Virus record (IMG/VR): IMGVR_UViG_3300028797_000094
Span: 1 to 38,523 of that record
Length of the DNA stretch: 38,523 nt
Direction: 5' to 3' (one strand)
DNA from: a virus
Lineage: Duplodnaviria > Heunggongvirae > Uroviricota > Caudoviricetes
Shown here: one piece after another, positions 1 through 38,523 of the stretch
Numbering within the stretch: the first letter of the stretch is position 1
Layout of the letters: each line of letters starts with the position of its first letter
Made by a program: the position numbers and the translations under genes
Notes under the pieces: generated by a model
What the model was told of the DNA's origin: nothing
The model's input: the letters and a program-made list of their open reading frames with translations, nothing else
The model's database searches: none

Positions 1-1
1 A

Positions 2-619
2 GAAGATTTATTTGTAGGTCATGCAGATATAGTACTATCACATAATACTATTGCAGGAATTCAAATGGGTCAAATTATAACTACACTTGGTTTTGAAATG
101 GATGAAATCTTAGCTAAATCAACTTTATTTATTAATGGTCATTTACATAATGGTTCTTGGGTTAAAAAAGATAGAATTTTAAATATTGGTAATTTAACTG
201 GTTTTAACTTTTCTGAAGATGCAACTAAATATTCTCATAATGTAATTATTTTAGATACTAATACTTTAAACTTAGAATTTATTGAAAATCCTTATGCTTA
301 TAATTTCTATAAACTTGAAATACATTCAGAAAAAGATTTAGAACAATTATATAAGTTAAAAAAGAATGCAGTATTACAAATTAAATGTGATGAACAATAT
401 TTAGATGATTTAAAGCAAATTTTAGCAGATGAAATTAATGAAATTGTAAATTCTCGTGTTATTACAATTTATCAAAAGAATGAACAAACTGTAAATGATG
501 AAGAAAAAATTGATTTAAATGCAAACCCAATTGAAAAGTTTATTGAGTTATGTAAAACTAAATTCACAGATAGTAGAATTTTAGATGAAGAATTGGCTGA
601 AATTTGTAAACAAGGATAA
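2..619 (+). CDS. SbcD/Mre11/T4 gp47-like metallophosphoesterase nuclease (5'-partial)
   Basis: Frame is open from base 2 (EDLFVGHADIVLSHNTIAGIQM...). Phosphoesterase motifs VLSH and FINGHLH are followed by NIGNLTGFNFSED. Lies just upstream of an SbcC-like ATPase. Confidence 0.8.
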   Translation, partial: EDLFVGHADIVLSHNTIAGIQMGQIITTLGFEMDEILAKSTLFINGHLHNGSWVKKDRILNIGNLTGFNFSEDATKYSHNVIILDTNTLNLEFIENPYAYNFYKLEIHSEKDLEQLYKLKKNAVLQIKCDEQYLDDLKQILADEINEIVNSRVITIYQKNEQTVNDEEKIDLNANPIEKFIELCKTKFTDSRILDEELAEICKQG

Positions 620-622
620 TAT

Positions 623-916
623 ATGGAAGAACGTAATCTTAGTAAATGCTGCAATTTACAATATCAAACACAATATACACAACAAGTAGTAATAAATGGA
701 GTTCCACAAAATTCAGGGGAAGTGCAAGTACCAATCTTAACTTGCCCAAGTTGTGGACATGTTATAGTACAATTTAATCCAGGAACTACTATGGAACAAG
801 TTTTTGCTACTTGCGAAAATGAGATTTCTCATCAAATAAATTATTGTGTAAAATGTGGTCAAAAAGTAAATTTTCCACAAATGATAACTATTGCAGTAGA
901 AAATACGCAGGAGTAA
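623..916 (+). CDS. Small Zn-ribbon hypothetical protein
   Basis: CPSCG and YCVKCG cysteine pairs; AAGGA RBS upstream. Confidence 0.6.
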   Translation: MEERNLSKCCNLQYQTQYTQQVVINGVPQNSGEVQVPILTCPSCGHVIVQFNPGTTMEQVFATCENEISHQINYCVKCGQKVNFPQMITIAVENTQE

Positions 917-944
917 AATATTTTCAAAAATATTGTATAATAAT

Positions 945-1370
945 ATGTTAAAAGATAATAAAAAGGCTTGTAAAAAGCTATATAAATATTATAAAAAAGA
1001 GTTTGAAGATTGTAAAAAATGTATGTTAGAATTCAGACCAAATTTTTTATTTGGACTTGAAACTTTAATGCTTTATTTACAATATATGCAAGACACAATT
1101 GTCTTAACAAAATCAATAAAAGAAGACGATGAAGAAATGAATAGTACAACATTTACAACTATTGGTGCTGTATTAATGTGCTATTCAAAATATAAACAAT
1201 GTATTTTAGAAGGTACAACTATTATAAATGATAAATCTTTACCTGAAGAAGAAAGGACTAAGTTGTATAATGCTGTGCTTAAACAGGCAAAGTTAAATTG
1301 GAATACATTGTGGAATACTGTTTCAATCGCAATGGAAGGTTGGTACGTAAATGAATGTTTTATGAAATAA
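945..1370 (+). CDS. Hypothetical protein
   Basis: Open frame (TTG 933 or ATG 945 start) fills the gap between genes. Start is uncertain. Confidence 0.55.
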   Translation: MLKDNKKACKKLYKYYKKEFEDCKKCMLEFRPNFLFGLETLMLYLQYMQDTIVLTKSIKEDDEEMNSTTFTTIGAVLMCYSKYKQCILEGTTIINDKSLPEEERTKLYNAVLKQAKLNWNTLWNTVSIAMEGWYVNECFMK

Positions 1371-3267
1371 AGTAATTTTACATAACTTTGGTAGTTATAA
1401 TCATGCTGAAGTTGATTTACTAGACAAAGGTTTTTGTTCTGTTGTTGGTGAAAATAATTATAAAAAAGATAATGCTTTATCAAATGGTTCTGGAAAATCT
1501 TTTCTTTGGTCTGCATTATGTTATACTATAACAGGTGAAACAATTCAAGGACTTAGGAAGAATTTAAAGAACTTAAATAATTCTGATGATAATACAGGTT
1601 ATACTGCTGTTGATATTACAGTTGATAATGATCACTATGTAATCACAAGATACTTTGCTCCAAAATCAAATTTAACTATTGTTAAGAATGATGTTGATTT
1701 AAGTGGTAAAACATTTACAGAAAGTGAAAAGATTTTAGGTGAACAATTACCGGCATTAACAAAAGAATTAATTTCATCAACTGCAATTCTTGGTCAAGGT
1801 TTGCCAACTAAGTTTTCAAGCTTAAAACCTTCTGGTCGTAAAGATTTACTTGAAAAATTAACTAATTCAGACTTTATGATTGAAGACGTTAAGAATAGAA
1901 TTTCGGCAAGACAAGAAGTAATCTTAGGTCATATTAGAACTATTGATGATGCATTATTAGTTGCAAATACTAAATTATCTACAACAAATAATCAACTTGA
2001 TCAAGTTTTAAAAGATATTCAAAATTTCCAAAGACCTGATTATAATAAGTTAATTTCTGACACTGAAAAAGATTTAATAAATTGTAATACAGAATTAGCT
2101 GAAGTAAATGCAAATATCAAAACAAATGATAGTTATTTAGAACAAGCAAATAATGATTTATTAAAATTTACTAATGAAAAGAGTACTGAAGTTATTAATG
2201 TAACAAATAAGTTTAATAATGACTTAAATCAAAAAGCTGGTGAAAAACAAAAAATCTTACTTGATATAAATACTATTTCTGGTGAATGCACAGCTTTACA
2301 AAATGAAATTCGTAGATTAAAATCTATCACTGATATTTGTCCAACTTGTGGCCAAAAAATTCCTGGCAAAGAAAAGCCAAGCACTACATTACAAGAAGAG
2401 CAATTACAAAGTAAAATAAACGCTAAAGCTGCTTTAAATGAACAATTAACTAAAGTTCAAAATGAAGCAACAATTATTCAAGAAAGTTTGGAAGCTGAGA
2501 AAAAAGTAGTTAATGATAGATATGATGCTGCTATTAATCAAATTAAAATTCAACAAGTAGATTTAAAGAATTTTGCAACTCAACAACAAACAAGATTAAA
2601 TACTTTAAATCAAAGAATTCAAAATTTAAATACTGGCTTAGCAAAATTAAAATATGAAAAAGATCATAATGAGCAAGCATTTACTAATTTACAAAATTCA
2701 AAAGGTGCACTTGAAACTGAAACTAAGCGTTTAACAAAAGTTATTGAAGATGAAACTGCTAAAAAAGAAGAAGCAACTGCACACTTAGATATAATTAGAA
2801 AAATGGATGCTTTAGCTAAACGTGATTTTAGAGGATATCTATTATTAAATATTATTGAATATCTAAATAAGAAAGCAAAAGAATATAGCCAAGTTGTTTT
2901 TGGAACAGATGAATTAAATATTTATTTAGATGGAAATGATTTAAATATTTCTTATTGTAATAAACTATTAGATAATTTATCTGGTGGTGAAAGACAACGT
3001 GTAGATTTAATTGTTCAATTTGCTTTAAGAGACTTATTAAGTACGCAATCAAATTATAGTTCTAACATTTTAGTTCTTGATGAAATTTTTGACAACTTAG
3101 ATAGAGTTGCAACAGAAAATATTTTAAATTTAATTACAACAAAACTTTGTGATATTGAATCAGTATTTATTATTTCACATCATGCTGACGAATTAGAGTT
3201 AAGCTATGATTCTGAATTAAAAGTAGTTAAAAATTCTGATGGTATCAGTGAAGTATTTGCAATATAG
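1351..3267 (+). CDS. SbcC/Rad50/T4 gp46-like SMC-family ATPase (638 aa with TGA=W)
   Basis: ATG1351 gives MNVL(W=TGA 1363)NKVILHNFGSY. Contains Walker A SNGSGKS, long coiled coil, zinc hook CPTC, signature LSGGERQR, Walker B LVLDE and H-loop IISHH. Confidence 0.92.
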
Positions 3268-3277
3268 GAGACTTAGT

Positions 3278-4102
3278 ATGCTTTGAAGAAAACCTGCTGA
3301 CATGAAATACACTGACATGTGTATTTATATTGATGAGAATATTCCAAAAATTGGTGGTGAACCTGGAGCTTATCCAGATATAGAAGATACAGTATATAAT
3401 TATTTATACTTACTAACAAAAGCTTTAAGTATTAAAAAGCGTATGATCCAAAATTTTGAAGATTATGATGGTTATGCTTTATACGCCGCAACAAGATTAT
3501 TTGTAGCAATTCAAAAGAATTATCAAAATCAAGGCAAGACAATTAAAGGTAAAGTAATTAGACCGATTAAATCTTGTCTAAATTATACAAAAGCTCTATT
3601 ATATCCAATGAAAGTTGAATATATGAGAGAAACTTTTGCACAAGTAATTTCTGAAGAATTTGCTTCTAAACAATTTGATGCATATACATTTAAAGAAAAG
3701 CTTAAAGAACAGGCAGCTGAAGCCCAATCAAATATATCATTGCAAATAGATATCACTGATACTATTAAGAGCATTCCTTATTATATTGAAAAGACTTTAG
3801 CTAGCTCACCATTTCATAAAAATTCACCTGAATGAAAAAAGCTTAAAATAACAATCTTATTAAATTTCTTACATGGAATAAATACAACTGGTAGTATTGA
3901 TTGAAATCCTGTAACAGTTTTACTCTGAAAATTACCAAAATCTTTAATTGGTTATGTTAAAATTCTATTAACTGAATTCTATACTTTATTTAAAACAGAA
4001 ATGATGGATTGTTTTACAAATAATCAAATGAGTGATGAAATGTTAGAAAAACTTATTTCTTCACCAGATGGTATGTATAAGGAAGATTATGAAAACGACT
4101 AG
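3278..4102 (+). CDS. Hypothetical protein, possibly a divergent sigma-factor-like (gp55-type) regulator (274 aa, 4 TGA)
   Basis: GGAG RBS, then ML(W)RKPADMKYTD..., read through TGA 3833 to TAG 4100-4102. The helical pattern EDTVYNYLYLLTKALSIKK...DGYALYAATRLF...SCLNYTKALLYPMKVEY loosely recalls sigma region 2. The ORF is solid; the function is speculative. Confidence 0.35.
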
Positions 4103-4487
4103 TATTAATGATAGTATAAATTCCTTACATTTATCTGACATATATTCATTAATGTTATTCATTTTGTATAAAGTGCAGGAAATACCAGATTATGCAGTTT
4201 TAAGTGAATTATGTTATTTATGTGATGGAAATAATTTAACAAGAATTTTAACTTATTTTGCAGGTAAAACAGTTAAGTTTCCAACAGAAGCTGAAATGTC
4301 TGTTTTAACAAATGCTTTATTGCTTTATCAATATGTAAATATTGAACACAATGCTTTTGTAGAAGCTCAAGCAAAACTTGAAAATGTTACACCAAAGCAA
4401 CGTGAAAAGATTACTGAGCTTTACTTAAAGATCCTACCAATTATGGCAAATTATAATATTGATAGGAGTAATATGAAGCATGAGTAA
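4089..4487 (+). CDS. Possible Mor/C-family transcription activator-like protein
   Basis: LSELCYLCDGNNLTRILTYFAGKTVKFP resembles the Mor-family 'a..l...fGG..iyiP' segment. AAGGAAG lies upstream of ATG 4089. Confidence 0.45.
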   Translation: MKTTSINDSINSLHLSDIYSLMLFILYKVQEIPDYAVLSELCYLCDGNNLTRILTYFAGKTVKFPTEAEMSVLTNALLLYQYVNIEHNAFVEAQAKLENVTPKQREKITELYLKILPIMANYNIDRSNMKHE

Positions 4488-4695
4488 ATTTGATGAAGCA
4501 TCAAGAACTTTTGAAACAAGATTATTATTTATAAAAGAATTATTTACTAATAAATATTCACAAACGGATATTATGGCACATTGTATTCAGCATAAGTTAG
4601 ATGAATCATTAAAAAAATATATTAATGAATTAGAAAAACATATGTGAAATTTAGATGGCAAAGATCCAATGGATATTCTAAAGAAAATAGATTAG
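4480..4695 (+). CDS. Hypothetical protein (71 aa, 1 TGA; absent from ORF track)
   Basis: GGAG RBS, MSKFDEASRTFETRLLFIKE...HM(W)NLDGKDPMDILKKID*. Exactly fills the gap to the next gene. Confidence 0.7.
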
Positions 4696-4705
4696 GAGAC
4701 AAATT

Positions 4706-5035
4706 ATGGCATTACAATCAAATATAATTACTGATATTAGTTCTGCTACAAAAATTCCAGTAAAGGTTTTAAATTCAATTAGTACAAAAGAAGTTCTTTG
4801 TATTGGTAGTGCAATTCATGATGCTATTGAAGCAAAAGAAGATGTAGCACTTTTAAATATTGGAATTGGAACATTAAGTGTAAATATTGCAGACGGTCAA
4901 TGTAAGTTTATTCCAAGTCAAGAATTAAAGAGTACAATTAAAAAGTGTATTAATAATAAAATTGACCCGCTTGAAGAAACTTTAGAACAAGAAATTATTG
5001 ATAAGCTATTAAAGACATACGAAGAGGTATTCTAG
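4706..5035 (+). CDS. Hypothetical protein
   Basis: AGGAG RBS; tightly coupled to its neighbours. Confidence 0.7.
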   Translation: MALQSNIITDISSATKIPVKVLNSISTKEVLCIGSAIHDAIEAKEDVALLNIGIGTLSVNIADGQCKFIPSQELKSTIKKCINNKIDPLEETLEQEIIDKLLKTYEEVF

Positions 5036-5036
5036 T

Positions 5037-5591
5037 ATGGTTGATGAAGAATTAAAAGATATTGCAGCTCAAACACCAACTGAAGATGAAGCAAGAGTAC
5101 CTGCTTTAAAAATGGTAGAACTTGATGCTGAAGCTAAAGATCTTTTAAACCAACTTATTGTTGAAACTGATGTTAATAAAACAAAAGATTTAACTAATCT
5201 TTTTAATCAAAATCAAAATAAGAAAACAATGGTCAGAGTTGATAAGTTAAGCCAATTAATGGATACTTTAACTGATCAAGCAATTAAAAGATATCAAGAA
5301 CGCCCAGATGAAATTTCAAATCAAGAACTTTTCCTTGGCTTAAAGACTATTCAAGATATTATTGAAAAATCTCGTAGACAAGTTATGGGAGCAGATGAAA
5401 AACCACTTATTCAAATTAATCAACAAAATAATGATTTTTCAGGAACTCAAACACAAACTAAAGAATCAAGGGAACGTGTTATGGCTGCAGTAAATAGTAT
5501 TTTAAAAGGTATTATGCCTGAAAATGCACCAATTTATACAACACCAACTGTTGATGCTGATGAGGAGAAAGATGATGACCAACAAGATTAA
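5037..5591 (+). CDS. Hypothetical helical protein, possibly terminase small subunit
   Basis: Two long amphipathic helices followed by a short PLIQINQQNN strand, an architecture seen in TerS proteins. No diagnostic motif. Confidence 0.3.
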   Translation: MVDEELKDIAAQTPTEDEARVPALKMVELDAEAKDLLNQLIVETDVNKTKDLTNLFNQNQNKKTMVRVDKLSQLMDTLTDQAIKRYQERPDEISNQELFLGLKTIQDIIEKSRRQVMGADEKPLIQINQQNNDFSGTQTQTKESRERVMAAVNSILKGIMPENAPIYTTPTVDADEEKDDDQQD

Positions 5592-5871
5592 AGAAGTTTT
5601 AAAAAAGTTAAAAATTGATAAAACAGGAAATTATGAAAATCATTTTTATATTGTTTATTTAGACAATAGTAATGATTATGCAAAAGCTTATACTCAATTA
5701 GAAGATAATGCAATTAATACTGAATATCCAAACTTTGAAACAAATACAAGCGGAACAACTACTAAAGTTATCAATTATTTTGAATTAGACTTAGATAATA
5801 TTATTTATAATATATTCTTAATTGCTGATTTTAATAATGATAAGTATTATATTAAAATTGGAGAAAAATAA
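5572..5871 (+). CDS. Hypothetical protein
   Basis: GAGGAG RBS before ATG 5572; the stop overlaps the next start (TAATG). Confidence 0.7.
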   Translation: MMTNKIKEVLKKLKIDKTGNYENHFYIVYLDNSNDYAKAYTQLEDNAINTEYPNFETNTSGTTTKVINYFELDLDNIIYNIFLIADFNNDKYYIKIGEK

Positions 5872-6242
5872 TGAGCTTAACTGTTGATTATGCAGTGGAA
5901 AGAACTTTTACACAAACTTTAGAAATTGATGATCAAGGTAATACTTGTATAAAAGCTACTGGTCTTGTTAATGGTCTTGGTGAAGCAGATTTCTATATGT
6001 TTATTAGAACAATTGCTGGTGCAGTAACAACTTTAACAGTTGGCCCAATTACACCAGACTTTGCAATTTTAGTAAATGGTTTTAAGGTAGAAGCTAAGCA
6101 ATTTAAATATAATGAAAAACGAATTAAAAAAGAAATTAATACTTTTTTAAATGGTAATAATATTGAAAATGCTTATGAAATTTCAGTTAATGAAGGTATA
6201 GAAAATTTTCCAAATATTGTTGATATGTTTGAAAATTTATAG
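5871..6242 (+). CDS. Hypothetical protein
   Basis: GGAG RBS; translationally coupled to the previous gene. Confidence 0.7.
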   Translation: MSLTVDYAVERTFTQTLEIDDQGNTCIKATGLVNGLGEADFYMFIRTIAGAVTTLTVGPITPDFAILVNGFKVEAKQFKYNEKRIKKEINTFLNGNNIENAYEISVNEGIENFPNIVDMFENL

Positions 6243-6251
6243 GAGTTATTT

Positions 6252-6617
6252 ATGGCAGTAAAAGATGTACAAGAATATTATTATAGTGTATTAGAACAAT
6301 ATTTAGCGGCTAAAGATGATTTAAAAGATTTTGAAAAAGGCTTAGCTGATGGCTTTGTAACTGAAGAACAGGTACAAGAATTAGCTGAAGAGCTTGCTAA
6401 TATTGAACAAAATAAAGAACGACTTGAATATATTTTCTTCTTATTAAATATGCCAAATCGTAAAAATAAAAAGCCTAAATATACACTACAGCAACAAAAA
6501 CTTTTAAATAGATTAAATAAACACAATAATGATGGTGAAGCTGTTTTGGCTGAAAATGAACAAGCTATCACAAATATGAAAAATAAAATTTCTAATTTGC
6601 AAAATGAACAGCATTAA
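6252..6617 (+). CDS. Hypothetical coiled-coil protein
   Basis: AGGAG RBS; followed by a terminator-like hairpin. Confidence 0.7.
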   Translation: MAVKDVQEYYYSVLEQYLAAKDDLKDFEKGLADGFVTEEQVQELAEELANIEQNKERLEYIFFLLNMPNRKNKKPKYTLQQQKLLNRLNKHNNDGEAVLAENEQAITNMKNKISNLQNEQH

Positions 6618-6633
6618 GCTGTTTATTTTTTTT
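6607..6633 (+). terminator. Putative intrinsic terminator
   Basis: AACAGC-attaa-GCTGTT stem followed by a T-run. Confidence 0.5.
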
Positions 6634-6667
6634 AATTTAATAATTTATTAAAATATTAAAAAAATAA

Positions 6668-6679
6668 TTTGCTAAATTA
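6668..6679 (+). promoter_or_regulatory. TTTGCTAAATTA motif copy 1 (putative phage promoter)
   Basis: Intergenic, after a terminator, about 20 nt before ATG 6700. Confidence 0.7.
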
Positions 6680-6699
6680 ATAGTAAAGGAGCTGATTAT

Positions 6700-7428
6700 A
6701 TGATTATAACAGATTTAAATTTATTACAAACTCCAGCTGAACCTCTTGAGTTTTTAACTGAAGCTGGCACACAACGTGAAGAGGGTGAAGAAATAATTGC
6801 AAAATTAAAAGCAGCAATGGAAGAAGAAAAATTAGTCGTTCTTACTGCACCTCAAATTGGAATTAATAAACGTATTTTTTGTATTAGATTTGCAGACCAA
6901 ATTAAAGCATTTATTAATCCAATTATTACTAAAAAAACTGGTAGCATTATCGGCCCAGAAACATTTAATTCACTTCCTGGTAAAGAAATCTTAATTGCAA
7001 GACCAGAAGAAATTAGAGCTGTTTATTACACAGATGATTTTAAATATGAAGATAATAAATTTTTAAAAACAGCTGCAAGATTATTTGATCAACAATGTCA
7101 AGTATTAGATGGAATTTTACCAAATGAATTAGGTTTAGTTTCAGACATTGAAGAAGATGGTTCTTTATGGGATTTAACAGATGATGAATTTAAACAAGTA
7201 GTTGATGTTTATAAAGAATTTGTTAAAACTAAAACTAAAGCTTTTAATGAAGCAATTTCTGAAGCTGAACAAGGAGCTTATAAAAATCTTAAGTTCACTG
7301 AAGACGTTATTAATGGTCGTACTGAAGTACATGAAGACCCAAGAAGAATTAGAGAGCAACAAAATAAAATTACTCAAGCTCAAAATAAAGAAACATTTAA
7401 TAACTTTTTAAGAAAGAAGAAAAAATAA
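6700..7428 (+). CDS. Peptide deformylase-fold protein, catalytically degenerate
   Basis: LTAPQIGINKRIF, FINPII and ARLFDQQCQVLDGIL align to PDF motifs, but EGCLS has become ETFNS and HExxH is lost. Confidence 0.8.
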   Translation: MIITDLNLLQTPAEPLEFLTEAGTQREEGEEIIAKLKAAMEEEKLVVLTAPQIGINKRIFCIRFADQIKAFINPIITKKTGSIIGPETFNSLPGKEILIARPEEIRAVYYTDDFKYEDNKFLKTAARLFDQQCQVLDGILPNELGLVSDIEEDGSLWDLTDDEFKQVVDVYKEFVKTKTKAFNEAISEAEQGAYKNLKFTEDVINGRTEVHEDPRRIREQQNKITQAQNKETFNNFLRKKKK

Positions 7429-7643
7429 TGCCAAATAAAGAAGAAATTATTAAAGATTTTTATGGACGTTTTTTAGGAATAATTGAAACATGTCCAAATG
7501 GGGACCAAATTGCAAGAGTTTGGTCAAGTAGACAAATTGTTGGTTTTTATCGTAAACAGTATGACCATACTACTGATTTTTATGGTAGAGTTGTTTCACA
7601 GGGAAATACTGTTATTTCATTGATTTACAAGAATTTAAAATAA
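7428..7643 (+). CDS. Hypothetical protein
   Basis: Coupled start (TAATG); internal repeat DFYGR occurs twice. Confidence 0.65.
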   Translation: MPNKEEIIKDFYGRFLGIIETCPNGDQIARVWSSRQIVGFYRKQYDHTTDFYGRVVSQGNTVISLIYKNLK

Positions 7644-7656
7644 GGAGATAAGAAAG

Positions 7657-7833
7657 ATGCCAAAAACAAAAATTATTAGTTTAGAAATTCCTGACTATTT
7701 AAGACAAGCTCTTAAAAAAGAAGCATTTGATAGAGACTTATCACTTTCTGCATGTATTAGACAACTATTAATTGAAAAGTTAGAAATAGAAGTGCCTGAA
7801 CAGGAGAAAGAAGATGGCAAAGAAACTGAATAA
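7657..7833 (+). CDS. Ribbon-helix-helix (CopG/Arc-like) DNA-binding protein (58 aa; absent from ORF track)
   Basis: AAGGAG RBS. MPKTKIISLEIPDYLRQALKKEAFDRDLSLSACIRQLLIEKL has the alternating beta strand plus two helices of RHH proteins. Confidence 0.75.
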   Translation: MPKTKIISLEIPDYLRQALKKEAFDRDLSLSACIRQLLIEKLEIEVPEQEKEDGKETE

Positions 7834-9628
7834 AACAGATAGAATGCTTGTTATTGTAGAAAGCCCAACTAAAGCAAAAAAGATTACTAAGATTTTAGAT
7901 GATGCTGGCTATAAAGTAATGGTTATGGCAAGTAAAGGTCATATAATGACACTTGCTGATAAACGAACAAGCTACAAAAATTCTGGTGTTTTTCCTGAAA
8001 ATGATTTTGATTTAAATTTACAAATAGATGAAGATCATTATCAAATAGTTCAAAATTTAAAAGAACAGGCTGACCGTGCATCTAAAGTTGTTATCTTCTC
8101 AGACGCTGACCGTGAAGGAGAATTAATTGGTTGGTCATTAGTTAAATTTTTGAAATTAAAGCCAGAATTATACTATAGAGCTTATGCTCATGAGATTACA
8201 CCTAAAGCAGTTGTACAAGCTATTGATAATGCCTTAGAATTAGACCAAAATTTAGTCCAGGCCGCATTAACAAGACTTTCTATAGATAAATTAATAGGCT
8301 ATGCTTTATCACCGATAGCGAGAAATTATTTAGGTGCAAGATCTGTTGGTCGCTGTCAATCTATTGGCTTAAAAGTAATTGTTGACCGTGAAAAAGAAAT
8401 TCAAAATTTTATTCCAGAAATTTATTTTGAACTATTTTTAAACTTCAGTAAAAACAATGTTCCTTTTAAAGCTAAGTATGACAGTGAAAGAATAACTGAA
8501 AAATATAAAATTGATAAAGTTATTGAAGATTGTAAAGGAAATGATTTTGTTATTTCAGATATTAAAAAACGTGAAAAAAAAGAATCACCAAAACCACCTT
8601 TCTGTACTGCAACTTTCCAACAAGAAGCAGCAAGTAAATTAGGAATTGGTGTTAAAGAATCAATGTCAGTTGCACAAAAGTTATTTGAAGATGGTAAAAT
8701 TAGTTATCATAGAACTGATGATACTACACTTGCGCCTGATTTTATTACTGAATTAACAAATTATGTTAAAACAAATTATGGAACTGTAGTTGCTCCACGA
8801 GTTGGCAAATCTGATGCTTTAGCTCAAAATGGTCATGAAGCAATTAGAATTACTGACCCAGCTTTAACTCCAGAATTATTTAATGAACAAAATTCTAATA
8901 ATATTCATCAAAAAGTATATAAACTTATTTGGCAAAGAACTATTGCATGTGTTCTCCCTGATGCAAAATTTTCTGAAACTAAATATGTAATTACTAATAA
9001 TAGTCATAATTTTATAATGGTCTCAAATGAATTAATTGAACCAGGCTTTAAACAAGTATATAATTATGAAAAAGATGATGAAGAAATCATTAAGGAAACT
9101 TTTGATAAAGATGAAGTTTTACAAAACTGTGAATTAAAGATGGAAACTAAATCTACACAACCTCCTGCAAGATTTAATGAAGCAACATTAGTTCAACAAT
9201 TAAAAAATCTTGGAGTTGGTAGACCTTCAACTTATGCAACAATTGTAGATACAGTTGTAAGTCCTTTACGAGGCTATGCAACAGTTGAAGATAAAAAAAT
9301 TAAGCCTACTGATAAAGGAATTCAATTATCAGAATTCTTAGATAGAGCTTTTCCAAATTTAATTAACTTAAATTATACAAAAGAAATGGAAGAAAGTTTA
9401 GATAAAATTGCAGCAGGTAATTTAGATAGATTAACATATTTAAATGAATTTTTCAAAAATTTAGAAGATTCTATTAAGACAAATTCAGAACAATTAGATA
9501 TGCCAGACTCTACAGATATATGCCCAGAATGTGGTGCAAAATTAGTAATTAGAAGAAGCCGCTTTGGTAAATTATTTAAAGGCTGTTCTAATTACCCTAA
9601 CTGTAGACACATTGAGAATATAAACTAA
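7814..9628 (+). CDS. topA: DNA topoisomerase I (type IA)
   Basis: Toprim IVESPTKAKKI, SDADREGE, SVGRCQS, catalytic ISYHRTD, GHEAIRIT, GVGRPSTYA and a C-terminal CPECG...GCSNYPNC Zn ribbon. Confidence 0.97.
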   Translation: MAKKLNKTDRMLVIVESPTKAKKITKILDDAGYKVMVMASKGHIMTLADKRTSYKNSGVFPENDFDLNLQIDEDHYQIVQNLKEQADRASKVVIFSDADREGELIGWSLVKFLKLKPELYYRAYAHEITPKAVVQAIDNALELDQNLVQAALTRLSIDKLIGYALSPIARNYLGARSVGRCQSIGLKVIVDREKEIQNFIPEIYFELFLNFSKNNVPFKAKYDSERITEKYKIDKVIEDCKGNDFVISDIKKREKKESPKPPFCTATFQQEAASKLGIGVKESMSVAQKLFEDGKISYHRTDDTTLAPDFITELTNYVKTNYGTVVAPRVGKSDALAQNGHEAIRITDPALTPELFNEQNSNNIHQKVYKLIWQRTIACVLPDAKFSETKYVITNNSHNFIMVSNELIEPGFKQVYNYEKDDEEIIKETFDKDEVLQNCELKMETKSTQPPARFNEATLVQQLKNLGVGRPSTYATIVDTVVSPLRGYATVEDKKIKPTDKGIQLSEFLDRAFPNLINLNYTKEMEESLDKIAAGNLDRLTYLNEFFKNLEDSIKTNSEQLDMPDSTDICPECGAKLVIRRSRFGKLFKGCSNYPNCRHIENIN

Positions 9629-9633
9629 TTTTA

Positions 9634-9645
9634 TTTGCTAAATTA
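9634..9645 (+). promoter_or_regulatory. TTTGCTAAATTA motif copy 2
   Basis: Intergenic, upstream of ATG 9684. Confidence 0.7.
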
Positions 9646-9683
9646 ATTGATTTGAAAAATCATAAATATAAAAGGAGATATAT

Positions 9684-10748
9684 ATGATTAATTTATTAAC
9701 TCCGATAGAAAAATTAGACAGAAATGCTTGGATAAATGCTTATATTATTTTACCAAATGGCATATCTCAAAAATTTCCAGACTATGTATTTAGCTTAACT
9801 TTTAATTCAAATAATAGTATGGCTAATATTATAAGTTTATGCAAAAAACTTTATAATTGTGTTTGTGCAAAAACAATTGATGCATCAGCTTATGACATAC
9901 TTTGTACACTTGCTAAAGATACTGATTTTGTAGTTAAAAATAGAGATAGTTTTTCTCCACATAGTACACACAAAAGTAGACATATTGATTATGAACTAGC
10001 ATGTAAGTATTTTATTGATTGGACAAATGAGATAGGAATAATTTGGAATGATGAATTATTATCAAGCCAAGGGGCTGAAGAACTTAAAAAAACATACTTA
10101 GGTCAAATTATTACTATGTCAAAGATGTTTAAATCACAACAATATAATAATGCAACAAAAGCTAGAACAAATGCACCTAGTCAAGGAATTAAGGGACAAC
10201 CAAAAAATGCTTATAAATCTACTGGAAGTCAACTTAATAATGCTGTTGGACTTTTAAGTACACCTGGTCAAAAAGAAAATGTTCCAAAAACAATTTATAA
10301 AATTGTCGCTGATCAAATTGGAGCAAATATTCCAGCTATATTTGTAAAACCAGTTGATAATCCAGCACATGGTTTTCATGCTCGTGCAAATGCAAATAAT
10401 GAGCTGATTATAAGAGCAAGCTCTGGAAATGGCTATACAGATTTACCTTGCTATTTTACTGATTATGATAGTGCTAAAGTTTATTTACAAAAATTCTTGG
10501 CAAGTGGTAAAGGTAATAAATTCAATAATTGGACAATTAAGCCTGTGCTTGCCAGAAAAAGTGGCTATTATAAATTTAAAACTGAATTTGGACCTGTTTA
10601 TCTTGGGGCAGAAAAATTAAATGAACAACTTGGCATAGTTGAAGGTAGTGAAATTTTACAAGAAGCCCCAGAAGAATTTGAAGAAGATTATAATTTTAAA
10701 ATAGATAATCCAATTGAATTTGCTGAAATAATGATGAAATATGAATAA
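9684..10748 (+). CDS. Hypothetical protein
   Basis: AAGGAG RBS, 354 aa, acidic C-terminal tail after EKLNE/EILQE. Confidence 0.75.
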   Translation: MINLLTPIEKLDRNAWINAYIILPNGISQKFPDYVFSLTFNSNNSMANIISLCKKLYNCVCAKTIDASAYDILCTLAKDTDFVVKNRDSFSPHSTHKSRHIDYELACKYFIDWTNEIGIIWNDELLSSQGAEELKKTYLGQIITMSKMFKSQQYNNATKARTNAPSQGIKGQPKNAYKSTGSQLNNAVGLLSTPGQKENVPKTIYKIVADQIGANIPAIFVKPVDNPAHGFHARANANNELIIRASSGNGYTDLPCYFTDYDSAKVYLQKFLASGKGNKFNNWTIKPVLARKSGYYKFKTEFGPVYLGAEKLNEQLGIVEGSEILQEAPEEFEEDYNFKIDNPIEFAEIMMKYE

Positions 10749-10762
10749 AAGGGAGAATTAAA

Positions 10763-12073
10763 ATGAAAATATTTAAGGAATCTAAAAGACTTGTAGAAGA
10801 TGCAAATACACCTAATGTTAACGATATTTCAACAGACAAACTTGCTGATATTGTTCAAGATGAAATTGCAGATGAAGGTAAAAAATTAACAGATGCAGAA
10901 GCTAAACAAGCAGCTCAACAAGTTAAAACTCTTGGTGCTAAAATGGCTGACACAAGCTTAGCTACAGAAAATGCTTTAACAAAAGCTCTTGATAAATGTT
11001 TAAATTTTGCTCTTGATGAAGATGAAGATGGTTGAAATAACCTTTTAATCGTTGGTTTACCAGGCTCTGGAAAAACTGCTATTGTTAACCAATGAGGCGA
11101 TCTTCGTAATGTAAAAATTGTTTTTATTGATGCTAAAAATAGAGATTTACCAACTGCTATTTCTGGTATGCCTGCAAGAGATACAAATGACCCAACTAGT
11201 GTTGCAATGTTAAGAACTACTTATCTTAATCCATTAGACGATTTAAGAAAACTTAATAAAAAAACTGGAGAAGTACTTGAAGATGAAGAGCCTTATAGAG
11301 GTGTTGTATTATTCTTAGATGAATTAAACCGTGCTAAAGGCGATATTCGTGGTTCAGTTTTAACTTTAATTAATGAACATAAAGTTGCTAATGGTAAAAA
11401 TGGTGCTACAAGATATTTTGATAAATTATTATTTACTGTAGCTGCTATTAACCCAACAGAACAAGGCGCTTCAGCAATTGATAAATTAGACTCTGCTGAA
11501 AAATCTCGTTTCTTAAAACACTTAGATTATGATAGTACAGTAAGTGCAGCTAAAAACTTCTTTGAACAATATTTTAATACAAAGATTAAATATATTCTTG
11601 ATGATAAAGATAATCCAAATTTTGCAAAAAGATATATTAAAGCTGTCAGACAAAAAGAATTAGTATTATATCTTTTAACAAGTGTTCAACCTGTTTTCAA
11701 ATTTGATGATAGAGAAGAATATCAAATTACTCGTCGTGAAGATAGAAACTTATTATGTCAACGTACTTTAACAGATGCTATTAAAGCTTGTGATGGAACT
11801 GTTAAGGATTTTATTGAAACTTGTGAAGAAGCTAATTTCTTACCTAAAAAGTTAGATATGATTAAGAGAATTTTAAATGGCTATAAAGATCCAGATGTTG
11901 AACTTCCAAAAGATGCTGCTGCACCTAAACCTGAAAGTGATATAGAAGATAATCCAGAATTATTTGATGGTAAAATAAATACTGGTAGTGGAAGAGATAA
12001 TATTTTCCAACAAAGTGCATCTGATGTTAAATCAACTGTAGCTAGTGCAGTAGATAGCTGGGACGATATGTAA
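10763..12073 (+). CDS. MoxR-family AAA+ ATPase (436 aa, 2 TGA)
   Basis: Read-through gives G(W)NNLLIVGLPGSGKTAIVNQ(W), the Walker A motif. Also Walker B LFLDELNRA, VAAINP sensor and LDSAEKSRF arginine finger. Confidence 0.9.
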
Positions 12074-12086
12074 AAAGGAGACATTT

Positions 12087-13295
12087 ATGTCAAAATTCAG
12101 TAAATTATTCGAAGCGCCAATAACACAAACTATGTCAGATAGAGAATTAAATTTACATGAAAAAATTAGACAAATTTTAATAGATGACGGTCATGGCGCT
12201 CATCATAAAAAATTTGCTGAATTATTTCAATATTTTGATGTAAATATTATCTCAATTGATGAAGATCCTGAATGTACTGCTTATATGGATGATAAGCATT
12301 ATACAATAGGTATTGGTGAAGGTTTTGTTTTTTCACCAGCTTATTTATGACAACTTGGTGTTATTGTTCGACATGAGCTAGCACACTTTATGCTTAGACA
12401 TACTTTAAAATATATGCAATTATTAAGTAAGGAAGCAATGGAACATTTTAATTATAGTAGATCAGTGCATGGTTTATTAAATATTATTGCTGACTTTGAA
12501 ATCTCTAATAAAGTATATTCTGTTAAAGATAAAGGTGTTATTCGTAAATTAATGCTTAATGGGAAAATTATACAAGGTTTAGTAACAGAAGATAGTAGAT
12601 CAGATTGAAAGAGACTTTCAATTGAACAAATGTATAAAAAGCTTGAAGCTGAGATTTATGCAGATCAACAAAAATTAAATCAATTAGCTAATAGTAATAA
12701 TGGTGGTGATTTAAGTGCTACAAATGATTATGTTACAGCTAATATTAGAAAAGCCTCTTTAAAGTATGCATATATGGATACATCTAAACCACGTTTTAAA
12801 TCTGTTCCAAACTGATTAGCTGGTTTAGAAAAAACTGTTCCAGCTATTAAAAACTATCCTGATTTTATGAAAAAATTATTTGCATCTGTTTATGCAGAAT
12901 TTGCTGATGAATCTGAAAAAGTTTTAGAAGATGCAATTAAAACAGTAAAAGATTCTGCTATTATTGAACCTGCTATTATTAAAAAGATAAAAGTTTTTAC
13001 ACCAGAAGAAAAATTAGTAGTTCTTTGTATTTTAGCTTCAATTTTACATAAAGACAAAGCTGTTGATGATGATGAACAAATAAAAATGACTATTAATGTT
13101 AAGCATCAAAAACATTCACCAGAATATGTTGCTTCTTATAATGATACAATAGCAAACTTAAGTGATAAAGATATTAATACTTTAGATTTATATCAAGTTT
13201 TACGTGAGCTTGAAGCTATTATAAAACAAAATCATGAAGAAAATATTACTGGTATTATAGAAGATGCAGCTGCACATGAAAAAGGAGATGAATAA
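12087..13295 (+). CDS. HExxH zinc metallopeptidase of the MoxR/vWA-associated type (402 aa, 3 TGA)
   Basis: Four track fragments are in one frame. CTAYMDD, then GVIVRHELAHFMLRH, then NIIADFEIS (third ligand region). Confidence 0.85.
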
Positions 13296-13298
13296 TTT

Positions 13299-15086
13299 AT
13301 GAAAATGAGTGATTTCACAAATAAAAAATTAGCTGATTTATCTCCAGAAGCTCGTCGTGCTGCAGTTGATGCTATTAATGATATTATTGCTAGTCGTCAA
13401 AAAAACGGTGGTATGGGCAGTTTTCCACTTGGTGGTGGAGGAGATGTTGATATAGATATTGATCCAGATCTTAATAAGCCTGAACCTCAAAATAATGATG
13501 ATATGGAAGACCTTTTAGATGATATTGATATTGATATTAATGACCCAGAAGATCTTTTACCAGAAGAAGATGGAAAAAATGGTAAAGGTAAGGGTAAAGG
13601 TAAGGGTTCTTCAAAAGATGATCAAGATTCAGATGAAAAGTCTGATGACAATGATAATGAAGGTGATGGCACAGGTAAAGACGGTCAAGACAAAGATGAT
13701 AATAAAGCTGATACTAAAGCTAATGGTCAAGGACAAGGTAAAGACCAAGATAAAGATACTAATAGTCAAAATGATAGTGGTGCTGGTGAGCAAGGTGAGC
13801 AAGATTCTGATGAAGATAAATCAGGTCAAGGAAGCTCCAATCAAAAGGGTACTGATGACAACTCATCTGACCAAAAAAATCGTAATGGTGCCTCAGATAA
13901 TATAGATTTTGATACTGGTAGTACTAATAGCGAGCAAGATACTGATAATGATAAAAATACTAGTAGTAAAGCTCAACAAGAATATCAAGGCTATGAAGAA
14001 AATGAAAATGATCCTCGCTTTGATCCAGATGATACAAAACAGCAATCTGGTGGAGATATTGCTGGTAATCAAAATAAAATAGACTATAAACAACATCAAA
14101 TTAATAGAACAATAAATGAAATTAAAGAAACTATTAAAGCAGCTAAAAATAATCCAAAAATTAGTCAAGATACTATTGATAAATTAGAAAAAGATTTAAA
14201 AGACCTTCAAGAAAATAAAGACAAATATTCTAAGATGACTGAAGATCAACTTGGTGATGTTTTAAATAGTTATATTAATGATATTGATGCTGTAAGACCT
14301 GTTTATAAAACTCCTGATACTTCTAAAAGAGGTACTCGTATCAAAAAATTAACTAATGATGAAAAATTCCAAAAAGCATTAGATGATGAGGAATTTGAAA
14401 ATATTCGTAAAGCTGCACTTGATGCTGAAAAAGAAAAGTATCTAAAAGATAGAGAAAATGAAATTAATAAGTATAAAAATTTTGATACTTTACATGATTT
14501 TGAAATTGATCTATATGATACAATAAAAGACCAAGTACAAGAGTACGAAAATAGTATAGATTCTTATTCAAGAATAAATTCAAGATATGAAGATGAAGAT
14601 AATGTTATTATGCCTGGTGAACTTATAACAGATGAACAAAGACTTGAAAAACCAACTATTCAAGTTTATTATGACCAATCAGGCTCTTGAAGTTCAGCTG
14701 ATACTAAACGTGGAGATAAAGCACTAAAAGTTTTGCAAGAAATGGTAGAAAAAGATTTAGTTAAAATTCAAATCTATTATTTTGCTAATAGGATTGCAAC
14801 CGATAGAAATACTTATATTGGTGGTGGTACTACTGCTTGACCACAAATTTGTAATAATATTGTAAATAGTGCAGCTAAAAATGTTATTTTAATGACTGAT
14901 ACAGATATGGATAGCCAAGCTGCTAGCGGCCCTGTTATAGAGGTTCCAGGTTGTGTATGAATTATTTGAAAAAATGGTCAACAAAGTCTAAATATTGCAA
15001 AAAAATTAAGAGGTGTTGCAGATGGTTCTAAAGGCAATCGTCAATATGCATTTGATTCACGCGCACCATTAGATGATGAAGATTAA
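13299..15086 (+). CDS. vWA-domain protein with long acidic low-complexity linker (595 aa, 4 TGA)
   Basis: MIDAS motif YYDQSGS(W), GGGT and ILMTD. D/N/G/Q/S/K-rich disordered region at about 13430-14060. Confidence 0.85.
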
Positions 15087-15104
15087 TATTAAGGAGATAT
15101 AAAT

Positions 15105-15659
15105 ATGAAAGTTTTAAAAGAATCAAAGGAAAAATTACCAATTGATTTTATTACTCAATTTATTTCAAAAGGTTGAGAAGAAGTTGGAAATTTAAAAGCA
15201 AGTATTGATGCAATTAAACAAACTTTTTCTGATGTTAAAGATATTGCAGATATTCTTCAAGACTTATCAGATGCATATTTAATTGCTATTGGACAAATGC
15301 AAGGTGTTTTACAAGATAAGAAATATGTTGATGTCCCAGAAGAAGTAAAAGATAACTTAAAAGAATCTTTAAATGAAGAACTTCCAGATGCTAAAACTTT
15401 AGGCTTAGACAAACCTGAAGAAGAAGCTGCACCTGCTGAAGAACCAGCTCCTGCTGAAGAAGAAACACTTGCTCCTGAATTAGATTTAGAAGATGAAGAT
15501 GTTAAAGAATCTTTAAATGAAGATGTTACTATCATTATTAATGATGAAGATAAACCTTCATTTGATGGTGCTTTTGAATATTTCTGTGATTTTGATGATC
15601 CAGAACCAAGTGAAGAAAATCTTCATGCACAAGCTTATCCTTTTGTAAAGCAACTTTAG
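15105..15659 (+). CDS. Acidic hypothetical protein, possible internal head protein (184 aa, 1 TGA)
   Basis: AAGGAG RBS, MKVLKES start, KESLNE twice, and a helical hairpin resembling a degenerate ferritin-like pair. Confidence 0.6.
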
Positions 15660-15690
15660 TAACTTTAGTTTAATAAAATATTAAAAAATT

Positions 15691-15718
15691 AGTCTAATTG
15701 TTATAATTAGACTTTTTT
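15691..15718 (+). terminator. Putative intrinsic terminator
   Basis: AGTCTAATT-gttat-AATTAGACT followed by a T-run. Confidence 0.65.
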
Positions 15719-15719
15719 A

Positions 15720-15731
15720 TTTGCTAAATTA
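15720..15731 (+). promoter_or_regulatory. TTTGCTAAATTA motif copy 3
   Basis: Directly after a terminator, upstream of ATG 15808. Confidence 0.7.
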
Positions 15732-15807
15732 TTTGATGGAATGTCGGTCTTATTCCTTTCACCGACATTTCGTCATTTAAAATGATAATAAATAAGGAGA
15801 AATACCT

Positions 15808-18800
15808 ATGCAACATAATAAAAGTTTATTAGAATTCTATTTAGATGATATTGATCAAGTTAATGAAGCTCTAACTGAAGGCTTATCTTGGGATGATAAA
15901 GTGGCAGAAGCTGACAAATTATTAGCTGAAATTTGTAATAAATTATCTGTTTATGCAGATGATACTGATGGTTATTGACAATCAGAAGATACTTGATGTA
16001 ATAGAAATTTATATTATATTAATAATTTTGATATTGATGATAAAAATCTTCTTGAAAAGCTTATAGATGAATATAATAAAAAACTTGAAGGTTGTGAATT
16101 CTATTATTATGAAGATGAAGATACTGATGAAGAAGATGACCCAGTTAGTGAAATTGGTTATATATTAGAAGATATTTCAGTAGTTGGTGAATCTTTAACA
16201 GAAGATAAGAAAAAGAAAAAACCTTATTCTTCAATTACATATACAACTGGTGATATTGCACATAATCTAAGACAATTCAATAAACGTATGGGAACAGATT
16301 TCCCTGGTAATGATAATAATAACCCAAGCACAGAAGAAGCTAAGGCTGCTGCACAAGCTGCTAATGGAGAAATTAGTGGTTCAGCTGGTGAAGTTAGTGG
16401 TGCAAGTGGCGAAGTTAGTGGTTCAAATTCTGCAACTAGTGGTGCAAGTGCTGGTGGTGCTTGTGCTGAAAGTTTAGAAGAAGGAATTGTTTTTTCTGAT
16501 AAAGCTCAAAGAGTTCAAATTAAAGATTTACTTGGAACTGAAGATGAATATATTTTAAATAGACTTCAAGCTGGTCGTGATGGCGGCGATGCAATGGGCT
16601 TTGGCTCAACTCCTCATAGACTATCTAAAGAAGATTTAAACTTATTAAAAGATGAATGAATTTATATTGAAGATGACGGTGAATGCTGGTGGGCATGCTT
16701 TGAAAAACCTGTTGCTGAAATTAGAAAACTTTTAGGTTTAGATGAAAATTTAAAAGAAGACTTTGATGATGAAATTCAATATGATGAAGAAGGTAATGAA
16801 TTATTCACACCAGAAGAACAAGAAGAATATGAATGTGATGAATGAGGCTATAGCAATGATGGTTATGACCAATATCATCACTGTGGCTGATGTAAAGAAA
16901 TTTATCCAGAATCTGATATGAGACAAGAAGCTGATTTTGGTTGATTATGTGATAGATGCCAAGATGAATTACATTATCATGGAGGACCATTAATGTTTAT
17001 TGAATGTAAAGAAAATGAAGCTTTAGATAATAAAGTTTGTATTACTTTTGAATGTCCAGAATGTGGATATGAATGAGATGAAACATTTGAAAAAGATTAC
17101 TTTGAAGATGAAGATGACTTAGATGATGTTATGAATAATTCTACTAATGAATGTCCAGAATGTGGCTGTGAAGATTGTTTTGCAAAATCATCTGAATATT
17201 TAACAGAAGATACTTTATATCCATCAAAGAAAGATAATTTTGGAGATGCTATTGAGCTTCCAGCAGAAGTTAAATTAATTGATTCTAAAAAAGTACTTGA
17301 AGTATTAAATAAGCTTGAACCAGAAGAAGAATTTACTGTTGGCTATATTACTCCTGTATTCTTCTATAAAAACTTAATTGATAAATTCCAATTATTAAAG
17401 TGCACAGAATTAAAAGGTACTACTGGTATTGACTATATTGAAGCACGTGTTGGCGATGATGCAAATAAACAAGCACGTTTAGATATTGCCAATAAAACAA
17501 AAGACCTTGGACAAAATAAAGGTGTACATTTAGATAGATGGCCAAATGCTAAACAAGTAGGTGATTTCTCAGCTCAATATTCTGTAAATAATAAAGTAGT
17601 TGTACAACCAAACGGTGAAACAATTTTATTCTATCCAGTTGTTGGACAAAGACCAAAAGTTCGTTATTATTTAAGAACTTATAATGCAAATACTGTTACA
17701 TGAACTGATTGAACTTTAGTTAAACGTGAATTCTTAGAAGATACTATTATAAGATATGTTACATCTATTAAAGATAAATTAGTTGTCTTTAATAAAAATG
17801 GTAAAGCTGCAGCATCTCGTTGAGAAATTGCTGATTTACGTAAAAAAATTGAAAAACAATTAGAGATTGATACTAAGACTATTGAAGCAGTTACTATTGA
17901 TGCTGAAGATAGATGAGAAACAAGATCAAGATTATCTAATGGTAATGTTGCAAAACCTCAAGTAAGAGCTTTATATATAAATCAAGTATTTTATTTAGAA
18001 GCTAATAATCAATATTGAGGTGTTGATATTTTAATGAATGAAAGTTTAAATAAAAATAACAAACCTTTAACAGAAGCTAAACGTTATGTTAGACGTTATT
18101 TCGTTCGTCCTCAACAAATTTTCTGTAGTAATAAATCAGAAATTTTAAAGACTTTAATTGAACTTGGTGATGAAAACTGTTCAGTTTATACTTTAAATAA
18201 CCTTGGTGATGTTAAAGATGTTACTAAATTAACTAATGATGATATTATTTATTATTATGATGATGGAATTCTTTATGATAAAAATCATGTTAAAGTAATG
18301 GATTATGATTTATCTATTAAACATGAAGAAGATCGTAAAAAATATTCTACTGAACCAACAACTTCAGAATTAGCTGGTGATGAATATGATGACAGAATGA
18401 CTAAAGCTACTGTTGTTGAATACTATGATGGTAATAATGAAAATGTTGATCCTCAATCAACTGTAAAACCAAGCAAGGAGGTTCCTATTGTGGACTGTAA
18501 AAAATATGATGTTGTAACACATTCTGAAGATGAAAAACCTTTGGATTGTAAAATGGAAAAGAAACCATTAGAAAAACCTTTAACTGAAGAAGCTGATGAA
18601 TTTGTTGAATTAACAGATGAAGACTTTGAAGAAAGCTTGACTGAAGCTAAAAAAGATGAAGATGAATTACCTCCAGATCCAGAAGTAGTAAAATTAGAAA
18701 CTCACCAAGAATTAAATGATTTAGTTGCTGGTGAAATTAGTACTATTAATGATTATGAAGAAGTAAAAGCTGATATTATAGAAAAACCAGTTGAACATAA

Positions 18801-19446
18801 AGATGATATCATTGATACTATTAATCATATTGAAGATGAAGAAAAAGAACATATTGATGAATTATCTAAGACTGTTTCAGAAATTCCATTTGGTGGAAGT
18901 CATAAAGAAGCAGCTCCTGCTCCAGTAGTTGAAGCTGAACCTGAAGAAGAATTTGTTGAACTTACTGACGAAGATTTAGAAGAAGACTTTGATGAAGAAG
19001 CTCCCGAAGCTGAAGATAAATATTTTGCTTGTATTATTGATGATATAGGTGTTATTGGTTATGTTAAAGCAAAGGATGAAATGGAAGCATACGCAAAAAT
19101 GGAAGATATCTGACCAGAGTATTGTTATAGCAATTACGATGGATATGCTACTGTAGAAGAAGCTACTGCAGAAGAAGTAGAAGAAAATGAATTATATGAA
19201 TCAGTAGATATCAGTAATGTTGATAATGAATTTGATTTAGCTTTTGAATCATATAATGTTTATGGTGAAAAATTAACTGAAGCTAAAAATGATAAATTCA
19301 CTTGTTGTATTTGTGGCGAAGAAAGTTATGGCTATGGAAATAACCCTTATCCAGTAAAAGATGATGGTAGATGTTGTGATAGCTGTAATGCAAAATTTGT
19401 AATTCCTGCAAGAATTGAAGCAATGCATAATAAAAAAGATGAATAA
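15808..19446 (+). CDS. Large acidic multi-domain protein (1212 aa, about 13 TGA) with several Zn ribbons and a ferritin-like domain; putative head cargo polyprotein
   Basis: Single frame from ATG 15808 to TAA 19444. Contains CG(W)C..CDRC, CPECG twice, CCICG..CCDSC, and GEISTINDYE...IEDEEKEHIDEL (ferritin-like E..ExxH). Confidence 0.75.
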
Positions 19447-19467
19447 TTAAAAATAAGGAGGAAGTTT

Positions 19468-22080
19468 ATGGCACTTCCAGAAGATTTTATTTTAGATAAA
19501 TATGTACCCACAAAGCAAGATTTTGAAGATGTTTTAGATGCCAAAAGTACTGGTGCACCACTACAATCAAAATGTACAACTGGTCCTAATAATAATAGAC
19601 CATATTATTATAAAAAGGTCAGAATCTTATTAGTAGCTATATTATTGGGCTGGCCAGAAGCTGTAGAAAGCTTAAAAAAAACTTTAACAACTTATGATGG
19701 GTTTGATATTAAACAATTAAAAGAAATTTTAATAGCTATGAGCAAGCCTCCTTATACAAATGCTTATATAGATAGTTTTGAATACTATAAAAAATTAAAT
19801 GTAAAAGCTCCAGAAAATATTGGAAATATTCAAATACGAGTTAAAAATCAAAATGCTTCATATTTTAGATTAATTACTTATGATATGACTTATGCTACTG
19901 GTGGTAAAAGTGGTACTCGTCGTCATTTATACTTTGGTAAAAAAGTTGGTGATGAATATAAAATTGTTGTTCGTGGAGCCGATGGTGGTGAAAAGTCTTC
20001 TTTTGATGAACCAGTATTTGCAACTATACAAGAAGCTAAGGATTTTGCAGTAAATGTACAAAAAAATCCTATGAAGACAAAAACTAATTTAGGTGCTTGA
20101 AAATATGTAATTAGTGATAAACTTATTGACTATGGTTGAGACTGAGATACACAAAAAAAGAAACAAATAACTGATTTATCAAAAGCCGCTAAGGTTGATA
20201 CAATCTGCGGCCCTGCTTATATTTTTATAAATAGTAAATGTTATGTAGAAAATATGAAAGGAAGTATTAATATGAATACTTTGAATGAAGCAAGTCTTAG
20301 TTACCCGGAACAAAGGGAAAAAATGAGAAAACTTGATGCTGGCACACGTGGATTTAATGTTGCAGCAGCAAGTTATGAAAAAGTTAGATACAATTATAGA
20401 CTGTGCGTTAGTGAAGGTTTTTTAAGAGCTAAAGATTATATTGAGTCTGAACTTCGTAAAATTGGTAGATTGGATTGAATTAAAGATTTGATGCCACAAC
20501 AACCAAAGCCTGCACCACAACCACAACCACAACAACCAACTTTACCAGTACTTACAACACGCGATTTCCATTATGCTGACTTTGCATTTGTAAGAAATAA
20601 TATTGATGAAGATGTTATAAATGATGTTGCAGACCTTGAAAATGCAGTTTTAAAATTAATTTATGCAATAGTATTAAAACGTAAAAATTTAGTTGATGAA
20701 TTAAGAAAATTAATTGTAACTAAATGAAATATTAAAATGGAAGACTTAAAAAAGACAATTACTGATGCTTTAAATGATCAAGCTATTTTACAAGATATTA
20801 CAAATATTGTTAATTTTAAAGAATCTAATGAAAGTTTAGAGGAAGATACTGAAAAAATTAAAGCTGGTAAGTGAGTTAATAAAGGTAAGGAAGGAACTCA
20901 TGGAACTTTTAAAACTAAAAAAGCTGCAGATGCTCAAAGAAAAGCAATGTTTGCAAATGGTTTTTCAGAAGAATATATTAATAAATTAGCAGAAGTATTA
21001 CAAGATCCTAAATACACTGATGTTAAAGAATATTTAAATAATGTAAAACCCAGTGAAGAATTAGAAGAAAAAGTAGAAAAGCATGATACTTTAAATCCTG
21101 TTTTATTTGATGCAAATAATAAACTTTTACCAGAAGTAAGAGAAAAATTATTAGCTATTGCAAAAGAATTTACTGATGGTTTAGAAGAAGATGAAATTAA
21201 ATTTAATTTAAAAGATATTAAATTAGTTGGTTCAAATTGTTCTTATAATTATAATGAAAATTCTGATTTAGATTTACATCTTGTTGCTGAAACTGAATCT
21301 TTAAATTGTCCAGATAATTTATATCCATTATTATATTCGGCTTATCGTAGTATATTTAATAATAAGTTTGACCCAATTATTCATGGAATTCCTGTAGAAT
21401 TATTTGTAGAAACAGAAGAAACAGAACAAATTGATAATAAAGAAATTACTGAAGAAAGACAAAAATCTGCTTTAAATTCTGCTGGTATTTATTCAGTATT
21501 AAATGATGAATGAATTAAAGAACCTGAACAAGCAGATATTCCTGAAATTGATCAAGCTGAATTAGATAAGTTAGTTCAACCTTGAATTGATAAATATAAT
21601 GAAATTAAATTAAATCCAACAGTTGAAGCTATTGAAAAGTATATTGAAGATATTTATGAAATTAGAAAAGCTGGTATTGCTCGTTCTGAATATGATTTAG
21701 ATAATTTAACTTTCAAAGAAGTTCGTGGTCTTGGCTATTTAGATGAATTAAAAGATTTAAGAAATGAATTAAGATCTAAAGAATTAAGTTTAGAAAGCTT
21801 AGAAGAAAGATTAGATGAAAGAACAAGAAGAGAATATCAAATTAAAATTTCACAAATTGCACATGATCAAGCAATTGTTGATGAAAATAATAATTTCTCT
21901 ATTCACTTAGTTAAAGAATCTGATGTTGATCAAATTCTAAGAGGCTTGCGTCAATTAGATTTTGTTTATGATTTAAATAAAATTGCTGGAAAGTTTGATT
22001 TTAGTCATCCAACATTTACAGGAAATCAACCAAGATATTGAACAATTCGTGGTAGAATTAAAGAAAAAGAGGACTTATAA
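19468..22080 (+). CDS. Large multi-domain protein with Pol-beta-superfamily nucleotidyltransferase domain (870 aa, about 9 TGA)
   Basis: Four track fragments are in one frame. LVGSNCSYNYNENSDLDLHLV (hGS..DxD), PVELFVE and AGIYSVLNDE(W)IKEP. Confidence 0.8.
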
Positions 22081-22098
22081 GAGTCCCCTTTTATTTTT
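22067..22098 (+). terminator. Putative intrinsic terminator
   Basis: GGACT-tataag-AGTCC stem with flanking A/T runs. Confidence 0.5.
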
Positions 22099-22108
22099 AA
22101 TAAATATA

Positions 22109-22120
22109 TTTGCTAAATTA
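22109..22120 (+). promoter_or_regulatory. TTTGCTAAATTA motif copy 4
   Basis: Intergenic; extends as TTTGCTAAATTATACGTAAAATAA, identical to the copy at 37671. Confidence 0.7.
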
Positions 22121-22156
22121 TACGTAAAATAAAAATTCTTTATAAAGGAGACCAGT

Positions 22157-23923
22157 ATGCTTTTAGAGGAATTAGTAAATATCGAAGAACGTACTTGAGA
22201 TTATGATGATATTAAATATTGAATTAATCCAAAAGATAATACTTGTAATGCAACTATTATTTTTAATGGAAGAAGCTCAAGATTACGTGCTGGCATTATT
22301 ATTTTAAAAGACGATGAAATTTTACTTGGTGAAGAAGCTGATGAGCCTGGCGTATTTAGTTTGCCTGGTGGTGGATTAGAAGAAGGCGAAACTCCTATCG
22401 AAGCTGCTGTTCGTGAAGCGCAAGAAGAAGTTTATATCAATGTAAAAGATGCAGTTGATACAAAATTTGATTATTGTGAATGTCATGATGAAGTAAAAGA
22501 TTGAGTTAGGGATAATGTTCCAGATGAAGAATGGTGATATAATTATTATACATGCTTAATTATTGCAACATATAATGGTAAATATAAAGGCAAAGTTGAT
22601 AAAGTTGACCAAGATAAACCAATGAAAAATTCTGCTAAATGATATAAAATTGATGAAGTAATTAATGACCCATCATTTAAAGAACAATGGAAAAAAGCAA
22701 TTGAAGCTTACAAAACATATCCACTAGATGAAGCCGTTAATTTCCATCATTATACTTATGAAGGTCCTGTTTATGTTTTTAATGATTATATTGGTGAAAC
22801 TAATTTAGAAACAAGAGCAGTATCTTTTGCTAAAGCTAAAAATAATTTAATTTTCCAAGCAGCAAGTAAGTTTGGTTATGATAGAGCAGCTGGTGCAAAA
22901 ATTAAAATTAATTCAGATTTAATAGTAGATGAAGATGAAAAAGATTTTAAAGATATTGAACCAATAGCAACAGATAATAGAAAACGTTGTCCAAACTGTG
23001 GAACTCATTTAAATGATGCTGGTGAATGTCCAGTATGTGACTTGGGTGATGAAGATATGCTTTATGAAAGTTTATTATTAGAAGATACTCGTGCTCAACT
23101 TGCTAATGCTTCTAAAAATGCTGGTGAATATAAAAATAAAGTACGTGGCAAAAATCGTTGAGAAAGAAAGAAATATTCTAAAGTTTCAACTCAAGTAAAA
23201 AGTTATAATCAAATTAATATGAATGAATTCTTCAAACAAGATATTCTTCAAATTAAAATTCCTGTTCAAGGTGAGACTGATGAATATACTGTAACTATTA
23301 AACTTGAAGGTGTTGTTGAAGAAATTGCAAGACATATTAAACAACATAATAATCAATTTGAATTTAAAACTGTTTTACAGTCATTAACAAAAATATTTAA
23401 TACTAAAAATGTTTATGTAAAATGTACTTGTGAAGATTTCCAATATCGTTTTAATCACTGGTCAATTATAAATAATTATGGTGTTGATGATACTTCAAAA
23501 GACCCAGGCCCTGGAAAAGGAATTGCAAATCCTGCTAATGATAAAGGAAAAGGTTGTAAACATATTTTATTGTGTTTAGCAAATGGTTCTTGAATAATGA
23601 AAGTTACTTCTGTTATTATGAATTATTGTAATTATGCTGCAGAAAATATGAAACAACCATTCTTAAAATTAATATTCCCTAAATTATATGGAATTCCTGC
23701 AGATGAAGCTATTGAAGATAATTTAGTTCCAGAAGATACAGATTTACAATCAGATACTAATTTAATTGATACAATTAATAGCTGAGCTAAAGACCGTGGT
23801 AAATTTAAGAAAGGCTCTAATAAAAATCCTATTACTAATACTGGTGGTAGACAAAAGAAAGTAGAAGAACCAGAAGGAAAAGATACTGATAAAGAAGAGC
23901 CTGAGGAAAAGAGCGAAGAATAA
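22157..23923 (+). CDS. Nudix hydrolase + Zn ribbon + SWIM-domain fusion protein (588 aa, about 8 TGA)
   Basis: Nudix box LPGGGLEEGETPIEAAVREAQEEVY, CPNCG..CPVC, and SWIM motif VKCTCEDF...GCKHIL. Confidence 0.85.
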
Positions 23924-23949
23924 AATAGTTTTAAAAATATTGTATAATA
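23921..23949 (+). promoter_or_regulatory. 29-bp element ending TTGTATAAT, near-identical to 914..942 (second promoter class)
   Basis: 27/29 identity with 914..942; contains TATAAT; lies upstream of the terminase RBS. Confidence 0.55.
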
Positions 23950-23969
23950 TATAAAGGAGATTCAACCAG

Positions 23970-26036
23970 ATGATGTCTGATGAACAAGAATTATTACAGC
24001 AATCTTTAGCTGGATTATCTCCTGAAGAACGTGCACAGGTTTTAAAAATCTTACAACAATATGCACAAGAAGGAGAATCTGCTTTAGAAGAAGACTTAAA
24101 ATGAGCTGACTGAAAAGAAATTCCTGTTGATATAGAAACATTTATTCATGATCAACAATATCTTGGTAAAGGTTTATATGATGCAGAAGGTCGTTTTACA
24201 GTTTACCCATATTGAGAAGAAAAGTTAAAAGAAGTTTTTCCAACTAATACAACTACCAGATACAATAATATTGTGTTAACTGGTTCTATTGGTATTGGTA
24301 AATCTTTCTTTGCTGTTCTTTGTATTTTATATATGCTTTATAGAATTATGTGCCTAAAAGACCCTTATACTTTTTTTGGTTTACAATCTATTGATAAGCT
24401 TTCTATTTCATTTATGAATATTACAATTGAAAATGCTAAAGGTGTAGCACTTTCAAAAATGAATGAACTATTATTATCAAGTGATTGATTTATGGCACAT
24501 GGCGAAATGAGAGGTGTAACTAATTTAGTTTATCATCCAGATGCACGTATTGAATTTATTGCTTCATCAAGTAATAATCAAATCATAGGTCGTTGTATTA
24601 TTTGTAATTTTTCAGATGAAGTTAACTTCTCAACAACAAGTAATGTTGAAAAAGCCAAAAGAAAAATGCTTAAACTTATTACACAAGTTGATGCCCGTAT
24701 GCGTTCACGTTTCTTACGTGGAACTTATTTACCAACTTTAAATATTTTAGCTTCTTCAAAAGATACAGACCAAGCATTCTTAGATGATTATATTAAGAAT
24801 AAACGTGAAACAAATTCTCAAACTACTTTAATTGTAGATGAACCGCAATGGGTAGTTGATGACCGTAAAAATTCTGATAGAAAATTCTGAGTTGCAGTTG
24901 GTAATAAATTTTTATCAAATGAGTTATTACCACTTGATGTTTCTCCAGAAAAAATTGAAGAAATGCGTGGTCAAGGTTATGACATGTGGGAAGTTCCTAT
25001 TGGATATTTAGAAACTTTCCAACAAAACTTAGATGAAGCAATTTGTAGTATCATCGGTATTGCTACTGCAAGTACTTTAAAATATATTTCTGGTGAAAGA
25101 TTAAATCAAACAAAAACTGATAGTTATCAAAATCCATTTACAAAAGACGTTATTGAAGTTGGAAATGGAATTGAAGATCATTATCAATATTCTAATTTCT
25201 TTGATTTATCTAAGGTTTCACCAGATGATTTAAGAAAACCTTTATTTATGCACCTTGACTTGTCTTTGTCAGGAGACATGACTGGTATTGCTGGTGTATG
25301 AATTGATGGTTGGAAACAAACTGCTAAAGTAATTCCTGGACAAACATCTGCAGAAGATGAAATTAGTTATTCAAGGGATTTACAATATAAATTAGCATTC
25401 TCTGTTTCTGTTAAAGCTCCAAAAGGTTTTCAAGTATCGTTTGAAAAAACAAGAAACTTTATTAGATGACTTCGTGAACAAGGTTTTGATATTAAAGTAA
25501 TTTCATCAGATACATTTAACAGTGCTAATATTCGTCAAGATTTAGCAGCTGATGGATTTAAGACTGAAATACTTTCTGTCGACCGTGTTGAAGCTTCTAC
25601 TAAAACACAACTTGCTTATGCATATTTTAAAACAGCAATTTATGAACGCCGTATTAAAATATATAAGAAATGTGATTTATTAACAAAAGAAATTACTGAA
25701 CTTGAAAAACTTTCTGATGGTCATATTGAGCACCAAAATGCTGGTAAAACTGGTTCAAAAGACCAATGTGATGCAGTATGTGGTAGTTTATATATGGCAA
25801 GTAAATACTCAGAACAATATTCATATGAATATGGTGATCAACTAATTGAAGATATTAATGTCAATTTAGAAGATACTAATAATTCAATGGATAAAGCTAC
25901 ATTTATTCAAAATTTACAAAATGATTTACTTCAGATATGGCAAGAAGAAAATAAGGCTTTTAAAAACGCCGAGTTAAGAGACCAAGAAGAAGAATTATCA
26001 CTACAAGATATTGTAGATGGAATTATAGTCTTATAG
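23970..26036 (+). CDS. terL: Terminase large subunit (688 aa, about 7 TGA)
   Basis: Walker A VLTGSIGIGKS, Walker B NFSDEVN, ILASS motif III, nuclease MHLDLSLSGD, SSDTFNS and GSKDQCDAV. Directly upstream of the portal gene. Confidence 0.92.
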
Positions 26037-26045
26037 GAGAAAATT

Positions 26046-28154
26046 ATGGCTGAAGAAAAGAAAGAAAAAAACTTAACTAAACCAAAACAATCAAAGTCTA
26101 ATTTAACTGGTGCACAAGCTAAACCGACAGTCTTAGATAATACTGTTAAGTTAGATATTGATACTAAACAAACTTTAATAGATGATATTATTCAAGGTGG
26201 CTTAACTGGTGGCTTAGATATATCAAAGTTAGAAGAATTTACTGCTATTTCTAATAGTCGTGAACAAATTTATACTTTAATTGATACAATGGCTGCTGAC
26301 TCTGATGTTAGTGCAATTATTAAAGTATATGCTGAAGAAGCTACAGAAGCAGCTGATAATGGCCACGTTATTTGAGCCGAGTCAGATGATTCTAAAGTTA
26401 GTATGTATGTCAATTATTTATTAAATGTAATGAATGCTGACAAACAAATGTATAAATGAGCTTATAACTTAATTAAGTATGGTGATGTTTATTTAAGACT
26501 TTATCGTGAATCTGAATATCAAGATAGCTTATTTGATTCAAATACTATTAATAAAGTTTATAGTAGTAGAAATGTTTTAAATGAAGATTTAAATAAATTA
26601 TTAAGTGAAATTGCAAACCCAGTTGTTGCTGGAAATGCTGAATTAAATAGCTCAACTGATAAAGAAAAATTAGATGAAGCTGTTAGAATGAATATTCACT
26701 CACCAAGTGATCCTTATAGTTTATACATTGAAATGGTTGATGACCCTGGTACAATGTTTGAATTATGCAGACTTGGAAAAACATTTGGTTATGTAGAAGT
26801 TCCAAATGATGATAGTCAAAATAACTATTTAAATAACTATTTAGTTAATACAAATGGTAATATGAATTCATTAGTTGGAAACTATAGAATGAAATCTAAT
26901 GATGTTAATATTTATCAAGCTGATGACTTTGTTCATGCTTGCTTAGAAGATTCAAATTCTCGTTATCCTGAAAAGATTGAATTATTTAAAGTTGATGAGA
27001 ATGACCCTGAAAAGACTTCTACTATAAGTTCATCTTATAATGTTCGTCGTGGTAAATCAATGCTTTATGACTCATATAAGATTTGGCGTGAAAAATCATT
27101 ACTTGAAGATGTTATTCTTTTAAACCGTGTTACTAAATCAAGTATTATTAGATTAATTCAAATTGAAGTTGGTAATATGGGTAAAGTTCAATCAAGAAAT
27201 GTTGCTAAACAAACAAAAGCTTTATTTGAACAAAAATCAGCAATTAATACAGATAAGTCATATGCAGAATATGCAAATATGGGTCCAGTAGAAAATAATG
27301 TTTATATTACTACTCATAATGGCCAAGGTGCTGTTTCAGTAAGTGCTGTTGGTGGTGATGTAGATGTTAAAGGTCTTGCTGACTTAGATAACTGGATTAA
27401 TAAATATTATTCAAGTTTTGGTATTCCAAAAGCATATTTTGGTTATACAGATGATGGCGCTGGTTTTAATGGTGGTACTTCACTTGCTATTATTTCAAGT
27501 GTATTTGCTAAAGGTGTTAAACATATTCAAAATGCTTTAATCCAGGCATTATCTGATGCTATTAACTTAATCTTAGTTAATAAAGGATTAATGTCGTATT
27601 TAAATAACTTTACATTAAAAATGCAAGCACCAATTTCACAAGAAGAATTAGACTTTAGAGCAAACTTCAGTGAAAGAATTAATGCAGTAAGTAATTTCCA
27701 AGGTCTATTATCAAATGTTGAAACTCGTTCAAGACAATTAGAAATTGCTAAACAATTAGTTGCAAAACTAAATTATGGCGATGAAATTCTTGATATATTA
27801 GATAAAGAAATTAAAGCTGCCCAAGCTGCCGAAGAAAAAGCGGAAAAAGAAGCTGAAGCTGAAGCTGCTGCAAATGCAGGTGGAGGCGAAGCTGGTGGCG
27901 GAGACCTTGACCTTGACTTAGGTGGAGGTGAAGAAACTGGTGGTGAAGAAGTTGGTGGTGGAGAAGACTTAGACTTAGACTTAGGTAATTCTTCTGAGGC
28001 TCCAATGGAAAGCTTTAAGCCAGCTGAAGAAGCTCAACCATTAATTGAAGATATGGACTTAGATTTAGACCAATCAGATTTCTTAACAGAAGATGACAGT
28101 CTACCAACTCCAGAAGAACTTGATAAAGATAAAGACTTTTCAAGAAATAATTAA
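26046..28154 (+). CDS. Portal protein, T4 gp20-like (702 aa, 2 TGA)
   Basis: K(W)AYNLIKYGDVY, RGKSMLYDSYKIW..LLEDVILLNRVTKSSIIRLIQIEVGNM and SFGIPKAYF. Acidic Gly-rich tail. Confidence 0.9.
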
Positions 28155-28182
28155 TTAGGCTAACTGAAAGGAAAAATGATAT

Positions 28183-28653
28183 ATGATTACAAAAGAAGAT
28201 TGCATGTCAATTTTAGTTAAGTTGGAAGATAAAGGTGTTGATATTAATCAGCAAATATTAAAACTTGCAACAGCTAAGGAAGTGCCTATTGATACTTTAA
28301 AGTTTATTGCATCTCATAAAGGAATTGAAGTTATTAATTTCTATGAAATGTTAAGAAAAAGTCATAATCAAAAGAAATCACCATTATATACTAATTTATT
28401 AAAAGAACAAACTGATACCGACGAAGTTTTAACTGTGCTTTCTTGTTTATTAACTCAAATTGTTTTATATAGTAAAAAACTTACTGATACTAGACAATCA
28501 TTTTTAAAAGAAGTTCGTGCAGAAGAAATTACAAAAGTATTAAATAATTATTTTAAAAATGATGATTTTACTACTTGTGAAAACTTATTAAAGTTAATTA
28601 GAACTGACATTCTTGTATTAGATTATATTAATGGCAGACGTGAATTAGCTTAG
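28183..28653 (+). CDS. Hypothetical protein (head module)
   Basis: AAGGA RBS; intact 156-aa ORF. Confidence 0.7.
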   Translation: MITKEDCMSILVKLEDKGVDINQQILKLATAKEVPIDTLKFIASHKGIEVINFYEMLRKSHNQKKSPLYTNLLKEQTDTDEVLTVLSCLLTQIVLYSKKLTDTRQSFLKEVRAEEITKVLNNYFKNDDFTTCENLLKLIRTDILVLDYINGRRELA

Positions 28654-28659
28654 GTTATA

Positions 28660-28671
28660 ATTGCTAAATTA
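28660..28671 (+). promoter_or_regulatory. aTTGCTAAATTA motif copy 5 (overlaps hairpin)
   Basis: 11/12 match; upstream of phoH. Confidence 0.6.
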
Positions 28672-28701
28672 ATTGAAGTTTCGGCTTCAATTAATTTTTT
28701 T
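28666..28701 (+). terminator. Intrinsic terminator with UUCG loop
   Basis: AAATTAATTGAAG-t-TTCG-g-CTTCAATTAATTT followed by a T-run. Confidence 0.75.
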
Positions 28702-28716
28702 ATATAAGGAGTTTCT

Positions 28717-29613
28717 ATGATAGAACAAAAGTACACAGGCTGAAAAAAATGAACTCCAACTCCAGAAGAATGAGTTGATTTTGCAGCTGAACAAATTGTT
28801 CCTTTTGAGCTTTTAGAAAACGAGTACTTATTAATTTATAATACTAAAAATGAACTAGAAGCTCAGTACATTAAAAAAGCTGGAAAGCTTAAAAAGATTG
28901 GTAGAAGTACAATTAAAATTGAACGAGAAGAAGAAAAGGAATTAATCATCACAGAAGGGCAAAAGAAAAAACGAACATCGACCAAGAAAAATAATGATGT
29001 TTATATGCCAAGAAATGATGAACAAATATGTGCTTTTAATTTAGTGAAAGATGATGATACTACAGTTAAATTATTATGTGGTACTTGAGGAACAGGTAAA
29101 ACAATGATACTTGTTGCTGCAGGTCTTGAAGCACTAAATCATGGAAAATTTGAAAAAATAATTTGAATTAGAAATAATGTTGATGTAGCAAATACTAAAG
29201 ATTTGGGAGCACTTCCTGGTGAAGTTATTGATAAGCTACTTCCATTCTTAGGACCATTTATTGATCACTGCGGAGAAAATAAAGTTAGAACAATGATTAA
29301 TAAAGGATCACTTTTAGTTGAGCCATTGCAATCTTTAAGAGGACGTAATTTTAAAAACTCATTAATTATATGTTCTGAATCAGAAAATTTAACTAAAGAA
29401 CATATACAATTAATTATTGCACGTGCTGCTGAAGGTAGTGAAGTCTGATTTGATGCTGACTTAAATCAACGTGATAAAAATGTATTTGAAAAATCAAAAG
29501 GTATTGAAACTTTAATAGATAGACTAAAAGGTAATGAACTTTTTGGTTATGTATATCTAATAAAATCAGAACGTTCTGCTACTGCAGCACTTGCTGATAA
29601 ATTAAACAATTAA
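28717..29613 (+). CDS. phoH: PhoH-family ATPase (298 aa, 6 TGA)
   Basis: PRNDEQ, CGT(W)GTGKT, DLGALPG, SLRGRNF, SESENLT, DADLNQRD and SERSATA. Confidence 0.93.
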
Positions 29614-29618
29614 ATTTG

Positions 29619-29659
29619 AAAGGGCTAAAATGAAAATTTTCAGCCCTTTTTCATTTTTT
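29619..29659 (+). terminator. Putative intrinsic terminator
   Basis: AAAGGGCT...AGCCCTTT inverted repeat followed by T-rich sequence. Confidence 0.65.
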
Positions 29660-29678
29660 CTAAAATATAATATAATTT

Positions 29679-29690
29679 TTTGCTAAATTA
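29679..29690 (+). promoter_or_regulatory. TTTGCTAAATTA motif copy 6
   Basis: Intergenic, after a terminator. Confidence 0.7.
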
Positions 29691-29745
29691 ATTGATTAGT
29701 TTAAGACTATCTAATTATTTAAAAATAAATAATAAGGAGACAAAT

Positions 29746-30612
29746 ATGAAGTTATTAAAGGATTATAAGTTAATTTATAGTGCTATTCGTGATGGTAAGT
29801 TAGGTATTTATGCTACAAAAGATTTTCCATCTGAAGATGATGCTAAACTTACTTTTGTAAACAAAGAAGGTAAAGAACTAACTGAAGAAGAATTAAAAGC
29901 TATTAAATTAGTTTATGTTAAAGATGGTTCTTTATGTTATAGTTTAGAAAATATTCCAACAGAAGATGCTGGTTCATTATATGCATATAGTAATGGTGAA
30001 TTAGTTTATGGTGATGAGGAAACTGCTCCAGATATTGATCCTGAACCTGAACCTGAACCTGAACCAGAACCTGAACCAGAAGTACTTGCTAAATGAGATT
30101 TAGTTAAAGATAAAGATAGTTGGGATGCTGCTTTCGCAGATGAAAATAGTGCATTAAGAAAATATTATGATTATTATGATGCTGCAAACTTCCCTTATCA
30201 AGAAGACTTATGGAATACAGTTGAAGATAGAGCTGCAACAGGCTTAGATATGTTAACTGAAGATGGCAGAGCTCCTTGAGATGGTGGTGTACCAGTAGTT
30301 GATGAAAATGGTCATTCGATTTATACCAACTGTGTACGTTGCTGGAAAGGTGCTGTAAATGCTCCTGGTGCTGTTTATCCTTGGGCTGTAATTGCTCCAG
30401 AAGCTGGCTTTGAAGGTAAAATTAGATTCAACTATAAAGATGAAGAAGCTGTTTATCCTTGGGGCGAAGAAGACAAAGTATTTGGTAGAGGCTTTGCAAT
30501 AGCTTCAATTCCAAATGAATTAGGTAAACCTGAACTTAAAGTTAATGAAGCTGGCGAAGCTGACTTAGCAATTAATAAAGAAGACTTAGTTATTACATTA
30601 GTTAGAAAGTAA
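29746..30612 (+). CDS. Putative capsid decoration/surface protein A (288 aa, 2 TGA)
   Basis: N-terminal ~92 aa is paralogous to the next gene, followed by a (PE)n linker and a Trp/Tyr-rich C-terminal domain. Located in the head module. Confidence 0.55.
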
Positions 30613-30630
30613 TCATTTAAGGAGATAACT

Positions 30631-31767
30631 ATGAAATTATTAAACGATTATAAAGTTATTTATAGTGCTTATCGTGAAGGTGAATTACACGGTTATGCAA
30701 CTAAAAAACTTCCAGCTGCTGATGATGTAGCACTTACTTATATTAATGAAGAAGGTACTGAATTATCTGCTGAAGATATTAAAGCTATTAAATTAGTTTA
30801 TTCTAAAGGTGAATCTTTATATTATAGTTTAACAGGTTTTCCTGCAGAAGATGATCACAAGTTATTTGTATACTGTGAAGATGAATTAGTATTTGGTGAA
30901 GAAGATGCTCCTACTCCTGCTGAAAAATATCAAGTAGAAGTTGCTGCTATTACTCATGCAGTAATTACTGGTGCTGGTAAATATGCAGAAGGTGCTAATG
31001 TTAAGATTACTCTTAAAGCTGCAAATGGTTATAGATTTGCTGAAGGTAATGCACCAAAAATTAATGATGAAGATTTAGCTAAAGAAGGTAATAAATTTGT
31101 TTATGAATTTGTTATGGGAACTGAAGCTGTTTCTATTGAAATTGCAGATGTGTTAATTGAAAAAATTCCTGAACCTGTTCCTACTCCAAAATATGCAGTA
31201 ACTGTTCAAAATATTGAAGGTATGGCATTTAGTGGTACTGGAGAATTTGAAGAAGGTGAAGAAGTTACAATTTTAATTAGAACAAAGAATGGTTACCAAT
31301 GAGCTGCTGGCAATGCTCCAAAAGTAAATGGTGTAGCATTAGAAGCTGTTTCTGGTAATAAATTTAAATATACATTTAATATGCCTGCAGAAGCAGTTAC
31401 AGTTGTATTTGAAGACGTATTAATTGAAGAAATTCCTGCTCCAGCTACGCCAAAAGTTTATTATTATATGGGTGAAGACAAATTAACTGAATTTGATGCA
31501 AATAAATTTGAAGCTGAAGACTTTGATGAATCAGCAACATTTGTTGAACATACATATGCTACTTATGTAGACAGTTATTATGCAATAGCAGTTCCAGCAA
31601 GTAAACCAATTCAACATATTTATCAAAATGGTTTAGAATCATTTGATGTATTAGAAATGTTTGAAGAACACCAAATAAATGTTGGAAATGATGCTTATAG
31701 ATTATATGTTACTGTTGATATTCATGTAGCTGAAATTGAACATGATACATTCAAGTTTGTATTCTAA
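30631..31767 (+). CDS. Putative capsid decoration/surface protein B with two tandem InlB-B-repeat-like beta domains (378 aa, 1 TGA)
   Basis: Same N-terminal domain. Repeats YQVEV..GAGKYAEGANVKI..NGY..YEFVM and YAVTV..GTGEFEEGEEVTI..NGY..YTFNMP. Confidence 0.6.
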
Positions 31768-31809
31768 TAAAATAATAATTTAATAAAAATAAAAATTTAT
31801 AAAAAGATA

Positions 31810-31821
31810 TTTGCTAAATTA
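31810..31821 (+). promoter_or_regulatory. TTTGCTAAATTA motif copy 7
   Basis: Upstream of the protease-capsid operon; extends as TTTGCTAAATTAATAGTAAA, like the copy at 6668. Confidence 0.7.
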
Positions 31822-31844
31822 ATAGTAAAAAGGAGAAATCCAAA

Positions 31845-33650
31845 ATGGCTAAAGATTATAAAAATATTATGGAAGCCTTTAAGATGATGCCTCTTTCAGA
31901 AGATGAAAAAAGCAAGCGTCATATTTTAGGTAGACTTTTTGGACCAATCGCAACAACTAAAGATAGTACTCGTAATGGTAGATTTTATAATGCACAATTA
32001 TGGGAATCTGCATTAAAAGATGAAATCTTCTTAGAAAAAGTTGCAACAAAGAGTTTATTCTTAGAGTTAGGCCATCCAACAGATAGAGAAGAAATTGATA
32101 TGTCTAAAGCATGTGCCTGCATTCCAGAAGTACCTAAGATTGTAAATGGCGACTTATATGCTTATGTTGATATTCTTGATACACCTAATGGTCGTATTTT
32201 AAAAACATTATGTGATTATGGATTCCAACCTGGTATTAGTTCACGTGGTTCTGGTGATGTTGATATAAATAATGAAGTTGACCCAGAAACATTCTTCTTA
32301 GAAACATTTGATATCGTAGGTATTCCTGCTGTTAAAAAGGCACGTTTAGCAGTTTGCGAATCTTTAGACACTGATAATATTAAATTAAGAAAAGCTTTAA
32401 AAGAATCTTTAAATAAAGAAAAAGTTGAAGATCAAGAAATTGTTAAAGAAGCATTAAGTAATTTAAAATTTACTTTAAATGAAGATGCTGATGAACCATT
32501 TGAAGATATTGAAGTAGGCGAACCTGAAATCGTTGAACCAGATGCAGAATTTGTTGAACCTGAGTTTGATGATGAAGAAGAAGAAGGTGAAGCTCCTGCA
32601 GCTTTAGAAGAACCTGAAAATGAAATGCCTAATATCACAGTTGGTGAATTAATTGATCATTTAGATGATTTTGATAAAGAAGCTCCAGTTGAATTTGCAC
32701 CTATTGAAATTGAAGGTGTTGAATATAAAGTGGATGCTTGAAATTATGTAGCAGATGATGAAAAGCTACATATTAACTTAGATATCATTCCTGCAGAGGA
32801 AGATGATATAAATAGTGAAGAGGTTGCTGAACAACCTGAAGATGCTACTGATGAAACAGTAGTTGATGAGCCTGTTCTTGCTGGTGAAGAAAATCCTAGT
32901 GATGAAGCCATTGATGATGGAGCAGCTGAACTTATTGCAAGTTTAAAGGAAATGATTCGTCAAAAAGAAAGTCTTGAAGCTGATGCCAAAGCTCTTAAAG
33001 AAAGTGTGGCAGTTAGTGATACTAAAGTTAAGAAACTTGAAGAAGAACTTAGTCAGTACAAGAATTCATTTGCAAGATTAAGCACATTAGCAGCTGAATC
33101 AAAAGAAGCAAAGAAAGAAGTTCAAAAACTTACTGAACAATTAAACATTAAAGAACAAACAATTAAAACATTACAAACTAACCAAGCAAATGCTAAAGCA
33201 CTTACTGAAAGCGTTAATGAGCAAGCTAATAAGTCAAAAGTTCTTGCTGAGAAATTAGCTACAAGAACATCTGAACTTGAAAAAGCTCAAACTGCATTAA
33301 ATGAACAGGCTGAAAAGCATCAAGCTGAAATAGCTAAGTACACTCGTGTTGCTAAAAACTATAAAGCTAAATATCTTGAGGCTGCTCATAAATATGTAGA
33401 AATGAAAGCATCAATGCTAGGTGTCAAGACTAGTGAAATTACTAGCAGACTTAATGAAGGTTGAACTTTTGATGATGTTGATAGAGTTTGTGATAAGATG
33501 CTTGAAAGTGTAAAACCAAGTTTTGGCTTGGCACGTGACGCTAAAGTTAAATTAGTTGAATCAAGACAACCAAGAACTACAGTTAATAATGTAGATGGCG
33601 GTTATGAAATTGATGATGACTTATTAATCTTAGCAGGTTTAAAAAAATAA
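31845..33650 (+). CDS. Prohead protease (T4 gp21-like) fused to scaffold/core coiled coil (601 aa, 2 TGA)
   Basis: TRNGRFY, ELGHP, ILDTPNGRIL, GISSRGSG and FDIVGIPA, then an acidic linker, a coiled coil and C-terminal LILAGLKK. Confidence 0.9.
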
Positions 33651-33681
33651 TATAATATAAAATTTTAATAGGAGAAAAACA

Positions 33682-35001
33682 ATGAGACAAAATTTACTTG
33701 AAACTTATTCAAGACAAATTAAAGTTGCTGAAGCATATGTTGCTAAAAACTTTGATGGCAGAAATGTTTCAGATAACACTAAATTAGCTACTGCTGTATT
33801 ACTAGATAATACAAATCGTTGGATCACTGAAGCTTTAGAAGGAAGCTTTACTGATGCTACAAGACGCTCTGACTTAGGCGCATGGAAGAAATTCTGCTTA
33901 AACTTAACTAATATCGCTGTTCCATCACTAATCGCTAATGATTTAGTAATCGTTCACCCAATGACATCTTACAGTGGCTCAGTTGCATACTTAAAGTATG
34001 TTTCTAAGACTGATAAAGGTGGAATCAAAAAAGGTGATGAATTCAATAGCGTATTCCGTATGGGAGATCCTGCTCTTGATAAAGAAGCAAGAAGAGAATT
34101 CACTTCTCAAATCATCGTTGAACCTACTGGTTCTGCATTAGCTTTCGAAGCTGAAGAAAACGGTCTAGTTTACGAAGACAACAATGCAATTAAATATGCT
34201 ACTTACAAATCAATCTTCGCTGATGGTTCATTCGTTTATGGCGAAGAAATTGCTGAAGATGCAGTTAAAGTTGCATACGTTGCAAAGCAATTCCAAATGA
34301 ACTATGTTCCATCTCAAGATATCCCTACATTAGGACCAGTTATGGAACACATCGCATTAGTTGCACAACCAAGACGTATCGCTGTTAAATACGATCAAAT
34401 TAGTGCATTCCAAGCTAAAACTGATTATGGTTTCAGTCTTGACAAACAAATCGCTGAACAAGCTTGTGGTGAATTAGCATATGAAATCGATACTGAAATC
34501 GTTAATATGTTAAAAGAAGGTGCTGGTGAAGCTCTTCCTGAATTAACATTCTCTAAGACACTTCCTGTCGGCGTTTCTAAATTCGAACATTACAATGGAT
34601 TCTTAGAAGTATTTGAAGCTGCAAGAGCTATCATCTATAAGAGAACTCGTAAATTCCATCCTAACTACATGGTAATCGCAGCTGATTGCTTACAAGTATT
34701 ACGTTTCGTTAATGGTTGGTCAGCAGTTAAGAATGCTAAGATGAATGGTCCTTACAAAGTTGGTGAAATTGATGGCGTTGCTGTATACGTTTCTCCAGAA
34801 CTTGAAAAAGGTGAATTCTTCATGGGCTTAAATGGTAACGATATGATGAGCAGTGCTGGTGTTTATGCACCTTACATGGCAATCGTTCCAACTCAATTAC
34901 TTGGCACACCTGATGGTGGATTAATGCAAGGCTTCAGTACTTGGTATGCTAAAGCTTTATTAAATGAAAACTTACTAGTTGCTGGTAAGATCATTGACTA
35001 A
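33682..35001 (+). CDS. Major capsid protein, T4 gp23-like
   Basis: PSLIANDLVIVHPMTSYSG, ELAYEIDTEIV and AGVYAPY. Strong high-expression codon bias (TTC/AAC/ATC/TAC). Follows the protease-scaffold gene. Confidence 0.95.
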   Translation: MRQNLLETYSRQIKVAEAYVAKNFDGRNVSDNTKLATAVLLDNTNRWITEALEGSFTDATRRSDLGAWKKFCLNLTNIAVPSLIANDLVIVHPMTSYSGSVAYLKYVSKTDKGGIKKGDEFNSVFRMGDPALDKEARREFTSQIIVEPTGSALAFEAEENGLVYEDNNAIKYATYKSIFADGSFVYGEEIAEDAVKVAYVAKQFQMNYVPSQDIPTLGPVMEHIALVAQPRRIAVKYDQISAFQAKTDYGFSLDKQIAEQACGELAYEIDTEIVNMLKEGAGEALPELTFSKTLPVGVSKFEHYNGFLEVFEAARAIIYKRTRKFHPNYMVIAADCLQVLRFVNGWSAVKNAKMNGPYKVGEIDGVAVYVSPELEKGEFFMGLNGNDMMSSAGVYAPYMAIVPTQLLGTPDGGLMQGFSTWYAKALLNENLLVAGKIID

Positions 35002-35023
35002 TTGATCCAAGTAGACTAAATTT

Positions 35024-35054
35024 AAAAGGCATATCTTAGGATATGTCTTTTTTT
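35024..35054 (+). terminator. Intrinsic terminator after capsid gene
   Basis: AAAAGGCATATC-ttag-GATATGTCTTTT followed by a T-run. Confidence 0.8.
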
Positions 35055-35067
35055 ATACTCATTTATA

Positions 35068-35079
35068 TTTGCTAAATTA
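35068..35079 (+). promoter_or_regulatory. TTTGCTAAATTA motif copy 8
   Basis: Between the capsid terminator and the glycosyltransferase gene. Confidence 0.7.
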
Positions 35080-35096
35080 TCTGAAAGGTGAAACCT

Positions 35097-36779
35097 ATGG
35101 TAAATTTATTCTATTGAAATGATATTATTAATGCTGGCGACTACTATGCACAATGATTAGCTACTAAGCTATATAAAGAAGTTAAATATAGTCGCAGACC
35201 AAATCTAGTTATTACTGGTTCTATCTTAAGTTGAAATGAACTTAATAATAGTACTATTGTTTGGGGTAGTGGTTTACATAATAGTAATATAAATGAGTAT
35301 TGTAGAATAACAAATAAATCTAATTTTAAAGCTGTCCGTGGTCATTTAACAGCTAAAAAATTACAACTTAATAATATAACTGTTGGTGACCCAGGCATAT
35401 TAATTTCTAAATATTATAAAGCAAAAAATTGTATTAGTAGAAAAAGATATTGCTTAGTTTGTCATTGGAAAGACTATGAAGAATGTAAAAAATTATATAG
35501 TTCTTATATAGATGTTATTAGTATGGGCACTACTAATATTGAGGCACTTGCTGATACTTTAAATAAATATGAATTAGTATTATCTACTTCATTACATGGA
35601 ATAATTTTTGCTCACAGTTATAATATTCCTGCAATTCATGTTGAATTTAATAAGCTTGAAAGTATAGATGATTTTAAATATAAAGATTATTATTCAACAA
35701 TAGATATTAAATATGAAAAGAAAACTTTAACTAAAACTTTATCAAAAGATTTAACTATTTTTAAAAATCTATATCAAAATAAAAATCTATACAAACCATC
35801 ACAAGATTGTATTAAAACTCTTCAAAATAATTTAATAAAAGTTTTACCAACAGAACAAGATTTAAATCCAAAATATAATGCAGTATTATGTGCTATTGCA
35901 AAAAATGAAAATAATTATATTAATGACTGAGTTGAATATTATTTAAATCTTGGTTTTGATCATATTTATTTATTTGATAATAATGATTCTAGCACACCTT
36001 GAGTTGGTGGAAGAATTAAACAAATAGATAAAGTTACTGTCTTTAATGTTAATAATCAACATATAAAAGGTATGCAATTAAAATGTTATAATAATTTCTA
36101 TAAACAGTTTCGTAATAACTTTAATTGAGCTTTATTCTGTGATATAGATGAATATTTAACAGGAATTGAAAATATAAATACTTTTTTAGATAATAGAAAA
36201 TTTAAAAACTTTGAAATGATAAGAGTTAAGTGAAAACTTTTTGGCGATGATGATTTAATTGATCGTAATAGACAAATACCAATTTATAAAGCACTTACAA
36301 AAGTTATTATAAATAATTCTTTGTCAAATCAAGGAAAATGTTTTGTACGTGGAAGCTTAACAAATATTTGTGTTGGCTCTTGCCATTATGCTTTCCGTGG
36401 AGATTGAGATATTAATAATTTAGAAAAAAGAGATTTAGAAAAGACTACAACTGTTTTAACTGAATGCTTACCTTCTGGTATTATTTGTAATAGTAGAATT
36501 AGTATTAAAGAAGATTATTCTAATGAAACTGTTTATTTAAATCACTATATGACTAAAACCTTGGCTGAATTTTTAGAACAAAAGTTTAATCGTGGTGATG
36601 CTTGTTTTGATACTAAACAAATATCACTTGATTATTATTGACAATTAAATAAAAAGACAGAAGAAAAACTAAACTTTGCTAAAAATTATTTTAAAACTAT
36701 TCAAAAAGAAATAAAACCTGCAAAGAAACCAGCTAAAACATATTTTGGTGGGGCTAATTCTTATTTTAGAGGCTGATAA
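35097..36779 (+). CDS. Polysaccharide pyruvyltransferase (ExoV-like) fused to GT-A glycosyltransferase (GT2/GT92-like) (560 aa, about 10 TGA)
   Basis: N-domain: FY(W)..NAGD, GSIL, VWGSG, AVRGHLT, GDPG, STSLHGIIFAHSYNIP. C-domain: CAIAKNEN.YIND(W)VEYYLNLGFDHIYLFDNN, N(W)ALFCDIDEY, LNHYMTKT. Confidence 0.88.
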
Positions 36780-36781
36780 TT

Positions 36782-37564
36782 ATGTTAAAAAAATGTTTTG
36801 GAATACCAAGCTGACTTCCTGAAAAAGAGCCAGCACGAACACAAAGAAAAGAAAGAATAAATAGATTATTTAAACAACTAAATGATTTATGACCTGATGT
36901 TGATATATTAGTTATTGCACAAAACTGAAAAGATTTTAAGCCAATTAAAACTAATAATAAACAAATAATTAAAAAATATCCTGAACTTGGAATTTTAGGT
37001 GCAAGAAAAACTTTACAAGAAGAGTTTTTAAAATTAAAATATGATTATATTATTATGTTTGATGATGATGCTATTATTGAAACAAAAAATAATGCACATA
37101 TTAAATATATGGAATTATTAGACAAATACCCACAGGGTTTTTGCTTTATGCCTGGAAAAAATAGCAATTATCATCCATATTGTGCAGCTCAATTAAACCT
37201 TTGTGCTATATCAAGATTTATTTATGAGCAAGAACCTATGGTAGATATTGATCCGCAAAAGGATGAGGGCTTTGAAGACAGTATTTATGCTTGTTTATTA
37301 TATCAAAAGTGAAATAAATATGAATTTAAGCCTCCAGTTGATATAAGATGCACACAATTTCTAAATACTAAAGAACAAGCACCATCAACTTGAGCACATA
37401 TTCCTGGAAAAATACGACCATTTACCAAAATGATAAGAAATACTAATGCTATTCAAGCATATATTACTAAGTATAAAAAGATGCCAAAAGATCTTAAAGC
37501 TTTCTTAGAAGAAAAAGAAGAAAAGAAGACATCTTATAGCTATAGCTCATATATTGGTTTCTAA
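36782..37564 (+). CDS. GT-A-fold glycosyltransferase (260 aa, 5 TGA)
   Basis: FGIPS(W), GILGARKTL, YDYIIMFDDDA (DxD) and GFEDS. Confidence 0.75.
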
Positions 37565-37565
37565 T

Positions 37566-37609
37566 AAAACGCGATTTAAGGCTTAAAATTTAGCCTGTAT
37601 CGCGTTTTT
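37566..37609 (+). terminator. Putative intrinsic terminator
   Basis: AAAACGCGAT..AGGCT..AGCCT..ATCGCGTTTT long stem. Confidence 0.7.
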
Positions 37610-37670
37610 ATTCATTTTATATAAGCTTATTAGCCTGTTAATATTTAATTATTATTTTATTAAATTATTA

Positions 37671-37682
37671 TTTGCTAAATTA
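37671..37682 (+). promoter_or_regulatory. TTTGCTAAATTA motif copy 9
   Basis: Intergenic. Confidence 0.65.
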
Positions 37683-37748
37683 TACGTAAAATAAGTTTTT
37701 TGAAAAAATTGAAAATATTTTCATTTTCTTTCAAAATGCTATAATATA

Positions 37749-37760
37749 TTTGCTAAATTA
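37749..37760 (+). promoter_or_regulatory. TTTGCTAAATTA motif copy 10
   Basis: Intergenic, upstream of ATG 37789, preceded by TGCTATAAT (37737-37745). Confidence 0.7.
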
Positions 37761-37788
37761 ATTGATTGATTTGGAGGTATTAAACTAT

Positions 37789-38517
37789 ATGACAATGGTT
37801 GACCTACTCGAAGAAATCAAACTAGAATTAACAGGTGGAGTTCTTGAACTTGAAATTGAAGATTCTACTATAGAATTAATTATTAAACAGAGTTTAAGAG
37901 AACTTGATAAGTATTATGATGATACTTCAATGGTTACTGTACCTTTTAGTTCATGTATTGATTTATCTGGATCTGAGTTAGATTTAAAAGACAAAGTAAA
38001 TCACATTGTAAAAATCTATAGAACAGAAGCTATGGGTGCTGCTGCTGGAGAAAATGCATATAATGACCCACTTTATATGCAACAATGAATGATATTCAGT
38101 AGTGGTGCAGGAACAATGTATTCTTTAAAAGATTATGTTATGAACTATGCTGCCTATGCTGAATTAAATAGACTTAAGAACACAATGTCAACTGACTTGT
38201 CTTTTAAGCTTGACAAGATTAATAATAAATTATATATAAATAGTACACTAAGTAAACCTTGGGCTGTTACTATTGAATATGTTCCTAAACTTACACAAGT
38301 AGAACAAATAAAAGAAGAATATTGAATTGATGTTTTACAAAGACTTGCTCTTGCAAGAACTAAAATTGTTTTAGGAAGAATTAGAACACGTTTCACACAA
38401 TCAAATGCATTATGAACAATGGATGGTGAAACATTATTAAATGAAGGAAATACAGAAAAGAAAGAACTAGAAGATATGCTAATTGCTAATAGCAATTTAA
38501 TAGCTTATGTAGATTAA
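37789..38517 (+). CDS. Neck/head-completion protein, T4 gp13-like (242 aa, 3 TGA)
   Basis: GGAGG RBS. IKLELTGGVLELEIED, then Y(W)IDVLQRLALARTKIVLGRIRTRF..TMDGETLLNEG..EKKELEDML. Confidence 0.8.
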
Positions 38518-38523
38518 AAACAA

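Follow-up and report, generated by a model that had tools for sequence, protein, structure and literature searches.

A jumbo phage that probably reassigns TGA to tryptophan with its own tRNA(UCA) and TrpRS

The genes at the left end of the tailed-phage record IMGVR_UViG_3300028797_000094 (237,392 bp; whole-record G+C, 29%) are repeatedly interrupted by in-frame TGA, which raises two questions: what does this codon mean in the phage, and is it the host or the phage that supplies the means to read it? We analyzed the first 38 kb of the record (the window, 38,523 nucleotides). Following the earlier note's suggestion to compare coding densities, we found that with TGA as a sense codon the window resolves into 31 contiguous + strand genes covering 94.7% of its length, as opposed to 42 fragments covering 65.4% under table 11; a control with TAG as sense covered only 66.7%. 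Over the entire genome, the coding density rises from 64% to 91% once TGA is taken as sense. The note's hand count of roughly 80 in-frame TGA codons proved close, with 85 in the + strand genes between 1351 and 38517 (alongside 37 TGG) and 456 over the whole 237,392 bp record. As the note had also stated, TAA or TAG closes every code-4 gene, although this is partly a consequence of the gene-calling rule; in the pyruvyltransferase-GT gene, TGA is the final sense codon, with TAA immediately after. The genes and gene groups of the window are as follows:

2-619, + strand: SbcD-like nuclease, C-terminal part, cut by the contig start (phrog_100)
623-916, + strand: zinc-ribbon protein
933-1370, + strand: 145-aa protein
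2-1370, + strand: the above three leading genes together (0 TGA, 4 TGG)
1351-3267, + strand: SbcC/Rad50-like ATPase (Pfam SMC_N, SbcC_Walker_B)
3239-4102, + strand: 287-aa protein without a family match (4 TGA, 0 TGG)
4068-10748, + strand: TGA-free block, including small genes without a family (0 TGA, 7 TGG)
6700-7428, + strand: peptide-deformylase-like gene (Pfam Pep_deformylase)
7814-9628, + strand: topoisomerase IA (Pfam Topoisom_bac)
9684-10748, + strand: 354-aa gene, inside the TGA-free block
10763-15659, + strand: MoxR-type AAA+ ATPase (Pfam AAA_3/AAA_5; 2 TGA) and the three next genes (3, 4 and 1 TGA), with 1 TGG in the whole group
15808-26036, + strand: four large TGA-rich genes of 1212, 870, 588 (NUDIX) and 688 aa (13, 9, 8 and 7 TGA)
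26046-28154, + strand: T4-type portal, Gp20 (Pfam Portal_T4, 115 bits; 2 TGA)
28717-29613, + strand: PhoH-like ATPase (Pfam PhoH; 6 TGA, 0 TGG)
29692-33650, + strand: 306-aa gene, 378-aa gene and prohead protease/scaffold fusion (Pfam Peptidase_S77, 41 bits), with 2, 1 and 2 TGA
33682-35001, + strand: major capsid protein of the Gp23 fold family (Pfam Gp23, 86 bits; 0 TGA, 4 TGG)
35088-37564, + strand: pyruvyltransferase-GT2 fusion (10 TGA) and second glycosyltransferase-like gene (5 TGA; Pfam PS_pyruv_trans, Glyco_tranf_2_4)
37762-38517, + strand: 251-aa gene (3 TGA)

The motifs quoted in the note are all present: CGT-TGA-GTGKT of PhoH, where TGA lies inside the Walker A motif (GT-TGA-GTGKT), TGA codons 91 and 111 on either side of the P-loop (Walker A) of the MoxR-type ATPase, and IND-TGA-VEYY and FN-TGA-ALFCDIDE of the glycosyltransferase. 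The SbcC/Rad50-like gene has its sole TGA at codon 5 (position 1363), upstream of the P-loop, and its next start under table 11 does not come before 1801. The contig start cuts the SbcD-like gene, so the record is broken inside a gene, which was still not restored when the contig ends were joined. TerL was detected neither in the window nor in the record by Pfam (including Terminase_6N) or PHROGs, and the 688-aa gene upstream of the portal has no PHROGs match.

Coding density is blind to the difference between code 4 and code 25, being equally compatible with both. The latter would have TGA read as glycine, as in phages of Absconditabacteria or Gracilibacteria, and a recent survey of jumbo phages took TGA recoding in this sense (PMC13037316). 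In 23 standard-code relatives, the columns aligned with the window's TGA codons hold W in 56%, Y in 20% and F in 15% of 329 aligned residues, i.e., 91% for the three together, against a background W rate of 0.85%. Glycine, which the note had named as the residue that would speak against tryptophan, occurs at none of the 329, against a background of 5.5%. Likewise, the codons found in the relatives opposite the window's TGA sites are TGG (279), TGA (109), Tyr (130) and Phe (76), with 0 for Gly, and the residue profile at the window's TGG sites is about the same as that at its TGA sites. Individual genes display the same pattern: in 21 of 21 standard-code relatives, W occupies both TGA columns of the portal; the three in the 251-aa gene are W, W and F; and in the 588-aa and 688-aa genes the TGA columns have W, Y or F, except for one in the 588-aa gene, which has M and F.

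In PhoH, TGA and TGG replace each other at each of the six TGA columns, with one or more of three homologous genes having TGG at every column. In a subfamily alignment of PhoH (A1), W is near-invariant at the TGA columns. The PhoH structure 3b85 has A, L and V at TGA codons 124, 150 and 244, the three columns inside the aligned stretch, with the remaining three located upstream of it. Thus, the prior claim that Trp is typical at such motif positions stands for this phage PhoH subfamily but not for PhoH in general. The lack of Trp in 3b85 was considered as counter-evidence to TGA being Trp and dropped once the subfamily homologues and their codons had been inspected. In addition, the suppressor tRNA described below has a G73 discriminator, and the synthetase carried along with it is TrpRS rather than GlyRS. 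Going by these alignments and codon exchanges, TGA is a codon for Trp, not Gly, in this phage, as the note had proposed; the glycine reading was rejected in view of the absence of Gly and the 91% W/Y/F at TGA columns, and we regard it as vanishingly improbable.

TGA is not spread evenly over the genome. Of its 254 genes, 146 (~57%) are free of TGA over 30,099 codons that include 318 TGG, and 108 (about 40-43%) use it. The genes differ highly significantly in their use of TGA versus TGG (χ2 591, 218 df, p 3e-36), with a maximum χ2 of 283 in 2000 permutations. Along the genome, the density of TGA is anticorrelated with that of TGG, and genes with at least four Trp-type codons fall into two peaks, with 35 having <10% TGA and 38 having >=70% TGA. 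The two classes also differ in function: the TGA-free class comprises replication and nucleotide-metabolism genes, including PolA, DnaB, GyrA/B, Topo IA, ligase and NrdD, as well as Lon and TrpRS, whereas the TGA-rich class is fibre-like or structural; TGA-using genes include the tail-fibre-like giants, portal, PhoH, NUDIX proteins and glycosyltransferases. Off-frame TGA is equally frequent in both classes (frame +2: 74 per 1000 codons), which, together with the 318 TGG of the TGA-free genes, suggests that TGA is selected against in a defined set of genes. Some replication-associated genes do carry TGA, e.g., the SbcC-like gene at its codon 5. An upstream 12-mer, TTTGCTAAATTA, precedes 21 genes, 16 of which contain TGA, compared to 108 of 254 genome-wide (p 0.002); the other five genes downstream of it are TGA-free.

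Who, then, supplies the means to read TGA? In Mycoplasma and Spiroplasma (code 4), a tRNA-Trp(UCA) decodes TGA, its use is genome-wide, and RF2 is absent. The phage shares with these organisms the reading of TGA as Trp, presumably through a tRNA-Trp(UCA). The note had entertained a code-4 host of this type; on that view, the TGA of the phage would simply mirror host usage. The low G+C of 29% and the code-4 meaning of TGA would fit such a host, as superficially would the nearest FTHFS homologues, which come from metagenome-assembled genomes labelled Mollicutes or Bacilli, the Mollicutes-labelled ones being 1.0-1.4 Mb in size. However, the restriction of TGA to 43% of the genes, despite the 318 TGG and equal off-frame TGA of the remainder, is unlike genome-wide usage, and the phage-borne tRNA(UCA) and TrpRS would be redundant in a code-4 cell. 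Further, many standard-code sister phages have 0 TGA over ~3000 aligned codons, and among the sister phages 13 of 216 genes (6%) end in TGA. RF2 was recovered in all five of the tested Mollicutes- or Bacilli-labelled genomes with the nearest FTHFS (479-490 bits, cut-off 370), and the genomes carrying the nearest TrpRS likewise have RF2; the phage TrpRS shows up to 60% identity to the order around one candidate genome. Given the TGA stops of the sister phages and the RF2 of the nearest-FTHFS genomes, we consider a code-4 host very unlikely. On this indirect evidence, the host is probably a standard-code bacterium, and probably a low-G+C member of the Bacillota from an animal gut or rumen. A BLAST search with the tRNA(UCA) matched no tRNA genes in the five candidate host-lineage genomes.

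The note's other option, that of a recoded phage encoding a suppressor machinery of its own in another part of the genome, is upheld by two genes located outside the window, in a TGA-free block:

Genome 229814-229888: tRNA(UCA), predicted by ARAGORN (discriminator G73; CCA end encoded)
Genome 232345-233430: TrpRS (TIGR00233, 317.5 bits, cut-off 176.75; 0 TGA)

A full-length, TGA-free Lon protease sits between them, and the module is followed by an array of 18 tRNAs, after which comes the contig end; a separate second gene in the same record codes for tRNA-Trp(CCA). The tRNA(UCA) is kept in the closest relative, and TrpRS is present in both near-complete recoded relatives and in none of the three near-complete standard-code relatives. 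The note had also suggested a search for RF1. Its RF-1 domain (PF00472) was not found in a search of the whole record, which is cut inside a gene, nor in the closest relative G006, which is complete with direct terminal repeats. In contrast, in another recoded relative, G007, TrpRS is directly followed by RF1 (prfA, 472 bits) and then by TGA-rich genes.

Taken together, we favor, with a probability of roughly 0.85, the reading that this is a tailed jumbo phage of a standard-code bacterium that makes the infected cell read TGA as Trp. The ~57% of genes without TGA, among them those for DNA polymerase, helicase and gyrase and the code-change module with tRNA(UCA), Lon protease, TrpRS and the 18-tRNA array, would be translatable by the unmodified host. 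Once made, the tRNA(UCA) would be loaded with Trp, presumably through the phage TrpRS, and the charged tRNA would then render translatable the other 43% of the genes, in which TGA replaces TGG. The order of expression in time, this charging, a competition between suppression and the host RF2, and the identity of the host are all inferred. Lon, given its position between tRNA(UCA) and TrpRS, might conceivably belong to the code-change machinery of the RF1-less lineage, but we hold this to be a long shot. It could, for example, remove the host RF2 or another factor competing with TGA suppression; if true, Lon would offer a proteolytic route to the code switch, replacing the RF1 supplementation of G007.

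The head module is of the T4 type, with a Gp20 portal, an S77 (Gp21-type) protease and a Gp23 capsid; the closest capsid proteins of cultured phages, those of Bacillus phage SP-15 and Listeria phage LIS04, are only ~28% identical, indicating a distant T4-like relative at most. Hence, the previous label of T4-like phage applies to the head module only. Among the relatives, for which a capsid tree was built with FastTree, the capsid homologues of 18 recoded members have 0 TGA and 65 TGG. The capsid gene, a late gene, is TGA-free here as well, implying that the rule is not simply that late genes are recoded, and suggesting a cost of suppression. One could argue from this that TGA mainly limits dosage or blocks translation in the wrong cell, rather than marking a temporal early-to-late switch, with suppression always being partial and TGA lowering protein yield. 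Consistent with this, the capsid protein, the most abundant in the virion, avoids TGA in all 19 recoded members, whereas in its low-copy neighbours TGA makes up a sizeable share of the Trp codons (portal 31%, 688-aa gene 46%, NUDIX 67%). Moreover, codons 2-26 hold more TGA than expected (37 observed versus 25.9 expected), and in the TGA-free genes they hold less TGG than expected (20 observed versus 32.6 expected). Against it, the clean split between replication and structural genes and the link to the upstream motif fit a temporal class, and we think a dosage or blocking role unlikely to be the main one of TGA. The dosage and temporal readings are not mutually exclusive.

The favored reading, a phage-driven switch of the cell to TGA = Trp, has precedents. 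Judged by its features, the phage matches the code-change scheme of the TGA-recoded Jade jumbo phages, a rare strategy that has already been described, in which, according to Borges et al. (bioRxiv 10.1101/2021.08.26.457843), the module consists of a suppressor tRNA, TrpRS and RF1, with a recoded lysis cassette immediately downstream. The shared features are a genome of ~200 kb or more, TGA read as Trp, TrpRS with tRNA(UCA), several recoded structural modules across the genome, code-change genes in the standard code, a putative Firmicutes-type host and, in the relative G007, TrpRS and RF1 side by side. Unlike in Jade, RF1 was found neither here nor in the complete closest relative, Lon stands between tRNA(UCA) and TrpRS, and the module is followed by the 18-tRNA array with no recognised lysis cassette. 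The absence of a detectable RF1, Lon in the module and the TGA-free capsid gene of the 18 recoded relatives are small additions to this scheme. As in the Agate phages, TGA builds up in structural rather than replication genes, standard-code and recoded members are closely related within one clade, and TGA stops are rare in standard-code relatives (6% here); the Agate genomes, however, span ~127-154 kb, and TrpRS has not been reported for them (bioRxiv 10.1101/2021.08.26.457843). The TAG-recoded crAss-like and Lak phages (code 15; PMC9523058) likewise combine a phage suppressor tRNA and recoded late genes with a standard-code host, but in these TAG becomes Gln, the hosts are Bacteroidota (Peters et al. 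2022, PMC9523058), and some carry RF2 instead of RF1 or TrpRS (PMC9523058).

Recoded phages result in systematic mis-annotation of viromes. While the established picture of recoding is left unchanged, this near-complete genome and its relatives form a compact comparative set in which a single family has both recoded and standard-code members and the module comes in three architectures. Such a set could be used to ask what a switch of the cell to TGA = Trp minimally needs. Borges et al. (bioRxiv 10.1101/2021.08.26.457843) had reported TrpRS for no more than two phages with recoded TGA; our alignment-based scan of IMG/VR recovered three further TrpRS-bearing relatives and one distant megaphage.

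Translation of the window with TGA as a sense codon yielded 31 back-to-back genes on the + strand covering 94.7% of its length, as against 42 ORFs and 65.4% coverage under table 11. This bears out the claim of an earlier note that in-frame TGA codons interrupt the genes of this phage, and every TGA-bearing motif quoted there was found. A control with TAG as sense instead gave a coverage of 66.7%. In-frame TGA outnumbers TGG by 85 to 37 in the + strand genes of the window (1351-38517), while the two stand at 456 and 466 in the whole record, where genes end in TAA (203) or TAG (51). In four genes (window 36774-36779; genome 84346-86088, 165744-166049 and 237084-237308) a TGA lies 0-4 codons ahead of the TAA or TAG; each of these could encode a C-terminal Trp or be a real stop, with the TAA or TAG as its back-up.

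We then compared the window with 68 relatives retrieved from IMG/VR using the capsid protein as query. Before alignment, every TGA in the window proteins was translated as X, which kept the alignment free of bias from an assumed residue. Opposite the window TGAs, the relatives together have TGG 279 times, TGA 109 times, TAT/TAC 130 times and TTT/TTC 76 times. In the 23 relatives taken as standard-code, i.e., those with zero in-frame TGA among as many as ~3100 aligned codons, these columns hold W (56%), Y (20%) and F (15%), against a background of 0.85% for W; the window's own TGG sites show a nearly identical profile (60% W). PhoH, with six TGA columns, has no homologue among these 23 relatives. 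The expectation of the earlier note that family members typically have Trp at TGA-bearing motifs holds in PhoH for the closer homologues, hundreds of which show W at all six columns; the solved structure 3b85 spans three of the six and reads A, L and V at those three. At the codon level, each of the six columns, that in the Walker A motif included, is TGG in one or more of three homologous genes. Judged from these alignments, the residues and codons of the relatives together with the PhoH homologues indicate that TGA is Trp in this phage, as the earlier note had proposed. Code 25, in which TGA is Gly, was excluded: G is at 0% at the TGA columns (background 5.5%) and GGN codons number 0 opposite the window TGAs.

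One of the two explanations offered in that note, a phage with its own suppressor machinery elsewhere in the genome, is supported by a tRNA(UCA) and a TrpRS in a module with the following features:

genome 229814-237093, whole module outside the window: tRNA(UCA), Lon, TrpRS and 18-tRNA array (loci L172, L072, L001 and L173)
genome 229814-229888, tRNA with anticodon UCA (ARAGORN): G73 discriminator, normal cloverleaf and encoded CCA end
genome 232345-233430, TrpRS, a class I synthetase (TIGR00233, 317.5 bits; cut-off 176.75) with zero TGA
genome 234260-237093, array of 18 tRNAs (ARAGORN), the last a separate tRNA-Trp(CCA)

Between the tRNA(UCA) and TrpRS lies a full-length, TGA-free Lon protease (TIGR00763, 809 bits). 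RF1, which the note had suggested seeking in the rest of the genome, did not turn up: the record has no RF-1 domain protein. ARAGORN reports 20 tRNAs in the record; an odd call at genome 110045-110133, a tRNA-like structure of 89 nt whose acceptor stem has 8 bp and whose "anticodon" has two bases, may be spurious or an unusual tRNA. The module genes were compared in five near-complete relatives:

G006, the closest relative, recoded, complete with direct terminal repeats: tRNA(UCA), Lon, TrpRS and tRNA array, no RF1
G007, recoded, linear, CheckV 100%: TrpRS, directly followed by RF1 (prfA, 472 bits) and then TGA-rich genes
G008, G009 and G010, standard code, linear, CheckV 95-100%: no TrpRS, no RF1 and no Lon

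The order tRNA(UCA)-Lon-TrpRS-tRNA array is common to the record and its closest relative (L191). TrpRS is followed by RF1 in another recoded relative (L185:5992-8046) and stands alone in a third (L192).

The other explanation, a host that itself uses code 4, is unlikely on several grounds. In-frame TGA is absent from over half of the genes, and the tRNA and synthetase for decoding it are supplied by the phage itself. In the same family, sister phages without in-frame TGA have 13 of 216 genes ending in TGA; hence, their hosts must terminate at this codon. Further, RF2 was detected well above the curated cut-off in all five bacterial genomes whose formate-tetrahydrofolate ligase (FTHFS) is closest to that of the phage (54-60% identity); these are MAGs of 1.0-1.4 Mb, the named ones labelled Bacillales, Mollicutes or Bacilli. 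The phage FTHFS (genome 189537-191156, 707 bits) and anaerobic ribonucleotide reductase NrdD (genome 135902-138094), both TGA-free, point to an anaerobic host.

TGA use is strongly heterogeneous among genes (χ2 591, 218 df, p 3e-36). A TGA-free class of 146 genes (30,099 codons, 318 TGG) includes PolA, DnaB, GyrA, GyrB, topoisomerase IA and DNA ligase, as well as NrdD, FTHFS, Lon and TrpRS, whereas the 108 TGA-using genes contain 456 TGA and 148 TGG. The two classes are alike in the frequency of off-frame TGA; therefore, the avoidance is limited to in-frame TGA. Among the TGA-rich genes are fibre-like giants, for example those of a 2744-aa collagen-repeat protein (43 TGA), a 2417-aa BspA-LRR protein (31 TGA) and a 1672-aa protein that carries an S74 chaperone domain (21 TGA). 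The TGA-rich set further takes in NUDIX proteins, PhoH and the glycosyltransferases. The exact 12-mer TTTGCTAAATTA has 25 copies in the genome, all on the + strand (window 6668, 9634, 15720, 22109, 29679, 31810, 35068, 37671 and 37749, and 16 further genome sites), with 22 of them at most 120 nt upstream of a gene. TGA is present in 16 of the 21 downstream genes, compared to 108 of 254 genome-wide (Fisher p 0.002), and isolated TGA-rich genes inside TGA-free blocks have the 12-mer in front. We regard it as a candidate promoter element for recoded genes. The enrichment links the use of TGA to a transcription class, in keeping with a temporal switch.

The major capsid gene (window 33682-35001) lacks TGA, and its homologues in 18 recoded relatives (L002, L003, L067 and 15 further loci) have 0 TGA and 65 TGG, whereas TGA makes up 13-67% of the Trp codons in adjacent late genes of the same relatives. 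The most abundant protein of the virion seems to be spared from recoding. Many TGA-using genes carry a TGA early, within the first 25 codons (e.g., window 1363, 3284, 28741-28771, 35115 and 36812), and genome-wide codons 2-26 show a mild excess of TGA (37 observed, 25.9 expected), with TGG depleted in the same codons of TGA-free genes (20 versus 32.6). Together, the RF1-less module with Lon, the TGA-free capsid gene and the early TGA suggest a cost of suppression and a second role of TGA as a yield limiter.

The record, from IMG/VR, is a single linear contig of 237,392 bp (G+C 29%), with the window as its bases 1-38523. Its left end cuts an SbcD-like nuclease, leaving only the C-terminal part (window 2-619), and joining the contig ends (window 2-619 and genome 237094-237392) did not complete the gene; hence, a little sequence is missing despite a CheckV completeness estimate of 100%. 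Pfam matches identify a T4-type head module in the window:

26046-28154, Gp20 portal
31845-33650, S77 prohead protease
33682-35001, Gp23 capsid protein

Further matches are an SbcC-like ATPase, a peptide-deformylase-like gene, topoisomerase IA, a MoxR ATPase, a NUDIX protein, PhoH and a pyruvyltransferase-GT2 fusion. The closest capsid proteins of cultured phages, those of Bacillus phage SP-15, Listeria phage LIS04 and Bacillus phage HSE3, share ~28% identity.

Borges et al. (bioRxiv 10.1101/2021.08.26.457843) described TGA-recoded phages of standard-code gut bacteria, among them the Jade clade, with ~200 kb genomes, structural modules that are recoded and dispersed along the genome, an inferred Firmicutes host and a "code change module", itself in standard code, of suppressor tRNA, TrpRS and RF1. 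Our phage and its relatives match this published account of the clade, and in a single-gene FastTree capsid tree, read without branch supports, recoded and standard-code members are interleaved, as in that study. Unlike the Jade module, that of the present lineage, as found in the record and its closest relative, has no RF1 and has Lon inside it; this, the TGA-free major capsid gene across the 18 recoded relatives and the mild TGA enrichment in codons 2-26 go beyond that study. Two further IMG/VR relatives, L008 and L007, have 73% capsid identity and a G+C of 50%, where the other family members range from 29-40%, with just 1-3 in-frame TGA in the aligned genes.

Follow-up and report, generated by a model that had tools for sequence, protein, structure and literature searches.

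TGA-recoded gut phages of the Jade clade carry a 'code change module' (Borges et al., bioRxiv 10.1101/2021.08.26.457843). The phage described here is a T4-like jumbo phage with a genome of 237 kb, of which the window (the whole stretch of DNA analysed, 38.5 kb) forms the first part. Its likeness to the Jade clade is one of shared genome features rather than of phylogenetic placement: the genome is ~200 kb or more, TGA encodes Trp, a suppressor tRNA(UCA) and TrpRS are written in the standard code, recoded structural modules are scattered, replication genes are largely unrecoded and a standard-code (Firmicutes) host is predicted. A model in which translation is first in the standard code and later in the alternative code would likewise apply to both. 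Whereas RF1 is part of the module in two described Jade genomes, neither RF1 nor any other release factor (PF00472) was found in the 237-kb record, in a search whose positive controls fired. In addition, and unlike in Jade, a Lon protease lies between tRNA(UCA) and TrpRS, and the module has a tRNA array and a replication block as its neighbours instead of preceding a recognised lysis cassette. The study of Borges et al. reportedly appeared later in Nat Microbiol (2022).

In Agate phages, TGA accumulates in structural and lysis genes when compared with a standard-code relative of >90 % ANI (10.1101/2021.08.26.457843). The clade of the present phage likewise holds both standard-code and recoded genomes, with TGA at ancestral TGG positions of late genes and not of the replication machinery. 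Unlike in Agate, the relatives are more distant (major capsid proteins 59–87 % identical), and the TGA share of Trp codons around the head genes is graded, from ~14 % to 83 %. For crAss-like phages, the Mgcod preprint (bioRxiv 10.1101/2022.06.29.495998) describes genome blocks in either the standard or a stop-reassigned code. The present genome is similarly divided into code blocks, but it belongs to a T4-like myovirus, and its blocks track promoter type, TGA-free and TGA-rich genes being interleaved gene by gene in places (135–141 kb) rather than forming one contiguous late region. For the phage TrpRS:tRNA-Trp(UCA) pairs of AP1 and HF2, insertion of Trp at UGA has been demonstrated (PMC12636597). 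Here too a phage TrpRS is co-located with a UCA tRNA, a predicted pair known from sequence, and discriminator G73 is common to this tRNA and that of AP1. The phage is a clean case of the published code-switch strategy, the model being that of Borges et al. (10.1101/2021.08.26.457843), and involves no new principle.

Reassignment of TGA and its uneven use

In this phage (G000), coding density is 0.737 in the standard code and 0.943 in code 4, and the mean ORF grows from 161 to 278 aa. The gain in density (~0.74 to ~0.94) is also seen in G001 and G006, two other recoded genomes, and is missing from G008, which together with G007 represents the standard-code relatives. All window genes in the code 4 gene set terminate with TAA or TAG. 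Window TGA codons are aligned to conserved TGG in relatives at MoxR W111 (12/12 TGG), at peptidase W174 (11/11) and at portal W110 and W138 (29 and 34 TGG), and G008 has TGG opposite 32 TGA codons of this phage. Thus, TGA encodes Trp in this phage.

Per-gene counts in code 4 give 85 in-frame TGA and 41 TGG for the window (67 % TGA). An earlier sequence-only reading had counted by hand and proposed a non-random placement of TGA; its numbers were reproduced exactly for the window, for 6700–10748 (0 TGA/8 TGG), for 2–1370 and the capsid gene (0/4 each), for phoH (6/0) and for the pair of glycosyltransferase genes (15/2). The heterogeneity it suspected is also evident, as one binomial rate does not fit either the window (X2=56, 25 df; 0 of 20,000 permutations as large, P<5e-5) or the 237-kb genome (X2=603, 226 df, P=4e-36). 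The three TGG-only sets differ from the remaining window with a Fisher P of 1.4e-9, but these sets were chosen post hoc and the genome-wide test is the unbiased one.

Of the 163 genes that have two or more Trp codons, 80 contain no TGA. These 80 genes hold 284 TGG and are clustered on the genome (48 runs vs 82 expected, P<5e-5). No general codon-usage difference between the two gene classes was found beyond Trp, Cramér's V being 0.82 for Trp and no higher than 0.10 for any of the others. The six genes directly upstream of 6700–10748 (4068–6617; the set leaves out a small overlapping ORF at 4459–4695 with 2 TGA) have zero Trp codons, TGA or TGG, and are therefore uninformative on TGA use.

Table 1. 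Features of the window and the tRNA(UCA) gene, with in-frame TGA and TGG counts
Feature	Position	Strand	TGA/TGG	Description
End of large TGA-free early block	2..1370	+		continues from ~204–237 kb of the genome; SbcD-like fragment 0/1 (PHROG match), two small genes 0/0 and 0/3
Early-type box	934–941			TGTATAAT; within 2..1370
Helical protein gene	3278..4102	+		no family match; all-helical; adjoins gp46/47-like genes
Terminator-like hairpin	6601..6629	+		12-pair stem then T-run; ends the upstream unit
Late-type box	6668..6679	+		TTTGCTAAATTA, exact copy, 20 nt before the start codon at 6700
Peptide-deformylase-like gene	6700..7428	+	0/1	PF01327, 61.8 bits; below NCBIfam cut-offs
Small 71-aa gene	7428..7643	+	0/1	no family match
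topA, type IA DNA topoisomerase	7814..9628	+	0/2	Pfam Topoisom_bac 368 bits, Toprim, Zn ribbon
Second late-type box	9634..9645	+		TTTGCTAAATTA, 38 nt before the start codon at 9684
Fast-evolving gene	9684..10748	+	0/4	no family match
Early-type box	23941..23948	+		TGTATAAT; precedes a TGA-containing gene and the portal gene
TGA-containing gene	23970–26036		7/4	behind the early-type box at 23941
phoH	28717..29613	+	6/0	Pfam PhoH 109.6 bits; late-type box at 28660, one mismatch
Late-type box	31810..31821	+		upstream of the prohead protease/capsid gene operon
Prohead protease	31845–33650		2/1	Peptidase_S77 match
Major capsid protein, T4 Gp23 family	33682..35001	+	0/4	PF07068, 86 bits
Pyruvyltransferase/glycosyltransferase gene	35088–36779	+	10/2	Pfam PS_pyruv_trans and Glyco_tranf_2_4; late-type box at 35068
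Gene after the glycosyltransferase gene	36782–37564	+	5/0	no Pfam match
tRNA(UCA)	genome 229814–229888			Trp-type; acceptor stem AGGGG...CCCCU, discriminator G73

Promoter classes and the code-switch module

The tRNA(UCA), Lon and TrpRS genes form one module, in which every gene is TGA-free (Lon 0 TGA/2 TGG, TrpRS 0/1). Together with the 18 other tRNAs of the genome, it is located in the essentially TGA-free block that ends at the start of the window, and an early-type box ends 6 nt upstream of tRNA(UCA). This tRNA is scored by Rfam as an ordinary tRNA (54.5 bits), and its acceptor stem and G73 correspond to the bacterial tRNA-Trp identity set. ARAGORN labelled it as tRNA-Sec, which was rejected given its 75 nt, 7-bp acceptor stem and 3-nt variable region; the match to the general tRNA model, the Trp-type acceptor stem and the absence of a long variable arm further contradict that label. 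TrpRS matches TIGR00233 with 317 bits (cut-off 177) and is found in the recoded genomes G000, G001 and G006, but is absent from the standard-code G007 and G008.

TGA-free genes, among them those for DNA polymerase, ligase, helicase, NrdD and tRNA(UCA), are located downstream of a TATAAT-type box, and TGA-rich genes downstream of a phage-specific, late-type box. Summed over the first gene after each box, the counts are 8 TGA/61 TGG for the early type and 107/41 for the late type (P=8e-18), late-box genes having a mean of ~72 % TGA, and the same split is repeated in G006 (P=1e-22) and G001 (P=2e-3). Promoter motif and TGA use are thus linked. By function, the replication genes have no TGA (DNA polymerase 0/13, NrdD 0/3, ligase 0/4, DnaB 0/2, UvsX 0/2), and the tail fibres are rich in it (21/2 and 43/8). 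Exceptions occur in both directions: three late-box genes are without TGA, and the early-type box at 23941 precedes TGA-containing genes, including the portal gene (2/2; Pfam portal match). The timing implied by the names early and late would follow from motif logic and gene function.

The class of a gene is kept in its orthologues (odds ratio 37, P=1e-10 vs G006; 8, P=1e-3 vs G001). Among 142 conserved Trp sites of TGA-free genes there are 0 TGA/TGG differences, and all 61 new Trp codons are TGG, whereas 40 of 136 conserved sites differ in permissive genes, where 79 % of new Trp codons are TGA. Given zero turnover in the one class and fast turnover in the other, TGG in the TGA-free class is kept by purifying selection and not by inertia.

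It is probable that this T4-like jumbo phage switches an infected standard-code cell to TGA = Trp. TATAAT-type boxes would be read by the unmodified host RNA polymerase, and the genes behind them, among them the switch kit (tRNA(UCA), Lon, TrpRS and the 18-tRNA array) and the replication genes, are strictly TGA-free. Once tRNA(UCA) had been made and charged with Trp, TGA would become readable, and the TTTGCTAAATTA-box genes (virion, tail-fibre, phoH and glycosyltransferase genes) would be expressed in this later state and hence be free for TGA. A/T mutation pressure may then have cut TGG to ~16 % in late genes, which is the top of the 3–16 % range observed for other G-ending purine codons. Constrained early genes and permissive late genes would together produce the non-random placement of TGA. 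The host is most likely of Firmicutes type with the standard code, because of the avoidance of TGA by the phage, the kit, the standard-code relatives and the similarity of the capsid protein to those of Firmicutes phages.

Alternative explanations and the block at 6700–10748

If TGA were Trp in the host's own code, as in Mycoplasma and Spiroplasma, no switch would be required, and only expression level or mutation history would be left to account for the differences between genes. The genome is very A+T-rich (29 % GC) and TrpRS has its best bacterial match, with 49 % identity, in an 'uncultured Mollicutes' MAG, yet this reading can be given almost no weight, as it leaves unexplained both the 80 TGA-free genes under purifying selection and the phage's own tRNA(UCA) and TrpRS, which the standard-code relatives lack. 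For phages assigned to recoded hosts, Borges et al. (10.1101/2021.08.26.457843) report in-frame TGA in ~90 % of genes; here, among genes that have two or more Trp codons, only about half carry it. A phage fitted to a host recoded at TGA, by code 4 or by code 25, was rejected on the number, clustering and selection of the TGA-free genes. Additionally, the capsid relatives are phages of walled Firmicutes (~28 % identity), and the phage carries c-di-GMP-I riboswitches. Recent transfer of the TGG-only genes from standard-code donors, with a mosaic genome and an absence of TGA that is historical, is also very improbable. Many standard-code relatives exist in the clade, and module exchange does occur, the region 9684–15086 being only 24–35 % identical to the closest relative and its flanks 80–94 %. 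However, the two gene classes are alike in codon usage for all other amino acids, and members of the TGA-free class are orthologues across three diverged recoded genomes and lack TGA in each, with none of the turnover at conserved Trp seen in permissive genes. Between this phage and recoded G006, topA is 94 % identical. A recent origin in a code-11 donor, which the sequence-only reading had named as an alternative, is unsupported for topA and for the TGA-free class overall, although it may apply to the fast-diverging gene at 9684.

That reading had also proposed that TGA decoding is time-dependent and that TGA-free genes can be read before a switch. Genome-wide, this agrees with the TGA-free kit and replication genes behind TATAAT-type boxes, the split kept in orthologues and the purifying selection on TGG, but it does not hold for the block at 6700–10748 on which it was centred. 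That this block is truly selected against TGA in this phage, for instance through early transcription by read-through or from an unrecognised promoter, is unlikely. All eight of its Trp codons are TGG, which is improbable under a late-class TGG share of ~0.2 if codons are independent, and topA, like the TGA-free replication genes, acts in DNA metabolism; the deformylase-like and 71-aa genes are TGA-free in G006 too. Nevertheless, only eight codons are informative, split 1+1+2+4 over the genes, no codon-bias signal was found in the block, and its units are bounded by the terminator-like hairpin and late-type boxes, no early-type box being found within it. The box at 6668 is conserved before the G006 orthologue, and that at 9634 recurs before the homologues of G006 and of standard-code G008; G006 thus shares the late boxes, yet its topA and next gene carry TGA. 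Counts for topA are 1/1 in G006 and 2/0 in G001, with one in-frame TGA in G002, and W107 is TGA in the alignment to the closest relative; TGA at Trp positions of the block in relatives is what the sequence-only reading had itself named as evidence to the contrary. The 9684 gene is 24 % identical to its G006 homologue, and its homologues in recoded relatives have 3/1 and 3/4. Together, topA and the 9684 gene hold six of the eight Trp codons of the block, and both have TGA in other recoded genomes. The block is the weakest example of TGA avoidance, and is best explained as part of the permissive late class, its eight TGG being a lineage-specific state and no conserved requirement. The RHH assignment given earlier to the 71-aa gene was not confirmed, with zero family matches.

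The capsid gene and TGA-saturated genes

Codon choice in highly expressed genes is subject to translational selection. The capsid gene is TGA-free in 19 of 19 recoded relatives, in which 68 Trp codons include 0 TGA where 28 are expected, the P-value of this comparison treating as independent relatives that are not; the result is unchanged after dropping the site used as search pattern. The fraction of C-ending codons among its two-fold codons is 0.533 vs ~0.13 for the genome, the strongest codon bias in the genome. The gene is a robust exception, and the 0 TGA in relatives and this codon bias point to translational selection rather than timing, in line with the earlier suggestion that TGA-free genes may be translated at very high rate. 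As in translational selection generally, the gene combines the highest C-ending share with only the efficiently decoded Trp codon; unlike the usual case, a suppressed stop codon takes the place of the disfavoured 'synonymous' codon. The capsid gene would stay TGA-free, although late, if suppression were less efficient than TGG decoding and translational selection were strongest there. This suggests an efficiency cost of TGA, and in the capsid gene this cost may well go beyond slow decoding to premature termination by host RF2. A capsid exemption is not mentioned in the text of Borges et al. ('capsid' has 0 occurrences; 10.1101/2021.08.26.457843). The tail tube, preferentially recoded in Agate and crAss-like phages (10.1101/2021.08.26.457843), has 4/0 in this phage and the sheath 3/3; therefore, abundance alone gives no exemption from TGA.

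At the other extreme, phoH orthologues have 6/0 and 3/2. The structural model of the helical protein encoded at 3278..4102 is too poor for use (pLDDT 60). Its gene is the most consistently TGA-saturated gene of the clade, with 4/0, 5/0 and 3/0 in three recoded genomes and 0/3 in a standard-code relative.

Uneven use of TGA

The source record is a single IMG/VR virus of 237,392 bp (the window being its initial 38.5 kb), with 29 % GC, a CheckV completeness of 100 % and all long ORFs on the + strand. Pfam places a T4-type head module in the window, and agrees with the deformylase-like, topA, phoH and glycosyltransferase calls of an earlier sequence-only reading. Reading through TGA lifts coding density from 0.74 to 0.94, and TGA is the terminal stop of 0 genes. 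TGA codons of the window stand opposite conserved TGG in relatives at MoxR W111 (12/12), peptidase W174 (11/11) and portal W110 and W138 (29 and 34 TGG, respectively), and 32 TGA codons pair with TGG of a standard-code relative in alignment. These alignments show that TGA is read as tryptophan.

Trp codons were tallied gene by gene under code 4, and the recount matched all TGA/TGG numbers of the sequence-only reading. Within the window, the observed heterogeneity was reached in 0 of 20,000 shuffles in a permutation test. Across the whole genome (458 TGA, 478 TGG) the per-gene check proposed with that reading gives the same outcome, a single rate failing with X2=603 (226 df, P=4e-36). The distribution is bimodal, with TGA-rich genes (43/8, 31/10, 21/2 and 13/1, given as TGA/TGG here and below) versus TGA-free genes (0/13, 0/9 and 0/8), and the TGA-free ones group together on the genome (48 runs versus 82 expected). 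DNA polymerase (0/13), NrdD, DNA ligase, DnaB helicase, UvsX, SSB and the decoding genes are TGA-free; tail fibres are among the TGA-rich genes. Six consecutive small genes at 4068–6617 (a small overlapping ORF, 4459–4695, left out) lack Trp codons and are therefore silent on TGA use. Their orthologues in the closest relative (G006), in the recoded relative G001 and in the standard-code relative G008 are nearly Trp-free as well, and since this includes a standard-code genome it is no effect of recoding.

Features of the phage genome and their Trp codon counts (genome positions)
Feature	Position	Strand	TGA / TGG	Source or remark
Whole window			85 / 41	
Segment at the window start	2–1370		0 / 4	
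SbcC-like ATPase	1351–3267	+		Pfam
Four-gene block	6700–10748		0 / 8	
Peptide-deformylase-like gene	6700–7428	+		Pfam
topA	7814–9628	+	0 / 2	Pfam
Portal Gp20	26046–28154	+	2 / 2	Pfam
phoH	28717–29613	+	6 / 0	Pfam
S77 prohead protease	31845–33650	+		Pfam
Gp23 major capsid protein	33682–35001	+	0 / 4	Pfam
Pyruvyl/glycosyltransferase	35088–36779	+		Pfam
Two glycosyltransferase genes			15 / 2	
tRNA, anticodon UCA	229814–229888			ARAGORN, labelled SeC
Lon protease, full-length	229989–232358			Between tRNA(UCA) and TrpRS, early-type box in front

Promoter-like boxes and the origin of the two gene classes

Two promoter-like boxes were found by k-mer enrichment in the regions upstream of 28 TGA-containing and 28 TGA-free genes. 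The late-type box, TTGCTAAATTA, lies upstream of about 20 of the TGA-containing and 2–3 of the TGA-free genes, and TGTATAAT, which is part of the conserved early-type box, upstream of 13 TGA-free genes and 1 TGA-containing gene. Genes downstream of the approximately 38 intergenic early-type boxes on the + strand are nearly all TGA-free; one such box ends 6 nt 5′ of tRNA(UCA), and others stand in front of the Lon-TrpRS operon and of DNA polymerase. Summed over the first gene after each box, the counts are 8 TGA and 61 TGG for the early type versus 107 and 41 for the late type (P=8e-18), and the association repeats in two further recoded genomes (P=1e-22 and 2e-3). Hits in a generic sigma-70 consensus scan were no more numerous than in shuffled sequence; the promoter classes thus rest on two specific conserved boxes. 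A strict search for TGnTATAAT in the window likewise gave chance level; in the early box, TATTGTATAATA, the TG abuts TATAAT directly.

Given its sequence and the content of the genes behind it, the TATAAT box would serve the host polymerase early, and the second kind of box would be used later. Units behind TATTGTATAATA, tRNA(UCA) among them, would come on first and TTTGCTAAATTA units later, and full-length products of TGA-containing genes would appear only once tRNA(UCA) accumulates. A standard-code relative also has both boxes (17 and 15 copies), so the division into two transcription classes predates recoding. That TGA use of single genes can be predicted from two conserved boxes is a testable detail. 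The stretch 23941–28154 is an exception to the pairing of early boxes with TGA-free genes: here a 688-aa gene (7/4) with weak matches to the terminase large subunit, and the portal gene after it, stand behind an early-type TATAAT box. Additionally, at 135144–138996 the TGA-free NrdD gene (0/3) is flanked by two small genes, both TGA-rich (7/1 and 9/2) and of unknown function, each with its own late-type box, such that the codes are interleaved gene by gene.

Foreign origin or a GC3 shift of the TGA-free genes was ruled out by their codon usage, which for the other amino acids is nearly equal to that of TGA-rich genes (Cramér's V ≤0.10, versus 0.82 for Trp). Orthologues keep the TGA-free status: with G006, at a median identity of 74 %, the odds ratio is 37 (P=1e-10), and with G001, at 49 %, it is 8 (P=1e-3). 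Phylogenetic inertia, by which ancestral TGG would just have been kept, is ruled out for the TGA-free class by codon turnover relative to G006: conserved Trp sites differ, TGA versus TGG, at 40 of 136 positions in permissive genes and 0 of 142 in TGA-free genes, and newly arisen Trp codons are 79 % TGA in the former and 61/61 TGG in the latter. TGG makes up 16 % of Trp codons in TGA-rich genes, and the other G-ending purine codons AAG, GAG and CAG stand at 16, 9 and 6 %; the TGG share of permissive genes fits neutral drift under A/T pressure with a suppressor available, and not positive selection for TGA. Across the clade, TGA invasion appears to be graded: standard-code genomes have 0 TGA (in G008, 59 stops are TGA), lightly recoded ones about 14 % TGA in the head region, and heavily recoded ones about 80 %.

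The 6700–10748 block and the capsid gene

The sequence-only reading had taken the TGG-only state of the 6700–10748 block, which comprises the deformylase-like gene, a small gene, topA and a gene starting at 9684, as a possible sign of early or rapid translation. The block is preceded by a terminator-like hairpin (6601–6629) and a late-type box (6668), contains a second late-type box at 9634, and has no early-type box; its orthologues in G006 are preceded by matching late boxes. For topA, G006 has 1/1, G001 2/0 and the recoded relative G002 one in-frame TGA; for the 9684 gene, 0/4 in the window, the counts are 3/1 in G006 and 3/4 in G001. Both genes are mid-table in TGA share (0.50 and 0.40, respectively) among 44 orthologue trios. 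At the conserved Trp of the topA Toprim motif (W107), the window and the standard-code relatives have TGG and the closest relative has TGA, an occurrence of TGA at the same Trp position that the sequence-only reading had named as evidence against itself. No codon-bias signal was found in the block. Late boxes, TGA in orthologues, mid-table share and lack of codon bias thus place the block among the late genes that tolerate TGA. The absence of TGA from it here is real but, on these comparisons, confined to this lineage, with eight codons as its basis.

The capsid gene lies in a late operon behind a box at 31810 and still has no TGA. In all 65 relatives it has 0 TGA and 238 TGG. In the 19 with recoded neighbouring genes, 68 capsid Trp codons include 0 TGA versus 28 expected, and without the Trp site used in the retrieval pattern 31 codons include 0 versus 14, expectations being derived from the neighbouring genes and probabilities ignoring shared ancestry. 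Its share of C-ending two-fold codons, the usual mark of translational selection when high, is the genome extreme (0.533 versus ~0.13). A rule that abundant virion proteins avoid TGA is ruled out by the tail tube (4/0) and sheath (3/3) genes; abundance alone therefore does not exempt a gene, and among late-class genes codon bias and TGA share are weakly correlated (rho=−0.22, P=0.10). Exclusion of TGA from the capsid gene across the recoded part of the clade implies a measurable, lasting cost of TGA decoding, which would be visible under the strongest selection only and probably stems from competition by host RF2. The timing or rate explanation is partly supported: it stands genome-wide and, by its 'high rate' route, for the capsid gene, but not for the 6700–10748 block, with its late boxes and TGA-bearing orthologues.

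Decoding genes, published code switches and other gene content

The SeC label of tRNA(UCA) was rejected on its 75 nt length, 7-bp acceptor stem and short variable region, and Rfam classes it as an ordinary tRNA; its acceptor end (AGGGG...CCCCU) and discriminator G73 agree with the bacterial tRNA-Trp identity set. Downstream are a genuine TrpRS (TIGR00233, 317 bits versus a cut-off of 177) and 18 tRNAs in an array, tRNA-Trp(CCA) among them. Lon has the LON N-domain, AAA+, lid and Lon_C (260 bits) domains. All of these lie in a TGA-free region adjoining the window start on the circular map, and no release factor is encoded in the 237,392-bp genome. TrpRS is present in three recoded genomes and in neither of two near-complete standard-code relatives. 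This gene content indicates a phage-encoded decoder, and the tRNA(UCA)/TrpRS pair adds one more to the natural candidates for orthogonal translation systems that read UGA.

Borges et al. (10.1101/2021.08.26.457843) described code-4 phages whose hosts are Firmicutes and Bacteroidetes with the standard code, and which have close relatives in the standard code. They also described the 'code change module' of the ~200 kb Jade phages, itself written in the standard code and made up of suppressor tRNA, TrpRS and RF1, and proposed an early-standard, late-alternative model. Decoding of UGA as Trp by phage TrpRS:tRNA(UCA) pairs has been demonstrated (PMC12636597). The principle of a mid-infection code switch, with early genes in the host code, is already published; the inference of the sequence-only reading is essentially that model, and the general picture is unchanged. 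As the text of the Borges preprint mentions neither promoters nor the capsid gene, the split by promoter type and the exempt status of the capsid gene add a little to it, but do not amount to a new kind of system. The present genome is an unusually clean, complete example that adds three testable details: the predictive boxes, a TGG share of permissive genes at the upper end of what other G-ending purine codons show, and the exclusion of TGA from the capsid gene.

Whereas the Jade module carries RF1, this genome has no release factor and has Lon between tRNA(UCA) and TrpRS. Lon is kept in G006 but is missing from the recoded G001 and G002, which rules it out as a general partner of recoding; the standard-code G007 and G008 lack it too. 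Any part of Lon in the code switch is speculative, and it is improbable that Lon is a working component that removes host RF2 or clears truncated proteins during incomplete UGA suppression, standing in for the Jade-module RF1 in this sub-clade. G001 (IMGVR_UViG_3300033463_000007) is complete and heavily recoded (483 TGA, 514 TGG), with TrpRS and just four detectable tRNAs; no suppressor UCA tRNA was found in it by ARAGORN, nor by Rfam over 80 kb, and ARAGORN in intron mode gave noise. Its decoder may be hidden, e.g. intron-split, or supplied from elsewhere. An 89-nt tRNA-like element at 110045–110133 of the present genome has an abnormal anticodon loop and a two-base 'anticodon' (ARAGORN).

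The gene at 3278–4102, adjoining gp46/47-like genes, encodes an all-helical protein and is the most consistently TGA-saturated of the 44 trios (4/0, 5/0 and 3/0; 0/3 in a standard-code relative). Its product is a candidate TGA-gated regulator. Searches of Pfam, PHROGs and, by tblastn, deposited phages gave no match (a gp55-like late sigma factor was considered), and its AlphaFold model (pLDDT 60) is too poor for fold search. The 9684–15086 module (unknown gene, MoxR ATPase, peptidase and vWA protein) is 24–35 % identical to the closest relative versus 80–94 % for flanking genes, which suggests that the module was exchanged or evolves very fast. TrpRS homologues (≤49 % identical, taxonomically scattered) are uninformative on host. 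The capsid protein has its nearest cultured relatives, at ~28 % identity, in phages that infect Bacillus, Listeria and Streptococcus, which agrees weakly with a host among the Firmicutes. A tandem pair of c-di-GMP-I riboswitch aptamers (221962–222035 and 222070–222149; 65 and 61 bits versus a gathering score of 35) precedes a 269-aa gene of unknown function (222100–222909), with an overlap at the start called for it, and suggests a host with c-di-GMP signalling.

Follow-up and report, generated by a model that had tools for sequence, protein, structure and literature searches.

Candidate head-internal cargo polyproteins with L-x-E module junctions in a TGA-recoded, T4-like jumbo phage

We found that four consecutive genes of an uncultured, TGA-recoded, T4-like jumbo phage (genome ~237 kb; proteome 73,059 aa) encode chains of unrelated small modules, the borders of which repeatedly coincide with L-x-E motifs. 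Because these junction sites fit the T4-type head protease encoded by the same phage, we interpret the products as head-internal cargo polyproteins that are likely cut by the prohead protease, a reading to which we give a probability of roughly 0.65, and that would be loaded into the prohead and in part injected.

Recoded genes in a head-gene neighborhood

The window, i.e., the entire 38,523-nucleotide stretch analyzed, contains genes 1–4 (Table 1), which are intact and tightly packed under translation table 4, with exactly the coordinates and lengths of the original prediction; under table 11 the same region yields fragments only. The reading of TGA as Trp (code 4) is supported by TGA codons that align with Trp in standard-code relatives (e.g., NDEW in the nucleotidyltransferase module). 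The 12-mer TTTGCTAAATTA upstream of gene 2 is found again ahead of gene 4 (22109), the protease gene (31810) and the neck gene (37671/37749), with 14 matches at ≤1 mismatch versus 2.3 expected, and is a candidate late promoter element shared by these genes.

Table 1. Features of the window and modules of the four putative cargo genes (a slash marks a predicted cut)
Feature	Position (nt)	Strand	Residues	Description
Gene 1	15105–15659	+	184 aa	Leader MKVLKE/, helical N-terminal part, acidic linker, small conserved C-terminal module (FEYFCDFDDPEP)
12-mer	15720–15731	+		TTTGCTAAATTA, intergenic, upstream of gene 2; candidate shared late promoter element
Gene 2	15808–19446	+	1212 aa	
Gene 2 leader	15808–15879	+	1–24	MQHNKSLLEFYLDDIDQVNEALTE/; window protein compared with close relative
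Gene 2 m1–m4	15880–17208	+		From motif positions; HSP starts cluster at aa 125–135 and 460–469
m1			25–132	Ends ESLTE/
m2			133–225	Basic poly-Lys module, ends ESLEE/
m3			226–317	Ends ENLKE/
m4			318–467	Cys-rich, Zn-ribbon-like, ends EYLTE/
Gene 2 m5	17209–18075	+	468–756	Folded alpha/beta domain without known family, ends KPLTE/
Gene 2 m6 and tail	18076–18588	+	757–870 (m6)	AKRYVRRYF...; tail to KPLEKPLTE/, aa 927
Gene 2 spacer and m8	18589–18984	+	928–946; 947–1059	Acidic spacer, ends ESLTE/; m8
Gene 2 m9 and m10	18985–19446	+		Compared with relative
m9			1060–1158	Ends EKLTE/; missing from close relative
m10			1159–1212	C-terminal Cys-rich Zn ribbon
Gene 3	19468–22080	+	870 aa	
A			1–274	Ends NTLNE/
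B			275–459	Ends ESLEE/
C			460–534	Small KWVNKGKEGTHG..QRKAMFANG module, ends ELEE/
D			535–780	Likely Pol-beta-type nucleotidyltransferase, ends KELSLESLEE/
E			781–870	
Gene 4	22157–23923	+	588 aa	
Nudix hydrolase			1–192	Ends YPLDE/
Middle module			193–309	With Zn ribbon, ends ESLLLE/
SWIM-type module			310–588	
Large terminase subunit	23970–26036	+		tblastn versus annotated terminase large subunits, E 1e-57
Portal	26046–28154	+		T4 gp20-type; Pfam Portal_T4, E 5e-33
Prohead protease–scaffold	31845–33650	+	1 to ~175 (protease)	T4 gp21/Peptidase_S77, fused to acidic linker and coiled-coil scaffold
Major capsid protein	33682–35001	+		T4 gp23-type; Pfam Gp23 match begins at aa 67

The L-x-E motif and the modules it delimits

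All the hexapeptides originally listed were recovered at junction-like positions of the four genes, as were the motif examples from the scaffold, portal and capsid. With respect to Glu richness as their source, the evidence divides: bare L-x-E occurs 38 times versus 24.7 expected from within-protein shuffles (7 of 2000 reach 38), a modest excess, and Glu richness therefore accounts for much of the bare motif; however, ESLxE (7 versus 0.12 expected) and L[TNE]E (18 versus 5.5) exceed what composition explains, with none of 2000 shuffles as high. Seven of the nine genome-wide ESLxE occurrences (73,059 aa) lie in the four genes, and the other two in a polyprotein-like gene just beyond the window. 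Leu is the sole clearly enriched P3 residue (z 3.0 by shuffle, with Val at 1.9 and every other residue at ≤1.3). About half of the 38 sites fall within modules and would need to escape cutting. Leaders with L-x-E at the N-terminus are found in 37 of 250 ORFs of the genome, against a background of ~8.5%, and are thus not specific.

The motif is associated with module borders. Of 101 homology breakpoints against relatives, 41 have an L-x-E no more than 5 aa away versus 13.8 for random sites, with no enrichment for A.E, K.E, E.E, V.E or D.E in the same test. Likewise, 40% of 261 module starts in the 150 metagenomic homologues have L.E nearby, compared to 17% of random positions; L.D, L.K, A.E and K.E show no enrichment at these starts, L.D and L.K being depleted at borders. 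Between the window phage and two syntenic relatives, entire modules have been gained, lost or permuted precisely at the motif, and module-wise homology supports the original description of the genes as strings of unrelated small domains. Some borders carry V-x-E or no clear site (gene 2 aa 868–870 and 1025–1030; HSP starts near aa 890). Stand-alone versions of the modules, including those of the cultured phages SP-15 and LIS04, open with M-x(1-6)-L-x-E/ leaders. In a confident AlphaFold model from gene 2, KPLTE/ sits in the sole long, disordered (low-confidence) inter-domain linker, and two more sites lie at domain edges.

In gene 1, the linker displays two KESLNE/ sites (aa 86–91 and 134–139), and homologues from two syntenic phages (186 and 165 aa) retain L-x-E in this linker. 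The gene 2 leader, a candidate targeting or leader peptide, is shared with a close relative up to the L-x-E, beyond which the two proteins are unrelated. The poly-Lys module m2 is often N-terminal in proteins of other phages, preceded there by a leader of the form M-x(3-6)-[LI]-x-E. In the AlphaFold model (mean pLDDT 81.5), m5 is flanked by low-confidence segments (aa 457–463 and 746–759); a comparison with the PDB gave no convincing match for it. The most widespread module, m6, is likewise modeled as a folded domain and is present in 111 of the best 150 of 2694 metagenomic hits. Among these 111 it occupies any position in proteins of 113–1293 aa, and its border combines P3 Leu (74/111), P1 Glu (86/111) and P1′ Ala (73/111) with variable P2 and P4–P8. 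Neither m5 nor m6, the two most widespread modules, has a relative among 50,697 GenBank phage records. When 16 homologues of m8 are aligned, the L and E of the motif ahead of it each show ≥90% conservation; the module's own motifs (E..INxY and EExEH) and weak matches to EncB (7s5k, E 0.12) and to Pfam Ferritin, DUF2383, COQ7 and EncFtn-like (E 0.02–0.1) make it a candidate two-helix ferritin-like (EncFtn-like) module. Before m10, the 70 homologues in ungapped register show Leu at P3 in 30 cases and Glu at P1 in 35.

Gene 3 matches phrog_36119 (E 3e-23) and, weakly, the Pfam MTPAP-like family, and its homologues in GenBank phages carry a nucleotidyltransferase annotation. A relative features a ~230 aa insert between two L-x-E sites, a third phage places module C after D rather than before it, and in polyproteins from phages with codes 4, 11 and 15, module C has L-x-E on either side. 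The Nudix module of gene 4 (Pfam NUDIX, E 4.8e-15) has an intact REx2EE box, and Nudix genes amid morphogenesis genes have been proposed to encode head-packaged proteins (PMC9503650). Among gene 4 relatives, one carries a 190-aa insert immediately behind PLDE/, and the middle module is missing from another. SWIM matches were obtained in all six homologues, with the best (E 8e-4) below the cut-off; stand-alone SWIM genes start with MTQILNE/, MTILNE/, MIILQE/, MNLFE/ or MILFE/. As the SWIM protein gene lies between the neck and sheath genes in Thornevirus and the LIS04 copy is annotated as "tail protein", this module might belong to the neck or tail instead of the head cargo. Of the domain identities originally proposed, the Nudix is confirmed and the Pol-beta-type nucleotidyltransferase likely, whereas the SWIM and ferritin-like assignments derive from sub-threshold matches and the Zn ribbons from Cys patterns alone. 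Most modules, including the two most widespread, matched no known family or fold.

The prohead protease and alternative readings of the motif

The gp21-like protease predicted at 31845 is borne out by matches to Pfam Peptidase_S77 (41.2 bits; cut-off 27) and PDB 5JBL (E 9e-5), and an S77 protease is present in 7 of 10 related viral records, the remaining three being fragments. T4 gp21 cleaves after L/I-x-E, and a 10-residue leader is enough for capsid targeting (PMC9026906). In the window phage, such sites extend to the head proteins themselves. In the protease–scaffold ORF, L-x-E-type sites exceed expectation fourfold (z 4.3), the second-highest value among ~250 ORFs of the genome, with LKE/S and TLNE/D in the linker, where a relative reads KESLNE/E. 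The capsid protein has a candidate propeptide cut, WITE/A (aa 48–50, nt 33823–33831), just ahead of the conserved gp23 core; its ITE/A is kept in a relative and the neighboring ALE is not. The portal shares L-x-E sites with a relative near both ends (SKLEE/, aa 62–64; LIE/D and LTE/D, aa 666–682).

The alternative that survives best, possible though distinctly less probable than cleavage, is that the modules stay joined as uncut "polyvalent" proteins, packaged or not, with L-x-E as a favored linker or helix-capping sequence or as a short motif for docking to the scaffold or to the inside of the capsid. Polyvalent proteins of 2–15 domains do adjoin head genes, and some of these proteins (N4 vRNAP) are packaged unprocessed (PMC5512222); Glu-rich linkers lift every X-x-E count; and one phage has an L-x-E-flanked cassette inside its nucleotidyltransferase module, which would be awkward if all sites were cut. 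However, a linker role sits poorly with conservation restricted to P3 Leu and P1 Glu, with the depletion of L.D and L.K at borders and with stand-alone genes that keep an M-x-x-L-x-E leader though they need no linker, and the motif is the T4 gp21 rule in a phage that encodes an S77 protease. It is unlikely that the polyproteins are cut by a different enzyme, such as a glutamyl endopeptidase of the host or the candidate HExxH metallopeptidase that is encoded at 12087–13295, next to MoxR and vWA genes. While zincin-like peptidases are predicted to cut polyvalent proteins (PMC5512222), the 12087–13295 product matched no peptidase in Pfam or PHROG, the four proteins likewise yielded no peptidase domain, Glu cleavage with P3 Leu/Ile is the documented gp21-type rule and sites of this kind are also present in the leader of the capsid protein and in the linker of the S77 protease itself.

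A conserved junction sequence that serves mainly as a recombination joint for module swapping, with no proteolytic role, would also fit the way in which modules are exchanged, inserted or rearranged precisely at the motif. We consider this improbable: junction Ser codons come from both families (TCT, AGT, AGC), indicating selection on the peptide rather than the DNA, and with Leu codons (TTA, TTG, CTA), P2 and flanks also varying, there is no extended DNA identity for recombination; moreover, shuffling and cleavage are compatible, as in the T4 internal-protein genes with their shared leader. Chance motifs in ordinary Glu-rich proteins, compatible with the modest bare L-x-E excess, are very improbable and are contradicted by the shuffle (ESLxE), breakpoint and model (linker position) tests and by conservation in >100 distant homologues.

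Relationship to known head-internal proteins and predicted roles

The preferred reading, cargo polyproteins cut by the prohead protease, has its closest parallel in the T4 internal and core proteins (IPI, IPII, IPIII, Alt, gp67 and gp68), which likewise combine an S77 protease cutting after Glu with P3 Leu/Ile, short N-terminal leaders ending in the site, a head-gene neighborhood and diverse cargo that varies between relatives; Alt, an injected enzyme, is a precedent for the window phage cargo. However, each T4 cargo has its own gene and loses a terminal peptide, whereas the window phage, known here from sequence alone, has up to ~10 unrelated folded modules per ORF, separated by internal sites. 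The four proteins showed no sequence similarity to the T4 internal/core proteins or their capsid targeting sequence (CTS), and no T4-like CTS was demonstrated.

The polyvalent proteins of phages and conjugative elements (Iyer, Burroughs, Anand, de Souza, Aravind 2017, PMC5512222) resemble the window proteins in their 2–15 domains, virion-gene neighbors, extensive domain shuffling and predicted travel with the DNA and release as separate units. Their processing is attributed to a peptidase domain, zincin-like (MPTase) or other, within the protein itself, in contrast to the prohead-protease motif at the junctions here, and none of their hallmark domains (MuF, DarB-type methylase-helicase, ParB-like, ArdC and others) turned up in the window proteins. 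The inner-body/ejection proteins of phiKZ, 201phi2-1 and SPN3US, which gp175/gp245 process, also belong to jumbo phages with a diverged gp21-type protease cutting after Glu, and are many, head-internal, bulk-packaged and ejected. In those phages, the motif is S/A/G-x-E, and 13 of 14 mapped SPN3US sites take off N-terminal propeptides (PMC10052503); in the window phage, P3 is Leu, A.E and S.E are unenriched (by shuffle; A.E also at borders), many folded-module products are expected and no homology to the phiKZ-type system was found. Finally, herpesvirus UL26/HK97-type protease–scaffold fusions and RNA-virus polyproteins share the principle of one ORF cut at defined sites by a capsid or viral protease, and the window protease is itself fused to scaffold; however, those chains comprise assembly or replication proteins rather than variable accessory modules.

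The claim of an undescribed system was too strong; the four genes are better viewed as a variant, in polyprotein form, of the way T4 processes its internal proteins and of the predicted polyvalent proteins. We propose that they would be expressed alongside the head genes and that their products would enter the prohead scaffold core, perhaps via short N-terminal leaders. The gp21-type (S77) protease would then cut after Glu at Leu/Ile-x-Glu in exposed linkers. The ~20 small proteins freed in this way would comprise the Nudix hydrolase and the nucleotidyltransferase, the basic peptide rich in Lys, the Zn-binding modules, the two-helix module that resembles ferritin and several domains without known fold. 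They would remain alongside the DNA inside the capsid, and some of them would probably reach the host cell at infection, where the ejected modules may act in host takeover or anti-defence.

A recoded gene cluster in a T4-like head-gene neighbourhood

The source genome is a single contig of 237,392 bp, of which the window (G+C ~29%) is the first 38.5 kb. Read with genetic-code table 11, the region 15105-23923 falls into fragments with no intact genes, and a TAG=Gln reading likewise leaves none of them whole. Table 4 (TGA=Trp) yields a tight plus-strand gene array with four intact ORFs, confirming that the four genes are hidden by recoding, and their TGA codons line up with Trp in standard-code relatives. 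No tRNA genes were found in the window. The terminase and portal genes follow immediately after the four genes; a terminase profile had no match in the PDB, and the identity of that protein came from tblastn. By capsid protein, the closest cultured relatives are Thornevirus SP-15 and LIS04 (~29% identity).

Features of the window and of related loci (G000:C1, whole source genome; L009, second syntenic relative; L013, IMGVR_UViG_3300028591_000507, standard code; lengths separated by slashes are window/first relative/second relative)
Feature	Coordinates	Strand	Length (aa)	TGA codons	Basis or remark
MoxR-type AAA+ ATPase, 402-aa and 595-aa proteins	10763-15086				ATPase by PHROG matches; directly upstream of gene 1
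Gene 1	15105-15659	+	184/186/165	1	
Gene 2	15808-19446	+	1212/1212/686	13	
Gene 2 poly-Lys module, aa 133-225	16204-16482				
Gene 2 two-helix module, aa 947-1045	18646-18942				
Gene 3	19468-22080	+	870/1106/671	9	
Gene 4	22157-23923	+	588/780/455	8	
Large terminase	23970-26036	+	688		tblastn
gp20-type portal	26046-28154	+			Pfam
PhoH					within the same T4-like head-gene neighbourhood
gp21-type Peptidase_S77 protease, acidic linker and coiled-coil scaffold, one fusion	31845-33650	+			
gp23-type major capsid protein	33682-35001	+			
Pyruvyltransferase-glycosyltransferase fusion and a second gene	35088-37564				Pfam PS_pyruv_trans + Glyco_tranf_2_4; between capsid and neck genes
Module-chain gene beyond the window	G000:C1:38537-41407		956		14 bases past the window end, directly after a gp13-like neck gene
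L-x-E-rich ORF	G000:C1:113688-114803		371		
Terminase homologue of second relative	L009:12783-16370		1195		
Standard-code polyprotein	L013:7820-11329		1169		

The predicted gp21-like protease is upheld by a Pfam PF03420 match of 41.2 bits (cut-off 27) and by a match of its protease domain to the crystal structure of T4 gp21 (PDB 5JBL, E 9e-5). The domain keeps GHP and SSRG motifs, and the catalytic His and Ser of the S77 family are present. The intergenic 12-mer TTTGCTAAATTA occurs 14 times when up to one mismatch is allowed, where 2.3 occurrences are expected, and spans 6668-37760 (e.g., 15720, 22109, 29679, 31810, 35068, 37671 and 37749). It is common to the regions upstream of genes 2 and 4, the protease, the neck gene and other genes, and is a candidate late promoter element.

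The MoxR-type ATPase encoded upstream of the cluster starts with MKIFKESKRLVE/ and the neighbouring 402-aa protein with MSKFSKLFE/ (here and below, a slash after a motif marks the predicted cut position), while gene 1 starts with MKVLKESKEKL. These two proteins and the 595-aa protein may be part of the same packaged set. In the second relative, the terminase homologue is much longer than that of the window, suggestive of an intein or some other large insert; the terminase genes of SP-15 and HSE3 are also interrupted, and an intein region is annotated in the HSE3 record.

Leu-x-Glu motifs at module borders

All the hexapeptides named in the original prediction occur in the translated genes, with about 17 L-x-E sites at module junctions across the four proteins. 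Bare L-x-E is found 38 times against 24.7 expected, a count equalled or exceeded in 7 of 2000 within-protein shuffles. The proteins are Glu-rich, so that X-x-E of every kind is 1.3- to 2-fold higher than in the remaining proteome, and composition thus explains part of the bare L-x-E count, as had been named as a possible refutation; it does not explain the longer motif. E-S-L-x-E is present at 7 positions where 0.12 are expected and L-[TNE]-E at 18 where 5.5 are expected, neither count being reached in any of 2000 shuffles, and at position P3 Leu is the one clear excess (shuffle z 3.0; Val 1.9, others at most 1.3). Across the whole proteome (73,059 aa) there are only nine ESLxE sites, seven in the four genes and two in the 956-aa gene just past the window. 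When the ORFs of the genome are ranked by enrichment for L-x-E-type sites, gene 1, gene 2 and the protease-scaffold gene are all in the top four. A joint for recombination at the DNA level was rejected because the junction codons differ: Ser at the ESLxE sites is encoded by TCT, AGT and AGC, which span the two codon families, and Leu by varying codons, so that selection acts on the peptide rather than the DNA. About half of the L-x-E sites fall inside modules, some module borders carry V-x-E or no clear site, and L-x-E near the N-terminus is common genome-wide (37 of 250 ORFs).

The 956-aa protein is itself a module chain with long acidic linkers and, besides its ESLxE sites, a repeated KKHCA.NDS.NLTLNE/ unit; its gene occupies the slot of Thornevirus SP-15 genes 037/038, of which 038 encodes a SWIM protein. 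The 371-aa ORF farther along has the highest L-x-E-[small/acidic] excess in the genome (5 against 0.8 expected).

Viral contigs gave no hits to single-protein patterns taken from gene 3, and an alignment-based query had to be used instead. Two syntenic relatives from IMG/VR, a 223-kb genome (portal 83% identical) and a 232-kb genome, bear out the expected gain and loss of domains at the motifs: the size differences among the three phages are whole modules added, removed or moved exactly at L-x-E/. In the first relative, gene 3 carries ~230 additional aa bounded by NEDLVE/ and NESLEE/, and gene 4 a 190-aa insert directly after PLDE/; in gene 4 of the second relative, the Nudix module is joined straight to the SWIM module at ALQE/. 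A small KWVNKGKEGTHG module lies 5' of the nucleotidyltransferase module in two phages and 3' of it in the third. The gene 2 leader, KSLLEFYLDDID.V.E.L.E/, which showed no similarity to the T4 CTS, is kept up to the site, beyond which the window and first-relative proteins are unrelated; the two 1212-aa proteins have in common the leader, the poly-Lys module, modules m6 (aa 757-870) and m8 (aa 947-1059) and the terminal Zn ribbon, and differ in the modules between these. Overall, 41 of 101 homology breakpoints fall at most 5 aa from an L-x-E, against 13.8 for randomly placed sites, with no excess of A.E, K.E, E.E, V.E or D.E at the breakpoints. In the 1169-aa polyprotein of L013, the nucleotidyltransferase module is interrupted by the middle module of window gene 4 (HYTY..CPVCDLGD), which lies between LSE/ and LEE/.

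A phmmer search of the gene 2 protein against 1.84 billion representative proteins gave 2694 matches at E ≤1e-3 and 127 at E ≤1e-30, in which its modules occur alone or variously combined, the proteins ranging from 113 to 1293 aa. Immediately before m6 (n = 111 homologues), P3 is Leu in 74 and Ile in 9, P1 is Glu in 86 and P1' is Ala in 73, with P2 and P4-P8 variable; m5 (aa 468-756) has the same pattern, and before m8 the L and E of the motif are at least 90% conserved. L.E lies near 40% of 261 internal module starts against 17% of random positions, and L.D, L.K, A.E and K.E are not enriched there. Stand-alone genes for the poly-Lys and SWIM modules open with M-x(1-6)-[LI]-x-E/ leaders, including the SWIM genes of the cultured phages SP-15 (MNLFE/) and LIS04 (MILFE/). 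Polyproteins with L-x-E joints are found in phages of code 4, 11 or 15 with G+C of 25-54%, and an S77 protease is present in 7 of 10 related records, the remaining three being fragments. Among 50,697 GenBank phage records, none matches module m5 or m6.

Identities and folds of the modules

The domains originally proposed hold to differing degrees. Gene 4 aa 42-176 is solidly identified from its sequence as a Nudix hydrolase (Pfam NUDIX, 56.2 bits against a cut-off of 21.1), with the Nudix box (G x5 E x7 R E U x E E) intact as GGLEEGETPIEAAVREAQEE, and the nucleotidyltransferase of gene 3 is likely, whereas the SWIM and ferritin-like matches are below threshold and the Zn ribbons are putative calls from Cys patterns. 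For the SWIM module (gene 4, aa ~420-470), the four ligands of the CxCxnCxH signature (C423, C425, C467 and H469) are invariant in six homologues, all six of which match PF04434 below its cut-off (best E 8e-4); its profile drew only chance-level rows among solved structures. The Thornevirus SWIM homologue is encoded between neck and sheath genes.

Genes 1 and 2 had no matches in Pfam or PHROGs. The two-helix module of gene 2 has conserved E..INxY and EExEH motifs and is found twice in tandem in some metagenomic proteins; sub-threshold matches to EncB (E 0.12) and to Pfam ferritin-clan families (E 0.02-0.1) weakly suggest an encapsulated-ferritin-like domain (EncB, EncFtn-like, ferritin clan). 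In the poly-Lys module, the Lys stretch is followed by a conserved TTGxIxxNxxxFNxxMG segment, and elsewhere the module is often N-terminal, behind a leader of 4-8 residues with [LI]-x-E at its end. The module is possibly a basic internal peptide that binds DNA.

Gene 2 aa 457-885 were modelled with AlphaFold from an alignment of 36 sequences (mean pLDDT 81.5). The model has two folded domains, with low confidence at aa 457-463, 693-696, 746-759 and 868-885. The KPLTE/ site (aa 754-756) lies within the only long inter-domain linker, which is of low pLDDT, EYLTE/ and VVE are at the outer edges of the domains, and the sole other L-x-E of the modelled segment is inside a helix. For the m5 and m6 folds, Foldseek against the PDB (best E 0.025) and a wide VIA-align search (best Z 5.1) gave nothing convincing; the best VIA-align rows are small beta-barrel or WYL-like, and this does not establish the folds as new. 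The gene 4 model is poor (mean pLDDT 50.6, 6 sequences), with low-confidence stretches that include both junctions, and is therefore given little weight.

Predicted processing in the prohead and relation to known systems

In T4, gp21 cleaves head-internal proteins on the far side of Glu in L/I-x-E, and a leader of 10 residues with this kind of site at its end directs proteins into the prohead (PMC9026906). Comparable sites occur in the head proteins of the window: the capsid protein has a conserved WITE/A just before the gp23 core, and the protease-scaffold linker carries LKE/S and TLNE/D, the relative having KESLNE/E, the same string as in gene 1. The original prediction held the four proteins to be cargo polyproteins loaded into the prohead, cut at L-x-E and injected. 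Its sequence side stands, in that the junction motif is non-random, lies at module borders and is accompanied by an encoded S77 protease, whereas loading, cutting, retention and ejection are steps that we infer. On the reading that needs the fewest assumptions, to which we give a probability of about 0.65, the four proteins would enter the prohead, where the prohead protease would cut them at these sites into ~20 pieces.

The closest known counterparts are the T4 internal proteins and Alt, with the same protease family and the same cut rule as proposed here; each of those has a separate gene and loses only terminal peptides, whereas here chains of modules with predicted internal cut sites are encoded in single genes. 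Next come the polyvalent proteins, which are multi-domain and predicted to be packaged, with processing assigned to embedded metallopeptidases (Iyer et al. 2017, PMC5512222); the four genes share with them the trait of many unrelated domains per polypeptide encoded beside virion genes. Pfam and PHROGs searches of the four proteins found no embedded peptidase (MPTase or similar) or hallmark conflict domain, an absence that is not proven as several folds are unassigned. Ejection proteins of phiKZ and SPN3US carry an S/A/G-x-E motif, and their cleavage is almost wholly propeptide removal (PMC10052503). A phiKZ-type S/A-x-E rule was rejected for the present proteins, A.E not being enriched at borders and neither A.E nor S.E exceeding composition, and searches of the phage collection gave no homology to phiKZ-type inner-body protein families. 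Packaging in the head has been proposed for Nudix genes that lie among morphogenesis genes (PMC9503650). A full-text literature search found no description of prohead-protease-jointed polyproteins in tailed phages, which is not proof of absence.

Beyond this genome, we see roughly even odds for a 'string and cut' system in jumbo phages related to T4, many of which are recoded and uncultured, with L-x-E-jointed cargo loaded once and freed by the prohead protease. Arbitrary small proteins would be linked by Leu-x-Glu joints after a single leader in a small number of late ORFs, so that one loading event would place a fixed-ratio set of ~20 proteins in the capsid; the protease would then free them inside it, and modules would be swapped between phages at the joints.

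Phage proteins carried in the capsid and co-injected act before any phage gene is expressed and are therefore prime candidates for early anti-defense and takeover functions; to our knowledge, they are known from only a few cultured phages, each as a separate gene. If such a system exists, the proteome that thousands of uncultured phages package and inject would be readable from sequence. The packaged set would include a ferritin-like cargo paralleling that of encapsulins and a basic DNA-condensing peptide paralleling the core proteins of adenoviruses. The polyprotein form with readable cut sites would explain fixed cargo ratios and cassette exchange, would place several widespread orphan domains in a functional context for the first time and would be a natural design for getting a number of foreign proteins into T4-like capsids.
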